Source: Fidelibacterota bacterium (lineage in GTDB: Bacteria > Fidelibacterota > Marinisomatia > Marinisomatales > TCS55). From it: a DNA stretch of 64,000 nucleotides. The stretch is from NCBI GenBank assembly GCA_046861385.1, contig JBHHTW010000003.1, positions 73,660 through 137,659 on the forward strand, read 5' to 3'. The notes under the pieces were generated by a model that did not search any database, had not been told where the DNA came from, and saw nothing but the letters and a program-made list of their open reading frames with translations. Made by a program: the position numbers and the translations under genes. This document shows positions 1 to 64,000 of the stretch, piece by piece (position 1 is the stretch's first letter; each line of letters opens with the position of its first letter).

Positions 1-1830
1 GTGGGTTTGCATGAACAGCCTTATATTTCTATGGATGAAACCAGAAAAATTCTGGGAAACCACCAGTTTAAACGAACAGCAGATAAAATGGCTTCCCGAT
101 CCATTACTTTGGTGAAGAATGAGAATTCATTTTTACCATTAAGCGTTGATGAAAATGAAGAAATTATCATTATTGATATTTATGATACTCCCAATAATCA
201 TGATGAATCGATCATGACAGCAAGAATAAAACAAAATGGATTAAAAGTCAGATCATTTCAGGTTGATGAGTCAGACAGTAATTCCTATTATAAATCGATC
301 CTGGAAACCATACCGGATAATGCAAAAATTATTGTAAATGCATTTGCAAGTCCTTCAGCAAGGAAAAATCGAATATTTCTACCTGAACACCAAATGGAAT
401 TTATCCGTACATTAAATCGGATGTCAAAACGGATTCTTCTGATTAGTTTTGGAAATCCTTATTTGATTCAGGGATTCCCTGAATCTCCGGCTTATGTCTG
501 TGCTTGGAAGGGAAGTTTGATTATGCAAAATGCTATGGTTCAAACATTGCTTGGAAGGAATGGTTTTTCCGGCATACTACCCATAACCATTCCGGACATT
601 GCGCAGAAGGGGTTTGGAATCCCATTAAAGCAGGATTCCCTAAAATTGGAATGGACTATTTCTATTCCAGGAACAGTAATTCAACATATTATGCCTTACG
701 AAATGGACATTGATACTAAAGAGGTAAATACATTCCTTCAAGCAGCCGTTGCGGATTCCGCATGGCCTGGCGCAGTGTTAATTGCAGGAAAGGACGGAAA
801 AATATTTATTCATGAGGCTGTGGGATACCATACATACAAAGGAAAACAAAAAACACAGAAATCGGATATTTTTGACCTGGCATCGATCACTAAAGTGATT
901 GCCACTACATCAGCCATTATGAAATTGGTGGAATCCGGTGCGCTTGACCTGGATGAAAAAGTGGTAACATATCTTCCGGAATTCAAGGGGAAACAAACAA
1001 AATATTTTAAACAAAAAAGTGAAACTAGTATAAAGAATTTGTTAACCCACACAGCCGGTCTCCCACCTTTTAAACAATATTATCTCATGAATGGAGATAT
1101 CCATTCGCGGCTGGACAGTGTATTTAACACAGAGCCGATTCTAGGGTTGGCGGAAAAGACGGTTTATTCGGATATTGGTCTGATTACTTTGGGAAAAGTG
1201 ATTGAAAGGGTGAGTGGATCTACACTGGATGAATGGGTGGATTCTCTTGTGTTCCGGCCATTGGGAATGAATACAACCTTTTTTAATCCACCGCGTGAAA
1301 AACTTCATCGAATTGTTCCAACAGAAATAGTCGATGGATATCGTAAAGGATTAATTCATGGGGAAGTCCACGATGAAAATTCCTTTAGTTTGGGTGGTAT
1401 TACCGGGCATGCAGGACTTTTTTCCACGGCAGAAGATTTGGCAATTTTTTCCCAAATGATGCTTAATGGAGGATTATATGATTTTCACCGGATATTTGAA
1501 GAAGAAACAGTAAATTCATTCACCACGAAAGCCAATGTGGTAGAAGGCAGTTCGCGGTGTCTCGGTTGGGATAGCCCGGAAGGAAAAGCATCTGGTGGTG
1601 TGTACCTGAGTGATAACAGTTTTGGTCATACTGGATATACAGGAACATCATTATGGATTGATCCGGAAAACCAAATGTTTGTTATTCTACTGACGAATGC
1701 GGTCCATCCAAACCGTTCTTGGAAAGATCCAAAATATTATGATTGGAGGCAACTGATTCATTCAGCTGTTTACACAGCGGTTGGAATTACTGAAAAAAAT
1801 CCTAAACTAGATTGGAGAAAAGATTGGTGA
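1..1830 (+). CDS. 5'-truncated GH3 beta-N-acetylglucosaminidase (C-terminal domain) fused to a beta-lactamase-fold serine hydrolase (AmiE-like)
   Basis: GH3 C-domain motifs SITLVKNE and SFGNPY, then class C beta-lactamase-family motifs FDLASITK (SxxK), YSDIG, GEVHDEN, GHAGLFS and FGHTGYTG. The ORF is open at the window edge. Confidence 0.85.
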   Translation: MGLHEQPYISMDETRKILGNHQFKRTADKMASRSITLVKNENSFLPLSVDENEEIIIIDIYDTPNNHDESIMTARIKQNGLKVRSFQVDESDSNSYYKSILETIPDNAKIIVNAFASPSARKNRIFLPEHQMEFIRTLNRMSKRILLISFGNPYLIQGFPESPAYVCAWKGSLIMQNAMVQTLLGRNGFSGILPITIPDIAQKGFGIPLKQDSLKLEWTISIPGTVIQHIMPYEMDIDTKEVNTFLQAAVADSAWPGAVLIAGKDGKIFIHEAVGYHTYKGKQKTQKSDIFDLASITKVIATTSAIMKLVESGALDLDEKVVTYLPEFKGKQTKYFKQKSETSIKNLLTHTAGLPPFKQYYLMNGDIHSRLDSVFNTEPILGLAEKTVYSDIGLITLGKVIERVSGSTLDEWVDSLVFRPLGMNTTFFNPPREKLHRIVPTEIVDGYRKGLIHGEVHDENSFSLGGITGHAGLFSTAEDLAIFSQMMLNGGLYDFHRIFEEETVNSFTTKANVVEGSSRCLGWDSPEGKASGGVYLSDNSFGHTGYTGTSLWIDPENQMFVILLTNAVHPNRSWKDPKYYDWRQLIHSAVYTAVGITEKNPKLDWRKDW

Positions 1831-1887
1831 TTGGTAGAGTAGTAACTAGTGGATTGGTGAGTAGTGGATTGGTTGTTGGTGGAATAG
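1823..1887 (+). repeat. Degenerate TGGT-rich short repeats upstream of the four-helix-bundle gene
   Basis: Units such as ttggtga, ttggtag, tagtggattggt (twice) and tggtgag; roughly the reverse complement of the CTCACCA repeats downstream. Confidence 0.55.
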
Positions 1888-1908
1888 AAACTCGTAGAGA
1901 GGTAAGCG

Positions 1909-2196
1909 GTGAAGTTTAAAGATATTGAAGTAACTAAAACTGGTTTTATAAGTGAGCCGGATCGATTTAGGTTAGATGATTTTGAAGTCTATAAACTGGC
2001 TCATAGGTTTAGAAAGAAATTATCTCCAATGATAAATCAATTACCTGAAAAGGAAAAATACAAATTAACAAGCCAAATGCGTGATGCAATCATTTCAGTG
2101 ACCAATAATATTGCAGAAGCACATGGACGTTGGCATTATAAAGAATCAATGCTTATTTCAATAACCAAAAAAGTCAAAATAACAAATAACCAATGA
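1909..2196 (+). pseudogene. Four-helix-bundle (23S rRNA IVS protein / bAvd-like) gene with internal deletion and frameshift
   Basis: DFEVYKLA...LPEKEKYKLTSQMRDAIISVTNNIAEAHGR is the family signature. Similarity stops after KES, and a C-terminal-like segment INAYFNNQKS appears in the -1 frame. Confidence 0.75.
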
Positions 2197-3074
2197 ATAC
2201 TCACCAGTTACCACTCGCCAGTTACCGCTCACCAGCTACCGCTCACCACTCACCAGTATTATTATTTTTTACTTTTTACTTTTTACTTACCATTGGATAT
2301 TCGAATCAGGACAATTGGGTGAGTTCGCTGCCAAAACCCTGGAGTTTAAATGAAGAGCAAATATCAGAAATTTTACCCCAATTTTATCAGCATTATCCCG
2401 ATTTTCATGACCGCCTTAAAGCATTTGCCGTGTGGCAAGTGGGTAAACCGTACGAAATATATAAACTGGGAGATGAAGTCGAACCGGATCCTGATCCTAT
2501 CATCAGGCTGGATGTTTCTGATTGTACCGTTCACGTATTGACCAGCCTGGCCTTTTCCCAGAGTAAATCCTGGGAGGAAGCCAGATCCAATATGATAGCA
2601 ATCCATTATAAAGATGGAATTCCATCTTATAAATCACGGTGGCATTATACCACTGACCGTATTCAGGAAAATCCATCTACGGTTAATATTACAGAAAAAT
2701 TATTGGATAAAAACCAGTTGGAAAAAATTAACATTACTCTGAATAAAAAAGAAGATGACAGTGAATTTCTGGACTTGGATTGGGAGAAAAATACTTCTGT
2801 TTATTTTATACCGAATCAAGAAATCAATAAACAACTATTAAAAAAACTTCCGGAAGTTTGCGGTGTTGCATTTGTCAGGATAAAATATTTTAAAATTGGG
2901 ATTGTAATTGCCCACGAAGGAATGATCATTGATCAACAAAATCTGGTTCATGCATCATCGGAATATGGTGAAACTGTCAGTGTGGACTTTATGAAATATT
3001 ATTTTAGGGATGATGGTCCAGTTTTTGACGGTATTATGATCTATTCATTTCATCCATTATCAGGGATCAAATGA
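2193..3074 (+). CDS. DUF1460 / N-acetylmuramoyl-L-alanine amidase-like (NlpC/P60-related) protein, secreted
   Basis: GKPY...DVSDCTVHV (catalytic Cys), RWHY, GIVIAHEG (His) and LVHASS; hydrophobic signal region near the N-terminus. Confidence 0.8.
   Translation: MNTHQLPLASYRSPATAHHSPVLLFFTFYFLLTIGYSNQDNWVSSLPKPWSLNEEQISEILPQFYQHYPDFHDRLKAFAVWQVGKPYEIYKLGDEVEPDPDPIIRLDVSDCTVHVLTSLAFSQSKSWEEARSNMIAIHYKDGIPSYKSRWHYTTDRIQENPSTVNITEKLLDKNQLEKINITLNKKEDDSEFLDLDWEKNTSVYFIPNQEINKQLLKKLPEVCGVAFVRIKYFKIGIVIAHEGMIIDQQNLVHASSEYGETVSVDFMKYYFRDDGPVFDGIMIYSFHPLSGIK
2200..2286 (+). repeat. 7/14-bp tandem repeats: about three 14-bp units (CTCACCAGTTACCR-like), two CTCACCA, then (TTTTTAC)x3
   Basis: Read directly: ctcaccagttacca ctcgccagttaccg ctcaccagctaccg ctcacca ctcacca at 2200-2255; tttttac x3 at 2266-2286. 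Confidence 0.85.
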
Positions 3075-5389
3075 TGAAATCAAGTGTAGAGAAATGTTTT
3101 TTAGAAAGATCAAATTACATTCAACAGAATACAAAAATACCTTATATAGTTGTCGAGAATTTCCCAAGACTCGGATTATTAACGTCTTTAAGATTTCTGG
3201 AATGGGTCAGTCACCATCCGGAAGGTGTTATCAGCCTACCCACAGGAAAAACTCCTGAATTTTTCATCAAATGGACTCAACATATTCTGGATAAATGGTC
3301 TGATAAAAAAATAGAACGAATTCGTAAGAGTAACGGACTCGAAATAAATCAAAAACCGAACATGAGCAGACTTAAATTTGTGCAGATCGACGAGTTTTAT
3401 CCTATTAATCCCAGGCAGCACAATAGTTTTTATAATTATGTTCAGCGCTTTTATGTATCAGAATTTGGCCTTGATGCCACTCGAGGACTATTTATGAATT
3501 GTGATGATATTCCAACTGGGGATGGGAAATCATTAATGGAGATATTTCCTGATCAAAAAGTGGATTTATCACTCCGATACAGAGAACCGAAGTCTGAATC
3601 AGAAAAGAATCAGCAGGATACAATTTTTCTCGTAGATCAATGGTGTACTGAATATGAATCAGCGATCCGGGAAATGGGAGGAATCGGTTTTTTCCTGGGG
3701 GGAATTGGTCCTGATGGACATATTGCCTTTAATGTTCGTGGTTCAGATCATCATTCAACGACCCGACTCATGGAAACAAATTTTGAGACCCAAGCGACTG
3801 CCTCCACTGATTTAGGCGGTATCGATATTGCCAAAAGCCGTTTGGTAATCACCATTGGTTTATCCAGTATTACTGCTAAACAAAATGTAACAGCTATTAT
3901 TATGGCAGCCGGTGAAGCCAAAGCAGAAATAGTAAAAAAATCATTAGAAATGGATCAGAATATTCAATATCCCGCCACTGTTTTACAATTATTGGAAAAC
4001 AGTCGATTCTACTTAACACAGGGAGCTGCATGTCGATTAAATGATGTGACTGATTATCATTTATCACATGATCCGTGGACGAAGGAAAATACAGAGAGGG
4101 TGGTTGTAAATCTCTGTCAAAAACTAAATAAGTTCGGTCATAGACTCAGTGTAGAAGATTTTAAAGATGATTCTGTAGGGTTGCTCATAAAGGATATTGA
4201 TGAAACGATAGTTCCCACTGTCATTCAGTCGTTTCGCAGCAAGTTAGAAAAAGCAATTCATGTTCCGGATGGCGAAACTTTTTTACATACTGGGCCTCAC
4301 CACGATGATATTATGCTGGGTTATTTACCCCATATTATTCATTTAGTGCGGTCTCCGAAAAATAGAAACTACTTCGCGAATTTAACTTCGGGATTTACTT
4401 CTGTTACTAATCGATACCTCGCGGATGTATTGAAGGAAACAGCAAAATTATTAACTGCTGGTAGAATTGAAATGACTGATTTTACAGATTTTTTTGAAAA
4501 AGGATACAATCGAAAACGAGATAAAGATGTATATCATTATCTAGACCGGATCGCTGAAGGGAATACTCAAGGACAAAAAAGAGGATTAAGCCATCGCATC
4601 GTTCGAGCCCTTGTTGAAATCCATTCCATAAAATCCAAAGATGAATTAATTCAAAAAATTAATGAATCCGAATCCTATTTAAAAACATGCTATGATGGTC
4701 AAAAAAATCCCGAAAATATTCAAAAGCTAAAAGGGATGATTCGCGAATTTGAAGAAGAATTGGTGTGGGCTCATTACGGCGTTCAGGTCAAAGATGTTCA
4801 TCATTTACGATTGGGATTCTATCAGGGAGATATTTTCACAGAGACGCCGGAAAAAACACGGGATGTTGAACCTATTTTAGCCCTTTTAAAGAAATTAAAC
4901 CCAACAGTAATTACTCTAGCGTTAGATCCGGAAGGAAGTGGTCCCGACACTCATTATAAAGTATTGCAAGCCATTGCTGAAGCGGTGCGTTTATGGGGAA
5001 AAGAAACCGATTTAACTCATTTGAAGATTTGGGGTTATCGCAATGTCTGGTATCGATTTAGCCCGTGGGAAGCGGATATAATTGTTCCTGTTTCACTCAA
5101 CTCCATGGCCATGCTCCGCGATACATTTATGAATTGTTATTTAAGCCAAAAGGATGCGTCTTTCCCCAGTTACGAATTGGATGGTCCTTTCTGTGATTTA
5201 ACTCAAAAAATTTGGTATGAACAGCATAAGCTAATGGAATTAGTCTTGGGCAGGGATTTTTGGTACCAGAATGAACACCCCAGGTTGCGAGCAACCCACG
5301 GTCTGGTTTACCTGCGAGAATTGTCTGTCGAACAATTTTTGAGCGAAGCCAGACGATTAGAAAAATCAATCGAAGGTGAGATCGATTAA
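3071..5389 (+). CDS. nagB: Glucosamine-6-phosphate deaminase fused to a PIG-L-like deacetylase domain
   Basis: ISLPTGKTP, QIDEFYP, LGGIGPDGHIAFN, ITIGL and AAGEAKA; C-terminal PHHDDIMLG and DPEGSGPDTH. Confidence 0.85.
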   Translation: MMKSSVEKCFLERSNYIQQNTKIPYIVVENFPRLGLLTSLRFLEWVSHHPEGVISLPTGKTPEFFIKWTQHILDKWSDKKIERIRKSNGLEINQKPNMSRLKFVQIDEFYPINPRQHNSFYNYVQRFYVSEFGLDATRGLFMNCDDIPTGDGKSLMEIFPDQKVDLSLRYREPKSESEKNQQDTIFLVDQWCTEYESAIREMGGIGFFLGGIGPDGHIAFNVRGSDHHSTTRLMETNFETQATASTDLGGIDIAKSRLVITIGLSSITAKQNVTAIIMAAGEAKAEIVKKSLEMDQNIQYPATVLQLLENSRFYLTQGAACRLNDVTDYHLSHDPWTKENTERVVVNLCQKLNKFGHRLSVEDFKDDSVGLLIKDIDETIVPTVIQSFRSKLEKAIHVPDGETFLHTGPHHDDIMLGYLPHIIHLVRSPKNRNYFANLTSGFTSVTNRYLADVLKETAKLLTAGRIEMTDFTDFFEKGYNRKRDKDVYHYLDRIAEGNTQGQKRGLSHRIVRALVEIHSIKSKDELIQKINESESYLKTCYDGQKNPENIQKLKGMIREFEEELVWAHYGVQVKDVHHLRLGFYQGDIFTETPEKTRDVEPILALLKKLNPTVITLALDPEGSGPDTHYKVLQAIAEAVRLWGKETDLTHLKIWGYRNVWYRFSPWEADIIVPVSLNSMAMLRDTFMNCYLSQKDASFPSYELDGPFCDLTQKIWYEQHKLMELVLGRDFWYQNEHPRLRATHGLVYLRELSVEQFLSEARRLEKSIEGEID

Positions 5390-5421
5390 TATTTTTCAAT
5401 TTATTTATAATCGTTTATAAA

Positions 5422-6024
5422 ATGTCTTTTAAAATACGCTGTTATCGCCCTGATGATTTTAATGCTATTTATAAAATTTGTCTTGAAACGGGCGATAGTG
5501 GAAAAGATGCCACAGAACTGTTCAACGATCCGGATCTTCTGGGCCATTTATATTCAGGACCCTATGTTATCCTTGAGCCGGAGTCGGCATTCATATTAGA
5601 AGATGCCATGGGTCCCTGTGGCTATATTATTGGGGCGTTGGACTCAGAATCATTCTATAAGAAAATGAATGACTTATGGCTGCCTCAAATCCGTAAAAAA
5701 TATACAGATCCGAAACCGGGTTTAACCCAATGGACGAAAGATGAAGAATTGATTCATCATTTATTCCATCCGAAGGAGCCAGTCATTTTGCCGGACTATC
5801 CGTCCCATCTTCATATTGATTTATTATCCCGGGCGCAAGGCCAGGGACAGGGGAAAAAAATGATGGACCATTTCTTTCAATATTTAAAAGTAAATCATTC
5901 CAAAGGAATACACCTCGGTCTGAGTATTCATAATAACAGGGCGTTTCATTTTTATAAACAATACGGAATGACAGAATTATTTCGCAATTCAGACGCCATT
6001 ATTATGGGGTTTTCTTTTGAGTAA
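5422..6024 (+). CDS. GNAT acetyltransferase related to the O-GlcNAcase C-terminal HAT-like domain
   Basis: IRCYRPDD..AIYKICLETG, FILED..GPCGYIIG, YPSHLHIDLL.RAQGQGQG (motif A) and NNRAFHFY. Confidence 0.85.
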   Translation: MSFKIRCYRPDDFNAIYKICLETGDSGKDATELFNDPDLLGHLYSGPYVILEPESAFILEDAMGPCGYIIGALDSESFYKKMNDLWLPQIRKKYTDPKPGLTQWTKDEELIHHLFHPKEPVILPDYPSHLHIDLLSRAQGQGQGKKMMDHFFQYLKVNHSKGIHLGLSIHNNRAFHFYKQYGMTELFRNSDAIIMGFSFE

Positions 6025-7456
6025 TCTTTTCAGGAAGATATTATCTTTCGGAAAAGTCCATCCCCTGTTTTCTTTCCTATCCTTTCTGATCGCCGGGTTA
6101 AATATCTTTTTCCACATTCCTGTTCAGATTATTAATGCAGTTACTTTTTTACCGGAAACTCAGTTCAATATTCACATCAGCTGGATCAGAATATTAGTGG
6201 AACCCTTTGTGGGTTTTCCTCTCTTCCTCTTACGTTCTAGCCAAGCCCTCGAAGAATATTTTGTGATTTGGCTGTGGCTGTGTGTCATATTTGGTATTTT
6301 ACTCATCCTTAGGTGGAAAAATGAATCCTACTTTCAGCCCCTGAAACTGTTTGTTCTTTCCATTCCTGCCATGGTCGGCATAGCATTATTCGTGTTGGTA
6401 TGGATGGTTTTCTGGCCTTTGCCTGCAAATCGAATCGTAAATCATTCTGAAAATATGATTTTATTCAATGCCCATTCCCATTCCCATTTTAGTCATGATG
6501 GGTTAATGATCCCTGAAGAACTGATGAAGTGGCACGAGAAAAACGGATTTGATGCTTTTTTCCTTACGGAACACAACCATAATCCGGAAACATTGAAGCT
6601 GGTTCATCGGCAAGAAACGGGTCAATTATCTCAAACGCCACATATCATAACAGGCATTGAATTCTCCGGAAGTAACCATTTATTATTATTAGGCCTGACA
6701 GACACCCTGATTACATTTGGGAAACAGGATACATTTGCCATCAATGAAACCCATCGGCAGGGGGGACTGGTTGGCGTCGCCCATTGGTTTGACGGCCAAA
6801 AAAAATCATTAACCCACTACTTGGATACCGGTATAGACGGATTTGAAATTGCCAATCAAAATTTAATCTCGTACCCGAAAGAAATCCATGATAAAATGGT
6901 AAGGTTATGCCGGGAGAATCATTTATTTCTATTAAGTAATGCTGATTACCACGGTTATGGGCCGACTTGTAATACATGGAATGGGCTGGAAATACCTCAT
7001 TGGAATGATTTAAACCACCGGAAAAAAACAGAGGTCATCTTGAAAGGGCTAAAAGAAGGCAAAACAAAAACGTTGTTCTACCATGACCGTGCGAATACGA
7101 TTCAGGGTAATATTTGGATAAGTCCTTTATATTATTGGTTGAACTACTTCAGGGGATTGAACGGCTGGCAGCTTTTTTCCTGGCTTCTGTGGAGTCTGTG
7201 GATATTGTATAAAAAAATAAATTGCAGTCCCCGGCGCATGATGATCTGGATTCCATTCATAGCAGGAATCTCATTATTTATCCAAGGAGAAATACTCCTT
7301 TCAAGATCAGGGGATGTCCTGAAAACCAATGAAATTTATTTAGAATATGGACATTTACTTTTTAATTCAGGATTGGCATTATTCATCGCCGGAGCAATCC
7401 TTTTTATCTTATTCAAACGGTTTCCCCAATGGGTCCGAGTGCCTGATCGTTATTAA
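6017..7456 (+). CDS. Membrane-anchored PHP-domain metallo-phosphoesterase
   Basis: HSHSHFSHDG, LTEHNH, GIEFS, VAHW, GFEIAN and NADYHG; several TM helices at both ends; TTG start overlapping the upstream stop. Confidence 0.75.
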   Translation: MSNLFRKILSFGKVHPLFSFLSFLIAGLNIFFHIPVQIINAVTFLPETQFNIHISWIRILVEPFVGFPLFLLRSSQALEEYFVIWLWLCVIFGILLILRWKNESYFQPLKLFVLSIPAMVGIALFVLVWMVFWPLPANRIVNHSENMILFNAHSHSHFSHDGLMIPEELMKWHEKNGFDAFFLTEHNHNPETLKLVHRQETGQLSQTPHIITGIEFSGSNHLLLLGLTDTLITFGKQDTFAINETHRQGGLVGVAHWFDGQKKSLTHYLDTGIDGFEIANQNLISYPKEIHDKMVRLCRENHLFLLSNADYHGYGPTCNTWNGLEIPHWNDLNHRKKTEVILKGLKEGKTKTLFYHDRANTIQGNIWISPLYYWLNYFRGLNGWQLFSWLLWSLWILYKKINCSPRRMMIWIPFIAGISLFIQGEILLSRSGDVLKTNEIYLEYGHLLFNSGLALFIAGAILFILFKRFPQWVRVPDRY

Positions 7457-8260
7457 TCCACCAACCATTTTTCGTTAAAAACGGCGTGCATGATAGTTTT
7501 GCCCTGAGAATTGTGGTAAGTATAAGTCAAATGGAGGTTTCCATCATTCGTTTGAATCAGTGAAGGGTAAGAAAAACTTTCTGATAAATCATTGGATAAC
7601 CCGATATGACGTGTTCAACCCCAGGATTTGCCTTCGTCGTCAGATACAGACACAGCCCAGCTGTTTCGATTGTTTTCCGTGTCATTATACACCATCATCC
7701 AATGCTCATTATTTAGAACAATCACTTCCAGGCTGGAACCGGGGTTTGGAATGTCCGTATCGATAGCGAAAGACCAGGATTCTCCTTCATCGACTGATTG
7801 ACTAATCATCACCCGTTGGGGAGTACTTCCACCGTCTCTTAAATAGGCGGTAATGGTTCCATTCTTTTTCACGGCCAATGTCGGTTGAACAGGGCCAAGT
7901 CCGATGATCGGAGAACTGGCTCTCCATGATGCCCCTGAATCGTCACTGATGGCCATGAGAGAGATATTGAACCCATCCGAATACAAGGGAAGTAATATTC
8001 TCCCGGAAGAAAGGATAGTGGGATGAATTCGGGTCATCCAACCTTTCTGGCGTTTTTCCTGATCAGATGCCGCCTCAGTAATGAGTCTTTCGTAAGGCAA
8101 AGCGTACTGGGCCCAAACAGGATCAGTGTAATGATCTTCGAAGGCTTTTTTAATTAAATGATAAAAAGAATCACCCGGTTTTAATATAATGATATCCTGC
8201 CATTCCCATTGGGGGACGCCTTTTTGGTTGTAACGGGTTGATGTCTTAACCCTCAGAATT
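7453..8260 (-). pseudogene. BNR/Asp-box (sialidase-like, BNR_2) gene remnant: 5' part missing, in-frame TGA at 7615-7617
   Basis: Asp-boxes SDDSGASW, SVDEGESW and SDDEGKSW. The frame continues past TGA as TRHIGL...FSYPSLIQTNDGNLHLTYTY...FNEKWLVD* to TAA at 7453. No signal peptide or N-terminal region before SILRVKTS. Confidence 0.8.
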
Positions 8261-8263
8261 GAA

Positions 8264-10618
8264 TTATTCCCGGATAAAATTGTAATATAATCCCATATAA
8301 TAAGGTAAAAGAAATACCGTCCCATCGGCGAGTTCCTGTCCGTTCCCGCCTGTGTTCAGGGTCCAGGGATCCCGATTCCAGTGGTTAAAAAAACATTCGT
8401 CCACCGGAATGACTTTACCATCTACCCGATATCCCTTTCGGGAATTATCCCCGTCAAATGTACGATTCCATGAATGGAGTTTTAACAAATCGATTCTCTG
8501 ACTGTTTTCATGACGCCAATTGAATCGATCCAGAGGAAAGCGAACCAGCGTCTCAACCGATTCTTCCAACCATTTTTTATGTGGAGCTAAATCATAAGTC
8601 CCCCAGGCATCTGAAAAATTCAAGCCAGTGGTAGCCGCCCGAAAAGTAAAATTGAAAAAGGGATTCAGTTCCGGCGCCAGCAGCATCCAGTTCATATACA
8701 TGGAAAAGGCATATCGGGACTTCAATTCAGGATCCCACTCATAGTTTATTAAATGATAATAAGCCATCATGGCCATTTCGTCATCCGATTGATTTCCGGT
8801 GCCAACCCCCCGTTGGAATTTCATATCAATCATATTTTGGGCATACCCGTGTTCTTTATTAAGCCATTGGGAAAGTTCTCTGTATTTTGAGTTTCCGGTC
8901 ATATGGTAAGCAACTGCTAAATAGGAAAGCATACTTAGAGAATTGAGTCCACGCTCTGCAAACCAATTTTTACTGTGATTAAGTTCGTCGGGGTTGAATC
9001 GCGCCCATCGTGTGGGTCTGCCGTCGTGGTCTACCAGTTGAAAATCGTGATTAATTAGATGATTGGTCAGCCGCACAACGTGTTCCCTCACCTCGGCTTT
9101 TTCTGCTTCCGTCTCAGCCACCAAATCATAATACAAGGCGTATAAGAAATAATGTCCGTCCAATTCGTCAGAACTGGTATCTGTTTTATAATACCATTTT
9201 CCGTCCCTGCTTTTTGGCCATCGGGGTTCATAGACCTTCCATAATTTATCATAATGATCATGGGTTTGTTGATCGTTTTCCAACCGCCCGTCATTTGGAT
9301 CCGGCCCGCTGGTTGGAAGGATAGTCCTGGCTACAAAGCCGGGAGGAGGAGAAATGGGAGCGTTCTGGGTAACATCTCCTAAAAATTTTAATGCCTCAAA
9401 TGCTTTTTTAGCCCTGGCTTTTGCTTTTGGATCTTTGGTGGCTCCATAAGCAAAACATTCAGCGGCGCCATACATTCCTGTCCACAATCCGTCATTGTCA
9501 CTATCGTGTTGCGTCCACGTGGATGTATCTCCGGGAGCAGAAAGAGAAACATCCAGCACATATTCGTAAGGTGTTCGTCGGTGGAATTTGTCAATGGCAT
9601 CTTCGTAAAATTCCGCTTTTTCAGCCAGGGTCATTTCAGATTTATAAATTTTGGACAGACCTTGACTGGTAGCAAACCAGACGGTACCGTCTTTTGCAAC
9701 TGCAACATCATGAATATCATCATCCGGCAGCCATCGCTTTCCCTGTCTATATTCCCAGCTGTTACCGTCAAAATGGATCGCCCCTTTATGGGTTCCAAAC
9801 CACACATCCCCATCGGGTCCGGCAGCCATTTTGGTGAAATCATTATAAGGCAGACCATCTTTTCCCTCGTAGAGAGTCCATTGACCATCATAAACACCCA
9901 CACCTTGGGGGCTGGCAAACCAGAGGCGGTTTTTGGAATCAATGACCACACTTCTGCAATCATTCAGCGCCCAGCTCCGATCACCCGATGAAGGAAAAAT
10001 TTGTTCCCAGACCTTTTTTGAGTTGTACTTTTTGTATAATCCCGATCCACTAGCAATATAAAGAGTATTGTCCTCCCCGATGGCTATCTGGTTAATGTGG
10101 CTACCCGGGAATTCTATTTCTTTTAGTCCACTTTGTTTATTTTGCTTATCTGGAATATTAAATGAAAAAAGTTTCCCTGAATAGGCAAGATATACCCGGC
10201 TCTCTGAAAGAAAAATATCGCCCGATTGAACATTCATTTGAATTTGTTTTGGTAGTGGGATTTTATGTGTCAGAATTTGATTTTTGATGATATACACCCA
10301 TCCCAAACCATCTTTATTATTTTCCGGCTGAGTAAAAACAGCCACTTGCTTACCATTTGAATTAACAAAATATCCCGGTTCTTTAACGGTCCAAAATTCT
10401 TCCCATTTATTATTTTTCCGGTTCAGAATTGACATGCCCTCATCCGTACCTCCATAAACCTCTCCGTCGTTCGTAACGACGACAGAATGAACGACTTGCC
10501 CTTTCAGTTCAACGGATTGTTTTTCCTGGAGGAAAGAAGGGATAAATATGGATTCACCGGCAGAAGCGGAGCTGAAAAGAAAAAGAATAATATAAATGAT
10601 GGATTGATTAAAGCGCAT
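8264..10618 (-). CDS. Secreted protein: Reg_prop-type beta-propeller plus putative helical-barrel glycosidase-like domain
   Basis: Signal peptide; repeats DSKNRLWFAS, DGLPYND, GPDGDVWFGT and WLPDDDI..DGTVWFAT; acidic motifs DSDNDGLWT and DTSSDELDGH in a helical C-terminal half. Confidence 0.6.
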   Translation of the reverse strand: MRFNQSIIYIILFLFSSASAGESIFIPSFLQEKQSVELKGQVVHSVVVTNDGEVYGGTDEGMSILNRKNNKWEEFWTVKEPGYFVNSNGKQVAVFTQPENNKDGLGWVYIIKNQILTHKIPLPKQIQMNVQSGDIFLSESRVYLAYSGKLFSFNIPDKQNKQSGLKEIEFPGSHINQIAIGEDNTLYIASGSGLYKKYNSKKVWEQIFPSSGDRSWALNDCRSVVIDSKNRLWFASPQGVGVYDGQWTLYEGKDGLPYNDFTKMAAGPDGDVWFGTHKGAIHFDGNSWEYRQGKRWLPDDDIHDVAVAKDGTVWFATSQGLSKIYKSEMTLAEKAEFYEDAIDKFHRRTPYEYVLDVSLSAPGDTSTWTQHDSDNDGLWTGMYGAAECFAYGATKDPKAKARAKKAFEALKFLGDVTQNAPISPPPGFVARTILPTSGPDPNDGRLENDQQTHDHYDKLWKVYEPRWPKSRDGKWYYKTDTSSDELDGHYFLYALYYDLVAETEAEKAEVREHVVRLTNHLINHDFQLVDHDGRPTRWARFNPDELNHSKNWFAERGLNSLSMLSYLAVAYHMTGNSKYRELSQWLNKEHGYAQNMIDMKFQRGVGTGNQSDDEMAMMAYYHLINYEWDPELKSRYAFSMYMNWMLLAPELNPFFNFTFRAATTGLNFSDAWGTYDLAPHKKWLEESVETLVRFPLDRFNWRHENSQRIDLLKLHSWNRTFDGDNSRKGYRVDGKVIPVDECFFNHWNRDPWTLNTGGNGQELADGTVFLLPYYMGLYYNFIRE

Positions 10619-10628
10619 TTTGATTTCC

Positions 10629-11426
10629 TTAATGGATCGATAGCAGTTGCCGCCAGAATTGATTGTAATAGTCCCACTTCATGAAATTAATTCCCCAGTG
10701 AGGCGTGGCGCTGGTCATCCATCCGGAGGCTCTTCCAAGTCCGTATCTTCGGGTAGCACAAAGGGGATGCCATTTCCCCTGATCTTCAATTTCAACAATG
10801 ATTTCTGCATCATTTTTTAGACGTGTTTCATTAAACCCCAAGAGGGGAGGAGCTGTCGTCCAGTCTATACCCCGGAGTGCAGAATGGTCAGGATTTGGGG
10901 TTCGCAGGGGGTATCCGTCCGTTGATTCAATCAGGTCATCGTAAGGCATACAATGTACCGGAAGAACATCATTAAGTCTGCTCCGACCCCAGCCCCCTTT
11001 TCCCCGTTCCCCGGAAAAACTGTACCATCCTCCCAACATAAGAAAATGTCCTCCATCATGAATCCACTGTTTCAAGAGGTCAAATCGGTCGGGAAAAGTC
11101 AATGGTTGATCTCCCCATTTTCCCCGATTAAAGAAATCAGGATGAAGCATCAGACACTTGGCTTCAACATCGCCAAACACCATATGGGTTGCCCAGGCCA
11201 ATTTTTCTTCAAATGCTTCAGGAGACATGTGGTATAAATCCCAGGAAGCAGAAGATTCTACCACAGAGTTTGGGATGGTCTTCACTGCGTCGACAAATGG
11301 CTGACCATAATTATGAATTTCAACATCCTTGCTGGGAGAGACAAAAGGGGATTCTATATATTTTTGCCCCACATGGATGCACCAGTTGCCTACATGCCAA
11401 ATATTAGGTTGATTATGATTCATCAA
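10629..11426 (-). CDS. Class I glutamine amidotransferase-like protein (DUF1355 / GATase1-like)
   Basis: LKQWIHDGGHFLMLGGWYSFSG..GKGGW, LPV, PPLLGFN and PHWG..F..W.YY..FW. Confidence 0.75.
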   Translation of the reverse strand: MMNHNQPNIWHVGNWCIHVGQKYIESPFVSPSKDVEIHNYGQPFVDAVKTIPNSVVESSASWDLYHMSPEAFEEKLAWATHMVFGDVEAKCLMLHPDFFNRGKWGDQPLTFPDRFDLLKQWIHDGGHFLMLGGWYSFSGERGKGGWGRSRLNDVLPVHCMPYDDLIESTDGYPLRTPNPDHSALRGIDWTTAPPLLGFNETRLKNDAEIIVEIEDQGKWHPLCATRRYGLGRASGWMTSATPHWGINFMKWDYYNQFWRQLLSIH

Positions 11427-11544
11427 AACTATCTCCTTCGATTCTCTGGTTCACAGAATATTGAATATCCAACTTAATGAGAATAGAGGCAGGCTTCCAA
11501 AAGTGATTTTTGTGAATTAAATGAGTTTATGGTAATAAATGTAT

Positions 11545-11574
11545 TTGCCGGGATGTGTTAAAAGTTTCTATTAT
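11545..11574 (+). promoter_or_regulatory. Candidate sigma70 promoter for the TonB receptor operon
   Basis: TTGCCG-N18-TATTAT about 40 bp upstream of the ATG at 11616; pattern match only. Confidence 0.35.
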
Positions 11575-11615
11575 CAATAGCAGGTCAAAAGGTTTAAAAT
11601 GAGACAAGGAACAGT

Positions 11616-14192
11616 ATGAAGAAAAATAAAACACGTTTATTTCAATTCATCTTATTTTTTCCATTTATTTCTGCTTTTCTGTTAGGTCAGGAAATCTCAG
11701 GTATTGTAACGGATCAGGATGGTACTCTTTTATCGGGAGCCAATATTATTGTAGAAGGGACCAGCTCCGGTGCAGCAACTGACATGGATGGTGCATTTTC
11801 ATTCCCGTACTCGCCTTCAAAAGAGTTTACCATTGCGGTCAGTTATATTGGATATCAAACGACCAGACAAACCTTTAAAAAAAATGAACCTGCAACCGAT
11901 CTGCATTTTATCCTGATTCGGGGAAGCCTTTTTGGGAATGAAGTCACTGTTTTGGCGAGAAAAAGAGAAGAAATGATTAAGGAAGTTCCTATTTCAATGG
12001 TAGCTCTTCGAGAAGAAACGATTACGGATATGGGTGCAACTTCTATTGAAGATTTAACATCAGCAGTTCCCAATGTGTTTGCATACGATAAACAAACTGA
12101 AACGGGATTTAATATTCGGGGTATTACCGGTGGCGCCCGGAATCCAGGTATGGCAACGGCTGAGGGTGTCTATATGGATGGCGTTGTGATGGGAAGACCC
12201 AATTTTATTTCCACAGATATCATTGATGTTCAACGTGTTGAATTCCTTCGGGGTCCCCAAGGAACTTTATTTGGACGAAATACCGTTTCCGGCGCTATTA
12301 ATCTAATATCGATAAAACCAACCCCCATCAATGGGAGATCTTTTTTAGTTGAAAAAGGAGATTTCGGTTATTTAAAGCTGAAAGGGTCAACCAATATTAA
12401 ATTGACAGATAAAATCTACAGCAGGTTTTCCTGGTATTCTTTTGATCATGACGGATATATGAAAAATAGTTATGATGATACACAGAAGAAGTATAAAAAT
12501 AATGTAGGGGGTCGATTTTCTTTACGTTTTTTACCTAATGAAAAATTAACCATTGATGCCAGTATTGATTTTTTAAATGAAGACCTCAATCAAATGGGTG
12601 AGCATGTTTCAGATTGGCGAATTTCCAGCGACGCAGAACGGTATAACAATGAGCTGCTTGACACTCTTTATTTTGCCTTGGATTCCATCGATATTTCGAA
12701 TGAGGATATATATACATTTAGTCATGATACAGCAGGTAATGCCAGTAGAGATTTGAAAGGGTTGACAATCAATACGACTTATTCAATAAATGACTATCTC
12801 AATCTAGTTTCCATATTATCATACCGGACAGCGACTGTAAAATGGTTCAATGATGAGGATGGTACCGGAATAGATTTGATGACTGGAAGATGGAATAATG
12901 TGGGAGAACAAACATCCATGGAGTTTAGACTCATTTCAAATTTGGATTCCAAAATTTCATGGCTGACAGGTATATTCTATAATAATCTCTATGAATATTT
13001 AAATGGTCCTGTTTATCCTAAACCTTTATTAATTCATTATATTACAGGTTATTCTTTGTTCTTAGTTGAACATCTGTATGCTGACGCTATAGTTAAACCT
13101 GAAGGAGGTGGAAATACCGTTAGTCTGGGATCTTATGCTTCTTTGGACTATGATGTATCTGATAAACTTACATTAACACTGGGAGCACGATATTCCTATG
13201 ACGTTAAACATTTTAAATTCAGACAGGTAGGATTAGATGGATTTGGTTATATTAATCTTCCAGCTGATTCAAACGGTGCCTTAGTCGATGGATTTTTTGA
13301 CAGCACCAAAACTTGGAGCGCCTTGACGCCTTCGTTTAACATTAAATATGCTATATCACCCAATATTAATTTGTTTTGCACTCTATCAAAAGGGTACAAA
13401 AGTGGCGGATTTAATACAGACTATGTGACCAGCTATGAGTCCGTGGCAATCCCCTTTAAACCTGAACAAATTACCAATTACGAGTTTGGAATTAAAGCTG
13501 GAAACCAGGCAAACACTTTTTTTCTGAATACGGCAGTTTTTCGAATGGAATATGATAATATGCAGGTGAGTCAATTCCAGGATGTGTTTGAGGGATATAT
13601 GATTAGTAATGCCGCCTCTTCTACTATCAATGGACTGGAATTGGATTTTTCAGTTCGCTTATTAAAAAACGCACTGACACTCATTGGTGGGTATGGCACG
13701 ACAGAAGCAGTGTTTAATGATTTTCACGATGGATATTTTAACGGGGACTGGGACGAAGGTGAAACCTATACAGATGCCAACATGAATGGGCAGTACGATA
13801 CCGGCGAAGATTTTATTGACAAAGATAATAATTATTCCGGTCAGGAAATTAGCCTATACCCAAAGCAGTCCTGGAGTTTTATGGCGGACTTTAGAATGCC
13901 TATCAACAGCAAAATGTTGTTTGTAACTCAAATTCGAAGTGATTTCATTGATGAAAAATTGGCTCAGTTATCCACAGATAAAGATGCAAATTTGTTAAGA
14001 GACGATGCACGGACACTGGTTAACGGACACATCGGTATTGAGACCAATACCTGGGGAATATTTGCCTGGGGGGAAAACCTGCTGGACAAGGAATATATTG
14101 TAGAGCAGGGAGTAAATTCCTATCTTGGTTTTATTGAACAAGTATGGGGACAACCCCGATTAATGGGAATCAGAGTAACCTATAAAATCTAG
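11616..14192 (+). CDS. TonB-dependent receptor with N-terminal carboxypeptidase-regulatory-like domain
   Basis: ISGIVTDQDG..LSGANIIVEGT, VTVLARKREE, VEFLRGPQGTLFGRNTVSGAIN, GYKSGGFN and terminal GQPRLMGIRVTYKI. Confidence 0.92.
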   Translation: MKKNKTRLFQFILFFPFISAFLLGQEISGIVTDQDGTLLSGANIIVEGTSSGAATDMDGAFSFPYSPSKEFTIAVSYIGYQTTRQTFKKNEPATDLHFILIRGSLFGNEVTVLARKREEMIKEVPISMVALREETITDMGATSIEDLTSAVPNVFAYDKQTETGFNIRGITGGARNPGMATAEGVYMDGVVMGRPNFISTDIIDVQRVEFLRGPQGTLFGRNTVSGAINLISIKPTPINGRSFLVEKGDFGYLKLKGSTNIKLTDKIYSRFSWYSFDHDGYMKNSYDDTQKKYKNNVGGRFSLRFLPNEKLTIDASIDFLNEDLNQMGEHVSDWRISSDAERYNNELLDTLYFALDSIDISNEDIYTFSHDTAGNASRDLKGLTINTTYSINDYLNLVSILSYRTATVKWFNDEDGTGIDLMTGRWNNVGEQTSMEFRLISNLDSKISWLTGIFYNNLYEYLNGPVYPKPLLIHYITGYSLFLVEHLYADAIVKPEGGGNTVSLGSYASLDYDVSDKLTLTLGARYSYDVKHFKFRQVGLDGFGYINLPADSNGALVDGFFDSTKTWSALTPSFNIKYAISPNINLFCTLSKGYKSGGFNTDYVTSYESVAIPFKPEQITNYEFGIKAGNQANTFFLNTAVFRMEYDNMQVSQFQDVFEGYMISNAASSTINGLELDFSVRLLKNALTLIGGYGTTEAVFNDFHDGYFNGDWDEGETYTDANMNGQYDTGEDFIDKDNNYSGQEISLYPKQSWSFMADFRMPINSKMLFVTQIRSDFIDEKLAQLSTDKDANLLRDDARTLVNGHIGIETNTWGIFAWGENLLDKEYIVEQGVNSYLGFIEQVWGQPRLMGIRVTYKI

Positions 14193-14266
14193 ATAGGATT
14201 ACCTGAACAACCACAGATAAATGCAGATAGCTTAATATTTTAAAAGATTAACGAGAAAGAAACGGT

Positions 14267-16042
14267 ATGGCATTAGGCGGACTTGATTATTTTATCATTA
14301 TTCTTTACCTAATCGGAACCGTTTCATTCGGAATCTATATTGGTCGGAGAATGAGATCCGGGCAGGATTATTTTCTGGCAGGACGATCTCTCCCTTGGTG
14401 GGCTATCGGAATGTCCTTGGTCGTGACTGATATTGGCGCTGTGGATATGGTGGGAATTGCCGGAGCTGCCTATTTATACGGCATTGTTCTGGGAAATTAT
14501 GACTGGCTGGGGAGTGTTCCAGTGATGATCATTGGTGCATTTTTATTTATTCCCATGTTTTGGAGATCCAAAGTCAGTACCATTCCAGAATGGCTGGGAG
14601 CAAGATACAATATAAGCGTCAGAACCATTACAGCTGTCATTTGGGGTGTAGTGACTGCTTTCGGTTTGGGAATCACTCTTTATGCAACAGCCCTGATGCT
14701 TAATTTATTATTGGATTTAAATCCAAACGTAGTAGTCGTAACCGATAGTCAGAGTACAAGAGAAAAAGTCGTCAGGGCAACGGGAGTTGGGAAAACACAT
14801 GATTTTATTTTTATCAACGATTTAAATAACTTGGATCAAATCATTATCAGTAAGAACCCAAATCTGGTCTTGGTAGATGATAAATGGAATGCAATGGATG
14901 AAGATTATCCTGTGGGAGTGTTTCAATTTCACGAAGAAGAAATTACTAACGCATGGGGAAAATCCATGATGGACAAAGCTCGCTCACCCACCTGGACTCT
15001 CATGTATTCTATTATTATTATGAGTATTTTGATTGGAGCCTATACCTTGCTGGGAGGATTAAAAGCGGTGGTCTATACTGACGTGATTCAATGTGTTGTC
15101 ATGCTGGGAGGCTCATTATTTGTATTATTTTTTGGTATTTATAAATTAGGCGGGCTCGGTGAATTTGTGTCCATCATCCATTCATTGGGTGAACGGGCTC
15201 AACATCATTTTGATTTGGTATTAGCCGCCGATACAGCGACGCCTCATCCCTGGTCTGGAATCTTTCTTGGGCTGGGACTGGTTCTTGCCAATGCCTATTG
15301 GCTCGGAAATCAAAATATGGTCCAGAGGACCTTAGGCGCAAAATCAGAAGCGGATGCCAAAGCATCTTATGTATTTGGTTCCATCCTGAAAATTCTGATT
15401 CCCTTTGCCATGGTCGTTCCCGGAATCATCGCCTTAGCCCATAACCCTAATATTACCGATGCGGACAAGGCCATGGCCACATTAGTGAGGGATATTATGC
15501 CCACAGGTTTGCTGGGAATTTTCTTTGCTGCCTTTCTCGCCGGACTAATGTCTTCTGTGGATTCTGCCCTTAATTCAGGTGCGACTATCTGGACAAAGGA
15601 TGTTTATCAAAAATTTATTAAACCGGATTCCACAGATGAACAACTATTAATTGTGGGACGTTGGATTACGGCTGCCATGCTGGCGGTGGCCATTTTTTTC
15701 GCACAATTTGCCACCCGGTTTGAAAGTATTTATGATTTGACCCAAACGTTGCTTTCGCTGTTCCAAGGCCCGATTTTAGCCATTATTATTCTGGGAATGC
15801 TCTGGAGACGGGCTACAGGGATAGGGGCCTTGACTGCTTTACTGACCGGTGTCATTTTTTCCGGAACGCTTATGTGGGTCAACAGCCATGCAACTGTTCC
15901 GCTCTTTCAGGTGTCGGAACCCTTTTTATATATTGCATGGTGGTCTTTTGTTCTCTCTTTTATTGTAACTATTGTGGTGAGTTTACTAACTCCACCAGAA
16001 CCTGATTCGAAATTGAAAGGATTGGTGTATCGCTATGAATAA
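14267..16042 (+). CDS. Sodium:solute symporter (SLC5 family) with a roughly 90-aa soluble insertion
   Basis: DYFLAGRSLPWW, YTLLGGLKAVVYTD, NQNMVQRTLGAKS and AGLMSSVDSALNS. Confidence 0.92.
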   Translation: MALGGLDYFIIILYLIGTVSFGIYIGRRMRSGQDYFLAGRSLPWWAIGMSLVVTDIGAVDMVGIAGAAYLYGIVLGNYDWLGSVPVMIIGAFLFIPMFWRSKVSTIPEWLGARYNISVRTITAVIWGVVTAFGLGITLYATALMLNLLLDLNPNVVVVTDSQSTREKVVRATGVGKTHDFIFINDLNNLDQIIISKNPNLVLVDDKWNAMDEDYPVGVFQFHEEEITNAWGKSMMDKARSPTWTLMYSIIIMSILIGAYTLLGGLKAVVYTDVIQCVVMLGGSLFVLFFGIYKLGGLGEFVSIIHSLGERAQHHFDLVLAADTATPHPWSGIFLGLGLVLANAYWLGNQNMVQRTLGAKSEADAKASYVFGSILKILIPFAMVVPGIIALAHNPNITDADKAMATLVRDIMPTGLLGIFFAAFLAGLMSSVDSALNSGATIWTKDVYQKFIKPDSTDEQLLIVGRWITAAMLAVAIFFAQFATRFESIYDLTQTLLSLFQGPILAIIILGMLWRRATGIGALTALLTGVIFSGTLMWVNSHATVPLFQVSEPFLYIAWWSFVLSFIVTIVVSLLTPPEPDSKLKGLVYRYE

Positions 16043-16310
16043 TGTTTTATTATCAATGACAGCCATTGCTGACGCCATTGCAAATCTTTTCCGCGGAATG
16101 GGAGATGTGATGAGAGGGTGGATGCTGGCCATTCCCATGAGTGTAGCAAAAGGTATATTTATCGTGTATTTCCTCGCCTTAATTATCTGGGTAATCAAAC
16201 TCCCGGATAATGAAGTAACCCTGGTATTAACCAGCGGGAAAATAATTCACCTCCGGCCCTATGCCCTGGCTTCTTTGATAATTATGGTATTGATTTACCT
16301 CATTTTTTAA
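16035..16310 (+). CDS. Small membrane protein, probable SSS accessory subunit
   Basis: Two hydrophobic segments; overlaps both the SSS stop and the GH84 start. Confidence 0.6.
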   Translation: MNNVLLSMTAIADAIANLFRGMGDVMRGWMLAIPMSVAKGIFIVYFLALIIWVIKLPDNEVTLVLTSGKIIHLRPYALASLIIMVLIYLIF

Positions 16311-17620
16311 TGAAAAATACAGACTTCATTTGCGGAACCCTTGAAGGCTTTTACGGCCGGCCCTGGAAAACATCCGATCGGTACAAGTTATTCAAGTGGA
16401 TGGAAGATTGGGGAGGAATGAATACCTACATGTATGCTCCCAAAGATGATTTATACCACCGGAGCAAATGGCGGGAATTATATCCGGACCATCTGTTGAA
16501 GGAATTAAAAGAATTAATGGGTGCCTGCCATCGCCGTCATTTAACATTTATTTATGCCATTGCCCCGGGACTGGATATAAAATATGGCGATGAAAATGAT
16601 TGGAATTGCTTAATGAGAAAAATCGATCAGATCCAATCGCTGGGTGGTGTTGACTTCGCCATTTTATTTGATGATATCCCAAATGAATTGTCTGAGGAAG
16701 ATCAGGACAGATTTTCTTCATTTGCAGAGGCTCATGCTCACATCACCAACCGCTTATTTAATACGTTGCAACAATCCAATGCTGACTCATCCCTCATATT
16801 CTGCCCCACCGTTTATTGCGGCAGGATGGCCGATTACGATGTGGCCGGCAATCCTTATTTGAATGAATTGGGACGATTGTTACATCCTGAAATTGGATTT
16901 TTCTGGACGGGGCCGGACGTTATTTCATCTGAAATTTCTGTTGAATCCATCCGGGAATTGCGCCAGGTTATTAATCGAAAACCAGTCATCTGGGATAACC
17001 TCCATGCCAATGATTACGATATTCGACAAATGTTTTTTGGACCCTATTCCGGTCGTCCTGTTGAACTGAAAAATGAACTATCCGGCATTTTGAGTAATCC
17101 CAACTGCCAGTTCTGGGCGAATGTTATTCCGCTGAAAACACTGTCTATGTTTCATCTGTCAACCGGGGAATGGCACCCGGAGCAGGCTTATCTGGATGGT
17201 TTATCAGAGTGGAAAAATTTCTTTGGGAATGATAATCTGATAGAAAAAGAAGTTCAATTACTGGGGGACTGTTTTTATCTCCCGGGAAAAATGGGAGAAA
17301 TGGGAAATAAGTTATTGGAGAGTATGGACTCCATTTTAAAAACAGAACCAGAAAAATGGGGTGTTCATTTAGAATCATTCAATGAAATGGAAACTTTGTT
17401 GAATTCACTTTGCAAAAAATTAATGGAAGCAACGAACCGTGATCTCCTCTATGATTTTTATCTCATTCTTTGGGAACTGAAAGAAGAAGTGGCATACGTT
17501 TCCTCCTGGATCCAGTGGAAAATATCTGGAAAAGGTGAATTCAAATCCACGGATTTTGTCCCCAGACGCCAGGGGCTTTTATACGAAATACAACGAAGAG
17601 TTTATCCCGAAGGGAATTGA
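16310..17620 (+). CDS. GH84 beta-N-acetylglucosaminidase (O-GlcNAcase-like), no signal peptide
   Basis: CGTLEGFYGRPW, YMYAPKDD, FAILFDDI (catalytic DD), FCPTVYC, WTGP, PVIWDNLHANDYD and NPNCQF. Confidence 0.92.
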   Translation: MKNTDFICGTLEGFYGRPWKTSDRYKLFKWMEDWGGMNTYMYAPKDDLYHRSKWRELYPDHLLKELKELMGACHRRHLTFIYAIAPGLDIKYGDENDWNCLMRKIDQIQSLGGVDFAILFDDIPNELSEEDQDRFSSFAEAHAHITNRLFNTLQQSNADSSLIFCPTVYCGRMADYDVAGNPYLNELGRLLHPEIGFFWTGPDVISSEISVESIRELRQVINRKPVIWDNLHANDYDIRQMFFGPYSGRPVELKNELSGILSNPNCQFWANVIPLKTLSMFHLSTGEWHPEQAYLDGLSEWKNFFGNDNLIEKEVQLLGDCFYLPGKMGEMGNKLLESMDSILKTEPEKWGVHLESFNEMETLLNSLCKKLMEATNRDLLYDFYLILWELKEEVAYVSSWIQWKISGKGEFKSTDFVPRRQGLLYEIQRRVYPEGN

Positions 17621-17765
17621 TTTGTTTTAAGTAACTTTGATCTATGAAATGGATAGTATGGATTAGGTTTGGTTATACCCATGACCCTGTTATTTAAATA
17701 ATATTACGTGCAATGCCTTGCAAAACCACCTTTTTAAAGAATACAATAAATAGAAAAGAATATAA

Positions 17766-19358
17766 ATGGTAACGAAAACAACATTTAAAGCACTTGGACT
17801 TCCGGCAGATGTTTTGGAAGCAATTAATCAAAAAGGTTTTGAGGAACCAACTGAAATACAGGTTTTAACGATTCCTGTTATGCTCAGAAATGATACTAAT
17901 ATTATTGCACAGGCCCAGACCGGAACGGGAAAAACAGCAGCATTCGGTCTACCACTAATCAGCATGATTGATACAGCGTCCAAATCCGTTCAGGCACTGA
18001 TTCTGGTCCCGACACGTGAGTTGGCGATCCAGGTCTCTGAAGAGATCAATTCACTCAAGGGTAACAAACCAATTAAAACGGTTCCCATTTATGGCGGGCA
18101 GTCCATTGATCAGCAATTACGCAGATTGAAAAAAGGTGTGCATATCGTCGTGGGATCGCCAGGCAGAGTGATAGACCATTTAAAAAGAAAGACGCTGAAA
18201 CTCGGTCAAATTGATCATTTAATTCTGGATGAAGCAGATGAAATGCTGAATATGGGTTTTATAGATGATATGGAAGAAATTTTCAAATATACCAATCCGG
18301 GTAAAAAAACCTTATTGTTTTCCGCAACCATCCCGGGAAAAATCAAAGAACTCGCTCATCGATATATGGAAGGTTATGAGCTTATTAAAGCATACAAAAA
18401 ACAACTAACAACCAACCTGACTGAGCAGATTTATTTCGAAGTAAAAGCTTCAGATAAATTTGAGGCGCTATGCCGGATCATTGATATTGAAAATAATTTT
18501 TATGGTTTAGTTTTTTGCCGAACAAAGAAGGATGTGGATTCTGTACTGTCCCATCTTATAAATCGTGGTTATAGTGCTGAAGCGATTCATGGAGATATTA
18601 CCCAAAGTCAAAGAGAGCGAACTCTGAATAATTTTAAGAAAAAAAGAATAAATACACTTGTAGCTACCGATGTTGCCGCCAGAGGAATCGATGTAGTAGA
18701 CCTTACCCATGTAATCAATTATTCTCTTCCCGGAGATCCTGAATCTTACGTCCATCGTATCGGCCGGACCGGCCGTGCCGGGAAAGAAGGCACAGCGATT
18801 ACATTTATTACACCAAGCGAATATAAACGGCTGATGTTCATCCAGCGATTAGCCAAGACGGATATTAAAAAATCTGTCGTCCCAAAAGTAAAAGATATTA
18901 TTTATGCCAAAAGGAAAAAGATCAATGATGATCTGAATACGATTAAGAAAAGCGAAATAGATGCGAAATATTATAATTGGGCAAAAAAACTCCATGAAGA
19001 ACATAATCCAACTGAAATATTAGCGGCTGTTCTGAATTATTGTTTTGAAGATGAACTTAACCCGGATGCATACACTGAAATGACGGAGTTCACCGGAAAG
19101 CGCAAAAAACTTGACCCCCAAGGCAAAACTAGACTTTTTGTTGCGTTGGGAAAGAAAGATCGGATGAATCCAAGAAAGCTGGTGGACCTGATTACGAATA
19201 GAGTATCCATTAATTCCAGACAGATTAGCAGTGTTCAGGTAATGGATAAATTTTCATTTATAACAGTACCGTTTGAAAAAGCGGAAGAGATTATTGCCAA
19301 CTTCCAGAATAAAGGACGCAAGCAGTTAGTTTCTCATGTGAAGAAAGGTAAAAAGTAA
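17766..19358 (+). CDS. deaD: DEAD-box RNA helicase with DbpA-type RNA-binding domain (DeaD/CsdA-like)
   Basis: AQTGTGKT, PTRELA, DEAD, FSAT, TDVAARGID and HRIGRTGRAG; C-terminal TRLFVALGKKD...FSFITVP. Confidence 0.9.
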   Translation: MVTKTTFKALGLPADVLEAINQKGFEEPTEIQVLTIPVMLRNDTNIIAQAQTGTGKTAAFGLPLISMIDTASKSVQALILVPTRELAIQVSEEINSLKGNKPIKTVPIYGGQSIDQQLRRLKKGVHIVVGSPGRVIDHLKRKTLKLGQIDHLILDEADEMLNMGFIDDMEEIFKYTNPGKKTLLFSATIPGKIKELAHRYMEGYELIKAYKKQLTTNLTEQIYFEVKASDKFEALCRIIDIENNFYGLVFCRTKKDVDSVLSHLINRGYSAEAIHGDITQSQRERTLNNFKKKRINTLVATDVAARGIDVVDLTHVINYSLPGDPESYVHRIGRTGRAGKEGTAITFITPSEYKRLMFIQRLAKTDIKKSVVPKVKDIIYAKRKKINDDLNTIKKSEIDAKYYNWAKKLHEEHNPTEILAAVLNYCFEDELNPDAYTEMTEFTGKRKKLDPQGKTRLFVALGKKDRMNPRKLVDLITNRVSINSRQISSVQVMDKFSFITVPFEKAEEIIANFQNKGRKQLVSHVKKGKK

Positions 19359-19772
19359 TATCAAAACCAGAGGGCCCGATCAACACCGTGAAATTTAGCT
19401 AATTTTTTATTTATTGCTTCTTTATACGGTCATTTCTCCATAATTACCATCAATTCATCGCTGGTTCGATTACAAACTCTGGATGACATATTTTAGAATT
19501 CGACGAACCCAATTTTTTCATTAATCAGGCCCAATGGTATGGGGATTTTCCCTGAAATACCAATCGTATCGTATTTGGTTTTTAACGAAGGAAGAATTAA
19601 TCGATCGTATGAAACAAATCCCACTGCAAGACCACCAAAACCGGAAAGACGCCATCCTTTTTGCCGGGCACCTTTGTCATTGAAGAAAACACGCCCAACC
19701 GAAAAGTTCATCATAGATCCGCCTTGAACCGCAATATATTACTCCGGCGATAGTTAGCGGTAACATATTAAG

Positions 19773-19862
19773 GTCATTGCGATCCACCAAATGGTGGAGA
19801 AGCAATCTCCTTCCATTAGCAAATCCAAGGAGATCGCTTTGTCGCAGACTCCTCGCGATGAC
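19773..19862. repeat. Palindromic REP-like element (GTCATTGCGA...GCAATCTC...GAGATCGC...TCGCGATGAC)
   Basis: Near-perfect terminal inverted repeats, internal stem aagcaatctcctt/aaggagatcgctt and hairpin tccacca-aa-tggtgga; lies between convergent genes. Confidence 0.75.
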
Positions 19863-20050
19863 AAATTTAAATTAAGAATGAATACTAATGATTCATACGT
19901 TGCACCTATGCCAGATTAATAATTAAAGGATGTTGGATTATTTGGAATCTTTTGGCGCCCGATAGCGATAGAATAAAATCTTGCATTAATATCATCAAAA
20001 ACCCCGAGTGTAATTTCAGTATTCCAGGAAAAGCCTTCGCCAAATACAAT

Positions 20051-21283
20051 CTATAATAACATCACAACTTGATTCTTTAATCGGCTCTCTTCTGCGGCAA
20101 AGGCCATTAAATGACTCTCTAATGATGCTTCAATTGACGACTCAAAGAGAGAAGGGTCATCTGCTCGAACGGCTTGTATAAATTGCTTAATGAGGCCATA
20201 ATCACCACCACCGTGTCCGTAGGCGTCATTTGACTCATGTTCCCATACTATTTCCGGTTTTATATTGTTAAATCGTGTCAGGGTGATGGTTTGAAAGTTT
20301 CCCAATATTTCACCTTCGGTTCCCATGATCCGAGTTCGTCGTTGTCCATCGGTAAAAGCGGACATGGTGAAAGAAGCGGTCATCTTATTTTCAAATTCCA
20401 TGGAAACCACCTGGTGATCCACCACATCATTGTCACAGCGGTAAACACAACGCCCATAGGGTCCACTGTGCAGCGCTTTTTCCCGTCCTTCCCTGGATAG
20501 ATCATCTGTAATGACATTCACAGGCCATCCGGTCACTTCCATATTCAAATACAGTTTAAGGGCAGAATAAGGACATTCAGTTTCTACAGGACAATGATCG
20601 ATACATCGTTCGGTACTACCTTCCGGAGCATTTTCTTTTTTAAAATGAGAGAGTGACCCAAAAGAAGAAATGAATTTGCACGGGGAGTCAGCAAACCAGA
20701 GCAATAAATCCATATCATGGCAGGATTTAGCCAGAATCATGGGAGCCGATTCATCTTTTCTCCTCCAATTTCCCCGAACGTATGCATGGGCCATGTGCCA
20801 GTAATTGACCGGCTCAATATGTTCGATGGTTATAAGGGAGCCAATAGCGCCGGACTCTATTATATTTTTCATTTTTTGGTAATGGGACGTATATCGAAGG
20901 ACGTGACAAAGCCCGAATATTTTCCTTGAAATTATTGCTTTTTCAGTCAGAAGCCGGCAATCCTTTTCCGTCGTTGCCATAGGTTTTTCCAAAAGGACAT
21001 GATAACCGGCATCTAAAGCTGCCACCGCTGGATCCACATGGAATTGATCCTGAGTGGTAATGATAACTCCATCTGCAAAGGGCTTGTCTTTTAGGGCTTC
21101 TTCCCAAGTTTCATAATTTTGTGATGGATTTAAATGATATTTTTCGGAAAAATGTTTTCTTTTTTCTGGATTGGGTTCCGCCACAGCCACGACTTTCATA
21201 TCTTCAGGAAAAAGGTCGCTATAGGAAGCGTAAGTATTGCCCCTGTTTCCTGCACCGATGATGATTATTTGCATTGGTTTCAT
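20051..21283 (-). CDS. Gfo/Idh/MocA family NAD(P)-dependent oxidoreductase
   Basis: IIGAGNRG, VLLEKP, CHVLRY, LAKSCHDMD, YGRCVYRCDNDVVDHQ and GHGGGD. Start moved to MKPMQ at 21283. Confidence 0.9.
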   Translation of the reverse strand: MKPMQIIIIGAGNRGNTYASYSDLFPEDMKVVAVAEPNPEKRKHFSEKYHLNPSQNYETWEEALKDKPFADGVIITTQDQFHVDPAVAALDAGYHVLLEKPMATTEKDCRLLTEKAIISRKIFGLCHVLRYTSHYQKMKNIIESGAIGSLITIEHIEPVNYWHMAHAYVRGNWRRKDESAPMILAKSCHDMDLLLWFADSPCKFISSFGSLSHFKKENAPEGSTERCIDHCPVETECPYSALKLYLNMEVTGWPVNVITDDLSREGREKALHSGPYGRCVYRCDNDVVDHQVVSMEFENKMTASFTMSAFTDGQRRTRIMGTEGEILGNFQTITLTRFNNIKPEIVWEHESNDAYGHGGGDYGLIKQFIQAVRADDPSLFESSIEASLESHLMAFAAEESRLKNQVVMLL

Positions 21284-21339
21284 AAATAGGTCTTTCAATC
21301 GTGTGTGGAATTTGTGAACTTTCATGTCAACTATCCAGC

Positions 21340-22071
21340 ATGAGAATGAAGTTTTTTAATAAAAAATATATCTGGTTTATTCTTTTATCCGGAATAATAA
21401 CGGGTCAAACTTTACCCGGTGACTGGGTAAACTATTGGGAGGACTCCGGTCAGTCAATTATAACAGACCATACAAATCAGTGGATTTTAGGAATAGGTGC
21501 CCTGGCTGCTATCGGCGCCACCCGGGTTGATTTGAAAGTGAAAGATTATGCCCAGACCAGGGGTTTGCTTTCCGATCCTGTCTCTCATTTTGGAGATTTA
21601 TATGGTGGAACCTGGGCTCACTGGATCTTATTTTCGTCCATTTTGGTAACATCAGCCACCGGGAATGATAACCTGGATGATTTTATGGCCAAAATGGAGT
21701 TTTCCACTTTTGCCATGATGACCAATGGAACCCTGACATATGGAATGAAAAGGGCATTTGGGAGGAAACGCCCTAATGGCAGTTGCTGTACATCATTCCC
21801 ATCCGGTCATACTTCCCATAGTTTTGTTATTGCTGCCATTATTCAGGAACTATACGGAAATAAAATAGGGAAATTTGCTTACGGGATGGCCACCCTGGTT
21901 GCCATCAGTCGCATTAATGATAATAAGCATTATTTGAGTGATGTCATTTTTGGATCCGCTCTGGGCACAGCTGTGGGTCGGGCATTTGGAAATAATTATC
22001 ATCAATACACTTTTAAAGGATTAGGAGTTGGTATCACTCCCTATAGTCTGAGGATCACTATTCCATTATGA
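21340..22071 (+). CDS. PAP2 family phosphatase
   Basis: KRAFGRKRP, SFPSGHT and SRINDNKHYLSDV; signal peptide after start MRMKFF. Confidence 0.85.
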   Translation: MRMKFFNKKYIWFILLSGIITGQTLPGDWVNYWEDSGQSIITDHTNQWILGIGALAAIGATRVDLKVKDYAQTRGLLSDPVSHFGDLYGGTWAHWILFSSILVTSATGNDNLDDFMAKMEFSTFAMMTNGTLTYGMKRAFGRKRPNGSCCTSFPSGHTSHSFVIAAIIQELYGNKIGKFAYGMATLVAISRINDNKHYLSDVIFGSALGTAVGRAFGNNYHQYTFKGLGVGITPYSLRITIPL

Positions 22072-23045
22072 GCATACATAAACAAGTTCGGACAGCTTTT
22101 GTTTATTTATTTTCTTTAACCTTATTATACTCACAAATCCAGCAGGAAACCATGAAGCCCCCTCGCGGCTATCCCAATATGACTTTTTTAAGGTGGGCTA
22201 TGGCATTGGGTTTTCTGGACTTGGTGGATTTGAAACCGGAAAAACCTGATTCAATTAGGGTTTTTAAAGATCTGGTTTATAAGGAAACGGATCAACGGTC
22301 ACTTCGATTGGATATTTACAAACGTAATTCGATAACAAAGTTAGCTCCCGCAATCATTTTTATCCACGGAGGTGGCTGGCATAAGGGAGATAAGGACGAT
22401 TACTTGGTTTATTGTTTATCATTTGCTGAAAAAGGATATGTAACAGCATCTTTGTCTTACCGCTTTTCCCAGGAAGCAATTTTTCCTGCTCCTCTGGAGG
22501 ATATTATTTGCGGGATACGCTGGATTAAATCACATGGGGATGAATATGGAATTGATTCCAGCAGGGTGGCACTGGTGGGCGGATCAGCCGGAGCCCATTT
22601 AGCCATGATGGCCGCCTATACAGCAGATGAATTGTTTTTTGAATCGAAATGTAACGATGAAGGCATTAGTACGGAAGTACAGGCTATTGTCAATCTATAT
22701 GGTCCGACGGATTTAACGACTGATTTTGCCATTGCCCAGGAACCTACGCCCCGTTTCCTGGGGTCGACATACGGAGAGAATCCCGATATTTATTTGAAGG
22801 CTTCTCCTATACATTATATTTCTCCTGATGATCCGCCCACGCTGACATTCCATGGAACCATAGATGATATAGTACCAATTTATCAGGGAGATATTTTGGA
22901 TAAAGCTATGAAACAAAATGGGATCTATCATGAATATCACCGACTGAAAGGGTGGCCCCACACAATGGATGCAGCTGTTCCTGTTAATAAATATGTTCAA
23001 GGAATCATGACACAATTTTTTGAAAAATGGTTGAGAGGATATTGA
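22068..23045 (+). CDS. Secreted alpha/beta hydrolase (HSL/BD-FAE-like esterase)
   Basis: HGGGW, GGSAG nucleophile elbow, HGTIDDIVP and GWPH. Confidence 0.88.
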   Translation: MSIHKQVRTAFVYLFSLTLLYSQIQQETMKPPRGYPNMTFLRWAMALGFLDLVDLKPEKPDSIRVFKDLVYKETDQRSLRLDIYKRNSITKLAPAIIFIHGGGWHKGDKDDYLVYCLSFAEKGYVTASLSYRFSQEAIFPAPLEDIICGIRWIKSHGDEYGIDSSRVALVGGSAGAHLAMMAAYTADELFFESKCNDEGISTEVQAIVNLYGPTDLTTDFAIAQEPTPRFLGSTYGENPDIYLKASPIHYISPDDPPTLTFHGTIDDIVPIYQGDILDKAMKQNGIYHEYHRLKGWPHTMDAAVPVNKYVQGIMTQFFEKWLRGY

Positions 23046-23047
23046 GA

Positions 23048-24019
23048 ATGAAAAAAGCATTATTATTCGCCTGTCTGGGTTTAATTTTGACATTTGTCAG
23101 GGTAAAGGCTGCAGATATGAATAGTGATAGTATTTGGGCGGAAAAATTAGGATTTCCAAAAGGAAGTCGAGTCGTGATTTTACATGCAGATGATTCCGGC
23201 ATGTGTTATGAAGCCAATCAGGCAGTAAAAAATTATCTACTCAAAGGGCAGATCCAATCAAGCTCTGCCATGGTTCCCTGTCCCTGGTTTAATGATATGG
23301 CAGAATGGGCAATAGAAAATCCCCAAAAAGATGTGGGATTGCATTTAACTTTGACCAGTGAATGGAAGAACTACCGGTGGGGAGGCATTTCCGATCCACT
23401 GGACATTTCAAACCTATTAGATCCTGACGGATATCTCTGGCGGGAAGTACCGGATGTAGTCCGGCGGGCGACACCGCAAGAAATTGAAAAAGAAATCCGT
23501 GCCCAAATTGATCGATCTATTAACATGGGCTTTCGACCGAATCACATCGACACACATATGGGAACATTATTTGCCAGGGAAGATTATGCCGAAGTTTTCT
23601 ACCGAATAGCAATGGAATACGGAATACCAGCTAATGCAATAGAATTTACGCCTGAGAAGGTTGAAAAATTCAAAAGCCAGGGTTATCCTATTACTGATAA
23701 AATGATGGCATATTCAAATAATTATACTTTACCTAAACTGGACGATTTCTTTTCCGTCCCTGAAGGAGAAACATACGAAGAAAAACAAGCTAATTTTTTC
23801 CAACTCATTGAATCACTTGAGCCCGGTATATCAGAAATTATTTTTCATCCTTCTGTTGAAACTGAGGGTTTGAAAAAAATAACCAATTCTTGGCAGCAGC
23901 GCGTTTGGGAAGCAAAAATGTTTTCCGATGAAGAAGTGATCAATTTTATGGCAGTTCAGGGTATTATTTTTACCGATTGGAAGGAAATAATGAAACGGTA
24001 TAAAGAAAGTCGTCATTAA
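23048..24019 (+). CDS. YdjC/ChbG-family carbohydrate deacetylase, secreted
   Basis: LHADDSG, VGLHLTL, HIDTHMG and EIIFHP; signal peptide from MKKALL. Confidence 0.85.
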   Translation: MKKALLFACLGLILTFVRVKAADMNSDSIWAEKLGFPKGSRVVILHADDSGMCYEANQAVKNYLLKGQIQSSSAMVPCPWFNDMAEWAIENPQKDVGLHLTLTSEWKNYRWGGISDPLDISNLLDPDGYLWREVPDVVRRATPQEIEKEIRAQIDRSINMGFRPNHIDTHMGTLFAREDYAEVFYRIAMEYGIPANAIEFTPEKVEKFKSQGYPITDKMMAYSNNYTLPKLDDFFSVPEGETYEEKQANFFQLIESLEPGISEIIFHPSVETEGLKKITNSWQQRVWEAKMFSDEEVINFMAVQGIIFTDWKEIMKRYKESRH

Positions 24020-25581
24020 TGAGTGTAATAAAAAAAGTATCCATCGTTACTCTAATCCTGATTTTCCTCCTTTTTGGTAGTCTTATTAACAATTTATCGG
24101 ATAAACATCCCAATTATACGGTTGATTTAAACATTAATCCAACTGCACAGCCAGGGCCTATTCAGGTTGGATTTGGAAAAATGGTCATAACACCTCTTGT
24201 TGTTGATACGTGGAACGATGTTAATAGCGATGCAAAATATGATCCGGATGACGGTGACTCGTACAATGACCTCAATGGAAATGGAGAATTTGATGCGGTT
24301 TGGATTGCCGGATTTCATAATAGTCGGCCAGCCCAGGGAATCCATGATGATCTTTGGGCCAGAACCATCATCCTGGATGATGGTGATACGCGGCTGGTCA
24401 TCGTTGCATTAGACGTCATCGGGTTTTTACACGATGATGTCGTAGATGTACGTAATGCCCTACCTAATGAGTTAAATATTGATTATACTATTATTTCCAG
24501 CACCCACACCCACGAGGGTCCCGATTTAGTGGGCATCTGGGGGGAAGGTATTTTTAAAAGTGGCGTGAATCAGGATTATTTACAATATGTTAAAGACCAG
24601 GTGGTTGCTTCTATTGAAAATGCAGCAAGAAATATTCGCCCTGCGAAGCTGAAATTTGCCCAAGATTTGACAGGCGGTTTAGATTTTGTTATAGATTCCC
24701 GGGATCCACAGGTAAAAGATGCGGGCATACAAATCATCCAGGTAATCGATTTTGAAGCTGATACGTCTCTGGGCTCATTGATCTCCTGGGCAAATCATCC
24801 GGAAACACTCTGGAGCGATAATTTACTCATCAGTTCGGATTTTCCCAATTATGTGAGAGAATCGGTTGAGAATGGTGTGAAAAATGGAAAAAGTGTATTG
24901 GCAGAAGGAATCGGTGGAATAGCTGTCTATATTAATGGATCTATTGGAGGACTCATGACCACAAGGCCACAATTTGCAATCCCCGACCCCTTTTCCGGTG
25001 AACTCATTAATGGCGCCACGTTCAAAAAAGCAAAAGCCCAGGGGCAACACATTGGATTATTAATGTTAAATGCGCTGAGAAATGAATCTGGGATTGAAAT
25101 CGAACAGGCCAATATTAAGCTCCGGGCAAAAACAATCTCCATTCCCCTGGATAACAATAACTTCAAGCTTGGATTCGCATTGGGTATCATTAAACATGGG
25201 ACGACCGGATGGATTAACGTCCGAACTGAAGTGTCCGCTTTTCAAATTGGACCGGCAAGCTTTATCACCGTACCGGGAGAAATCTATCCGGAAATTGTAA
25301 ATGGCGGTGTGGTTTCTCCCTCTGGGCAAGATTTTGAAATTTTACCCGTCGAATCACCTTCATTACGATCATTGATGAATGGAGAAATAAAATTCGTTTT
25401 TGGTCTGGCTAATGATGAAATTGGATATATTATTCCTAAAAGCGAATGGGATGTGGAACCACCATATCTGTTTGATCAAAAAAATTCTCCTTATGGGGAA
25501 ATCAACTCTATTGGCCCCGAAGCAGCTCCCATCATTTACAATACTCTGATTACTATGTTAAAAAGTTTGAATAATGAATAA
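24019..25581 (+). CDS. Neutral/alkaline ceramidase-like hydrolase, N-terminal anchor
   Basis: GIHDDLWAR, STHTHEGPD, WANHPE, SSDFP, VPGEIYPE and GLANDEIGYI. Confidence 0.7.
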   Translation: MSVIKKVSIVTLILIFLLFGSLINNLSDKHPNYTVDLNINPTAQPGPIQVGFGKMVITPLVVDTWNDVNSDAKYDPDDGDSYNDLNGNGEFDAVWIAGFHNSRPAQGIHDDLWARTIILDDGDTRLVIVALDVIGFLHDDVVDVRNALPNELNIDYTIISSTHTHEGPDLVGIWGEGIFKSGVNQDYLQYVKDQVVASIENAARNIRPAKLKFAQDLTGGLDFVIDSRDPQVKDAGIQIIQVIDFEADTSLGSLISWANHPETLWSDNLLISSDFPNYVRESVENGVKNGKSVLAEGIGGIAVYINGSIGGLMTTRPQFAIPDPFSGELINGATFKKAKAQGQHIGLLMLNALRNESGIEIEQANIKLRAKTISIPLDNNNFKLGFALGIIKHGTTGWINVRTEVSAFQIGPASFITVPGEIYPEIVNGGVVSPSGQDFEILPVESPSLRSLMNGEIKFVFGLANDEIGYIIPKSEWDVEPPYLFDQKNSPYGEINSIGPEAAPIIYNTLITMLKSLNNE

Positions 25582-26227
25582 AACGACTCATATGAAAATC
25601 GCCGGGTATGGAAGCTTAATTGGATTTACACAATTTCTGATTTTTCCCACTATTGCCATGTTTTTTTATGGAGGCGGAACCCCAATGGATCATTCCATTA
25701 CAGGATATACTTTTTGGGAAAACTTTTTAAGTGACTTGGGAAGAACTGTGGCCTACAATGGTGTAAAGAATACCATTTCCAGCCCCTTGTTCAACAGTTC
25801 TCTCGCCCTATTTGGTTTTTCTCTTATCTTGCTTTATTCTTCAATGTTTCGATTGATTCCATCCCTTTTAGGCTATTTGACCTCACTGACAGGGATTGTA
25901 TCTGGGATTGGAATGATTATTATTTCCCTGACACCCGATAATCTGTACCCGGATCAGCATATGTTGGGTGTCTGGCTCTGGGGGTTAGCATTGCTGGGTG
26001 CAGTCTTAATGATTATAATTCATGAGATTCAGTCAAATGGGAACCATCGTATCTTTTTACCCTTGTCCATTTTTATCGCCATTGCTTTGGTGATACATAT
26101 TTATCAGGGGTTACAAGATATACGAGGTCCGATTGTAGCAACAACACAAAAAATAGTGGTGTATTCAAATTGCATCTGGTACTTGATTTTGAGCAGGCGA
26201 ATGATCAATCAGTCCGATATGATTTAA
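25574..26227 (+). CDS. Multi-pass membrane protein (DUF998-like)
   Basis: GY.FWENFLSDLG motif and about six hydrophobic helices. Confidence 0.55.
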   Translation: MNKTTHMKIAGYGSLIGFTQFLIFPTIAMFFYGGGTPMDHSITGYTFWENFLSDLGRTVAYNGVKNTISSPLFNSSLALFGFSLILLYSSMFRLIPSLLGYLTSLTGIVSGIGMIIISLTPDNLYPDQHMLGVWLWGLALLGAVLMIIIHEIQSNGNHRIFLPLSIFIAIALVIHIYQGLQDIRGPIVATTQKIVVYSNCIWYLILSRRMINQSDMI

Positions 26228-26346
26228 ACGCCACCTTTTTCTAAAAGAACTCTTTCTTTAGAAACGTTTATCATTACAGCGGAATTATTACCGTAGAAGG
26301 AAATATATCCGTTTTTTCTCTTATTAAAATGGAGATGCAGCAGGGT

Positions 26347-27630
26347 TTAACGATATAAATAATACATTCGCGACTTTTTTCTAAACGTCACTTCGTCCCG
26401 GGAAAAATATTTGCCCACGTTTTCTGCAGACCAGGATTGGCTAAATATTTCCCGTACCTTCCCTGAACCCATCACTTTATCAAACATGTTCAATCGTGAC
26501 TCATGGGCCATTTCAAATGGATTCTTTTCGGGGTATAAACGAATCAATGTTTCAAGATAATAAAATTGTAATAAAAGCAAGTTGAGTGCTTCTGGATCTG
26601 TTAAATGAATTTGAACACCGTGGATAGTATTTCCTATATCCCGTCCGTAAAAAGGTTTATACACAACAGGTCTGAAGAGAACGCCATTCAATCCGATTTT
26701 ATTTAATTCATCCGCTAAGGTATCTTGATTCACCCAGGGAGCGCCTATAAACTGGAAAGGTGCAGTGTATCCGACTCCTTCCGAAATAATCCCAAGTTCA
26801 CCCATCACACCGCTGCTAACATAATAGAAAGGAGAATACTTGTGAGGGATATGCGGTGATGAAGGAACCCATTCTAATCCGGTCATTTCAAATGTCATGT
26901 TTCGCTTCCAATTTTCCATGGGAATAACGGTAAGATCACATTGGATTCCATTGGATAATAATTTTTCGCCGTTAAAATAATTGGCTAATTCTCCCGGTGT
27001 TAATCCGTAAACATAAGGAATGGGAAATTGGCTGACAAAGGAGAAGTATCCGTCTTTTACACTATTCCCTTCGACCCTGAGTCCTCCCAATGGATTGGGA
27101 CGATCTAACACCATAAATGGGATTCCATTTTCCCCGCAAGCCTCCATACACAACCCCATTGTACCTATATAAGTATAGGAGCGACATCCCACATCTTGTA
27201 TATCATAAACCAATATATCGATGTTCTTCAACATGGATGGGGTGGGTTTACGATGTTTACCATAAAGGGAATAAACCGGTAATCCAGTTATTGGATCAAT
27301 ATAAGACTCAATTTTTGCTCCTGCTGTTTCCGCTCCTCTCACGCCATGTTCAGGACCAAATAGGGCGACCAGGTTTACCTGCTCTTCTTCGAAAAATATG
27401 TCCACAGTTGAAACCAATTTTCGGTTAACTCCGGTCGCATTGGTGACTAATCCAACACGTTTTCCCTGCAAGGGAGAAAAATGGTCTTTTTCTAAAACCT
27501 CAATTCCCGGTATAACATTGTTTTTTTCAGAAAGGATAATAGACCGGAGACTGGTACATCCCTGAATAAAGAGAAATGACATAACCATGGTTAGAAACAG
27601 TAAGAAGCGCATTTTATTATCCATATTCAT
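26347..27630 (-). CDS. namZ: DUF1343 exo-beta-N-acetylmuramidase (NamZ/YbbC, GH171), lipoprotein
   Basis: VGLVTNATG, LFGPEHG, YSLYG, YDIQDVG.RSYTY, LDRPNPLGG and WVPSSPHIP; lipobox IQGC. Confidence 0.9.
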   Translation of the reverse strand: MNMDNKMRFLLFLTMVMSFLFIQGCTSLRSIILSEKNNVIPGIEVLEKDHFSPLQGKRVGLVTNATGVNRKLVSTVDIFFEEEQVNLVALFGPEHGVRGAETAGAKIESYIDPITGLPVYSLYGKHRKPTPSMLKNIDILVYDIQDVGCRSYTYIGTMGLCMEACGENGIPFMVLDRPNPLGGLRVEGNSVKDGYFSFVSQFPIPYVYGLTPGELANYFNGEKLLSNGIQCDLTVIPMENWKRNMTFEMTGLEWVPSSPHIPHKYSPFYYVSSGVMGELGIISEGVGYTAPFQFIGAPWVNQDTLADELNKIGLNGVLFRPVVYKPFYGRDIGNTIHGVQIHLTDPEALNLLLLQFYYLETLIRLYPEKNPFEMAHESRLNMFDKVMGSGKVREIFSQSWSAENVGKYFSRDEVTFRKKSRMYYLYR

Positions 27631-27726
27631 ATTGAATTTCTTATCATTTTATTTCTTTCAAAACAGAAACTCAATTTTATTTTTCAACATTTGTGGAAAT
27701 TTTACACCGGGAATAGTGAATAAAGT

Positions 27727-28584
27727 CTAAGAATCATCACCAAAGAATATATGGATCAACTCATTGACACGTTCGGCTTCTTCGTGCTGAACCCAATGGG
27801 TCGCTTCTTCAATAAAAACCAGACGTCCGTCGTCGCAGAGATCAATACTGGGAGCAGCCATCTCCCGTCCTAAAAAATGGTCTTGAGCTCCCCAAATTAG
27901 CAAAGTCGGCACAGTAATACGTGGGCTGGCAGGAGGCTGAGGAGGCTTCTGCATCATCGCTCGATACCAATTGAGCATGGATCGGTATGCATTCGGTCGT
28001 GACCAGGCTTGACGATATTGAATCATATCATTATCTACAAACGTACCTGATCGGCTGCTTTTCATCATTGCATCTACTACCATTTTCCAATTATGGCGTT
28101 GGGCCAAATACTCCGGAAGCCACTGGAGTTGATAGAAAAACATATACCAGCTTTTCCGCATTTGAGTAAAATTATGTCTCAAGTTTTTTACCATCACCGC
28201 TCCGTGGGGAACATTTATGATAACCATTTTTGCCAGTCGGTTAGGGTATTTAGCAGCCACCCACCAGGCAACAGCCGCACCCCAGTCGTGCCCGGCTAAA
28301 AAAGCCTGTTTTTCACCAGCAGCATCGATCAGGCCCACTACATCGGCTGCTAAATTATCGAGGGTATATGCTGCAATGCCATCCGGCTTATCGCTTAAAT
28401 TATACCCGCGTTGATCTGGAACCCACACTCGGTAACCGGCAGATACCAAGTCGGGAATCTGCTTTTTCCATCCATATGAAAACTCAGGAAATCCATGCAA
28501 TAATATCACCAGTGGTCCGTCTTCGGGTCCCTTCTGGAGAACATGCAAACGAATACCGTTTGTTTCTATATATTGATCATTCAT
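27727..28584 (-). CDS. Epoxide hydrolase-like alpha/beta hydrolase
   Basis: [28 protein letters not shown] and THWVQHE. Confidence 0.88.
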
Positions 28585-28693
28585 GAAAATTTTCTTTCTG
28601 TAAGATGGCGAATATCAACCACTATTTTTATTAAGTACTATTTAGATTTTGCTAGACGCAAATTATCTTATAATTATCCAATTTATGCACCAA

Positions 28694-30976
28694 TTATTTA
28701 ACTATGGCCAATGTTCCTTTTTGAATTTTTCCATTGCTGGCAGGATCGAGAGATTTCACAACCCAGAAGTAAATACCGCTTACAACACGACCGGAGAATG
28801 AAATGGTATCCTGCCGCCATGATTCTTCTGCAGATTGTGAATTCAGATGTTTTTTCTCGTAAACTAAATCTCCGGATGTTGTATAAATGCGAATGAGACA
28901 ATTCCTTGGTAAATTGATAAACCGCAATTTATAGGGATCAGCGGCATCGGGATACATATGTTTAGTATCGTTATAGTCCAATCGGTAAGGATTAGGAACT
29001 ACCTTGATAGGAACCGACATAGTATCATAGGATGCAAAAGAAGCCTGGAAGGGAGTGGTCGCAATAGCATTTTTTTGTTCAGGTGAAGTACTGCCGCTTT
29101 CCAGTGGTGGGATGGGTCCCAGATCATTTCCGTGAATATCCAACCAGTGTTCGTGCCCGGAATCGACAGTGCGGACACTGTAATAGTAGTTATAACCCGA
29201 AAATGAAGTTGAATCAGAGAATGTATAAATGCCAGTATTGGGGTCATAATACGTTGTGTCCCCCACGGAAATATCTAATAAATATTCCCAGGGACCATAG
29301 TGCCAATAATGTGATGGGGGCCAGGATTTATATATCCGATAGCTTCGAACGTCCCTGGCTTCGTCTCCTTCATAATCAGGGTCTGTTGCATTTTCTGCAT
29401 CATCCGTCCAATGGACAATCACTTGTCCCAAACGTGTGCTGCCAAACCAAATATTTACATCAGGAGGTGGGTCGGGAAGATCATAATTATTTTCATAAGC
29501 AAATTTTGCTTTGTCAAAATTTTTAAATAGGGATCGCTCTCCCAATTTAATTTCTAATTTGGCTTCCGGTGTTGCAGACCATGTTAATTCATCTTCTCCC
29601 AACCAATCGGCTCCGGAGCCACCGACAAAAGCAAAAACCAGTTTGGCTTTTTGACCCGGCTCTAATTTATAGGGACCAAAAACCAATGCATGGGTCCCAG
29701 TGTCCGGTTTATTTGGGGGTGTTTTGGTTATATCGTTTTCATCATTTAAAACAACCATATTAAACATTTCGCTATCCGTATGCTGCCTGGAATTAGGATC
29801 ATCATAATCAAATTGATCAATATTACCGCTATGCCACCATTTTGTATAAGCCGGTTGTTTGTTTCCTGAAGGATGAACATAAGTGTCATCATTGGGTTTA
29901 TAATCCAGAATTCCCATACCGATATATTGGTAAGCCTGGAGTTGATTTTCTTTTTGTCCCTGGAAATCATTTGGATGTCGGCTGGCTGCTTCCAGTTTGT
30001 AAGGCTGCCCCATATCATTCCATGAAGTCTCTATCCAATCATCGTCCCGCTGGTAAAACATAATATAATCACGATAGTTTTCACTAAACTCTGGTTCATC
30101 GGCTGTAAATGTATCCGCCTTTGTATAAAAATGCAAATCATCCTGGGTTTGTTTTCTATTTACACGCCAGTCGCTCCATCCCATACCAAATCCGTTAGCC
30201 CAACCATGAGCCATGGAATTTAAACTAAATGAATTCATGAGAGTCAGATAGGCCGGATCTAATATTTTATTACCCATATTTTCAAATATTAGTTCCTGAA
30301 TAATAAAATCATCATAATCAGGATAACCCCAGGCATAGGCTTTGCGGGTAACCCGAATACCTGTTTTTGTCATCCATTGGCAAATGATGATTTCTTCCGG
30401 TACAGTATCATGAGCCGTATAGTCATGATATCGATAATTATGAATTTCAACAGGTTCATTGCTTGAAATAGTATAATGATATGGGGAATAATTACTCCGT
30501 TCCCAATTGGGATAAGACGAATCACCTAATACGGATTCAGATGAATTACGAATATTATATGGTGCAGGTTCAATATCATAAGTCACATTTCGAGGTCCTG
30601 AATATGAAACCAATGTGTCGTTATTATCATCCACGGCAAGTATCCAAACTCCCTGCCCTTTGGAGCTTTGGGGAATGGTGACCCGAGGCATTTCGATTAC
30701 ATTTGGGTCTCCGTTGATATAAGCATCAATATCCAGAAAATATTCCACAAAATCCAAAGCCACCCTGGACATATTTCCGGGGTAGGTCAAACTTTCCTGA
30801 GAGTGGCTTCCTGAATGAACACGATTACCGCCGCCATCCAATCCATTATTTCTATAGGATGACCACATTTTACCACGGGTTGAATGGCGGGGATTGAAAT
30901 TGTCAATCATGTCTGCCTGAGCAAATAGCAGTGATATGAATAAAATGCTTCCGGATAATTTTAATGCTGATTTCAA
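28694..30976 (-). CDS. Large secreted protein with FN3-like domain and VVPNPY-type T9SS-like C-terminal domain (paralog of 34957-37266)
   Basis: Signal peptide; LPDPPP..VIVHW..SYRIYK..YYYSVRTVD; C-terminal IKVVPNPY..FINLP..IRIYTTSGDLV..VSGIYFW. Confidence 0.7.
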   Translation of the reverse strand: MKSALKLSGSILFISLLFAQADMIDNFNPRHSTRGKMWSSYRNNGLDGGGNRVHSGSHSQESLTYPGNMSRVALDFVEYFLDIDAYINGDPNVIEMPRVTIPQSSKGQGVWILAVDDNNDTLVSYSGPRNVTYDIEPAPYNIRNSSESVLGDSSYPNWERSNYSPYHYTISSNEPVEIHNYRYHDYTAHDTVPEEIIICQWMTKTGIRVTRKAYAWGYPDYDDFIIQELIFENMGNKILDPAYLTLMNSFSLNSMAHGWANGFGMGWSDWRVNRKQTQDDLHFYTKADTFTADEPEFSENYRDYIMFYQRDDDWIETSWNDMGQPYKLEAASRHPNDFQGQKENQLQAYQYIGMGILDYKPNDDTYVHPSGNKQPAYTKWWHSGNIDQFDYDDPNSRQHTDSEMFNMVVLNDENDITKTPPNKPDTGTHALVFGPYKLEPGQKAKLVFAFVGGSGADWLGEDELTWSATPEAKLEIKLGERSLFKNFDKAKFAYENNYDLPDPPPDVNIWFGSTRLGQVIVHWTDDAENATDPDYEGDEARDVRSYRIYKSWPPSHYWHYGPWEYLLDISVGDTTYYDPNTGIYTFSDSTSFSGYNYYYSVRTVDSGHEHWLDIHGNDLGPIPPLESGSTSPEQKNAIATTPFQASFASYDTMSVPIKVVPNPYRLDYNDTKHMYPDAADPYKLRFINLPRNCLIRIYTTSGDLVYEKKHLNSQSAEESWRQDTISFSGRVVSGIYFWVVKSLDPASNGKIQKGTLAIVK

Positions 30977-32316
30977 TTAAAAATGAGAGTCAATTTCTGA
31001 ATAATTTCCACAAAATAAGCACCATTATTGGGCCCAAACCAATTCATTATAAATGTTTCATACTCATGAAGATCATACCAGGCATCCTTGGTAATATAAC
31101 CCACATAACCTCCATTGAAGCTGGTTCCGATAAAATCAATACCGTTTGGTTCAGTTACGTATTCAATTTCAGGAATTAATTCTCCGGAGAAATCACAGGG
31201 AGTCCCTGCAAGGATAATATCTCCCAAGCGTAAAATAGAAATAAAATGAGGCGTGGGTTCAAAAAATAGATGAAAAATCCACGGTCTAAATCTCCAATTT
31301 GTATCGATTCTCCAATGGGGTTCTCGCAAGGGAATATTAAATTTAAATGAATCCAAATTTAATTCACTTCTTACAGGAACGTCTAAATAATTGGATGAAA
31401 CTTTATCCCTCAAACTTGATGCCAGCCAAGCGATTCGTTTATATTTACTGTACCCTCCGCTATCCGGTCGATGGCTTCCCACGCCTCCGGCACAAAAGGC
31501 AGCGAAATCGACATTGGGCAATGTTTCCAAGGAATCAACTAACGCTCCAGGGTAACCTCTTGAAAATCGCATTTCCCGTCCAGACAAACAAGTGGCATGG
31601 GCTGAAAATGATGTAATCAGTGCAATATTACCAGATTCTTTTTGAATTTTTACTACTCGGAACCAGGGATCGACAATTCCTTTTTCGCCAACCAATCTAT
31701 TTTTGACTAATTTTCTGGCTTCATATTTACTGAAACCGACTTTGGCGTCTTCCATATTATCATTCGCATTTTTAATGGTTGTTAATATGGCTTCTGTAAT
31801 ATCATTCACAATCTTTGGATCAAATTCACCTGAAAATTTATTGGCGATCCAACTATCTCCCCAGGCACCAATGGAGCAATGAGTATGGGTTGCTGATAAA
31901 TATACATTTTCAAATAAAAAGCCAATTTCATGTAATCGGTCTTTTAGCTCAAATGTAACTAAGGGCGGAACCAATAAAGCGTCTAATGTTATGAGGGCAC
32001 TTTTTATCACACCGTTATCAAAAACAAATCCCCGTACCCATAAAGAATCATGAACTCCGGTAGAAAGAGCTCCTTCTCGATCTCCATAACCAGAAAGAGG
32101 AACGGAATAGGAGGGAGTCATATTGGTTTTAGCCCAGCCTGCTTTGAAATAAGCACCAGTGGAGTTTAAATCGGCTGAATTCAGGCTATCGATTCTGGAC
32201 ATGGCAATTTGATAATATTCAGTTTCGTGAACGTGAGTTCGATCCACGGGGGAAAAAATGCCTAAAAATAAAAGCAGTAAAATTCCCAAAATTAACAATA
32301 TTGTTTTCTTAACCAT
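30973..32316 (-). CDS. Neutral/alkaline ceramidase N-terminal-domain family hydrolase
   Basis: PLSGYG, GVHDSLWVR, SATHTHCS, FSAHAT, PCDFSGE and SFNGGYVGY. Confidence 0.75.
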   Translation of the reverse strand: MVKKTILLILGILLLLFLGIFSPVDRTHVHETEYYQIAMSRIDSLNSADLNSTGAYFKAGWAKTNMTPSYSVPLSGYGDREGALSTGVHDSLWVRGFVFDNGVIKSALITLDALLVPPLVTFELKDRLHEIGFLFENVYLSATHTHCSIGAWGDSWIANKFSGEFDPKIVNDITEAILTTIKNANDNMEDAKVGFSKYEARKLVKNRLVGEKGIVDPWFRVVKIQKESGNIALITSFSAHATCLSGREMRFSRGYPGALVDSLETLPNVDFAAFCAGGVGSHRPDSGGYSKYKRIAWLASSLRDKVSSNYLDVPVRSELNLDSFKFNIPLREPHWRIDTNWRFRPWIFHLFFEPTPHFISILRLGDIILAGTPCDFSGELIPEIEYVTEPNGIDFIGTSFNGGYVGYITKDAWYDLHEYETFIMNWFGPNNGAYFVEIIQKLTLIFN

Positions 32317-32320
32317 ATTT

Positions 32321-33874
32321 TTATCTATCTGTATTCCAGACTGTTAGATTTTTCAAATTCCTTTTATGATCCGTTAATAACATGGCAGCAACAATGGCTA
32401 ACGAGAACATCAGGATATTACCAATCAGTCCAGTGTAATACAAATCAAATGGAACCTGAAGATATATTGGAACCAGACCATGGCTTGCCAAGATAGTCCA
32501 TCCGGTAAAAATGAATGTAAAGGATAAACCGATCCAGACTGATTTTGTACTCCCCTTTTGGGTAAAAAACCCTAAGAAATACAGACCCAATAAACCACCG
32601 CTCGTAATGGAAATGAGAATGATAGCCGTATCCCGGATTGTTTCTGTTTTCGATAGGGTCAGGACAAGCGCTCCTCCAATCATGATCCCTGAAGCTGCAA
32701 ATGCCATCATTTGAGCAGATCTCAAGTAATGATGGTCACTTCTGTTTTTAACCAGATGACGTTGATAAATATCAACGATTCCCACAGTAGAAATTGCGTT
32801 AATACTCGAATCCAGGGAAGACATGGCTGCGGCCAGGGCAGCTGAAATCACCAGCCCCGTTATTCCAGGGGGCAAATAATTCATTATAAAGTATGGAAAT
32901 ATCTGTTCTGCTTTTCTGATTCCAGTTAACATTTCTGTTGTCTCTATCGTCGGGAAAATTTTAAAATATACGTATAGAGACGTTCCTATGAACATATAAA
33001 AAGCCCAGATGGGCAAACTGGAAACCACACAAACAAACATGGCTTTACGAGCTTCGTGTACATTTTTTGCAGTGGCGTATCTCTGAATAATATTCTGATT
33101 AGCACAATATTCTGTCAACCAACTGGTCAATCCCACCAATAGCAGCATGGTTCCCGTTTTAGTTGCAAGAGAAATGTTCCATGAGATCGGCCTTACTGTA
33201 GAATCATTCCATTCGGCAAGAGATAGTTTCCCATCAGCGACTGCCGTTGAAATGATTTGCTCCAGACCCCCCGGTAAATGATGAATAATCACACCCAGGG
33301 TTAATAATCCGCCAAAGACTAAAATTAAAGTTTGAATGACATCTGTCCAAATAACAGCTTTGATTCCTCCCATGACTGTATAAATAGCTACAAACATTCC
33401 TCCTAGAAAGATACAGACAATTAGAGAAAAGCCGGTCATTTCATGAATAAGAAGTGAAAGGAGATATAGAATCAAACTAATTCTGACCAATTGAGCAATA
33501 ATAAAGGTGATCCCCCCATAGACCCGAACGGATGGTCCAAACCGGTCTTCAAGGTATTCATAAGCTGATATAATTTTTCCGCGTCGAAAAAAGGGAAGAA
33601 AAATATAAGCGGCCATTGCCACGGCTACCGGCATTGCCCAGGTCGTCAGTATCCTCATCCAGGAAGTTTTAAATGCATCGCCGGGAAAGGATATGAAAGT
33701 AATGGAACTAATGGATGTTCCCACCAGGCTCATTCCAACCACCAACCCCGAAAAATTTCGTCCTCCCACAAAATATTCTTCGGTGCTGAAATTCTTCAGG
33801 GAAAAATAAACTCCCATTCCTGCTATTAGAACAAGATAGCTAAGGATAACTGTTAAATCAAGCCAATGAAGCAT
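32321..33874 (-). CDS. Sodium:solute symporter (SiaT/sugar-type SLC5)
   Basis: EYFVGGR, SAYEYLEDRFG, GGIKAVIWTD, NQNIIQRY and AAAMSSLDSSIN. Confidence 0.92.
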   Translation of the reverse strand: MLHWLDLTVILSYLVLIAGMGVYFSLKNFSTEEYFVGGRNFSGLVVGMSLVGTSISSITFISFPGDAFKTSWMRILTTWAMPVAVAMAAYIFLPFFRRGKIISAYEYLEDRFGPSVRVYGGITFIIAQLVRISLILYLLSLLIHEMTGFSLIVCIFLGGMFVAIYTVMGGIKAVIWTDVIQTLILVFGGLLTLGVIIHHLPGGLEQIISTAVADGKLSLAEWNDSTVRPISWNISLATKTGTMLLLVGLTSWLTEYCANQNIIQRYATAKNVHEARKAMFVCVVSSLPIWAFYMFIGTSLYVYFKIFPTIETTEMLTGIRKAEQIFPYFIMNYLPPGITGLVISAALAAAMSSLDSSINAISTVGIVDIYQRHLVKNRSDHHYLRSAQMMAFAASGIMIGGALVLTLSKTETIRDTAIILISITSGGLLGLYFLGFFTQKGSTKSVWIGLSFTFIFTGWTILASHGLVPIYLQVPFDLYYTGLIGNILMFSLAIVAAMLLTDHKRNLKNLTVWNTDR

Positions 33875-33995
33875 CAGTGATCAATGAACCACGAGAATGT
33901 TTTCTGGTGTAAAATCCAGAATGTTTTAGGCAATTGAAATATTCCTTGGATATAGTCAAAAAGAAAATTTCTAAAATAGATAAATGTGATTGGGA

Positions 33996-34937
33996 TTATA
34001 AAGATCCACCAATGGAAATTCTTAGGGGAGGATCGAAATATTCATCAAAGTTAGAATAAGCGATGTTAATTAATACTCTGCGAAGACCAATTTTTATTTT
34101 TAGTCCGGCGCCCACTGTCCAATCTTCAGTGTCATAGAAAAACTTATATCCCCCGCGCAATGCAATCAAGTCCGCAATCCAAAGTTCAGAACCAACATGA
34201 TATCGATCACGATAATCGGTTGCAAAAGCGCTTTCAGCAGATACAAGCAACTGTATAGGGCTGCCGTGTTCGCCAATGATGCTCATGGCAGAATTAATAT
34301 TGAAATAGAGGGGAAGTTTGAATTTCTTGGTTAAATATTTTGCATCCGGTCCAAAATTCTTCATGACCATGGCAATGGATAAATCTTTGAATCCTGATAA
34401 ATAAAATGTGGAAAAGTCAAAAGCAAATCCTTTTGCTTTGTCGTTATCAATAAATTCTTCAATATATTGACCCTTAATGCCAAAGGATAATCTATCTGTT
34501 AGTCGAATAGCGTATGCAGTACTGATGGCAATATCTCCCGCCTCAATAAACCGTCCGGTTCCTTCTGGTTCAAAAATGGTTGTTTCTTCAAATTCTTCTG
34601 TTGTGAATCTGATAACACTTAATCCGAGCACGCTCCGTTTTCCTAAAGGGAATCCGATTGCTCCAGATATAAGTTTAGAATTAACAATCCAGTCCGTATG
34701 ATTAAAACTAAAATCGATATTTTTAATATGGGTGAGTCCTGCCGGATTGAAAAAGATGGTTGTAACATCGTTTGCAACAGCCGTAAAAGCATCACCCATT
34801 CCTGCAGCACGAGCTGATGGACTGATTTTCAAAAATGAAAATCCTGATTTTCCCAATCGCTTAAAATCGTCTCCTATCAACAAAGAACTTGTAAATAAAA
34901 TAAGGGTTAGAATTTTGCCAATAGATGTCTTTTTCAT
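33996..34937 (-). CDS. PorV/PorQ-family outer-membrane beta-barrel
   Basis: GFSFLKISPSARAAGMGDAF.AVANDV..IFFNPAGL and ALRGGY. Confidence 0.85.
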   Translation of the reverse strand: MKKTSIGKILTLILFTSSLLIGDDFKRLGKSGFSFLKISPSARAAGMGDAFTAVANDVTTIFFNPAGLTHIKNIDFSFNHTDWIVNSKLISGAIGFPLGKRSVLGLSVIRFTTEEFEETTIFEPEGTGRFIEAGDIAISTAYAIRLTDRLSFGIKGQYIEEFIDNDKAKGFAFDFSTFYLSGFKDLSIAMVMKNFGPDAKYLTKKFKLPLYFNINSAMSIIGEHGSPIQLLVSAESAFATDYRDRYHVGSELWIADLIALRGGYKFFYDTEDWTVGAGLKIKIGLRRVLINIAYSNFDEYFDPPLRISIGGSL

Positions 34938-34956
34938 AATACTTTCATGATCAAAT

Positions 34957-37266
34957 TTATTTAACGACTGCTAATGTACCTTTTTGTATTTTCCCCTCGC
35001 TGGCAGGATCAAGAGAGTCGACAATCCAAAAATAGATACCGCTCACCACACGTCCTGAAAATGAGACAGTATCCTGACGCCATGAAGATTCAGCGGATGT
35101 TGCTTTTTGATGTACCTTTTCATATACGAGATCTCCGGAAGCAGAATATATACGAATCATGCAATGCTTAGGTAAATTAATAAAGCGTATTTTGTATGGG
35201 TCTGCAACATCAGGGTACATATGAGCCGGATCATTGTAATCTAATCGATAGGGGTTGGGAACGACTCGGATTCGTTCTGCCATTTGATCATAAATAGGAG
35301 CAGACGGCTGGAATGGAGTGACTGCAATCATATTTTTCTGTTCCGGGGAGGCATAACCGCTCTCGAGTGATTCAATGACACCATGGTCCACGCCATAGGG
35401 ATCCACCCAATGATCGTGCCCTGAATCGTAGGTGCGGACACTGTAATAATAATTATAACCGGCAAATGATTCATTATCAGTGAATGTATATTTCCCAGAG
35501 GAGGGCTCATAATAGTTACTATTTTTTAAAGGAATATCCTGGACCAATTCCCAGGGGCCATAATGCCAGTCAAAAGAGGTGGGCCAGGAGCGATAAACCC
35601 GGTAACCCCTGACATCATAAGCTTCATCTCCACTATAGTCCGGATCTCGGGCAGAATCTGCTTTGTCACTCCAGGTGAGTATCATATTCCCTGCCTGACT
35701 ATTATGAAAAGTGACACTGACATCCGGAGGAGCATCCGGGAGATCAAATCCCATTTCATAAGCAAATATGGCTTTTTTGAAATTTTTTATAATTGAATGT
35801 TCACCATCTTTTATTTCAAATTTTGCATGTATTTCTTTGGACCAGGTTATTTCATCTTTATGATGGAAATCAGCGCCGGAACCTGCCGCGAAAGCGAAGA
35901 CAATTTTCGCCTTCTCCCCCGGATCTAACGTATATGGACCAAAAACCATTGCATGGGTCACCAACATGGAAGAATCGGGATTGTCTGCAATAGCTCCTCC
36001 CGTTGTATCAATCAACATTTGATACATTTCCACATCGGTATGTCTTGATTTATTTGGTTCGTTGTAATCTAATTGATTACTGTTCCCATTCTTCCACCAT
36101 TTGACCGCATAGGGCTGATTTGATAATTCCGGAGGTACATAAGATTCATTCGGATCATTTATGAATGGAGGCATAAAATCGATGAGACCACATCCAATAT
36201 ATTGATAACCCAAAAGCTGGTTTTCGGTCTGTCCTTGAAATTCATTATAACTATCCAAGTCTGCAAATGTAGAGACAAATGGCTGTCCCGTATCATCATG
36301 CGGCGTACCTAACCAGTCATCATCCCGCTGATAACAAAAGACTAAATCTTTGTAAACAGCCGTACTCTCCGGATTATCGGCTTCATAGTTTGGAGCACCT
36401 GTGTATAATAGCCAATCATCTTGGGCTGATTCAGCGTTAATTCTCCAATCCCCCCAACCCATACCGTTTCCTTTTGCCCATTGGTGTCCACCGCTGGAAA
36501 TACTAAAACTATTCATTAAAGTGAAGTAAGTATCTGTGAGGTTATTTGAACCGGAATTTTCAAAAATAATTTCCTGTAGGATGAAATCATCATATTCTGG
36601 ATAGCTCCAGGCATATGCTTTTCGGGTAGCAGTGATTCCCATTTTATTTTTCCACTGACTGATGATTATTTCTTCCGGAAATTCATCATCCAAGATATAC
36701 TTCCCATGAGCATAATTATGAATTTCTATCGGTTCATTGCCCTGTACTGTAAAGTGATAAGGTGAGTAATTAGACCGTTCAATACTCGGCCAGGATGAGT
36801 CACCGAGTGATTCTTCAATAGATCCGCCCATTGAATACCGTTCATTATCAATATCATCACTTATATCGCGAGGTCCTGAATAGGAAACCAGTGTATCATT
36901 TCCGTTTACAACGGCTAAGACCCACACTCCAGTACCTCGTCCATTTTGCGGATTACAGACCCGAGCCACATCCAGGATATTGGGTGCTCCTGAAACGACT
37001 GCCTCTATATCCAGCCAATATTTCATGAAATCCTGACCCCTGCCAGCATTCCCCGGGTATTCTAATGATGTTTGATCGTGGCTTTGATATCTTGGTGTAT
37101 TTCCACCTCCCTGGAGGCCATTGCTCCTAAATGTATCCCAGAGTTTAGACCGGGTTAATAATCTTGGTGAAAAACCGGTTACAGGATCTGCCTGGGCTGA
37201 AAGGGTAGTAAAAAATCCCGAAAGAGTAAATGTAATAAACGTTAGCCAAATAATTCGAATTTTCAT
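34957..37266 (-). CDS. Large secreted protein with FN3-like domain and VVPNPY-type C-terminal domain (paralog of 28694-30976)
   Basis: Signal peptide; collinear motif identity with the 760-aa paralog (e.g. WRQDT.SFSGRVVSGIYFW, QKGTLA.VK). Confidence 0.7.
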   Translation of the reverse strand: MKIRIIWLTFITFTLSGFFTTLSAQADPVTGFSPRLLTRSKLWDTFRSNGLQGGGNTPRYQSHDQTSLEYPGNAGRGQDFMKYWLDIEAVVSGAPNILDVARVCNPQNGRGTGVWVLAVVNGNDTLVSYSGPRDISDDIDNERYSMGGSIEESLGDSSWPSIERSNYSPYHFTVQGNEPIEIHNYAHGKYILDDEFPEEIIISQWKNKMGITATRKAYAWSYPEYDDFILQEIIFENSGSNNLTDTYFTLMNSFSISSGGHQWAKGNGMGWGDWRINAESAQDDWLLYTGAPNYEADNPESTAVYKDLVFCYQRDDDWLGTPHDDTGQPFVSTFADLDSYNEFQGQTENQLLGYQYIGCGLIDFMPPFINDPNESYVPPELSNQPYAVKWWKNGNSNQLDYNEPNKSRHTDVEMYQMLIDTTGGAIADNPDSSMLVTHAMVFGPYTLDPGEKAKIVFAFAAGSGADFHHKDEITWSKEIHAKFEIKDGEHSIIKNFKKAIFAYEMGFDLPDAPPDVSVTFHNSQAGNMILTWSDKADSARDPDYSGDEAYDVRGYRVYRSWPTSFDWHYGPWELVQDIPLKNSNYYEPSSGKYTFTDNESFAGYNYYYSVRTYDSGHDHWVDPYGVDHGVIESLESGYASPEQKNMIAVTPFQPSAPIYDQMAERIRVVPNPYRLDYNDPAHMYPDVADPYKIRFINLPKHCMIRIYSASGDLVYEKVHQKATSAESSWRQDTVSFSGRVVSGIYFWIVDSLDPASEGKIQKGTLAVVK

Positions 37267-37284
37267 GTATTGAAACTCAATTCA

Positions 37285-40200
37285 TCAGAAAGATGAACGG
37301 ATTCCGATTTTAATTTCTCGTGGTGTGCCATGGTATCTCGAATTCGCATAAAAATCGCCATATTCTTGATAAAGCTCATTATCAGGACGAGGTGTTTCCA
37401 TTCCCCAGCGAATGTATTCTGGTCCGTAAATTGATTTAAAACTTCCATCTCCACGTATGTCTCTTTGATTAAATAAATTCGTTATTTGAACGAATAATGT
37501 TGCTCGATAATTACCTTTTTTGAAGAATATTTTTTCAAAACTTAAATCAGTTTGTGTTGTCAGGGGACCATTACGCCATTCATTTGGCTTCCCGGGTGGG
37601 GAGTAGTCAAAAGGAGTTCCCGTAGACATTTTGTAGATCATATTGATGGTAATATCCCCCAATAGTCCCCAAGGACCGAATTTGTCCGGAGTTGCAAAAA
37701 AGAGTTGTGCCTTTCCATAACTACGTATATCTGCTTCTGGTTTAGGTTGTTCTTCAGTTCCTCCCCAAAATTCCACAACCCACAAACCCGTCGAATCTAA
37801 TTGGTGGACTTCCAGGCCCAAAGATCTTAAAGAATCGATGAAGGTGTTTGCTTTGGATGCATATGAATTAACCAAAAAAAATGGGAAGAGGGGCCGGGGG
37901 TTTTCAGAGCCATCCTCGTTGACAGAATATTGCGTCCAAAAATGACCATTGGCAATGAATTGTGAATCCGGTATCCAAAATTGACTGCCAATTCCTGCTT
38001 CACCCTGAACCGCCCACTGTAAATTATAGGATAATTTGAAACCAAAGTTTCGGTTGAAATTTTTCTTTAAGCTTAATTCGAAACCTTGGATATCCTCGTG
38101 AATACCATTCCCGGCCATGTGGGTAAATTGAAAATCAAACATTTGCTTTGCCGGGTCCCACCAATTTAATTGAACAGATCCTGGACTGCTCACCTGATTG
38201 TTAGAACTTTTGTAAAATGTGGAGAGAGCCAGAACGTAGTCGGCATAAAAATTCCAATCAAAACCAAGCTCAAAGCTGATTGTTTTTTCATACTGAAGCC
38301 TCGGATTCCCAAAATTCCCCTCCTCGATTGTATTATATTCCTCGGTGGGATCGCTGATGCCATTTCCATTAATATCTTTGTCTCTTGAACCATCATTAGA
38401 CCAATATTCTCCAAATAAAGTGTAGAAACTGGCTAATTGATAAATATGACCATAAAAGAAATGGATCATGGAACGATCAGTAATCGGGTGGGCGACGCCA
38501 ATCCGTGGGCTCCATGCTGTGATGGGTTCTACCTTTTTAAGTAAACCAAATGCATTAAGCGAATCGTAATTAAAACGTGTAAATGAATTAAAAAAGAAAT
38601 CAGACGCTCCCATGGCGGTCGTCACCGGATACTCGGTGCTGGGATCAAAACGATCCAATCGTATCCCTGCATTTACTACTAAACCTTTATACTCCATTTT
38701 GTCCTGAATGTACCATGCGAATTGTTTGGGTTTTACAGGCGATTCTAAGGTGTGATGATCCCCAATGAACGAAAATGATCTTCTGTTTAAAATATCATTA
38801 TAGTTGACTGCCCATACATTATATTCCGTATAATCAAACCCTGTCTTTAGAAAATTATTTTGATTCAATTGTGTTGAAAAATCAAATTTAACACCAAAAC
38901 GAATGCGTTGTCCTTTAGTGAAAGCATTTATTTTTCGAGGTAAATAAAACCAATTATCCTTATCCTTCTGGATACCGGTGGTTGAATCGGGAGTATCTTC
39001 CGGTGTTTGGGTATTAACAGAATTTGAAATACGCAATTCATAATATGTTTTTTCACTTAACATATGGGTGAAGGACAGATAATTCATTTTATCGGTATTG
39101 ACCGTTTTACCAGCGGCGGCTTCATTCATGGGTAGGAAAATATTTTGACCTCCGCTCCTGATTCCTGCTGTTCCTCCGCCCGAATTAAATCCCCAACTCG
39201 AAGAATACAATCCTCCAAATTTTAGGGCAATTTTTGGATGGATGTTAATTGACAGTTTCCATGTACCATTAAAATTATCAGCAGCATGTGAAAGAGGACT
39301 AATCTCATTGACGGCTTCGTTTGAGGTGCGACCGCCCAGAAAGAAAGAAATATTTTTTGTGATGGGTCCCGCCAAATTTCCTTGAATGGCACCTCCCCAA
39401 TTTTGAACATAATCAATTTTTTTATGGACGAGATTACCTGTTAAACTATCAATTTCATTCACCCATTCCGCATTGTCCCAATGCATATGGCCTCGATGTT
39501 CCGGCGAATCAAAATAATTTGGACCCCAGTGGTGCTTTCCTGATAATTCATTTGTGTATTCAATATTAGCGTGAAAGATATCTGTTCCTTCTTTGGTAAC
39601 AATATTGATGATTCCAGCCTGTGCATTTCCATATTCTGCGCTCAGTCCGCCGGTGATGATAGAAATGGACTCAATATCATATTTACCCGCGCCGTTATAA
39701 TTGAGAAGGCTCAATCCGTCATTGCTGATCATTTTAACACCATCGACGTAATATACAACATCTGCAGCAATGGAGTTCATATCACCTCCACGAATCATTC
39801 CCCGTCCACCAATATCCATCCCCGGCTCCAATGCGATCAGTTCCTCTACATTTTTTACCAGCACTGAACGTCCAATATCCTCTGAACTCACGATATATTC
39901 ACTGTACGTCCTATCCACCTCAACACGAGGTCTTTCTGCCACAACAATGACTTCTTCGCCTTCAATGGCTTCTTCATACAGGGTAAAATTGACTAAGGAT
40001 GTTCTGTCAGGATTAACTTTAATATTTTTAATAGTTAGAGATTTATACCCAATCATTTGAGCAGTCAAACTGTAGGAACCAGGAGCCACATTTAATATGA
40101 CAAAATATCCATCTTTATCAGCGGCTGCACCGCGGTTTGTTCCAGCCAAGAGTATATTGGTTCCGGATAAAATTTGCCCTTTACTATCTTTAACATGCCC

Positions 40201-40302
40201 ATTTATTTTTCCAGTTATACCTCCAATCAAATTCAAGGGAATTAAGATTAAGAAAATTATAAAGACAAGAAACGCCTTTTTTCCATTCATAGACAAATTC
40301 AT
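37285..40302 (-). CDS. TonB-dependent receptor (carboxypeptidase-regulatory-domain / Oar-like type)
   Basis: GITGKINGHVKD, GGLSAEYGNAQAGIINIVTKEG, YIQDKMEY, SPRIGVAHPIT, GNPRL.YEKT and terminal PREIKIGIRSSF. Confidence 0.9.
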   Translation of the reverse strand: MNLSMNGKKAFLVFIIFLILIPLNLIGGITGKINGHVKDSKGQILSGTNILLAGTNRGAAADKDGYFVILNVAPGSYSLTAQMIGYKSLTIKNIKVNPDRTSLVNFTLYEEAIEGEEVIVVAERPRVEVDRTYSEYIVSSEDIGRSVLVKNVEELIALEPGMDIGGRGMIRGGDMNSIAADVVYYVDGVKMISNDGLSLLNYNGAGKYDIESISIITGGLSAEYGNAQAGIINIVTKEGTDIFHANIEYTNELSGKHHWGPNYFDSPEHRGHMHWDNAEWVNEIDSLTGNLVHKKIDYVQNWGGAIQGNLAGPITKNISFFLGGRTSNEAVNEISPLSHAADNFNGTWKLSINIHPKIALKFGGLYSSSWGFNSGGGTAGIRSGGQNIFLPMNEAAAGKTVNTDKMNYLSFTHMLSEKTYYELRISNSVNTQTPEDTPDSTTGIQKDKDNWFYLPRKINAFTKGQRIRFGVKFDFSTQLNQNNFLKTGFDYTEYNVWAVNYNDILNRRSFSFIGDHHTLESPVKPKQFAWYIQDKMEYKGLVVNAGIRLDRFDPSTEYPVTTAMGASDFFFNSFTRFNYDSLNAFGLLKKVEPITAWSPRIGVAHPITDRSMIHFFYGHIYQLASFYTLFGEYWSNDGSRDKDINGNGISDPTEEYNTIEEGNFGNPRLQYEKTISFELGFDWNFYADYVLALSTFYKSSNNQVSSPGSVQLNWWDPAKQMFDFQFTHMAGNGIHEDIQGFELSLKKNFNRNFGFKLSYNLQWAVQGEAGIGSQFWIPDSQFIANGHFWTQYSVNEDGSENPRPLFPFFLVNSYASKANTFIDSLRSLGLEVHQLDSTGLWVVEFWGGTEEQPKPEADIRSYGKAQLFFATPDKFGPWGLLGDITINMIYKMSTGTPFDYSPPGKPNEWRNGPLTTQTDLSFEKIFFKKGNYRATLFVQITNLFNQRDIRGDGSFKSIYGPEYIRWGMETPRPDNELYQEYGDFYANSRYHGTPREIKIGIRSSF

Positions 40303-40313
40303 AGGATATCAGA

Positions 40314-40346
40314 ATCAGACCGCCCCGATTTCCGGGGCGGTCTGAT
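40314..40346 (-). terminator. Perfect 14-bp GC-rich stem-loop inside the operon (weak terminator or mRNA stabiliser)
   Basis: atcagaccgccccg-atttc-cggggcggtctgat just after the stop of 40353-41348; no strong U-tract. Confidence 0.6.
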
Positions 40347-40352
40347 AGGATA

Positions 40353-41348
40353 TTATTTTATGAGCAGTAATTTTCTGGTTTGAGTAAAACTGCCTGCTTC
40401 AATACGATAAAAGTAAACTCCTGACGGCATATCTCCGGCATCCCACACGGCTGAGTGTGTCCCGGGTGTAACCACCATATTTACCAAAGTGCTCACCTCT
40501 TTTCCCAAAACATTGAATACGGCAAGTTTAACCGGTCCTATTTCAGGAATCGTATAGTTAATGTGTGTAACCGGATTGAATGGGTTTGGATAATTTTGAT
40601 TCAACTCAAACCCTTTAGCGATCGATGCATTATCATCAATTCCGAGAGGGGGTGATTCGTTATAGTAAACATCGTCAATGTGAAGCGCGCTGGAATCATC
40701 ATCAAAGACCCCAACCAAAACCAACATGGGTGCCGGATCTGTAACATTGTCTGTTGTGAACACAAATTGTGCCGTATCTGTTGGAGCTGAACCATCTGCA
40801 AAAGCCCAAACAGAAACAGTATCGCCCTTAGTTACAATTTTCTTCCAAAACCATTGATTGTATACAATAGCATCATTAATAACAGGACCGCCCATTTGAT
40901 CCAATTGAAAATAATAACTGCCAACCCCGCTTATTACTGGTGATACAGCAGCAGTATAAACATTCAAGTTTGTTAAAAAATTAGGGTCAATAGCGATAGC
41001 AACATGAAATTGATCCCGGTCGGTTGGTGTTCCTGTTGTGGATATTTTCAATTTTATCCATATTTCAGAATCGGTTGGCGTAATGGGTGCATTTGCATCA
41101 GTCGATTGATCGATTTGAAGCCAACAGGAATTATTATCAAAGGGATCAGTGCCGGGATCGGGAACGGTAAGCATTAGTTCACCTCCAGATACTTCAACAC
41201 CTCCCCAACCCCACCATGTCCAGCTCATGTCACTGTTAACAGCTCCTGTAATTGCAGGAGTAGCGTCAGTCGAAAAACTCTCATGCCACCCGAATATAGT
41301 CGTCTGTATAATCATAATAGTGATCACTGCTAATATCGTTTTCTTCAT
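40353..41348 (-). CDS. Secreted beta-rich (possibly lectin-like) protein with T9SS type A-like C-terminal domain
   Basis: Signal peptide; C-terminal LNQNYPNPFNP.T.INY...VFNVLGKEV..SGVYFYRI..TRKLLLIK. Confidence 0.75.
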   Translation of the reverse strand: MKKTILAVITIMIIQTTIFGWHESFSTDATPAITGAVNSDMSWTWWGWGGVEVSGGELMLTVPDPGTDPFDNNSCWLQIDQSTDANAPITPTDSEIWIKLKISTTGTPTDRDQFHVAIAIDPNFLTNLNVYTAAVSPVISGVGSYYFQLDQMGGPVINDAIVYNQWFWKKIVTKGDTVSVWAFADGSAPTDTAQFVFTTDNVTDPAPMLVLVGVFDDDSSALHIDDVYYNESPPLGIDDNASIAKGFELNQNYPNPFNPVTHINYTIPEIGPVKLAVFNVLGKEVSTLVNMVVTPGTHSAVWDAGDMPSGVYFYRIEAGSFTQTRKLLLIK

Positions 41349-41379
41349 TGTTATCTCCTTGGTTTGTTATCTCTGCTAT

Positions 41380-42099
41380 TTAATATTTATATGTGAGTCC
41401 TAATTCAAATGTTAAAAATTGTAATGGCACAACTTCAAATAAACCCCAGTCTTCGAATGAGCGTAAATAGCCAATAGAGGTATGATAATTAATGCTGAAT
41501 AGGAGGTTCATTGTCTGATTAATTGATGAGTAACCGCCAACGCCTAGGTTTCCACCCCAAGCGACTCGCCTGTCAGTAACGGGAGCCATTATTTTATTTT
41601 CATCCAATGGCTGTCTGTATTGCCCAGGATATATTAGACCTTTTACATGGTGAGTATAATTGTAAAACCCAATACCGTAAGTAATGGAAGGGTGGATTCT
41701 CCTACTAACCAAGTCAAATGTTTTCCCGGTAAAATATTTTCGTGTTTTTAGAATAAAATCATTCCAAATCATATTGGCATTTGCTTGGTTGCTGGAATAA
41801 TAATTGTAGTCAACGATCCACTTGAATTTCTTATTTTCAATTGATCCGTGGTTATATTTCTGATAATGAAATTCAAAAACGGTCTCTGTGCTTTCATTAT
41901 TCTTAAAAGCGTATTGAATTCCAATAACAGGGGTGACGTTGTACCAATTATTTAAACCCAATATTGGAACACCCGTGCCGGTAAAAAAAGATATACTTTG
42001 ATGTTTGTCAGGTAGTTGAGAGAATATAGATGAAGTGATAATTACAGCGGTAAAGAGATAATTAAATTTGATTTTGGTAGATTTGATTCGTTCCTTCAC
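41380..42099 (-). CDS. Probable small outer-membrane beta-barrel protein
   Basis: Signal region, alternating beta-strand pattern and terminal FELGLTYKY. Confidence 0.6.
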   Translation of the reverse strand: MKERIKSTKIKFNYLFTAVIITSSIFSQLPDKHQSISFFTGTGVPILGLNNWYNVTPVIGIQYAFKNNESTETVFEFHYQKYNHGSIENKKFKWIVDYNYYSSNQANANMIWNDFILKTRKYFTGKTFDLVSRRIHPSITYGIGFYNYTHHVKGLIYPGQYRQPLDENKIMAPVTDRRVAWGGNLGVGGYSSINQTMNLLFSINYHTSIGYLRSFEDWGLFEVVPLQFLTFELGLTYKY

Positions 42100-42116
42100 T
42101 TTGGTTTTTACTAAGC

Positions 42117-42158
42117 TGTAGTTGCTACAATGTAATTATTAAAACTTGTTTATATCAA
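42117..42158 (-). promoter_or_regulatory. Candidate promoter with a palindromic operator
   Basis: Minus-strand TTGATA-N18-TACATT followed by the inverted repeat TGTAG-caa-CTACA; pattern match only. Confidence 0.3.
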
Positions 42159-42180
42159 TATGTTCTATCAGCTGTACTTT

Positions 42181-44520
42181 TTACCTTTTTATGAGCCAGA
42201 CTTCATTTAACCTTGACTGCAATCGCCAGTTAATGTCCGGTTCATAGGGAATCTCAAATGTTAACTTGATTGTCCCGGTCCGGTAGAGATCTTTTGAAAT
42301 GGGAAATTCTTTTATTTCACCAATTCCTTTTCCATCAAGTGTAGGAAATATGTGTTTTCCGTTCACACTGACCAGACACTGACCATACCCGGTTGTCCGG
42401 AGGATATAAGTTGCAGTTGGGTCAATATGATCATATTGAAGTCCCACCGGCCAGTCCATTTTACTGACCCATGATTGGCGTACCCGAGCCATCCCATTAT
42501 TCCACCACATAAAATCAGGATTTGGATTGGTAATCATGAGCGGATCTTCTGAGAACGGTTTTCCTCTCAAAACATGTTCTGACTTGGATATATTCCCTAT
42601 GTCATCATAAAAACTTCCTGGACCCGGATGTTCCCAGGTACGGATGATATCTAGCCGGGAAAGTTTTTCATCTTCAGACGTCATTTTCTCTATTTCAGCA
42701 AACTGATCTTCGATCCACCAACGATTATTCAACGGATAGTCAATATAATCCAGAACGGCACTTCGTTCCGGGTTACTGGCACCATATTTTGGCACACTGC
42801 TCTGGTAGCCCATATTCTCATATAATGTGCCACAGAGAGCAATTATCTTTTGTCTGAATTCCGGGTGAATTGGATGATCGTCTACCCGGGCAAAAATGGC
42901 CCTGGCTTGTTCTATCGTTTGACCTGCTCCGATTTCCGGCGCTTTGCCTAAAAGAACATTCACTTCATTCTCCAAGCCCTGTTCATGAAGGAGTCTGGCC
43001 CTGATGTAGGCGTCATAATATCCTTTCAACTGGATGAACTGCCACCGCCAGGTATCATTCAATTCCGGATTAGATTGTTCGAGAGATTGGATTTCTTCCA
43101 GGGTGACATTTACTCCTGTATTTTCAACGAGGGGGCCTGACCAATTGGATTCCAGGCTAAAAATCAATTGGGTGATTTTTGGGGAAAGAGCCGGGCTAAA
43201 AAAGAACTGAGAATACTCCCGGATTACATCCCGGACATCCATTTGATGATCCCAACCGAGCAAACTGTAAACAAATTTGTTCACATCATCATGAATTCCG
43301 TCGGAATAGGTAATAAACCCATCAATATATTGTTCATTATGATGAAAAATAGTGCTGTAATATACTGGTTCCGGATTGGTTCCTTCCCGACCGGAAGTAA
43401 ATGCGAATGCAGGATCAATCCATACAGCGGGGTATTGAGCCCGAACCGTATGAGTAATATCGGGATAGTCCCGGAGTAAATATTGTTTTGGTAATTGTTC
43501 ACGGAGATAAGGCAGGGGAGGGCTGGACGGCCCGCCGACGGCTCCCCCAAACCACGATGGTTGATACTCCTGAATCCATTGGAAAAAATACAGAATCTCG
43601 TCTTCCTCAAATCCCTGCAGGGACATCCAAATTTTGGTATGGGGAAAATGTTGTTTAAGTAATTCGGATATATCTTCCAGAAAGGGCATCACATATTTAG
43701 GGTGATTATTCCCCGGGTCGCCCCCAGGAAAAAAGACAGCATCTAATTTTGTACATTCTTCATAAAAGGCTTCATTCTCCAGTAGATGGGCCGCCCGTTT
43801 ATCCGGATCACTGAGATCCACAGTTGCTGGAGTCCATACCCAATACTGCATTCCATATTTACGGCAGATATTCCCCAGCACGCGGTTCATTTCCTTTTTA
43901 GGTAGGGGCATCAGGGGGCTTTCTCCCCCAGACAATGGAATGTTCTCGATGGCATTCACGCCGAAAATAGCTAATTCCCGGATATATTGATCGTATTGTT
44001 CCGGCGTCCAGGCATCGTATGAATTGGCCGTAGGCCGATAGCCAAGCTGGTGGCCGCGGATACGATGATCTGGTGAGGATTGAATATTCAACGGATGATC
44101 CAACACAATTTCTCCAGGAGACATTTGAAGGGTTCGGAGCAATTTCCCGACGCCATTCATAACCCCTTTAGGGTCAATTCCTTGAATGATGAGTATGTTA
44201 TGATCCGTGGAAATTGCAAATCGACCGTTTTGTTCAGTGGAATCTTGAAAGAAATCAGGTCCGGCTTGAATCAAAATCGCCTTTCCCTTTGTTGGGTGAT
44301 CATTGGATATTTTCCAGCGGATTCCAGTTCGTTTTTCCACTTCTTCCACCAAAACCGTGACAGCTGTTTGTTCGACCAGAGGAAGGGTCTCATCTTCAAT
44401 CACCACCGTTACCTGGGTCCAATGGGTGGCATTGGAAGGATGAATATGTTGAGTGGGACGACATGAATTCCACAAAAAGAAGTAGAATAGGATCGGAAGG
44501 ACATGATTCATTTTTTTCAT
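42181..44520 (-). CDS. Uncharacterised lipoprotein, putative glycoside hydrolase (GH20/GH67-like N-terminal domain plus barrel)
   Basis: Lipobox WNSC; L.EEVEKRTG..W and IQGID.KG...GVGKLLR; RGHQLGYRP.ANSYDAW and FFPGGDPG. Confidence 0.55.
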   Translation of the reverse strand: MKKMNHVLPILFYFFLWNSCRPTQHIHPSNATHWTQVTVVIEDETLPLVEQTAVTVLVEEVEKRTGIRWKISNDHPTKGKAILIQAGPDFFQDSTEQNGRFAISTDHNILIIQGIDPKGVMNGVGKLLRTLQMSPGEIVLDHPLNIQSSPDHRIRGHQLGYRPTANSYDAWTPEQYDQYIRELAIFGVNAIENIPLSGGESPLMPLPKKEMNRVLGNICRKYGMQYWVWTPATVDLSDPDKRAAHLLENEAFYEECTKLDAVFFPGGDPGNNHPKYVMPFLEDISELLKQHFPHTKIWMSLQGFEEDEILYFFQWIQEYQPSWFGGAVGGPSSPPLPYLREQLPKQYLLRDYPDITHTVRAQYPAVWIDPAFAFTSGREGTNPEPVYYSTIFHHNEQYIDGFITYSDGIHDDVNKFVYSLLGWDHQMDVRDVIREYSQFFFSPALSPKITQLIFSLESNWSGPLVENTGVNVTLEEIQSLEQSNPELNDTWRWQFIQLKGYYDAYIRARLLHEQGLENEVNVLLGKAPEIGAGQTIEQARAIFARVDDHPIHPEFRQKIIALCGTLYENMGYQSSVPKYGASNPERSAVLDYIDYPLNNRWWIEDQFAEIEKMTSEDEKLSRLDIIRTWEHPGPGSFYDDIGNISKSEHVLRGKPFSEDPLMITNPNPDFMWWNNGMARVRQSWVSKMDWPVGLQYDHIDPTATYILRTTGYGQCLVSVNGKHIFPTLDGKGIGEIKEFPISKDLYRTGTIKLTFEIPYEPDINWRLQSRLNEVWLIKR

Positions 44521-44691
44521 GGTTAACGTCGAATGGGTTGGTTGAAGTTAATGGGTAAAAATCAATATTTAAGATCCTTATAATTTAAGAAATTTGTTTG
44601 CCAATGGCATATTTAGTTCCAAAATTAGGAATAACAAAGATTCGTATTTCAATCAATTTGTGATAAATATATAACAGAAACCGATTTTATT

Positions 44692-45183
44692 ATGATTGTA
44701 GACAGTTGGGAAGAAGCAAAGAAATATGTGGAGAGTTGGAAATCTGCCGGAGAAACCATCGTATTTACCAATGGGTGTTTTGATCTTCTTCACCGAGGTC
44801 ATGTAGAATATTTAGAAGAAACTAAATCACTTGGTGATAAACTGATTCTGGCACTGAACAGTGACCAATCCGTTCAAAAATTGAAAGGGAATTCACGTCC
44901 GATTCTACATCAGGATGACAGAGCAGTGATTCTTGACGGGCTGAAAGCGGTTGATCTGGTGGTGATTTTCGACCAGGAAACGCCGACCGAAATTATTGAA
45001 TGTCTACTTCCTGATATTTTAGCAAAGGGAGGAGATTACACCGCGGATCAGGTAATGGGCGCAGATGTAGTTAAAGCCCATGGCGGGAAAGTAGTTATTA
45101 TTCCATTTAGGCCTAGCTTCAGTTCTTCGGATATAATTAAAAAGATTATAAAATTAACTAAACCAAACCTTAAGACACCTTAA
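44692..45183 (+). CDS. rfaE2: D-glycero-beta-D-manno-heptose 1-phosphate adenylyltransferase
   Basis: VFTNGCFDLLHRGH, LNSDQSV.KLKG.SRP and LAKGGDY. Confidence 0.92.
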   Translation: MIVDSWEEAKKYVESWKSAGETIVFTNGCFDLLHRGHVEYLEETKSLGDKLILALNSDQSVQKLKGNSRPILHQDDRAVILDGLKAVDLVVIFDQETPTEIIECLLPDILAKGGDYTADQVMGADVVKAHGGKVVIIPFRPSFSSSDIIKKIIKLTKPNLKTP

Positions 45184-45742
45184 AACTTTACTCCATCTTC
45201 CGGTAATAATCGTTTAAAGTTCGTTTGCCCATTCAAGTTCGACACCCGGTAAACGGACCCGGTATTGATGCGGTTCGCCATAGCCAATGCCCGATGGGTT
45301 GAACCTTTGACCAGATAAAAATTCATTCTCATCTCCGGGATATCTTACCGAAGTTCTTCACGGAAGACGAGAGTATTGGATTCGTATTTCCGCGTTCCTG
45401 CCAGGTGTTCCACATAATTATCTTTAATCAGATTCCATCCATTTCCCAAAGTAAATAATCCATTGGATAACTACAAGATCGGGTCGTTTTTTTAAATGAG
45501 CCAGTATTTGAGCCAACGCATCTTCACCCATCGGTGGTGAATAAAAATGCTTTTTCCAGTCAATGGAAATTGAATTTCGGCTGATCCGCCCAGGTAGACC
45601 ACCCGGATGCGTCAGAAACTTCTGACAGCAGAAGGCGCTTCCAGGCTTGGTCCAGCTTTCTTGCAATGTGATAGATGTAATTTTCGCCAGCAGAGATCCA
45701 GCTTGAATAAATAAAGATAATCGCAATGATTGAAATTTTCAT
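45182..45742 (-). pseudogene. Collapsed remnant of a secreted protein gene (possibly GH38/GH57-like)
   Basis: Signal peptide MKISIIAII.. joined directly to DQAWKRLLLSEVSDASGW; protein-like text continues in shifting frames with stops. Confidence 0.45.
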
Positions 45743-45871
45743 GGTTGGAGTTTTCTTTGTATTCTATTGAAATAATACGTCATTATACATAATTGTATTT
45801 AATATTAAGCCAAAGGGGTTGAGATGACTGGAATTCGTTACTTGAAATGAAATCGATAGAAAATATGTATA

Positions 45872-46840
45872 TTATAGTCCTATTTTTAAAATATCGTGGA
45901 TATGTATCACACCGAATAAGGTATTTGGATTTTCTGGTTCCGTGACAAAAAGGGACGTAATACTGTATTCTTCCATGAGTTCCAATGCTTTAATCGCCAG
46001 CGTATTTGACGGTATTTTTTTTGGAGATTTACTCATTAAGAATTCAGCTGTTTTACTAAAAATATTTTCTCCTCCTCGTTCGATTCCCCGGCGGATATCC
46101 CCATCGGTAATGATACCGATTAATTCATCATCATCATTGATGACTCCTGTCATTCCAAATCCCTTTTCCGACATGGTCAGGAGCGCCTCCTGAATGCTGG
46201 TATCTTTATAGACAAGGGGGATATTTTTTTGATTGTGAATAATCTTATCTAGAGTCAGTAATAATTTTTTCCCCAGGTTCCCGCCCGGATGACGGATGGC
46301 AAAGTCTTCTTCCTTGAAGCCTTTTTTCTCCATAATGGAGATTGCCAGAGCATCCCCCAGAACCAGAGTAGCTGTGGAGCTGGAAGTCGGAGCGAGTCCC
46401 ATGGGATCCGCTTCAGACCGGACACCAATATCCAGATGAATTTGACTGATGTTTGACAGGGGAGAATCCGGATTTCCGGTAATGGTCATCATTTTGGCTC
46501 CAATATGTTCAATGGGGGGAATGAGTTCCAGCAATTCTTTACTTTTCCCGCTGTAAGATATGAGCACACAAACGTCTTCTTTGGTAATCATTCCCAAGTC
46601 GCCATGCCCGGCATCACAAGCGTGCATGAAAAATGACGGTATCCCTAAACTGGAAAAAGTAGCAGCACATTTTCTCGCTACATGTCCGGATTTTCCAAGG
46701 CCTAAAAAGATCACTTTTCCGGTGGCGTTGGCTATCGTATCAGCTGCCTGGCTGAAATCTTTTCCCAATGATTTTTCTAATTCCGCCAACGCTAGGATTT
46801 CTTTTTGAATGACTTTTTTCCCGGATGTTAAATATTCCAT
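45872..46840 (-). CDS. kdsD: KpsF/GutQ arabinose-5-phosphate isomerase (SIS plus two CBS domains)
   Basis: GLGKSGHVA, HGDLG, ISYSG, LAPTSS, HPGG.LG, IITDGDIRR and IHIHDIL. Confidence 0.92.
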   Translation of the reverse strand: MEYLTSGKKVIQKEILALAELEKSLGKDFSQAADTIANATGKVIFLGLGKSGHVARKCAATFSSLGIPSFFMHACDAGHGDLGMITKEDVCVLISYSGKSKELLELIPPIEHIGAKMMTITGNPDSPLSNISQIHLDIGVRSEADPMGLAPTSSSTATLVLGDALAISIMEKKGFKEEDFAIRHPGGNLGKKLLLTLDKIIHNQKNIPLVYKDTSIQEALLTMSEKGFGMTGVINDDDELIGIITDGDIRRGIERGGENIFSKTAEFLMSKSPKKIPSNTLAIKALELMEEYSITSLFVTEPENPNTLFGVIHIHDILKIGL

Positions 46841-46874
46841 ATTGTGTCCAATTATATCATGAGAATTTAAATGA

Positions 46875-48095
46875 TTATTTTAGTAAAATCAGTTTCTGAC
46901 TTTTACTAAAACTTTCGCTTACCATTTGCAAAATATAGACTCCGGTGGGGACGGAATTTCCAGACTCATCGTGTCCATCCCAAGTTAGATTATAAGTCCC
47001 CGGTTGATATTTTTTTGTCTCAGACATGATTTCCTGACCGAGGAGTGTATAAATTGTAAATGAAATATTCGATTGTTTAGGTACGCTGAAATCCACATGT
47101 GTCACAGGATTGAAAGGATTCGGATAATTCTGACTTAAAGAATATTCTCTAAATGGTCTAGTATTATCCTGATCAACTTGAACATAATCCAGTCCTATAA
47201 ACTCACTTACTCCACGAACTAAAGCATAAGCAGTCGAATCATATGAACCAGCTTGCGCACAATTCATATCTTCGTAGGTTAATGCCATCACATTTTCGCC
47301 CTGAGTCATCCACCACCAGCTTTCCGGGTATTGATCGGGAGTACCCGATGTCCAACTGATAAAATAATTCCATGATTCAATACCGCCGGGGAAATAGGAT
47401 TGGATTCCATTGATAAATTGCTGTTCAAGTAGTGCATAGTTATTAGAAGTACCTTGGGTAGCGTGGTAAACGAAATAGCGAGAACAATTATAAGCGGAAT
47501 GCATATTGAGAGCCACTTCTATCGGGTTACTAAGTGCCATAAGTTCAATGAAACGGTTTTTTAATACAATAACTTCTGGTTCCAAGATTGTATCATCCCA
47601 GCCGCTTTCAATATCTACACCGTTGGCATTCTCACGGGGATAACCCAATTCCACTCCATCCGGATTAAACATTGGAATAATGTGAAAAACACAATTTGCC
47701 CGTACAAATTCAGCAAAGGGCATTTCAGAAAGTAATAAATTGATAATTTCATTGGTAACCCAGAAAGATTCTTCTTCTCCGGGATGGGTTCTGGCATGAA
47801 TATAGACCCGTTTTAAAGATGAGGTTTCCAGATGATTTTCTGTAATTGTTAATTCCCATATGGCACGGTTTTGCGCAGTAGCTCCCAAGGAATCGATTAG
47901 GACATACGGGCTGTCCCCCCAACGATTCAAGTCGACGAGTAAGCTATCATAACCATACCCCCAATTTTGGTCAACCATATGAGTAATATCCTCATGATCC
48001 GGAATTAATCCGCATTTATTATCATCCTGCTGATAAATAATAGCTTGTCCAATTAAAATAGAATAGAAGTAAATAATTGCAGCAATGTGCCTCAT
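46875..48095 (-). CDS. Secreted M14 zinc carboxypeptidase with T9SS-like/FlgD C-terminal domain
   Basis: ARTHPGE, PMFNPDG, LNMHS and LTYE; C-terminal QNYPNPFNP...WDG.D.SG..VPTGVY. Confidence 0.85.
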   Translation of the reverse strand: MRHIAAIIYFYSILIGQAIIYQQDDNKCGLIPDHEDITHMVDQNWGYGYDSLLVDLNRWGDSPYVLIDSLGATAQNRAIWELTITENHLETSSLKRVYIHARTHPGEEESFWVTNEIINLLLSEMPFAEFVRANCVFHIIPMFNPDGVELGYPRENANGVDIESGWDDTILEPEVIVLKNRFIELMALSNPIEVALNMHSAYNCSRYFVYHATQGTSNNYALLEQQFINGIQSYFPGGIESWNYFISWTSGTPDQYPESWWWMTQGENVMALTYEDMNCAQAGSYDSTAYALVRGVSEFIGLDYVQVDQDNTRPFREYSLSQNYPNPFNPVTHVDFSVPKQSNISFTIYTLLGQEIMSETKKYQPGTYNLTWDGHDESGNSVPTGVYILQMVSESFSKSQKLILLK

Positions 48096-48114
48096 TATCT
48101 GATTTCCACTATAA

Positions 48115-49485
48115 TTATTTTTTTACTTTCCATAAATAATAGAATGTACCGCTGGCTGTTAATGCGATTCCGATCAAAGAAGGTATAAACGCCGTCACCA
48201 AAGTAATAATGAAGAATGCGGAATAAAGAATCAGAACAATGATCATGCTCCAAGGATAAAAAAGCGCTTTATACGGACGCTTCTTATTCGGCCATTTTTT
48301 CCGAAGAATATAAATCGCACCAAAGGTCAGTAGGTTAAAAATTGTGCTGGTCGCAGAAAAGAAATCAATAATCATTTCATAAGCATTGGTCCCGCTTGAT
48401 CCAGAAGAAATATAAGTTGAAACCACCGCAAAAATAAGTAAAACCGTTGCCCAGATTCCCTGTCCTATCAAAGCGTTATTCGGTGTTTTAAATACCGGAT
48501 GGAGTTTTTTAAACTTATTAAAAAACAATCCGTCTCTGGCCATGGCATGCCAGGTTCTGCTTTTACATAAAATTTGTGTGCTGATATTTCCAAAAGCATT
48601 TACAGCGACAGCAAGTGATATGAGAATTCCACCCGTGGCTCCCAGAACGACTTTCATGGCTGCGGAAGCAACCCATTTATTTTCTATTATGGCATTCACA
48701 TCTAATTGATATAAATATCCCAAGTTGGCTCCTAAATAGAGAAGCATTACTCCCCCGATTCCCAGGAAAAGAGACAGGGGTAATGTTTTTTGGGGATGTT
48801 TCACTTCCTCTGCCAAATAGGTTGCACCTTCCCATCCGCTAAAGGCAAAAAATGAATACCGTAATGCAGCGCCAATAGCAAGAATGGTCGGCCAGCCAAA
48901 GGAATCCGGCCACAATGGATTGGTAAAATTTTGGATATTGCCGGTTGAAAAGGAAGTTAAAGTAATACCGATGATGGCTCCCAACGCGCCAATTTTTATC
49001 GTACTGAAAAAGATTTGAAATTTTCCACTCATTCTGACACCAAAGAGATTGATGCCCGTCAAAAGCCATATAGTGATAAGGGCAATAATAAATGTGAGTG
49101 TCAGGCCGAATGGTGTTCCAACCAAAATTTCTGTAATGGCATTCAAGTATTCAGTAAAAACCAAAGCAACTGCTACTATTGAAGCTGTTTCAGATACAAA
49201 AAACATTGCCCAGCCTCGAATGAAAGCGATGTAGGGGCCATATGCTTCCTTCAGAAAAACATAGGGACCGCCGGATTTGGGAAGCATCGCAGTGAGTTCG
49301 GCATAGATTACTGCGCCAAAAATGGTAATGATTCCGCCGATGACCCAAACCAGACCAAATAGTGATGTACAACCCACCAAAGCCATAATGGGTGCAGGCG
49401 TTCGAAAAATTCCTGAACCAATAATCCGACTAATGACGATAGCGACAGACTCTTTTAGCCCCAATCCTTGTTTGTAATCAGTCAT
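48115..49485 (-). CDS. APC-superfamily amino acid permease
   Basis: IIGSGIF, YAEL..MLPKSGG.Y, FAFSGWE, AEEVKHP and AMARDGLFF. Confidence 0.92.
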   Translation of the reverse strand: MTDYKQGLGLKESVAIVISRIIGSGIFRTPAPIMALVGCTSLFGLVWVIGGIITIFGAVIYAELTAMLPKSGGPYVFLKEAYGPYIAFIRGWAMFFVSETASIVAVALVFTEYLNAITEILVGTPFGLTLTFIIALITIWLLTGINLFGVRMSGKFQIFFSTIKIGALGAIIGITLTSFSTGNIQNFTNPLWPDSFGWPTILAIGAALRYSFFAFSGWEGATYLAEEVKHPQKTLPLSLFLGIGGVMLLYLGANLGYLYQLDVNAIIENKWVASAAMKVVLGATGGILISLAVAVNAFGNISTQILCKSRTWHAMARDGLFFNKFKKLHPVFKTPNNALIGQGIWATVLLIFAVVSTYISSGSSGTNAYEMIIDFFSATSTIFNLLTFGAIYILRKKWPNKKRPYKALFYPWSMIIVLILYSAFFIITLVTAFIPSLIGIALTASGTFYYLWKVKK

Positions 49486-49500
49486 AATAAAAAATGAAGC

Positions 49501-50784
49501 TTATTTATAAAGATAATAACTTGTTGAAAGCTTTTTGAAATCCTGAATGGATTTTTCGTAAGATTGAAATAATGCTTCAGCATCTCCGTCTGAATTGATT
49601 ATTTGACTTAAATCCTGATTTCCCCAAAGTCGCGGGAGAGATGTTTTTAACTCAAAGTGCTCAGGATATAATTGATGAATCACACCCAATATTTGAATTC
49701 CCGTGGAGACCGGTTCAAATTCACGGTAATTTAAGATTGTAATTGAAACTCCCTCGCAGGGCACGTTTTCATATTTCGGATATAACGATTTTCCGGGCAA
49801 GGAAACTGGTGTAAAGGAGATGGGCTTAAAAGACACTCCGGGTAAATGTTTTAAAATCATCATTTGTGACAATTGCTTACCATCGACCCAAGGTGCTCCA
49901 ATCCATTTAAACGGATGGTCTGTTCCTCTTCCTTCGCTCACATTGGTTCCTTCAACCATACACATGCCTGCATAAATTACCGCCGTTTCCACATCTGGAA
50001 TATTGGGCGAAGGGGATATCCAGGGGACATTCGTTTCATGGTAATAACTATTTCTCCTCCAACCTTTCATTGGTATGACGGACAACTCAGGCGTGACCGA
50101 TATCCAATTTTCTCCCACAATCATTTTGGCTAGTTCACCTGCGGTGAGTCCATAACGATTGGGGATTGGATACATGCCCACGAATGATTTAAGATCCATG
50201 TGAAGGATGGGGCCGGAGACTTCGGTTCCTCCCAATGGATTGGGTCGGTCCAGAATCATTACCGGGATATTTGCTTCTGCGGCTGCTTCCATCACAAGAC
50301 CCATTGTAGAAATGTATGTATAAAATCGGGTGCCTACGTCTTGTATATCATAAATAATCAAATCAAGCCCATTCAGCATATCCAGTGTTGGTTTTCTAGT
50401 TTTTCCATATAGACTAAAAATAGTCGGAAAATCATTCAGTTCCTGATTAGTTATTTTTTGCCCGGCAGAAACATTTCCAAAAAAGCCGTGTTCAGGTGCG
50501 AAAATAGCTTTTAGATGAACATCATTCAATTTCATCAATAATTTATAATTTGGTAAACCACTCAGATCAACACCTGTATGGTTCGTAACCAGCCCGATAT
50601 TTTTCCCTTTAATTAAATGTATTTGATCTTTAATTAATACATCCAGTCCGTTTAAAACGTGTAAAATCTCGATGGGTGGAATATCTTTATTCTTGAATAA
50701 TTCTGATTGCTGCTGGTGTGTGGAAGGATGTTCCTGAGATTGAATGATCGAACAAAACACCAATAGAAAAAATACATACTTCAT
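49501..50784 (-). CDS. namZ: Second DUF1343 exo-beta-N-acetylmuramidase (NamZ, GH171), secreted
   Basis: GLVTNHTG, IFAPEHG, SLYG, YDIQDVGTRFYTY, LDRPNPLGG and SEGRGT. Start moved to MKYVFF at 50784. Confidence 0.9.
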   Translation of the reverse strand: MKYVFFLLVFCSIIQSQEHPSTHQQQSELFKNKDIPPIEILHVLNGLDVLIKDQIHLIKGKNIGLVTNHTGVDLSGLPNYKLLMKLNDVHLKAIFAPEHGFFGNVSAGQKITNQELNDFPTIFSLYGKTRKPTLDMLNGLDLIIYDIQDVGTRFYTYISTMGLVMEAAAEANIPVMILDRPNPLGGTEVSGPILHMDLKSFVGMYPIPNRYGLTAGELAKMIVGENWISVTPELSVIPMKGWRRNSYYHETNVPWISPSPNIPDVETAVIYAGMCMVEGTNVSEGRGTDHPFKWIGAPWVDGKQLSQMMILKHLPGVSFKPISFTPVSLPGKSLYPKYENVPCEGVSITILNYREFEPVSTGIQILGVIHQLYPEHFELKTSLPRLWGNQDLSQIINSDGDAEALFQSYEKSIQDFKKLSTSYYLYK

Positions 50785-50800
50785 TATAAAATGCCAGTCC

Positions 50801-53239
50801 TTACTTAACCATTGTGACTTTTCGAAAATCCATATTCGTCCCGGAGGTAATAGAAATAATATATATTCCCGACGAAACAGGATGTCCATTATTATTGAGA
50901 CCATTCCAAGTCCAAGTAAAATGATCGTGAGGGGAGGGCAGCAGGTTTGTACTGCGGATGGTTCTTCCCACCAAATCCGTAATGTGGATTTCCGTTCGCC
51001 GATTCGGGAGGTTATTATTAATTAAAATAGTCATGGAGGAATTTGACGGATTGGGAAAAACAGATTTAATTGACACTTGATCAGGAAAAGGAGTATCCTC
51101 GAAATGATTGACGGATAGCTGATCTTCATAAAAATCAACAATTTCGGCCATTATTTCACTCCGTTTCGATTCAGGGTAAATGGTTTCGAATCCAACGGAC
51201 AAATGAACAATACCGCCCAAATCGTTTCCGGATCCAAATGAACCAATAAATTGAATTCCCATGCCCCCTTCGGCATTATAATCAACTCCATTAAATTTAG
51301 CGCAAATGTCTGCTCCCACTGCCGGTTTAATTCCATCTGGCCAATCCACGTCATAAGTTCCGTTGCTTCCATTATCAAATGTAATATTATTGATGCCTTC
51401 AAAAATGGAACCGCTGGTACCAAAACCGCTGTAGGTTCCTTGGTGCCCCCCCGCCGCATCCGATATATAAACTGCTTTCAAATAGTCTAAGTAAAAGGCC
51501 TTGTCAGTTGAGGTTCCCTGAGCAGAAAGGTCGTAACCAATCTCAGATCCGGAAACAAAGAGAAAACCTCCATTCTCCAAATATGTTTGTACCAGGTCTT
51601 GTTCTTCATAAGTGAATGTGCTGGTGGCGGTTCCTTCTTCTCCCAATATCCAATCGACAAAATGATAATCCAAATTAATATTATTCTGGATTACCGCTTC
51701 ATTAGTGGCTGAATCAAAGGCTAATCCATTTTGAATCAGGGCATCACCATGCTGCCGAATAAAATTGTGTGTATTCGTCGTTCCACTGGTTCGGTCAAAA
51801 CCATTCACAACCAGACAGGAAACAGCGTCGGTTGTAGGTACAACACCTAAAAATTCTGTCTGTGGACTGGCACCAAATCCGTTCTGTCCAATGATGGATA
51901 AATAATACGGTTCTCCTTCATTCAAATTCTTAACGATAATGGGTCGCTGGTTGAAGACTCCTAATGTTTCGGTATTATTGGAGTTTAGAAAGGTCCGCAA
52001 AACTACAAATTCGTTAGCCGTTCGAGCTCCAGTGAAATCAATCATAATGTCACCATTCCCAACATTGCGAATGGATAAATTACCGGGAGTAGCCGGGGGA
52101 GAACTTGCACCAAATTTAACGAACAGAAGATCCCATAATTCAGGATCTGATCCATCATAGCCCATCGCCCAGATTCCGACTCCCTTTAAATTGTGATTTA
52201 ATGCGAAATCGTACTTTAGAGAGAGTGAAAGACTATCATCATACCAGCCCTGAAACCAATCCGGGTTTTGATATTTGTACCAAGGTGTCTGTGATTCTGA
52301 ATGCCACAGCTTTCCAAAAGATAGGGCATTGCTTTCCATTTCAGAATACAGTTTAGCCGTACCTGTTCCGGTAGTTGAAGCGCCGGCTGATCCGGAGGAT
52401 GTTGGCCATTCAAATCCAAAATATGGGCAGCCTAAAATGAGTTTATCTGCCTGATTATTAGTTTTGCTCAAATAATCATTTACAGTCCAAGTGATAGTGT
52501 AACCCGACCCGGTTAATGGAGCATTTGGACCTGAAGTTGAGCTACCGCTATAGTGGTAATCATATCCCATGATAAATAAACCATCACTGATTTCTGCTAA
52601 TGCGTTATAATCCCAGGCACTGCTCCAATCTACCGCCGGCATAGCGAGCGTCACTTGGGAACCGGGAATAGCATTATTAAAGGCATTCTTCAAATCTGTA
52701 ATAAATTGAACCATATTGTTTTTTTGGGAGGCAGGCATAACTTCAAAATCAATATTAACTCCATCTCCATTTCCTGAGGACACTGTATTAACAAGATTAT
52801 TGATGAGGTTTTGTCGGTGACTGCTGCTGCTTAAAAGTGTCGTTAAATCACTGTTGCTAAACAATGTTGCCGTCAAGACAACATCCGTTCCTGCCGCATG
52901 AGCAGTATTAATCAAAGAAGTCGGTGGCCAGCCATGATCGTTACTTATACCACCTGTTGCTGTAATTTCTGCGCTAAAATAGGCTATCGTAGATATGAGG
53001 TTAAAATTGTAGTTAGTCCATGATGTACCCATCCAGTATGGGTGATACCCAAACACTTCATGAGAAGGAGTGGTATGATTCGTTCGATAAAAACGGATAA
53101 AGGGAGCAGTATCAATTTGACGATCAATTTCTGTATAATGTGTATTATAATATTCCAGCTGTTGTTGGTGAATGCTGGGATTATGATTAGCAAAAGCAAT
53201 ACAAATTGAAAGGTGTATTATAAAAATATTTTGTCTCAT
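50801..53239 (-). CDS. Secreted GH18 hydrolase (chitobiase/peptidoglycan glucosaminidase-like) with FN3, an additional domain and T9SS-like CTD
   Basis: EVFGYHPYW, GDGVNIDFE, IMGYDY, LILG.PYFG and GVGIWAMGYD; C-terminal FPNPSN...SSGIY. Confidence 0.88.
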   Translation of the reverse strand: MRQNIFIIHLSICIAFANHNPSIHQQQLEYYNTHYTEIDRQIDTAPFIRFYRTNHTTPSHEVFGYHPYWMGTSWTNYNFNLISTIAYFSAEITATGGISNDHGWPPTSLINTAHAAGTDVVLTATLFSNSDLTTLLSSSSHRQNLINNLVNTVSSGNGDGVNIDFEVMPASQKNNMVQFITDLKNAFNNAIPGSQVTLAMPAVDWSSAWDYNALAEISDGLFIMGYDYHYSGSSTSGPNAPLTGSGYTITWTVNDYLSKTNNQADKLILGCPYFGFEWPTSSGSAGASTTGTGTAKLYSEMESNALSFGKLWHSESQTPWYKYQNPDWFQGWYDDSLSLSLKYDFALNHNLKGVGIWAMGYDGSDPELWDLLFVKFGASSPPATPGNLSIRNVGNGDIMIDFTGARTANEFVVLRTFLNSNNTETLGVFNQRPIIVKNLNEGEPYYLSIIGQNGFGASPQTEFLGVVPTTDAVSCLVVNGFDRTSGTTNTHNFIRQHGDALIQNGLAFDSATNEAVIQNNINLDYHFVDWILGEEGTATSTFTYEEQDLVQTYLENGGFLFVSGSEIGYDLSAQGTSTDKAFYLDYLKAVYISDAAGGHQGTYSGFGTSGSIFEGINNITFDNGSNGTYDVDWPDGIKPAVGADICAKFNGVDYNAEGGMGIQFIGSFGSGNDLGGIVHLSVGFETIYPESKRSEIMAEIVDFYEDQLSVNHFEDTPFPDQVSIKSVFPNPSNSSMTILINNNLPNRRTEIHITDLVGRTIRSTNLLPSPHDHFTWTWNGLNNNGHPVSSGIYIISITSGTNMDFRKVTMVK

Positions 53240-53258
53240 AACGTCAGCTCATTTTGAT

Positions 53259-54293
53259 TTAAAAAGTTAAACTGAGTGAGAAACCGGAAATGGAATTGAA
53301 AACACCAAACGACTGATTTACGTAGTCCAGATTTATATTTACATTTTTCATTAACTGATGACGAACTCCTCCACCTATTGAGAATCCTTGCTCCACATTA
53401 TCCACAAATAATGTGGATTGCCCCGCCCGCAAAAACACTTTTTTTCTCCAAGCATATTCAATCCCGGCATTCACATATTCCACATTATTATTGGGATGAA
53501 CAGCATCAATGGATACTGTAAAGATATGGGGGCCGGATTTGAGTAAATTTGTACTCATTCCCACTCTAAAAATGAGAGGCAGAGGCCATTTCCATGTATC
53601 GAGGTGGCCATCTATACGATCATTATTACCAGTAAGGTTTTCATCAATATCATGAGTGATCCTTGTATCTTTTCCCTCTAATTGTAATTTCTCCCCAAAA
53701 TTTGAAACGTTCATGCCAATACGAATATTACGATTCCGTGTTATAAACAATGAACCGATGTCAATAGCCATTGTTGAAGCCGACATATGATAGATATGTT
53801 GTTGTATAAACTTCATATTTAAACCTAAAGAGAAACTATCGGTGAATCTGCGTCCATAGCTTATTCCAAGTGCCAAGTCATTTGAGCCAAATTTCTCGCC
53901 GGTACCTTCGGGTAATGCAACAGTTCGTACTATCATATCATCCATAGTAATCGAAGTAGCTGAGAGCCCTAGTACTCCGTTGCGCTGAATTGGAATAATA
54001 ACTGCTGCAAAGTTGAAGCGAATGTCAGCTACCCATGGAAGATGAAAAAATTGAGCAGTTGTTTTTTTTGCAGATGCAATTCCTGCCGGATTCCAGTATA
54101 GAGCTGTTGCGTCATCCGCTATGGATACGAAGGCATTACCCATGGCCCTAGCACGTGCACCCACTCCAAACTCAAGAAATGCCGCTGCGGCAGTGCCTAC
54201 TTTACTTACGTGCCTATTGTATTGGCTTAGGGCGGGATGTACCAATAACAGAAAAATTATTGATGATATGAGCTTATGTCTGGAAGTGTACAT
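53259..54293 (-). CDS. PorV/PorQ-family outer-membrane beta-barrel
   Basis: SKVGTAAAAFLEFGVGARARAMGNAFVSIADDATALYWNPAG and LPLIFRVG. Confidence 0.88.
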   Translation of the reverse strand: MYTSRHKLISSIIFLLLVHPALSQYNRHVSKVGTAAAAFLEFGVGARARAMGNAFVSIADDATALYWNPAGIASAKKTTAQFFHLPWVADIRFNFAAVIIPIQRNGVLGLSATSITMDDMIVRTVALPEGTGEKFGSNDLALGISYGRRFTDSFSLGLNMKFIQQHIYHMSASTMAIDIGSLFITRNRNIRIGMNVSNFGEKLQLEGKDTRITHDIDENLTGNNDRIDGHLDTWKWPLPLIFRVGMSTNLLKSGPHIFTVSIDAVHPNNNVEYVNAGIEYAWRKKVFLRAGQSTLFVDNVEQGFSIGGGVRHQLMKNVNINLDYVNQSFGVFNSISGFSLSLTF

Positions 54294-54295
54294 GT

Positions 54296-57200
54296 TTATT
54301 TGATGACGGCAAATTTTCCAATTTTTTCACCAATTCCCGGTGCATCAACGTGGTAGAGGTAAATTCCGAACGCAATTTCAAGACCGTCTTTTGAAAGCAT
54401 ATTCCATGATTCTGCCCCATCTTCCAAAACACTTTCGTGATTTATCGTATCAACGAGAAAGCCTGACAAGGTATATATCTTGATTTTGCATTTTTGCGGT
54501 AGATGAATAAAATCAACCTTTCGAGTTCCTCTTCCTGATACGTAGAGGTGTTGGCGTTCCCACGATGCCGTAACAATATACGGATTTGGAACAACAGCGA
54601 TTCTACTCAACTCCTGACGAGCAAGTGATTTATCAATGCGGGAAACAGTCGTAACGAAACTATAGATATCGTTTGATGAAAATGGCTTTGTAGTCAGTAT
54701 TGTTAAAATATCTCCATCCTCAACGTGCTCTACCGGGGCCGATGTTGTATCATAGACAACTGTGGTATCATTGATAAAAATTGTGTCGATTTGTATTGAA
54801 TCAATTTTAAAAGATACTGAGAAACTTGGGTCTAGACCAGTTTCATCGGGTAGGAGAATAATTGTTTCTTCCGGGTCCCATTGTCTGTCTCCATTCTCAT
54901 CCATGATAATAAATCGAGTTTCCCGATTCTCAGAAGTATTCCATATATTAAAAGGAGCTGAAACACCAAACAGCTCATCTTGTGAAAGAGAATCACCGGT
55001 ATTTCCTCCCCATATTAGTTCAAAATCAGCGGGGTAGAGAGATCCGTATACACTAATTTCTGGAATATAATCGCAATCGCCGGATATCCAACCGCTTGAA
55101 TCTTCTAAGAGTGCCAGGCGGTCATTATAAACTAAAATTTGCATACCATCAATAATTGGGTTTAACGGTTCACCCTCTATGAAATTACTTCTATTTATTG
55201 GATAATATTGATAGGAGGCTATATATGCTCCCCCTTCGCAAAGTGGTCCGCTGATGCACGAAATAATTCCAAAATCGTTGTTTACCTCAAAGTGGATTCC
55301 CTCCTCAAATTCCTGTGAACCATCCAAGGATGTTACTATAACAGAGCCTGGTATTAGGTTTTTCTTACGAGTACTGAACCAATCACCTGAAATGTCAACG
55401 GTGTCAGTAAAAATTTCTTGATTGACAACTGAATAATATGTTTTTTCCCCTTCAGTGAAAAACTCCACAGAGTATTCCCATTTATCATGGATACTATCTG
55501 GATCAACTGTGTTAATAATCACTGAACCTGTAGCAGCGCCTGAATCATGAACGACAATTTGAAGTCCGTTTTCTGGACTATTGGGTGGGATGTACCCTGC
55601 TGCGGGAGCATCCGGAACCACTTCAGCTACATTTTCTCCGAGGACTAAAACGTTCCCGCTGGCATCTAAATCAACAATGATGGTACACTCAGAAGGAGCC
55701 AAAGGTTGGAGTTTGTCGAATTCGCTCAGTCCACGGTCATAAAAATCTTCATCATAACCTTTATCGTACGATGTAATCGCATAGTAATAGGTTTGACCAT
55801 TCTGTACGGTTGTATCCTCCCAAAAATGCCTTAAGCCACCATCTTTTCCCATATTAAACTGAATACCGTTAAAAGCGATGGGATGGGGACCCTTCAAGCC
55901 ATTTTTCAAATCGAATTGGGCGATCGGTTTTTTGAAAGTTAAATTGCCATAAGCATCTGTGATAATCCAAGGTTCTAAAAATGCAGGATCGGTACTGCGG
56001 TAGATTCGATATCCTTCAAAATCGTATCCGTAAATGGGATCTCTGGAATTCTCAGCTGTTTTATCCCAGTACAATGTTACTTTACTATCTCCGGGTACTG
56101 TAGTAAGATTTGGTTTACCGGGCGGTTTAGAAAAGGAATAATCGGCGTCATAGATTTTCTGCATGGTTTGGGCATTTCTTAAAATATCATCCAAATCCTG
56201 CCCAAAAAGCATGGCGATAGCAAACTTTTTACGTTCGCCAGCCAATAGTGAGAAATAGCCAGACCCAAAAAGGAATGTGATATCTTTTGTCTGTTCAGGG
56301 ACATCAAAAAACCCCGGTCTAAGTTGTTTCCACAGTTGCTCATCATCAGAAGCTGTGATATTGGGCCAGGGAGCAGCAAAAAAACTGGTGAGTCCAATTT
56401 GGTCTGACTCAGCATTATCGGTATACTCAAAATTGGGTTCGCCGATATCGGGTATTCCATTTCCTTCAGTTCCATCAGCGTCAGGACCGGTATAATCCCC
56501 ATGTGTTGGACCCAGCCCATCTGAACCAATATCGTCGTTATCAATATCCCAATCATCATCATTGTCAATTCCGTCAAATTGACTTTCATCTACCATCCCA
56601 TCAAAATCGTTATCAATTCCGTCATGAGGATTTCCGGGTGATTCAAGGAATGTCCAACCAAAGTAAGCAGGTTTGAATCCTCCTTTGGCGTTGCTCCAAT
56701 TATCGTGATCCCACTGATATACGATGGAATTCTCCCGATCGAACCATGAGTCATCATCTCCTTGATCCCCGTCATCACCAATATCGGCATCGCCATACAT
56801 TCCAAAACACACACTATCAAGCGTTGTTTTACCCACATTGGTTATCCAGTATGTCCAGATAATGATATCTTCTGCGGCAGGATGGGACCATTGGTATCCC
56901 CTTACTTCCACTTGAATGCCTAACCCTCGCCGGAGAGTATCGGTCGAATCCGGGAAGAATTGAAATTCATCGTTATAATAATCGTCCATAACAAAGTACG
57001 ATTCCTGATCCGCGCGGGCATACTTGCCATATTGTCCGTTCCAAACACCATCCCAATCTGATGATTTATTGACCCATGAGTCCGGCCAAGAACTGGGATC
57101 ATCACTCATTGCTATATTTTCTTGATTTGGATTAGCATAGCCTGGTAATGGTTCAAAGCCCCACTGATAACCGGAGTCAGATAAATCTTTTCCATTATTG

Positions 57201-57541
57201 GAAACCATACCATCTGAAATGATATGTCGTCTTGTACCGTTTTTCAAAACCACGCTGGCACCAACAACAGGAGTAAATTCAGCAATATATGATTTTCCAG
57301 AGCCGACGGGATAGATACCAGAGTCATAGCGCCCGGCAATGGTCCAATCCCCTATGCCGCCGAAATTATAGAATCGTGTAAGGATTTTGTTACCGTTATG
57401 AACACTGAATTTTCTGTCCGCTCTTCCTGCCGGTTTATAGACCGACTGTTTTTGTAGCACGACTTGGTCTTTGCTAATTTGAGCTGCAAGAACAGCAAAT
57501 AGTCCAAAAACCAGAGCAACTGTATATCCGTTGTGTTTCAT
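54296..57541 (-). CDS. Large secreted protein with Asp-rich Ca-binding repeats, FN3-like domain and VVPNPY-type CTD
   Basis: Signal peptide; DGIDNDFDGMVDE; PP.KP....GDSKVTLYWD; FEGYRIYRS; NGQTYYYAITSYD; IAVVPNPY..FIHLP..GIYLYHVDA. Confidence 0.75.
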   Translation of the reverse strand: MKHNGYTVALVFGLFAVLAAQISKDQVVLQKQSVYKPAGRADRKFSVHNGNKILTRFYNFGGIGDWTIAGRYDSGIYPVGSGKSYIAEFTPVVGASVVLKNGTRRHIISDGMVSNNGKDLSDSGYQWGFEPLPGYANPNQENIAMSDDPSSWPDSWVNKSSDWDGVWNGQYGKYARADQESYFVMDDYYNDEFQFFPDSTDTLRRGLGIQVEVRGYQWSHPAAEDIIIWTYWITNVGKTTLDSVCFGMYGDADIGDDGDQGDDDSWFDRENSIVYQWDHDNWSNAKGGFKPAYFGWTFLESPGNPHDGIDNDFDGMVDESQFDGIDNDDDWDIDNDDIGSDGLGPTHGDYTGPDADGTEGNGIPDIGEPNFEYTDNAESDQIGLTSFFAAPWPNITASDDEQLWKQLRPGFFDVPEQTKDITFLFGSGYFSLLAGERKKFAIAMLFGQDLDDILRNAQTMQKIYDADYSFSKPPGKPNLTTVPGDSKVTLYWDKTAENSRDPIYGYDFEGYRIYRSTDPAFLEPWIITDAYGNLTFKKPIAQFDLKNGLKGPHPIAFNGIQFNMGKDGGLRHFWEDTTVQNGQTYYYAITSYDKGYDEDFYDRGLSEFDKLQPLAPSECTIIVDLDASGNVLVLGENVAEVVPDAPAAGYIPPNSPENGLQIVVHDSGAATGSVIINTVDPDSIHDKWEYSVEFFTEGEKTYYSVVNQEIFTDTVDISGDWFSTRKKNLIPGSVIVTSLDGSQEFEEGIHFEVNNDFGIISCISGPLCEGGAYIASYQYYPINRSNFIEGEPLNPIIDGMQILVYNDRLALLEDSSGWISGDCDYIPEISVYGSLYPADFELIWGGNTGDSLSQDELFGVSAPFNIWNTSENRETRFIIMDENGDRQWDPEETIILLPDETGLDPSFSVSFKIDSIQIDTIFINDTTVVYDTTSAPVEHVEDGDILTILTTKPFSSNDIYSFVTTVSRIDKSLARQELSRIAVVPNPYIVTASWERQHLYVSGRGTRKVDFIHLPQKCKIKIYTLSGFLVDTINHESVLEDGAESWNMLSKDGLEIAFGIYLYHVDAPGIGEKIGKFAVIK

Positions 57542-57551
57542 AGTCTTTTCA

Positions 57552-60308
57552 TTAGAAGCGGATCGTTAACCCCAGTTTTATCTGCCGGGGTGAAGAATAA
57601 TAATCCGGTCTTACTAAATAATCATTCAGAGTGTTATAAGATTGCTCTTGAGGTGTGTAAGTAGGAATGAGGGTATAAGTCGCTCTCCCGGTATCGGTGT
57701 AAACCAGTATCTCATTGCGCCGATCAAACAAATTATAAATTGCACAATGCAAGGACATGCTCACATTATTAATTTTGAAATTCCAAAAACTGCGAACATC
57801 AATAATAAATTGATCTGGCTTTTGCTCACTATTCTCATATGCTATACGCGTTCCGGCTAATGAAGGTGTGTAAGGCAATCCGCTGCGATACTGAAGGACA
57901 AAGCTGACTCCGCTATTGGAAGCAGGATGGAACGTTATTGTACTATTCATTGTATGCCTCTGATCCCAATCCAAAGCAACCAGTTGTTTCTCCGGTTCGT
58001 TGCCGCTAAGCGCATCAAAATATGCTGTTGCCGGGTCGGATGCGTTTCCTTCTGCAAAGGAATAAGTGTAATCCAATGCACCGGACACGAAGCCGGATGA
58101 TCGTTTGGTGAGAGAAACTGAAATACCCCGAACGTTTCCATAATCACGATTTATGTAGAGGGCATATCTGTCTCCGGCGATGAACGTATCAACAATCTTT
58201 GTTCCCAATAAACTGCGGATATCTTTGTAATACCCAGTTACATCGATGACGGTATTACTCCCGACCTGCTGTTGAAAGCCCACTTCGTATTGTGTAGTTC
58301 TTTCCGGCTCTAGGTCTGCGTTTCCCATTGTTGTACTCAGCCCGGGTGTTACTTCGAAATCAGGATTTGCATACAGGTAACTATAAGGCGGAATCTGGAA
58401 AAAATGTCCATATGAAAAATGCATCACACCTTGATCAGAAACAGGGAATGCAAGAGCAAGACGAGGACTAAATTGTGACTTTGATGAAGCATCTTTAAAC
58501 CAGTACTCCAATCGATCATTATCAGTTTTTGTGTTATCAGAACGTATTTCATTCTCGTCGATTATTCCATTTCCGTTTTCATCATAATACTGATTAATAG
58601 GCTTTAATGGCTGCAAGTAGTTAGGGTCTGAATTATCCGATAATATTTTCCACGCAGGATCAAAGTAATCCCATCTAATACCCAAATTTATTACAAGGTC
58701 CTTAAACTCCACTTTGTCTTGAATATAGGTAGAGAATTCAGTTGGTGTTCTATTCAATTTATTAAAATTAGGTGAGTTTTCTTTAGGTAGTTGAGGCGAG
58801 TAATCAGTGTTTTCATTATAAAGAATAGTGAAGCTTGTTTCCTGAAGTCTGCTTGTTTGCAATTCTACTCCCAACTTTACTTGATGAAGGTGTGTGATTT
58901 GGCTCATTAGCTCCGCTTTGTATGTTCTAATCATTGAATCCCGATCATAGTGTCCCATCCTGTACCCTCCGATATAGAAATTATATCCGGGCGCAACCGT
59001 GAAAACCCTTGGGTCAACACTGTAACTATTAGAATCAAGTGGATCATCATGAACATAGTACTGATAACGATTTGATATTTGTGAGTAACTCAATGTAAAG
59101 AAAGTAGCCGAACTTAGCGATTGATCAAGCTTTGTAATGAAGCTGCTGTTTGTACGAATACGTTGATAATCTCCTTCCGGGTTATACTTAAATTTGTGAT
59201 TATAGGTCTGAAACCTCGTTTTATTGGCAGTAATGTTTGCGGTTAACTTTGTTCGTTTTGTCAGTTTGAGACTCATTTTTGCCTGCCCTGATAATTGTTC
59301 ATTCCAATTCATGGGTGTAAAATTGCCATCTCCAGGTTTCACCAACTCCCATGTTGTTGTTACAGGATTTTGGACAAAGGAATCCGGCCAATAACGGCGT
59401 TGACCGTAGAGGAATCCTTCGTTAAAATAATAGCGTCCGGAAGTATAAAAGGAACCTCTGCTGTTTGTAAAAGGGACTGGCCCACTGAAACTCCCCTGCC
59501 AGTCACGCAAGCTGGAAGGGTCAACATCATCAATGTTCAGGAAAAGACTTGTATCAGAGCTCCAAAAATCTCCCAAATTCATTTGCAAATCCCCCTGATA
59601 ACGATCAAAATCCCCATCCTTTGTAACGATATTTACTACTCCAGACATTGCATGGCCGTATTCAGCATTAAATGTGCCACTAATGAATTGTAACTCCTGG
59701 ATGGCATTATTTTCAATTTCCACTGCCATTCCGGAGGTATAAGGATCAGTAACAGAGATACCATCGATTAAATAGACGATTTCGCTGCCTCTTCCTCCGC
59801 GAACATGCATCGTGCCATCAGAACCAACAACTACACCAGCCTGCAGCGATACGATTTCTTCAAGTTCTTCAACCGGAAGTATCGCAATTTCATCTGAACC
59901 AACATTTGCTTGCGAATAGGTAATGTCGGGCTGCACCAGCGGTCTCTCGGAAATCACGGTAATTTCTTCAAGGCCTACCACTGTGGGTGTAAGATCGAAA
60001 TTAACGGCTGAAGTTAAGTCTATCCGAATACGTACCTTCTGAATAACAATCTCATTATATCCAATCATTGAGGCACTAATTTCATATATTCCAGGTGGTA
60101 TTTGTAATACGAAATAATGACCGTTTATATCAGTTGCGGCTCCCAAATCAGTTCTTTTCAGGATCACATTTACCCCCACTAAGGGTTCTCCCGTTGAAGC
60201 GTCTCTTACCTCGCCGGTTAGTTTTCCTGTAGTTCCGGAGAAAAGCAAGCTTGTACTGATAAAAAAAGGAAGAAGATATTTCCATTCAAAATTTGTCAAA
60301 CTTTTCAT
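57552..60308 (-). CDS. TonB-dependent receptor (carboxypeptidase-regulatory-domain type)
   Basis: GTTGKLTGEVRD..TGEPL, HVRGGR, SGTFNAEYG.AMSGVVNIVTK, YIQDKVEF, GNADLEPERT and PRQIKLGLTIRF. Confidence 0.92.
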   Translation of the reverse strand: MKSLTNFEWKYLLPFFISTSLLFSGTTGKLTGEVRDASTGEPLVGVNVILKRTDLGAATDINGHYFVLQIPPGIYEISASMIGYNEIVIQKVRIRIDLTSAVNFDLTPTVVGLEEITVISERPLVQPDITYSQANVGSDEIAILPVEELEEIVSLQAGVVVGSDGTMHVRGGRGSEIVYLIDGISVTDPYTSGMAVEIENNAIQELQFISGTFNAEYGHAMSGVVNIVTKDGDFDRYQGDLQMNLGDFWSSDTSLFLNIDDVDPSSLRDWQGSFSGPVPFTNSRGSFYTSGRYYFNEGFLYGQRRYWPDSFVQNPVTTTWELVKPGDGNFTPMNWNEQLSGQAKMSLKLTKRTKLTANITANKTRFQTYNHKFKYNPEGDYQRIRTNSSFITKLDQSLSSATFFTLSYSQISNRYQYYVHDDPLDSNSYSVDPRVFTVAPGYNFYIGGYRMGHYDRDSMIRTYKAELMSQITHLHQVKLGVELQTSRLQETSFTILYNENTDYSPQLPKENSPNFNKLNRTPTEFSTYIQDKVEFKDLVINLGIRWDYFDPAWKILSDNSDPNYLQPLKPINQYYDENGNGIIDENEIRSDNTKTDNDRLEYWFKDASSKSQFSPRLALAFPVSDQGVMHFSYGHFFQIPPYSYLYANPDFEVTPGLSTTMGNADLEPERTTQYEVGFQQQVGSNTVIDVTGYYKDIRSLLGTKIVDTFIAGDRYALYINRDYGNVRGISVSLTKRSSGFVSGALDYTYSFAEGNASDPATAYFDALSGNEPEKQLVALDWDQRHTMNSTITFHPASNSGVSFVLQYRSGLPYTPSLAGTRIAYENSEQKPDQFIIDVRSFWNFKINNVSMSLHCAIYNLFDRRNEILVYTDTGRATYTLIPTYTPQEQSYNTLNDYLVRPDYYSSPRQIKLGLTIRF

Positions 60309-61393
60309 TTTTGTATATTTATTTCTTCATCTGGGCTTTTAGTCGGTGAATGTATAATTCGTATCAATTTTTTATCTGCATCTAATTGTGCATGAGTACC
60401 GATAGGGAGTGTCACATTGTATTTGTAATGTCCAATGGGGAAATTAGCTAAAACTGGTTTTTCCATGTCAGAAAAATATTGCTTTAGCACTTCCATCATT
60501 TTAAAACTATCCGGATCGTCTGGAGGTTCATCAGACCTCCGAGTGAATTTACCCAGAATTACACCTTGTAGGTGGTCGAATTTTCCTCCCAGTTTTAGTT
60601 GAGAGAGATAGCGGTCTATTCGATAGGGTGCTTCACCAATATCTTCAATAAACAAGATTTTACCATCCGTATCTATTTCGTACGGTGTCCCCATCAATGT
60701 GCAGATTAATGATAGGTTTCCACCAATTAATTGCCCTGTTCCTACTCCCGGATGAAGAATAATAACGGAATCTTTCAATCCAAAGGAAGCAAGATCAATG
60801 GTGTAACCCTCGGGATTCACTTGCTCAATTGCTCTCCAAAAATATGTATCGGAAATTGGAGATAAATTATCTTTATTACCCAATCCGTACATGGGATTTG
60901 GCGAATGAAAAGTAATCAACCCCGTTTTCTTATGAATGGCAAGATGTAATCCAGTAATATCGCTAAATCCAATTAAAATTTTGGGATTGTTTTTGATTAC
61001 GTTGTAATCGAGCATATCAAGAATTCGCGTTGTGCCATAACCACCGGTACCAGGGAAAATTGCCTTGACGGATTGATTTTGAAACGCATCCATTATTTCA
61101 TGGGCACGCCTCTCATCAGATCCTCCAAGGTATCCCCAAGACCGAAATAAATCAGTAGATTGAATTGTAATATATCCACGATTTTCCAGACGTTTTTTAG
61201 CAAGAGCCATGCGGGTACTGTCTAAGGATCCGGAGGGAGCAATAAACATAATGGTGTCTCCCGGTGTCAGATGATTAGGTAAAATTGATTTAGGTGTTTT
61301 GGGACTTTCAGCAGGAAAAAATAGGTTTAGTGAAATCAGAAGAAAGGGAGAAAACAATTTCATGAACTGGATTATTGGCAAAGAATTTTTCAC
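60305..61393 (-). CDS. ldcA: LD-carboxypeptidase (peptidase S66) with apparent signal peptide
   Basis: GGYG, IGFSDIT (Ser), GGNL, LFIEDIGE (Glu) and FPIGH (His). Confidence 0.9.
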   Translation of the reverse strand: MKNSLPIIQFMKLFSPFLLISLNLFFPAESPKTPKSILPNHLTPGDTIMFIAPSGSLDSTRMALAKKRLENRGYITIQSTDLFRSWGYLGGSDERRAHEIMDAFQNQSVKAIFPGTGGYGTTRILDMLDYNVIKNNPKILIGFSDITGLHLAIHKKTGLITFHSPNPMYGLGNKDNLSPISDTYFWRAIEQVNPEGYTIDLASFGLKDSVIILHPGVGTGQLIGGNLSLICTLMGTPYEIDTDGKILFIEDIGEAPYRIDRYLSQLKLGGKFDHLQGVILGKFTRRSDEPPDDPDSFKMMEVLKQYFSDMEKPVLANFPIGHYKYNVTLPIGTHAQLDADKKLIRIIHSPTKSPDEEINIQK

Positions 61394-62097
61394 TATTCAA
61401 TAATGGTATACTTAGTTTTGATAACTTGATATGGAAAGGCATTAAAATGCCACCATTCAGTCGTAATAGTACTGAATCCTGCTTTTTCCATGGCATCTCT
61501 CAATATTCGGCGATTGGATACCTGTTCTCCGGTTAATTCTCCCACTGCGAGTAAGGAATCCTCAAGGACAGGAAAAGCCAATTCTCCAAAATAATCATAT
61601 TTGGTTCCCATGTCCAGTGGATTCCCAAGCGTATCGGCAAGGGTGAGGTCAACCGCAGCCCCGAAATTATGGATCGATCCGGTTTTGGGATTTGCAACGA
61701 ATTGTGTTCGTTCTGATTCAGGGACGTTATCCAGGGTATTCCATAACGTCCATTGAATGCTTCTGGGACGGAGGCCGTCATAAATAAGAAAGCGAAGGTC
61801 AGGATGATCTTCTTTAAGGAAGTTATGAGCCATCACCAGCTTTTGAGCCGGGAGTTGGCGTAGATAGCAAATTTCCAAGTCACCATATACATCCGCATTC
61901 ATGAAATTGTCAGTTGTGGAATACTTCAGTTCGACAAACATAGTGGAGTCTGCTTCAAGAATATTTACTAAATTATTTTTACCAATAGATTCATCTGAAA
62001 AAGACTGTATAGTCTCTGGGGTCCCACAGCCAAAAGTGCACATGGAAAAATAGCCAAATATTAGAATGAACAACAAATTTAGTCGGCTATAAATCAT
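61393..62097 (-). CDS. D-alanyl-D-alanine dipeptidase (M15D, VanX/DdpX family), lipoprotein
   Basis: LKYST.DNF, YDGLRP, SIHNFGAAVD, DMGT.YD and EWWHF; lipobox TFGC. The ATG overlaps the SpmB stop (TGATG). Confidence 0.9.
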   Translation of the reverse strand: MIYSRLNLLFILIFGYFSMCTFGCGTPETIQSFSDESIGKNNLVNILEADSTMFVELKYSTTDNFMNADVYGDLEICYLRQLPAQKLVMAHNFLKEDHPDLRFLIYDGLRPRSIQWTLWNTLDNVPESERTQFVANPKTGSIHNFGAAVDLTLADTLGNPLDMGTKYDYFGELAFPVLEDSLLAVGELTGEQVSNRRILRDAMEKAGFSTITTEWWHFNAFPYQVIKTKYTIIE

Positions 62098-62642
62098 CAA
62101 AAAAGAAATTTGCAAATGTATACAGCTGTTAAAACACCAACAGCATCGGCAATGAGCCCGGCTGCCAATGCATGTCTGGATTTTCGAATACCCACAGATC
62201 CAAAATATACAGCTAACACATAAAATGTAGTTTCTGTGGACCCAAACATGGTTGCTCCGATTTTCGCATAAATGGAGTCTGCTCCGTATTCATTAATCAA
62301 ATCCGTCAGTAATCCTAATGAGCCGCTCCCAGAAAGAGGCCTCATGAGAGCCAAAGGCAGGTTTTCAGGCGGGAAACCGATAGCTGTTAGCAGGGGAGAT
62401 AAAAAATTCAACAAAACGTCCAAAGCGCCGGACGCTCTGAACATTCCAATGGCAACCAAAATAGCCACGAGGTATGGAATAATCCTAACGGCGATTGTAA
62501 ATCCGTCTTTTGCGCCGTCCACAAATGATTCATATACTTTTACTTTTTTAAAGATCAGCGCATATAAAGGTATCCCCACCAGTAAAAAAGGAATGATATA
62601 TTTTGAAAATTCGTTTATTCCATTTACAAATGAATCAATCAT
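62097..62642 (-). CDS. spmB: Spore maturation protein B family membrane protein
   Basis: VYESFVDGAKDG, RPLSGSG and GSTETTFYVLAVYFGSVGI. Confidence 0.92.
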   Translation of the reverse strand: MIDSFVNGINEFSKYIIPFLLVGIPLYALIFKKVKVYESFVDGAKDGFTIAVRIIPYLVAILVAIGMFRASGALDVLLNFLSPLLTAIGFPPENLPLALMRPLSGSGSLGLLTDLINEYGADSIYAKIGATMFGSTETTFYVLAVYFGSVGIRKSRHALAAGLIADAVGVLTAVYICKFLF

Positions 62643-63237
62643 GGCTGCCCCCACCATTTTCAAAGGAATACCGTTTTGTTTTTTCCAATGTTTTTACTGC
62701 AATAATTGCTGCTATTGTAGACATCCCAGTTGCGATAATGGTCGTGATGAAAATTTGACTTGATAATGATCCCATAAGAGCCACCACCGTAGCCGGAAGA
62801 ATCAATTGAACGCTGGATGTATTTATGGCGAGAAATGTACACATGGCATTGGTGGCTGTTTCTTTGCTTGGGTTGAGTTCCTGCAATTCTTCCATGGCTT
62901 TCAGTCCCAAGGGAGTAGCGGCATTTCCTAACCCTAAAATATTGGCTGCCATATTCAACACAATGGAACCAATAGCAGGATGGTCCTCCGGTACGTCGGG
63001 AAATAATCGAATAGTGATGGGACGCAGTCCTCGGGCAATGATTCTAATTAATCCGGATTCTTCGGCAATTTTCATGATTCCAAGCCAAAGGGCCATAATT
63101 CCGATTAATCCAATGGCCAATTCGACGGCGACTTTTGCCATGTTAATGGCGGATTCAGTTACTGCATCAATATTACCGTTAATGGTTCCAACAATAACAG
63201 CAATAAGCATCATTCCAAACCAAATGTAGTTTAGCAT
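62635..63237 (-). CDS. spmA: Spore maturation protein A family (nucleoside-gate domain) membrane protein
   Basis: MLNYIW, LWLGIMKIAE.SG, ANILGLGNAATPLGLKAM and INTSS. Confidence 0.92.
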   Translation of the reverse strand: MLNYIWFGMMLIAVIVGTINGNIDAVTESAINMAKVAVELAIGLIGIMALWLGIMKIAEESGLIRIIARGLRPITIRLFPDVPEDHPAIGSIVLNMAANILGLGNAATPLGLKAMEELQELNPSKETATNAMCTFLAINTSSVQLILPATVVALMGSLSSQIFITTIIATGMSTIAAIIAVKTLEKTKRYSFENGGGSHD

Positions 63238-63279
63238 ATCATTTCCTTAAACAAATTAAATTTTCAAATTGAATTAATT

Positions 63280-63744
63280 TCATAAGAATCTTTCCACAAT
63301 TTTAACCGTTTCAGGCAATTTATTTACCATCTTTTCAATCACTCCGCCCTGTTCAGCATAAGCCACAAAAACTCTTCCCGCTAAACCAATGATAAATTCA
63401 TTCCTTACCACCGCATTTTGTGAGGTCATTCTCGTAACAGAAGGCGGAAACTTTGATACGATCAGCATTCTGCCGTAATTAATATGCGGTTTCCATTCAC
63501 TTGGTATTCTTTTCCAAATTCCCCGCGCGGGACTAATAATGATGGGCTGTGATCCTTTGAGCAAAATACGCAGACATTCTTTCTCCATGGGGGAATGAAA
63601 CCCGCTGATGACTGATTGCCCTTCTTTTCGCCATTTCAAACACTGGTCATAAGTTTGTAAAATTTTATCTCCAGGGCATTTTACCGAGCAAAACAAAGCA
63701 ATAGGTTCGGTTTTTAGTAATTCTATATTTCCAAAAGAAAACAA
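63280..63744 (-). CDS. Short DprA/SMF-like (SLOG fold) protein
   Basis: ALFCSVKCPG, VISGFHSPMEKECL.ILL and RNEFI..LA..VFVAYA..GG; TTG start with AAGGA RBS. Confidence 0.75.
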   Translation of the reverse strand: MFSFGNIELLKTEPIALFCSVKCPGDKILQTYDQCLKWRKEGQSVISGFHSPMEKECLRILLKGSQPIIISPARGIWKRIPSEWKPHINYGRMLIVSKFPPSVTRMTSQNAVVRNEFIIGLAGRVFVAYAEQGGVIEKMVNKLPETVKIVERFL

Positions 63745-63746
63745 GT

Positions 63747-64000
63747 TTAATCCTTGTCTTTGAGAACGGTTAGCCCTCTTCGGGTTATTTTATATTTTTG
63801 TTTACTGCTTTTGGGTTTATTTGGGACAGTCATTTCTAAATCGGGTTCTGTTGGATTGTTCTGTAAACGCCATTAGTGTCAAGATACCTGTATCTTTTTT
63901 TGCCCACAATAGTAAAATTTTAGCAACAACATCACTTGGGACAGACTTGGGACAAACTTGATACAATTCTTTTAAAATCCTTCTCATTTATGTCCAACCC
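63747..64000 (-). pseudogene. 3' remnant of a gene ending in a Fic-associated C-terminal wHTH-like domain, frameshifted
   Basis: LMAFTEQSNRTRFRK in one frame, then MTVPNKPKSSKQKYKITRRG...* in another; the usual intervening segment of about 13-15 aa is absent. Confidence 0.6.

Follow-up and report, generated by a model that had tools for sequence, protein, structure and literature searches.

A probable peptidoglycan-utilisation cluster of Marinisomatota that pairs wall-degrading enzymes with a TonB receptor

The SusC/SusD PULs of Bacteroidota bring together a TonB receptor, an adjacent surface protein, secreted and periplasmic hydrolases, and inner-membrane transporters. For peptidoglycan (PG), muropeptide scavenging is known in the phylum Fidelibacterota from Fidelibacter multiformis IA91 and from class AB16, and the available part of the source describes AB16 as lacking PG-synthesis genes and taking up released muropeptides (PMC11652737). 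The consumers of bacterial cell walls in the ocean are still to be established; the Marinisomatota are widespread and almost uncultured.

Here we analyse a 64,000-nucleotide stretch of DNA (the window) from a member of the Marinisomatota (Fidelibacterota). A sequence-only reading had proposed for part of it one putative operon for the uptake of foreign cell-wall fragments. Our analysis indicates that the genes concerned belong to a PG-utilisation cluster that would probably digest the walls of other bacteria outside the cell and import the pieces, apparently as a means of obtaining a wall amino acid whose known synthesis genes are missing.

Extent and gene content of the cluster

Twelve ORFs, all co-oriented and tightly packed, occupy the minus strand between positions 45872 and 63237 (coordinates below are on this strand unless stated). 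The intergenic gaps, in gene order, are -29, -19, -1, -4, 10, 2, 19, 19, 15, 19 and 34 bp, where the second 19-bp gap assumes that NamZ starts at 50781, since the start of the longest ORF would give -104. ORF coordinates and gap lengths thus confirm the initial description of twelve close-set genes on one strand. A promoter and terminator scan of the run gave chance-level counts (63 vs 59.5 and 14 vs 17.0), so it is spacing only that argues for co-transcription. No regulator gene was found in the 12-gene run.

The run is incomplete, in that the window reaches the end of its contig and the cluster goes on in contigs C28 and C9. Contigs C9, C28 and C89 are joined through unique 55-base end overlaps, in an order that matches the gene order on a single contig in relative G005. 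The 12 genes are the tail (downstream end) of a PG cluster of about 60 kb, to which C28 and C9 contribute PBP4, a second S66 peptidase, an M23-like protein, an amidase, GHL10 and the diaminopimelate decarboxylase LysA. A 2.9-kb insert of 33% GC, whose last gene is a DprA-like ORF (63280..63744), stands between spmA and the upstream PBP4-S66a genes. The synteny check divides the earlier single-unit view: PG linkage recurs in relatives, but the 12-gene order was found only in the source genome and, to the limit of its contig, in G004. In G005 and G008, S66 directly adjoins GH18 and the receptor is absent between them. The conserved unit is not the 12-gene run.

Two Gate-domain (PF07670) membrane proteins, one SpmA-like (62635..63237) and one SpmB-like (62097..62663, with a weak NF007811 match below cut-off), lie beside the M15D D-Ala-D-Ala dipeptidase (61393..62115; PF01427 and motifs). 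Because S66, PBP4 or M15D lies only a few genes away in 16 of 20 distinct spmA loci, the SpmA-like protein is a candidate half of a D-Ala/dipeptide importer. The dipeptidase is probably an exported lipoprotein, its N-terminus being hydrophobic in 4/4 orthologue rows shown. S66b (60305..61393; PF02016, PF17676 and triad motifs) is a putatively exported peptidase of the S66 LD-carboxypeptidase family; a signal-like N-terminus occurs in four of the five rows shown, vs 0/12 for S66a, its cytoplasmic paralogue upstream on C28. Its substrate is not fixed by sequence because its best PDB matches are MccF-like S66 proteins.

The GH18 glycosidase (50801..53239) combines Fn3-like and unnamed middle domains with a T9SS-type tail, and an Atlas search with the unnamed domain returned leads at 0.90 or below only. 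NamZ, a GH171 exo-beta-N-acetylmuramidase (49501..50781; PF07075 and PF20732; 261.7 bits to PDB 4k05), has a predicted signal peptide and no T9SS tail. It is one of three NamZ paralogues in the source genome, the second (26347..27630; 36% identity) also lying in the window. Profile searches place the gene at 48115..49485 among APC-family amino-acid permeases; orthologues of 77-93% identity reside in PG clusters of relatives, and the protein is a candidate importer of DAP or stem amino acids. On the plus strand, a second PG/amino-sugar group at 1..5389 includes the end of a NagZ-AmiE-type fusion (recognised by its GH3 and beta-lactamase-fold domains), an AmiA-like amidase and a NagB-like deaminase.

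Two initial assignments had to be withdrawn. The secreted M14 carboxypeptidase with a T9SS-type tail (46875..48095) had been likened to MpaA, an identity now ruled out: MpaA does not figure among the names of its six PDB matches, all M14 carboxypeptidase/CCP-like entries, and NF007897 gave no match at E 0.001, which leaves an Nna1/CCP-like enzyme. Orthologues of it occur in the PG clusters of G004, G005, G008, G012, G110 and G087, and a true MpaA adjoins LysA in G008. The isomerase gene at 45872..46840, counted earlier in the PG kit as kdsD, passes the KpsF/GutQ/KdsD-family model TIGR00393, scores 335 bits against a KdsD equivalog cut-off of 505, and faces an RfaE-like heptose adenylyltransferase gene at 44692-45183. 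It is probably an LPS gene at the cluster edge, a passenger unrelated to the PG genes.

The proposed export of the enzymes fared better. Scored by a hydrophobicity heuristic and orthologue comparison, hydrophobic N-termini are predicted for M15D, S66, GH18, NamZ and M14, and likewise for the 1081-aa protein and PorV described below. GH18, S66, M15D and M14 also carry motifs that we take to be catalytic. Profile searches found C-terminal sorting domains on both GH18 and M14, as first proposed, and SprA is over cut-off in 5/5 genomes, which together mark these proteins as predicted T9SS cargo.

The receptor triad and its linkage to peptidoglycan genes

The TonB-dependent receptor (57552..60308), recognised in Pfam and NCBIfam profile searches, fails the SusC model (TIGR04056, 63.6 bits vs a cut-off of 368.25), and no SusD-family lipoprotein was found beside it. 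Its neighbour is instead a 1081-aa secreted partner (54296..57541) without a Pfam or NCBIfam family. The predicted model of this protein (pLDDT 64, pTM 0.47) is mostly beta and suggests a galactose-mutarotase-like beta-supersandwich (about residues 40-470) whose loops are rich in Asp, together with more beta-sandwich domains and a sorting-type domain at the C-terminus. It resembles the N-terminal domains of glycosidases and phosphorylases (Z 17.8, rmsd 3.2, 248 aligned) and PorZ (Z 11.7). Foldseek with the whole model returned matches at low TM only, a PDB sequence search from the partner alignment gave one weak match, and in the Atlas the partner falls in unnamed clusters. The partner is a candidate surface binding protein, and the adjoining PorV/PorQ-family outer-membrane barrel (53259..54293; NF033709, 202.7 bits, cut-off 90) is its probable dedicated shuttle or anchor.

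Such triads are generic, with eight runs in the source genome. Clade A, however, splits into a PG-linked subclade A1, which holds the window's receptor and partner, and a sister subclade A2. Kin genomes are not independent, so that the counts overstate linkage: a PG marker lies in the fetched flank of 7/10 A1 genomes (G236 counting only through a protein that shares the GH18's unnamed middle domain, and G034 through LysA alone), and PBP4 and S66 about 15 kb away in G126 bring this to 8/10. The two unlinked members sit on short contigs, and the linkage spans five families with differing neighbours. In A2, 0/37 have the PG markers used, and Pfam identifies one M23 neighbour. The paralogous clade B is PG-linked in 35 of 62 cases vs 7/40 for other paralogues, and outside the Marinisomatota-labelled rows it is mostly unlinked (3/14). 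Partners were counted from ORFs of at least 700 aa (clade comparison) or 800 aa (A1/A2 flanks); neighbour scans covered 71/127 unlabelled neighbours and 36/69 representatives, and the A-clade flanks cover 39 further places out of the 60 listed.

The wider sampling, with A1 linked and A2 unlinked, revised our view of the receptor link as a one-off insertion. The receptor's tie to PG genes stands, with limits, for its own subclade; clade B is linked in part, A2 is not by the markers used, and triads as a type are generic. The paralogue in the cluster also differs by lineage, being of clade A1 here and of clade B in many relatives.

Diaminopimelate supply and rival explanations

No dapB was found in 151 genomes of the class, whereas the identical search over the whole phylum was positive in 29/301 genomes, all outside the class. 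Searches for dapF (0/41 genomes), the DapA family (0/5) and a DAP dehydrogenase over cut-off (0/5) were likewise negative. The cluster's LysA passes the equivalog TIGR01048 (367.7 vs 297.9). LysA is present in 63 and absent from 88 of the 151 class genomes, and of the 48 genomes having both LysA and GH18, 42 have the two no more than 2.5 kb apart; LysA and NamZ are the constant neighbours of GH18. DAP decarboxylation without DAP synthesis pays only if DAP comes from outside, and, of the new evidence, LysA beside GH18 where dapB is absent speaks most strongly for a foreign substrate. An alternative lysine route was not detected: LysX and homocitrate synthase over cut-off were each 0/5, with near-misses for the latter in G008 (413.2, from a gene not in a lysine operon) and G014 (405.5) against a cut-off of 413.55.

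Both murA and murE are over cut-off in 40/41 genomes. Because murA is kept, these bacteria are not MurNAc auxotrophs, and that explanation was rejected. The DNPR motif, given as a mark of meso-DAP-adding MurE in the available parts of two sources (PMC3829189, PMC3681970), is present in 32 of 33 aligned MurE sequences, one with an ambiguous base, and by this motif the enzyme is predicted to be of the meso-DAP-adding type. GH18 of this kind is absent from 80/151 class genomes, among them family f12 (0/20), whose member G035 keeps a DNPR MurE; either DAP dependence is perhaps not shared by all, or MurE accepts a different diamino acid.

The foreign-wall substrate first proposed gains from LysA without DAP synthesis beside GH18-NamZ, from SprA, from the A1 linkage and from the source genome (97.85% complete), in which MurQ is present and AmpG, AnmK and Mpl are not found over cut-off (an AmpG-like match below cut-off occurs in G007). 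The fold of GH18 speaks against it, a fold search ranking chitinases first, above SleL. With many chitinases also among its 52 PDB sequence matches, and GH20 neighbours in some relatives, GH18 might be a chitinase or chitobiase of a chitin/GlcNAc-oligomer locus near which PG genes lie through shared amino-sugar metabolism. This is quite improbable: Pfam finds no chitin-binding module in the protein, it is the only GH18 found in the source genome (one per genome in 5/5), YdhD is its best sequence match with SleL fourth, and neither LysA nor NamZ has a role in chitin use. It is unlikely, too, that the enzymes turn over the cell's own wall by a periplasmic route of Bacillus or Bacteroidetes style (NagZ, AmiE, NamZ, MurQ) beside an unrelated triad insertion. 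The same families do serve self-recycling in B. subtilis (PMC8054146) and Rhodothermus (PMC6987092), as far as the available texts go, and the triad-free junction in G005 and G008 and the commonness of triads fit such a route; yet GH18, M14, the amidase and GHL10 carry T9SS tails, a sign of outward export; triads of both A1 and B turn up repeatedly next to PG genes, in differing arrangements; and LysA is kept though the cell appears unable to make DAP.

More open to doubt is what the receptor carries. It is possible, if doubtful, that the enzymes forage foreign wall while the receptor imports something else, such as general peptides, and wall material enters only as small products that diffuse: A2 occupies non-PG contexts and the partner lacks a characterised relative in PDB and Atlas searches, against which stand the A1 members, all PG-linked save the two on short contigs. 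Least probable of all, we think, is an attack on living neighbours by predation or epibiotic lysis in place of dead wall material. Lysis of cells is conceivable for the secreted amidase, M23-like and GHL10 proteins, and isolate IA91 is described in the accessible text as depending on growing bacteria (PMC11652737), but the window's enzymes are mostly of exo-acting or trimming kinds, which fit fragments, and the locus showed no apparatus for delivery or contact.

For digestion of foreign walls with import of the pieces, we infer a route from gene content, gene order, linkage in relatives and the lack of detectable DAP-synthesis genes. T9SS-tagged enzymes, GH18 and M14 in the window and the amidase, GHL10 and the M23-like protein beyond it, would cut foreign wall to fragments outside the cell. 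The 1081-aa protein, anchored by a PorV-family barrel of its own, would capture these for the TonB receptor, doing SusD's job without being SusD. In the periplasm, NamZ, NagZ-AmiE, PBP4, S66b and M15D would release MurNAc, GlcNAc, D-Ala and short stem peptides, which the APC permease, SpmAB and solute symporters would import. MurQ and NagB could then channel the sugars and LysA turn imported meso-DAP into lysine; DAP may also enter the cell's own wall through the DNPR-type MurE.

A broader reading is offered tentatively: the whole class would build a DAP-type wall without making DAP, and many members would obtain both DAP and lysine from the walls of other bacteria. The system would work without SusD, a TonB receptor being paired with a beta-supersandwich protein that the T9SS exports and that sits on a PorV barrel of its own; clades A1 and B would be receptors dedicated to wall fragments, and SpmAB would import D-alanine or a dipeptide. 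The cluster supplies enzymes and receptors that can be tested, predicts PG or meso-DAP as a culture-medium supplement, offers LysA as an indicator of wall foraging in genomes lacking dapB, and yields concrete substrate hypotheses for the receptor triads and SpmAB proteins.

Comparison with known systems

The literature covered, mostly open-access texts, gave no description of the cluster, the LysA-GH18 linkage or the triads. E. coli-type self-recycling (AmpG-NagZ-AnmK-MurQ-Mpl) differs in that the host lacks detected AmpG, AnmK and Mpl. Homologues of all four components of the B. subtilis NagZ-AmiE-NamZ-MurQ salvage are predicted in the host, and sequential exo-digestion, as in that operon, is plausible (PMC8054146, as far as its available text goes). 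Unlike the B. subtilis operon, the cluster belongs to a diderm and includes T9SS-tagged GH18, amidase and GHL10, a TonB receptor, D-Ala-releasing peptidases and LysA.

IA91 and AB16, of the same phylum, are likewise described in the accessible text as using exogenous PG fragments for carbon, energy and wall by a MurQ route (PMC11652737). The loss of PG-synthesis genes in this type was not found in the 41 genomes searched: unlike AB16, this lineage keeps murA and murE without detected DAP synthesis, and it has genes for receptor triads of the outer membrane and for predicted secreted enzymes that cut the polymer. Tannerella forsythia, in the part of the source available (10.1101/2021.12.02.470905), resembles the host in its three NamZ paralogues and in foreign PG supplying a missing wall precursor, which here appears to be meso-DAP and not MurNAc, murA being present. 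As in a SusC/SusD PUL, the locus co-locates degradative enzymes, transporters, a TonB receptor and an adjacent surface-type protein; unlike one, its receptor fails the SusC model and the partner, a predicted beta-supersandwich protein, ends in a sorting-type tail and has a PorV-family barrel of its own.

Gene order and extent of the cluster

All twelve co-oriented genes described in the sequence-only reading were found as ORFs on the minus strand at 45872 to 63237, packed as tightly as it had proposed (neighbours overlap or are separated by no more than 34 bp). Its family calls hold overall, except that the last gene, named kdsD, matches only the KpsF/GutQ subfamily model, and that the M14 peptidase is not MpaA-like, all six of its PDB matches being Nna1/CCP-like carboxypeptidases. 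The kdsD gene, whose opposing neighbour is RfaE-like, is probably a passenger that belongs to LPS synthesis.

The window ends where contig C89 ends. Contigs C9, C28, and C89 are linked by 55-base overlaps at their ends, each pairing with a single partner when all contig ends are compared, and the joined order agrees with single contigs of the related genomes G005 and G008, which indicates a cluster about 60 kb long. Its order is M20 peptidase, GHL10 (the family of the peptidoglycan (PG) hydrolase DigH), Amidase_3, two more receptor cassettes, LysA, another run of TonB receptor, secreted partner protein, and PorV (a triad), an M23-like protein (best PDB E value 0.0036), PBP4, a cytoplasmic S66 peptidase, a 2.9-kb insert, and the window genes. 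A second PG group (SpoIID-like, NagZ-AmiE fusion, AmiA-like, and NagB-like) lies around the left edge of the window. The low-GC insert (33% GC; window 63280-64000 plus G000:C28:1-2199) separates the upstream S66 gene from spmA. It encodes an unknown 281-aa protein, a DUF3800 protein, a small ORF, and a DprA-like ORF matching PADLOC PsyrA (E = 2.9e-14), and is possibly a defence islet.

Enzymes encoded in the window

Export signals were assessed by hydrophobicity and orthologue comparison only. By this measure, the window S66 has a signal-like N-terminus in 4 of 5 rows shown, and its upstream paralogue has none (12 of 12).

This GH18 occurs in 71 of the 151 class genomes. Sequence searches rank YdhD first and SleL fourth, and fold searches place chitinases on top with SleL at rank 26, at most 3.4 Z units behind. 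In relatives it is surrounded by PG genes whose order varies (NamZ, LysA, PBP4, S66, SpmAB, Amidase_2, MurQ, GH20, and NagZ-AmiE). It is this gene context that argues for PG as the substrate; the structure gives no such support. An unnamed alpha/beta domain (GH18 residues about 470-710) is common to other T9SS-tagged proteins of PG clusters (L025:9806-12418 and L061:5022-7712), and its leads in the Atlas (0.88-0.90) are clusters of Bacteroidota proteins labelled hypothetical or "xanthan lyase". Shorter GH18 forms of about 480 aa (L040:10194-11663, L042:9270-10760, and L044:5992-7413) have no middle domains, and G011 and G020 apparently lack the catalytic domain or have a divergent one, the middle part being kept next to LysA and NamZ.

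Just past the signal peptides of the unrelated enzymes GH18 and NamZ lies an S[IT]HQxQ-like motif (window 53150-53180 and 50690-50720, minus strand; orthologues in L021-L046). It was present in 17 of 29 GH18 rows and 18 of 33 NamZ rows; among 2939 other ORFs two have it, one of them a NamZ fragment. It could be a sorting or pairing signal.

Of 20 distinct SpmAB loci, a biased sample fetched mostly around PG genes, 16 have a peptidase that releases D-Ala close by. This neighbourhood echoes the dacB-spmAB operon of B. subtilis, an analogy that suggests SpmAB may import D-Ala or a dipeptide.

The receptor triad and its linkage to PG genes

The model of the 1081-aa partner (54296-57541) is middling (pLDDT 64). 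Residues 42-468 resemble a beta-supersandwich, the fold found in GH15/GH94/GH65/GH116 enzymes and in mutarotases (Z 17.8, rmsd 3.2, 248 aligned); a catalytic barrel is absent, and a later portion matches PorZ (Z 11.7). A common fold by itself proves no function, and a binding role is putative. SprA is present in five of five genomes.

The expectation that receptor and PG genes are linked in relatives was borne out for some partner clades only. Clades separate in quick IQ-TREE partner trees (SH-aLRT). Subclade A1, to which the window's partner belongs (10 rows from five families, support 96), carries PG markers in seven of 10 fetched flanks, two of these linkages depending on a single weak marker each; an eighth row has PBP4 and S66 about 15 kb off, and the contigs of the remaining two are short. 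In the A1 member G165, LysA-GH18-NamZ lies to one side and a DppA-family D-aminopeptidase to the other. Clade B, a paralogous group, is PG-linked in 35 of 62 rows (30 of 35 Marinisomatota-type rows whose flank extends to 9 kb or more versus 3 of 14 others), and the remaining paralogues in 7 of 40. Against linkage, the sister subclade A2 has the PG markers used here in 0 of 37. As kin are not independent, all these counts overstate. Triads are also generic, with eight runs in the window's genome and a PG marker within 10 kb of 4 of 10 PorV-family genes; the PorV of the window has six such markers. Finally, the S66-GH18 junction of G005 and G008 has no receptor, so the window arrangement, common to G004, is lineage-specific.

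Several other runs were observed. Beside a clade B triad, an NlpC/P60-SH3 peptidase and an enolase-family epimerase (L139:1287-3502), with GHL10 and alanine racemase, form a predicted alternative stem-peptide module. A further triad (window 33996-44520), conserved in G004, accompanies a sodium:solute symporter, ceramidase-like proteins, and a 779-aa protein without a Pfam family. A single run at 11616-17620 carries a TonB receptor, a sodium:solute symporter, and a GH84-type beta-N-acetylglucosaminidase.

Proposed source of the wall fragments and known systems

The proposal that the cluster takes up foreign wall rather than recycling its own is probably right, with some evidence on the other side. 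AmpG, AnmK, and Mpl of E. coli self-recycling were not found in the window's genome; MurQ is present. LysA, which passes its equivalog model, is the most constant GH18 neighbour among relatives: it occurs in 63 of 151 class genomes, 48 of them also with GH18, and the two are within 2.5 kb in 42 of these 48 (some 28 kb separate them in the joined contigs here). The known routes to DAP all start with DapA and DapB. The dapB model found nothing in the 151 class genomes; it was positive in 11 of 14 controls and, of 301 phylum genomes, in 29, which belong without exception to families outside the class; dapF was found in 0 of 41 genomes, the DapA family in 0 of 5, and DAP dehydrogenase over cut-off in 0 of 5. 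LysA tied to wall glycosidases without DAP synthesis is most simply read as salvage of DAP from other bacteria.

Wall synthesis genes are retained (murA and murE each in 40 of 41 genomes), and 32 of 33 MurE sequences carry the DNPR motif, read as DAP-type in PMC3829189 and PMC3681970. Taken with the absent DAP synthesis, this motif would mean DAP auxotrophy. Against this stand family f12, with LysA and GH18 each in 0 of 20, yet whose member G035 carries DNPR, and the lysine reported for the IA91 wall in PMC11652737. Also against it, Deinococcus, one of the controls, fits the LysA model but gave no dapB match, so LysA lacking DAP synthesis is not unique.

Two side observations concern related genes. 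A second group-IV decarboxylase, scoring under the LysA cut-off (G000:C5:13351-18010; L105), is flanked by an ATP-grasp protein and by a membrane protein whose tail is probably M23-like, possibly as part of a small biosynthetic cluster. A homocitrate-synthase-like gene slightly below cut-off in G008 (L283:4312-5439) and G014 adjoins acyl-CoA and 2-oxoacid dehydrogenase genes, not lysine genes.

Foreign muropeptide use is already known in the phylum, as PMC11652737 describes; no account of the cluster itself turned up in the literature searched. The cluster falls outside the SusC/SusD systems and would behave as a PUL fused to a PG salvage pathway of the B. subtilis/Tannerella type. Whereas the AB16 class comprises known PG auxotrophs, the lineage of the window has kept wall synthesis.

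Follow-up and report, generated by a model that had tools for sequence, protein, structure and literature searches.

In Bacteroidota, the SusC/SusD (RagA/RagB) systems combine a large TonB-dependent receptor, which carries an N-terminal CarboxypepD_reg-like extension, with a surface partner encoded immediately downstream, and such pairs lie inside substrate-specific loci of hydrolases and transporters, in many copies per genome. In the T9SS, barrels of the PorV/PorQ family hold substrates by an uncleaved C-terminal domain (CTD); in Porphyromonas gingivalis, according to PMC10202324, neither PorZ, which binds PorQ, nor PorU, which sits on PorV, loses its CTD. Contacts between CTDs and PorV loops were described (PMC10994853). 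In operons of Flavobacterium johnsoniae, a type B substrate is encoded together with its cognate shuttle and a PorE homologue, and static complexes of these proteins were proposed (PMC12618676).

A three-gene cassette resembling each of these systems in part was found in a stretch of 64,000 nucleotides from the genome of a marine Fidelibacterota (Marinimicrobia) bacterium (GCA_046861385.1, JBHHTW010000003.1:73660-137659), hereafter the window. Its genes encode a TonB-dependent receptor, a large partner protein with a VVPNPY tail and a small outer-membrane barrel; no published description of this triad was found. It shares with SusC/SusD all the traits listed above, with PorQ-PorZ and PorV-PorU the combination of a barrel of this family and a T9SS substrate, and with the F. 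johnsoniae operons (PMC12618676) the order of a substrate gene followed by its own FadL-like barrel gene and the presence of a third outer-membrane protein. Unlike SusD, the partner is neither a lipoprotein nor a helical TPR protein, but an all-beta protein of 700-1250 aa, and it would reach the surface by a T9SS sorting tail and its own barrel. The cassette differs from PorQ-PorZ in being tied to a nutrient receptor, in occurring about nine times per genome and in having no known role in LPS attachment, and from the F. johnsoniae operons in having a TonB-dependent receptor as third member where those have a PorE-like peptidoglycan anchor. In our opinion, this module probably does the job of SusC/SusD of Bacteroidota with different parts. 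Genes, families, gene order, folds, tail homology and a barrel-tail complex model were computed in silico.

Layout of the cassettes and their receptors

The members of the two cassettes of the window, A and B, and one additional protein are as follows.

57552-60308, minus strand: cassette A receptor, 918 aa, with an N-terminal CarboxypepD_reg-like domain, a plug and a large barrel
54296-57541, minus strand: cassette A partner P0001 (middle protein), 1081 aa, with no Pfam or NCBIfam matches
54296-54601, minus strand: VVPNPY C-terminal domain of P0001, a diverged type-A-like T9SS sorting domain
53259-54293, minus strand: cassette A outer-membrane barrel of the PorV/PorQ family, 344 aa, NF033709
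37285-40302, minus strand: cassette B TonB-dependent receptor, 1005 aa, with CarboxypepD_reg and Plug
34957-37266, minus strand: cassette B partner P0002 (middle protein, short form), 769 aa
33996-34937, minus strand: cassette B barrel of the PorV/PorQ family, 313 aa, NF033709
28694-30976, minus strand: P0003, a third protein with a VVPNPY tail, 760 aa, paralogue of P0002

The genes are separated by 10 and 2 nt in cassette A and by 18 and 19 nt in cassette B, and the start of receptor A overlaps an upstream LdcA-like gene by 4 nt. The ORF layout and the family matches confirmed that the cassette occurs twice in the window, as had been stated in the preliminary description, although this count understates the genome with its approximately nine cassettes. 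Judged by pairwise alignment, A and B are diverged paralogues, their corresponding parts being 22-34% identical, namely 24% for the receptors (E 6e-43), 26% for the barrels (E 7e-32), and 22% for the bodies (E 7e-11) and 34% for the tails (E 3e-11) of the middle proteins. P0003, overlooked in the earlier list of VVPNPY proteins, is 58% identical to P0002 over 762 columns and reached 621.9 bits on the partner-family HMM. It is encoded on the same strand, 3.0 kb downstream of barrel B, without a receptor or barrel of its own, and the intervening DNA contains a sodium/solute symporter gene and a ceramidase-like gene.

Receptor A was matched in Pfam by TonB_dep_Rec_b-barrel (88.5 bits), CarbopepD_reg_2 (59.5) and Plug (26.7) and gave 1122.8 bits on an HMM built from the cassette receptors of this genome, and receptor B was matched by CarboxypepD_reg (63.5 bits) and Plug (29.6). 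Both differ from SusC in failing the SusC/RagA model TIGR04056, with 63.6 (A) and 73.6 (B) bits against a cut-off of 368 and with the match confined to the N-terminal part; the SusC signature TIGR04057 matched neither of them. A direct comparison is possible, because the same genome encodes elsewhere a true SusC (493.4 bits, signature present) with a weak SusD neighbour. As PF07980 had a single match in the whole genome, on a contig other than that of the window, and PF14322 had none, the window is without SusD, and the earlier impression that none could be recognised there is borne out. The partners were rejected as SusD/RagB proteins, having no match to PF07980 or PF14322, signal peptides without Cys and models that are almost wholly beta. 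In a sample of 61 genomes of the phylum, SusD_RagB was found in 11 and the partner family in all 61, so that this family stands where SusD is mostly missing.

Sorting tail and small barrel

The genome contains T9SS components, including SprA (750.4 bits, cut-off 200), a search for which had been suggested in the preliminary description, and the tail-cleaving sortase PorU (584.7 bits, cut-off 420). Homologues of PorK/L/M went undetected, with 32.6 bits only for GldK and no match for GldL or GldM, the control genomes being themselves T9SS-free; likewise, TIGR03519 (PorP/SprF) had no match either in this genome or in the control ones. The best candidate for a general PorV is a different gene, located on contig C2, with 195 bits on NF033710 (cut-off 250). 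About 50 type A tails were counted in the genome.

The VVPNPY tail had been described as a distinct CTD. This is right insofar as P0001, P0002 and P0003 have no match to TIGR04183/PF18962 (Por_Secre_tail), whereas the other cargo proteins of the window (40353, 46875 and 50801) pass these type A cut-offs. However, the tail is homologous to type A: its alignment by hhalign with the 51 canonical type A tails of the genome gave 97.4% probability (E 1e-11, 82 columns), and an HMM built from VVPNPY tails recruited canonical tails on iteration, growing from 14 to 65 matches. Type A motifs are present in it (the PNP strand, the G..V strand, the G.Y strand and the C-terminal Lys), in which P985, P987, G1027, G1059 and Y1061 do not vary and N986 and K1081 hardly do, and a loop of ~15 residues with low pLDDT (990-1004) is inserted in P0001 after the PNPY strand. 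On these alignments, the tail is a divergent relative of the type A T9SS sorting domain that carries an inserted loop, and not a new fold. The parallel drawn earlier with type B CTDs and PorP/SprF barrels is an analogy only, and the cassettes differ from those systems in the type-A-like tail and in the PorV/PorQ family of the barrel; matches to CHU_C (PF13585) stay below the cut-off of 27 in P0002 (24.6 bits) and P0003 (26.2 bits) and are absent in P0001, and canonical type A tails show similar cross-matches. A weak match of the P0002 tail to the PorZ C-terminus was also noted (NF052228, E 7e-4).

All 11 VVPNPY tails of the genome sit on members of the partner family. In a library search with the tail profile, the best 150 of 19,323 matches included 49 proteins with a length of 650-1300 aa, and every one of these 49 carried the family body. 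A distant family member on contig C25 has a canonical type A tail, and no receptor or barrel is encoded on that contig.

Barrels A and B scored 202.7 and 182 bits on the PorV/PorQ family model NF033709, well above its cut-off of 90, which upholds the claim that each cassette encodes its own barrel of this family. They were rejected as PorV proper (NF033710, 78.8 and 71.9 bits against 250), as PorQ proper (NF033711, 87.2 and 97.9 against 220) and as PorV2 (NF052325, 88.7 and 63.4 against 325), and in being under the PorQ and PorV equivalog cut-offs they differ from the barrels of the known pairs. The barrel family profile matched the solved F. johnsoniae PorV 6h3i_F (E 2.6e-29) and also PorV of the entries 8gl6-8gln.

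In all three runs, the complex model of barrel A with the P0001 tail reached ipSAE 0.92, against 0.00 for the best among three controls; it has 137-139 confident contacts and a partner pLDDT of 80-82. On calibration of the tool, 58 of 80 solved complexes passed the mark, as did 2 of 110 mismatched pairs. Conservation is higher at the interface than elsewhere, both in the barrel (0.65 vs 0.52, p 1e-4) and in the tail (0.70 vs 0.53, p 6e-4). The model thus supports binding of barrel A to the tail of the neighbouring partner, and the CTD-PorV interface anticipated in the preliminary description can indeed be predicted for cassette A. Because the barrel profile matches solved PorV-CTD translocons, this result may draw on that likeness, and it speaks for PorV-like binding, not for permanent anchoring or for preference for the own barrel. 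The interface consists mostly of residues conserved throughout the family and co-variation of barrel and tail is weak (partial r 0.17 over 64 trios with shared history removed), which argues against strict one-to-one pairing.

Gene linkage and a possible nutrient-capture unit

The genome (2.43 Mb) encodes 10 cassette-type receptors, 11 partners and 9 barrels. Eight of the 11 partner genes are flanked immediately by a cassette-type receptor gene on one side and a barrel gene on the other, in one case with an inserted ORF of 179 aa, and the remaining three have a same-strand cassette barrel gene at most 10 kb away. With fewer barrels (9) than partners (11), and with three partners lacking one of their own, either several partners use one barrel or some take another route.

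The 80 loci taken from other species contain 85 partner genes; a receptor was found directly upstream in 64 of the 67 cases with sufficient upstream DNA and a barrel directly downstream in 73 of the 76 with sufficient downstream DNA. The full trio was present in 56 of 59 loci assessable on both sides, belonging to Marinimicrobia, Calditrichota, Ignavibacteria and others; two of the exceptions have the order receptor-barrel-partner, and in the third adjacency is masked by an over-long ORF call. The gene triad is, therefore, almost invariant across phyla. The distance matrices of 64 trios correlate with r 0.79-0.90, values inflated by common descent and sequence length, as is the partial r of 0.64 obtained for receptor and partner body with the barrel controlled. 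The overall reading of the preliminary description is supported in part: the own barrel, the predicted tail binding, the triad linkage and the rarity of SusD support it, and cognate specificity is not supported.

We consider it rather probable that each cassette forms a three-part outer-membrane nutrient-capture unit, in which a barrel-anchored partner feeds the receptor. The partner, with its signal peptide and without a lipobox, would be exported by Sec and would cross the outer membrane via the T9SS, for which SprA, PorU and a PorV-like gene are present. We infer that its diverged tail bypasses the general PorV/PorU route and is captured and kept by the barrel of the cassette, as PorZ is by PorQ in Porphyromonas, so that the all-beta body would be displayed on the surface beside the co-encoded receptor. 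There it could bind a substrate and pass it to this receptor, as SusD and surface glycan-binding proteins do for SusC.

It is unlikely, though to a degree that deserves weighing, that the barrel serves only as a dedicated secretion shuttle, like SprF for SprB, which pulls the partner from the SprA translocon and leaves it released or otherwise attached; the partner would then act as a binding protein or enzyme, either free or linked to LPS, and the receptor would be merely co-regulated. PorV-family barrels act as shuttles in the published model (PMC10994853, PMC12618676), transient binding fits the complex model as well as permanent binding, and both the excess of partners over barrels and the presence of PorU agree with this explanation, but export needs alone leave the near-absolute linkage to the receptor unexplained. 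Moreover, the general PorV-like gene serves about 50 type A cargos, and a private shuttle in each cassette despite its existence suggests a role after export. Retained tails have precedents in PorZ-PorQ and PorU-PorV (PMC10202324).

Body of the partner and surroundings of the cassettes

In the predicted model, P0001 consists of a signal peptide (1-21) without a lipobox Cys, a galactose-mutarotase-like supersandwich with acidic Ca-type loops (about 36-470, nt 56132-57436), an FN3-like domain (about 475-600), more beta domains (620-960) and the VVPNPY tail (981-1081). P0002 has a signal peptide, a supersandwich (about 28-505), an FN3-like domain (about 515-615) and the tail (about 665-769, nt 34957-35274). 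The AF2 models have pLDDT 85.8 and pTM 0.74 for P0001 and pLDDT 84.3 and pTM 0.85 for P0002.

P0001 was aligned with the N-domain of 9ju0 over 251 residues (VIA Z 19.7, rmsd 3.1), with comparable matches of its supersandwich to N-domains of GH15, GH94 and GH116 enzymes, and P0002, in a search independent of Foldseek, with that of the bacterial glucoamylase 1lf6_A over 237 residues (Z 18.8, rmsd 3.0). On the whole, both supersandwiches have a sugar-handling fold and resemble N-domains of GH15 glucoamylase/glucodextranase, GH94, GH116, GH65 and GH149 (Z 18-20, 230-270 residues, rmsd 2.9-3.6). They share 8-12% identity with these, contain long insertions in the form of acidic Ca-type loops and are fused to an FN3-like domain and a T9SS tail instead of preceding a catalytic domain. 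A common fold does not establish what the partner does; the supersandwich of these enzymes has no part in catalysis, and it is not proven to act as a lectin. With Foldseek, the top match of the partner model was PorZ (5m11), overall a poor one (TM 0.10-0.14).

These structural neighbours, the nearest of which are glycoside hydrolase and phosphorylase domains, might also mark the middle protein as an extracellular enzyme or as an adhesin or S-layer-like protein, engaged in upstream processing or attachment without a physical tie to the receptor. Large size, a beta-rich multi-domain structure and Ca-type acidic loops are found in many adhesins, and FN3 arrays and an S-layer protein are among the Foldseek matches. 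We regard this explanation as improbable, because the enzyme match is limited to the non-catalytic N-domain, neither model contains a catalytic domain, (alpha/alpha)6 or other, Pfam and NCBIfam enzyme families do not match the partner, separate T9SS-tailed hydrolases already adjoin the cassettes, and receptor and partner body co-diverge. From the FadL homology of PorV-family barrels (PMC12578637), a weak Toluene_X/FadL match of barrel A (19.9 bits, under the cut-off of 29.7) and the ceramidase-like gene after cassette B, it could be supposed that the small barrel does not bind tails but works as a FadL-type channel through which a hydrophobic or amphipathic product diffuses. This is very improbable, since its NF033709 score is well over the cut-off, its nearest solved relative is PorV itself, its complex with the tail is modelled confidently with a conserved interface and it accompanies the VVPNPY tail in different phyla.

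For the preferred nutrient-capture unit, the neighbouring genes give a hint of the substrate.

60305-62115, minus strand: upstream of cassette A, LD-carboxypeptidase (S66, LdcA-like) and D-Ala-D-Ala dipeptidase (M15)
46875-53239, minus strand: downstream of cassette A, GH18, NamZ, amino-acid permease and M14 carboxypeptidase

The LdcA-like gene matched Peptidase_S66/S66C (121.8/134.1 bits) and the M15 gene Peptidase_M15 (82.7 bits); NF008424 (167.5 bits) and NF007557 (112.7 bits) remained under their equivalog cut-offs for these upstream peptidases. Downstream, the GH18 gene (Glyco_hydro_18, 124.4 bits) and the M14 carboxypeptidase gene (Peptidase_M14, 50.3 bits) both encode type A tails (Por_Secre_tail), and the others encode an exo-beta-N-acetylmuramidase NamZ (NamZ_N/C, 267.4/155.5 bits) and a permease (AA_permease_2, 190.8 bits). 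The window as a whole encodes two NamZ, an AmiA-like amidase, LdcA-like and DdpX-like peptidases, GH18, GH84, an M14 peptidase and a YdjC-like protein. Since both cassettes lie within this island of peptidoglycan and amino-sugar salvage, their cargo here is likely murein or other fragments containing GlcNAc or MurNAc, with peptidoglycan fragments as the likely substrate on this local context. Growth of the sole cultured member of the phylum on exogenous muropeptides is reported in PMC11652737. The orthologous cassettes at L012, L013, L015, L016 and L018 (54-59% identity) have unrelated flanks, and the peptidoglycan context is not conserved among them. Its own murA and murF make the genome independent of imported murein.

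Cassettes of the window and their copies in the genome

The preliminary description had reported a SusD-free cassette of three genes present twice in the window; both trios are real, and the window is devoid of SusD. Each trio comprises a TonB-dependent receptor, a middle (partner) protein ending in a C-terminal domain with the VVPNPY motif, named here the VVPNPY tail, and a barrel of the PorV/PorQ family, separated by intergenic gaps of 10 and 2 nt in cassette A and of 18 and 19 nt in cassette B. A third protein with this tail, P0003, had been overlooked.

Genes of the two cassettes and the third VVPNPY-tailed protein
57552-60308, minus strand: receptor of cassette A, 918 aa
54296-57541, minus strand: partner of cassette A (P0001), 1081 aa
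53259-54293, minus strand: barrel of cassette A, 344 aa
37285-40302, minus strand: receptor of cassette B, 1005 aa
34957-37266, minus strand: partner of cassette B (P0002), 769 aa
33996-34937, minus strand: barrel of cassette B, 313 aa
28694-30976, minus strand: P0003, 58% identical to P0002

The first gene of either cassette encodes a TonB-dependent receptor with a plug and a CarboxypepD_reg-like N-terminus, and the matches of the receptor sequence to solved structures were confined to the plug region (E about 3e-5). Barrels A and B reached 202.7 and 182 bits, respectively, with the PorV/PorQ model NF033709 (cut-off 90) and remained far under the equivalog cut-offs of PorV, PorQ and PorV2, while P0001 and P0002 matched no family above threshold. 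The identity between the cassettes is 24% for the receptors, 26% for the barrels, 22% for the partner bodies and 34% for the tails; as judged from sequence, the cassettes are old paralogues. In the two cassettes, the promoter scan, whose coverage does not include FCB promoters, gave 63 found vs 59.5 shuffled and 68 vs 58.3, and the terminator scan gave 14 vs 17.0 and 15 vs 15.9, so that neither rose above the shuffled background. Apart from runs with small shares, the public sequencing runs with the cassette were solely DNA runs from the probable source sample, with no RNA run listed.

When hidden Markov models of the cassette proteins were run over all ORFs of the genome (2.43 Mb in 104 contigs, 97.85% complete), cassette-type proteins were found for all three parts. 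Ten receptors scored 887 bits or more, while the other 11 TonB receptors did not exceed 232 bits; nine barrels scored 359 bits or more, followed by a PorV-like gene at 125 bits and two weak matches beside sprA; 11 partners scored 503 bits or more, with one distant relative at 144.6 bits. The earlier count of two copies is thus correct for the window and too low for the genome. The partner lies directly between receptor and barrel in 8 of the 11 cases, and one trio is interrupted by a 179-aa ORF. One more partner has a receptor and lacks its own barrel, and another lies at the very start of its contig, 5-8 kb upstream of a receptor-barrel pair; every partner is situated within 10 kb of a cassette barrel. 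P0003, which has neither a receptor nor a barrel of its own, is found 3 kb downstream of barrel B, behind a sodium/solute symporter and a ceramidase-like gene, and this suggests that partners share barrels.

On contig C9, the ORF between partner and barrel (L003:14311-14850, minus strand) belongs to no known family, and a TIG-domain protein (L003:11964-13274, minus strand) is encoded past the barrel, followed by a second receptor-partner pair without a barrel. On contig C56, the cassette is bordered by an alpha-amylase on one side and, on the other, by a CBM48/CBM20 protein ending in a type A tail, so different copies sit in different substrate loci.

The sole match of the genome to the SusD family PF07980 was on contig C60, adjoining a true SusC. 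This SusC/RagA receptor (L092:6013-10187, minus strand; 493.4 bits) carries the signature motif and stands beside a weakly SusD-like protein of 416 aa, hence both architectures coexist in one cell.

Partner body, tail and barrel

The AlphaFold2 models of P0001 (71-sequence alignment, pLDDT 85.8, pTM 0.74) and P0002 (41 sequences, pLDDT 84.3, pTM 0.85) have in common a large beta-supersandwich, an FN3-like sandwich and the tail, and the long form carries about 340 extra residues of beta domains ahead of the tail. The signal peptides of both proteins lack a lipobox cysteine. The supersandwich resembles the N-terminal domains of bacterial glucoamylase, glucodextranase and GH94, GH116, GH65 and GH149 enzymes (Z 19.7, rmsd 3.1 over 251 aligned residues for P0001; Z 18.8, rmsd 3.0 over 237 residues for P0002, in a search independent of Foldseek), and no catalytic domain is present in either model. 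The top Foldseek match of P0001 was PorZ (5m11, E 1.6e-6), with a poor overall superposition (TM 0.10-0.14). The predicted fold points to sugar handling and does not prove it.

The tail had been described as distinct from the sorting domain of the other cargo proteins. It does fall outside the curated type A models, but profile comparison still places it within the type A fold. A model built from the three tails of the window found 14 proteins in the genome and, after iteration, 65-66, by then including the canonical tails of YPNPFNP type. When the profile of 67 VVPNPY tails was aligned with that of 51 canonical ones, the probability was 97.4% (E 1e-11, 82 columns). This match identifies the VVPNPY tail as a type A fold that has diverged beyond the reach of the curated models. 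It differs in an insertion of about 15 residues after the PNPY strand, which corresponds to the low-confidence loop 990-1004 of the model. Assignment to the type B domains was rejected: the CHU_C scores are sub-threshold and similar to those of canonical type A tails.

In a library of 1.84 billion proteins, the tail profile matched 19,323 proteins at E<=0.001 and 5,860 at E<=1e-10. Among the best 150 of the 19,323, the partner body was present in 49/49 proteins of 650-1300 aa, 44/45 of 300-649 aa, 34/45 of under 300 aa (mostly fragments) and 4/11 of over 1300 aa. The remaining seven of the longest class (P0231, P0232, P0233, P0235, P0252, P0346 and P0360) were set aside as Ig-repeat proteins; the family body is missing from these very long proteins, each of which matched the profile in 9-16 internal stretches. 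This suggests that unrelated surface proteins may also use the Ig-like fold of the tail as a repeating unit. The distant body relative of 144.6 bits (931 aa; contig C25, L091:6570-9365, minus strand) ends in a canonical type A tail, and neither receptor nor barrel was found on its contig, which sets it apart from the cassette members. The type of tail, the body, the barrel and the receptor go together.

Residues 25-344 of barrel A (69-row alignment) were modelled in complex with the P0001 tail, residues 965-1081 (71-row alignment). For this pair, an interface was predicted, as anticipated in the preliminary description, with ipSAE 0.92 in 3/3 runs, 137-139 confident contacts and a partner pLDDT of 80-82, whereas three controls gave 0.00. 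The ipSAE mark was reached by 58/80 solved complexes and 2/110 mismatched pairs, counts that hold only roughly here because our own alignments were supplied. In the model, the VVPNP strand lies against barrel residues 120-125, with further contacts to the conserved N-terminal segment 29-42 of the barrel and to the C-terminal GKFAVIK. The interface is more conserved than the rest in both the barrel (0.65 vs 0.52, p 1e-4) and the tail (0.70 vs 0.53, p 6e-4).

The barrel profile matches Flavobacterium PorV (6h3i, 8gl6-8gln; E 2.6e-29), and in substrate-bound translocon structures, according to PMC10994853, type A domains are gripped by PorV loops; the high complex score may reflect this likeness to solved PorV complexes. 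The model supports PorV-like binding of the tail and speaks neither for permanence nor for a preference for the own barrel. That the barrel anchors or handles the partner, as proposed earlier, is well supported in silico. A cassette barrel is not the general PorV of the genome, and this candidate was dropped; the general PorV-like protein is a separate gene on contig C2.

Co-evolution peculiar to barrel and tail, expected if each barrel served its cognate protein, was not apparent. A mirror-tree (Mantel) comparison covered 64 trios and gave correlated distance matrices for every pair of parts (r 0.79-0.90; 0/500 permutations reached the observed values); shared descent explains most of this correlation, and contact cannot be demonstrated in this way. 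After removal of the receptor signal, barrel and tail retained a partial r of 0.17, and receptor and partner body, with the barrel controlled, one of 0.64; such values are inflated by common descent and sequence length. Whole modules appear to have duplicated and diverged together, with no sign of special barrel-tail co-adaptation. With 11 partners for nine barrels and a conserved interface, family-wide recognition seems as likely as strict one-to-one pairing. The interpretation given in the preliminary description is partly supported: the partnership of the middle protein with the receptor rests on synteny and co-divergence, and its function as a lid is hypothetical.

The secretion machinery was recovered in part. 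SprA (750.4 bits, cut-off 200) and PorU (584.7 bits, cut-off 420) are present in the genome together with about 50 canonical type A tails, and a PorV-like barrel reached 195 bits against a cut-off of 250. The models of GldK, GldL, GldM and PorP gave nothing convincing in the genome, the control genomes themselves being without T9SS; the motor and ring of this lineage may have diverged beyond what the models recognise, or may be different. On contig C30 (L009:303-12021, plus strand), sprA is followed by genes for an M28 peptidase and for a 552-aa protein whose tail is FlgD_ig-like, and by two barrels with weak PorV-family scores (91.6 and 51.2 bits); these could be the PorZ/PorQ-like attachment pair of the lineage.

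Distribution and comparison with known systems

A pattern derived from the three-sequence alignment and scanned against one genome per species found at least 600 stretches, at least 580 of which encode relatives. The best 80 loci were kept, and scoring of their ORFs with the three models gave 85 partner genes. The record titles of these loci name Neomarinimicrobiota, Calditrichota, Ignavibacteria, KSB1, Stahlbacteria, Eisenbacteria and variously labelled MAGs; loci from MAGs assigned to Ignavibacterium album and Caldithrix also occurred among the hits of the scan. The neighbourhood proposed earlier is nearly constant in these loci: a receptor is directly upstream of 64 of the 67 partners with at least 2.7 kb of upstream DNA, a barrel is directly downstream of 73 of the 76 with at least 1.1 kb of downstream DNA, and the full trio in the same order and orientation is found for 56 of the 59 assessable on both sides. 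Exceptions are L050 and L083, with the order receptor-barrel-partner, and L057, where an over-long ORF call masks the adjacency; in L035, the partner is broken into two ORFs.

The partner family occurs in all 61 sampled genomes of the phylum (19 families, 39 genera), mostly in many copies, and SusD_RagB in 11 of them. All ten genomes reached via loci of other phyla gave several to many partner matches. Among 8000 candidates scored, 2446 matched the partner family at E<=1e-10, and all named proteins among those listed bear the label hypothetical. Public names of the relatives are 'hypothetical protein', with the single exception of 'fibronectin type III domain-containing protein', and all clusters returned by the ESM Atlas were also 'hypothetical protein'.

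We tentatively propose, while considering it somewhat more doubtful than probable, that in FCB lineages outside Bacteroidia (Marinimicrobia/Fidelibacterota, Calditrichota, Ignavibacteria, KSB1 and others) SusC/SusD is replaced by an independently evolved outer-membrane uptake complex. In this complex, a T9SS-delivered, all-beta substrate-binding partner would be docked permanently beside or atop the TonB-dependent receptor by a private PorQ-like barrel, and the two copies of the window would be specialised for peptidoglycan fragments.

Bacteroidota owe their dominance in glycan turnover to TonB-dependent uptake assisted by a surface partner. Oceans, sediments and aquifers harbour abundant Marinimicrobia, Calditrichota and Ignavibacteria, most of which, to our knowledge, have no SusD. 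Should the triad function as a complex, it would explain polymer capture by these three groups, provide a function for thousands of 'hypothetical proteins' and represent a new use of T9SS, for building an import machine instead of exporting enzymes or adhesins.

SusC/SusD is the nearest system in working, but the cassette proteins fail every membership test for SusC and SusD. The pairs PorQ-PorZ and PorV-PorU are nearest in anchoring and, as stated in PMC10202324, retain their C-terminal domains. The nearest operon logic is that of the PorE/type B substrate/SprF-like operons of F. johnsoniae, for which static complexes are proposed in PMC12618676. A FadL-like barrel can be a permanent docking subunit, as with BamG of Bacteroidota (PMC12578637). 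The literature searched, supplements excluded, gave no account of a TonB receptor linked to a partner with a T9SS tail and to a private PorV-like barrel. Added here are the modelled complex of barrel and tail and the conservation of its interface, the type A ancestry of the tail and its exclusive association with the partner body, the phylum-level contrast with SusD and the peptidoglycan-salvage setting.

Genomic setting and possible cargo

The whole window, as noted for 1-30000 and 40353-63237, reads as an island of genes for the salvage of peptidoglycan and amino sugars. Upstream of cassette A are a DdpX-like D-Ala-D-Ala dipeptidase and an LdcA-like LD-carboxypeptidase, the end of the latter gene overlapping the start of the cassette A receptor by 4 nt. 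Downstream of cassette A come a type A-tailed GH18 protein, NamZ, an amino-acid permease and an M14 peptidase that likewise ends in a type A tail.

Further genes of the salvage island
49501-50904: NamZ downstream of cassette A
26347-27630: second NamZ, beyond cassette B and P0003
23027-24019: YdjC-like gene
11616-17620: further TonB receptor, symporter and GH84
2193-3074: AmiA-like amidase
1-1830: GH3_C/beta-lactamase fusion

Fidelibacter multiformis, the sole isolate of the phylum, lives on exogenous muropeptides according to PMC11652737, and this life style makes murein fragments attractive as cargo of the cassettes. Three points caution against relying on this: five orthologous cassettes with 54-59% identity have unrelated flanks, murA and murF are present in the genome, and genomic context by itself identifies no ligand. 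If the proposed specialisation is true, the cassettes would supply the muropeptide scavenging reported for the isolate with its route across the outer membrane. The salvage setting yields a concrete candidate for how muropeptides pass the outer membrane in the phylum.

The window also holds two ceramidase-like genes. At 8264-10618 (minus strand), beside a BNR protein, a 784-aa protein with Reg_prop (two-component regulator propeller) repeats is encoded, possibly a sensor or surface binder of the island.
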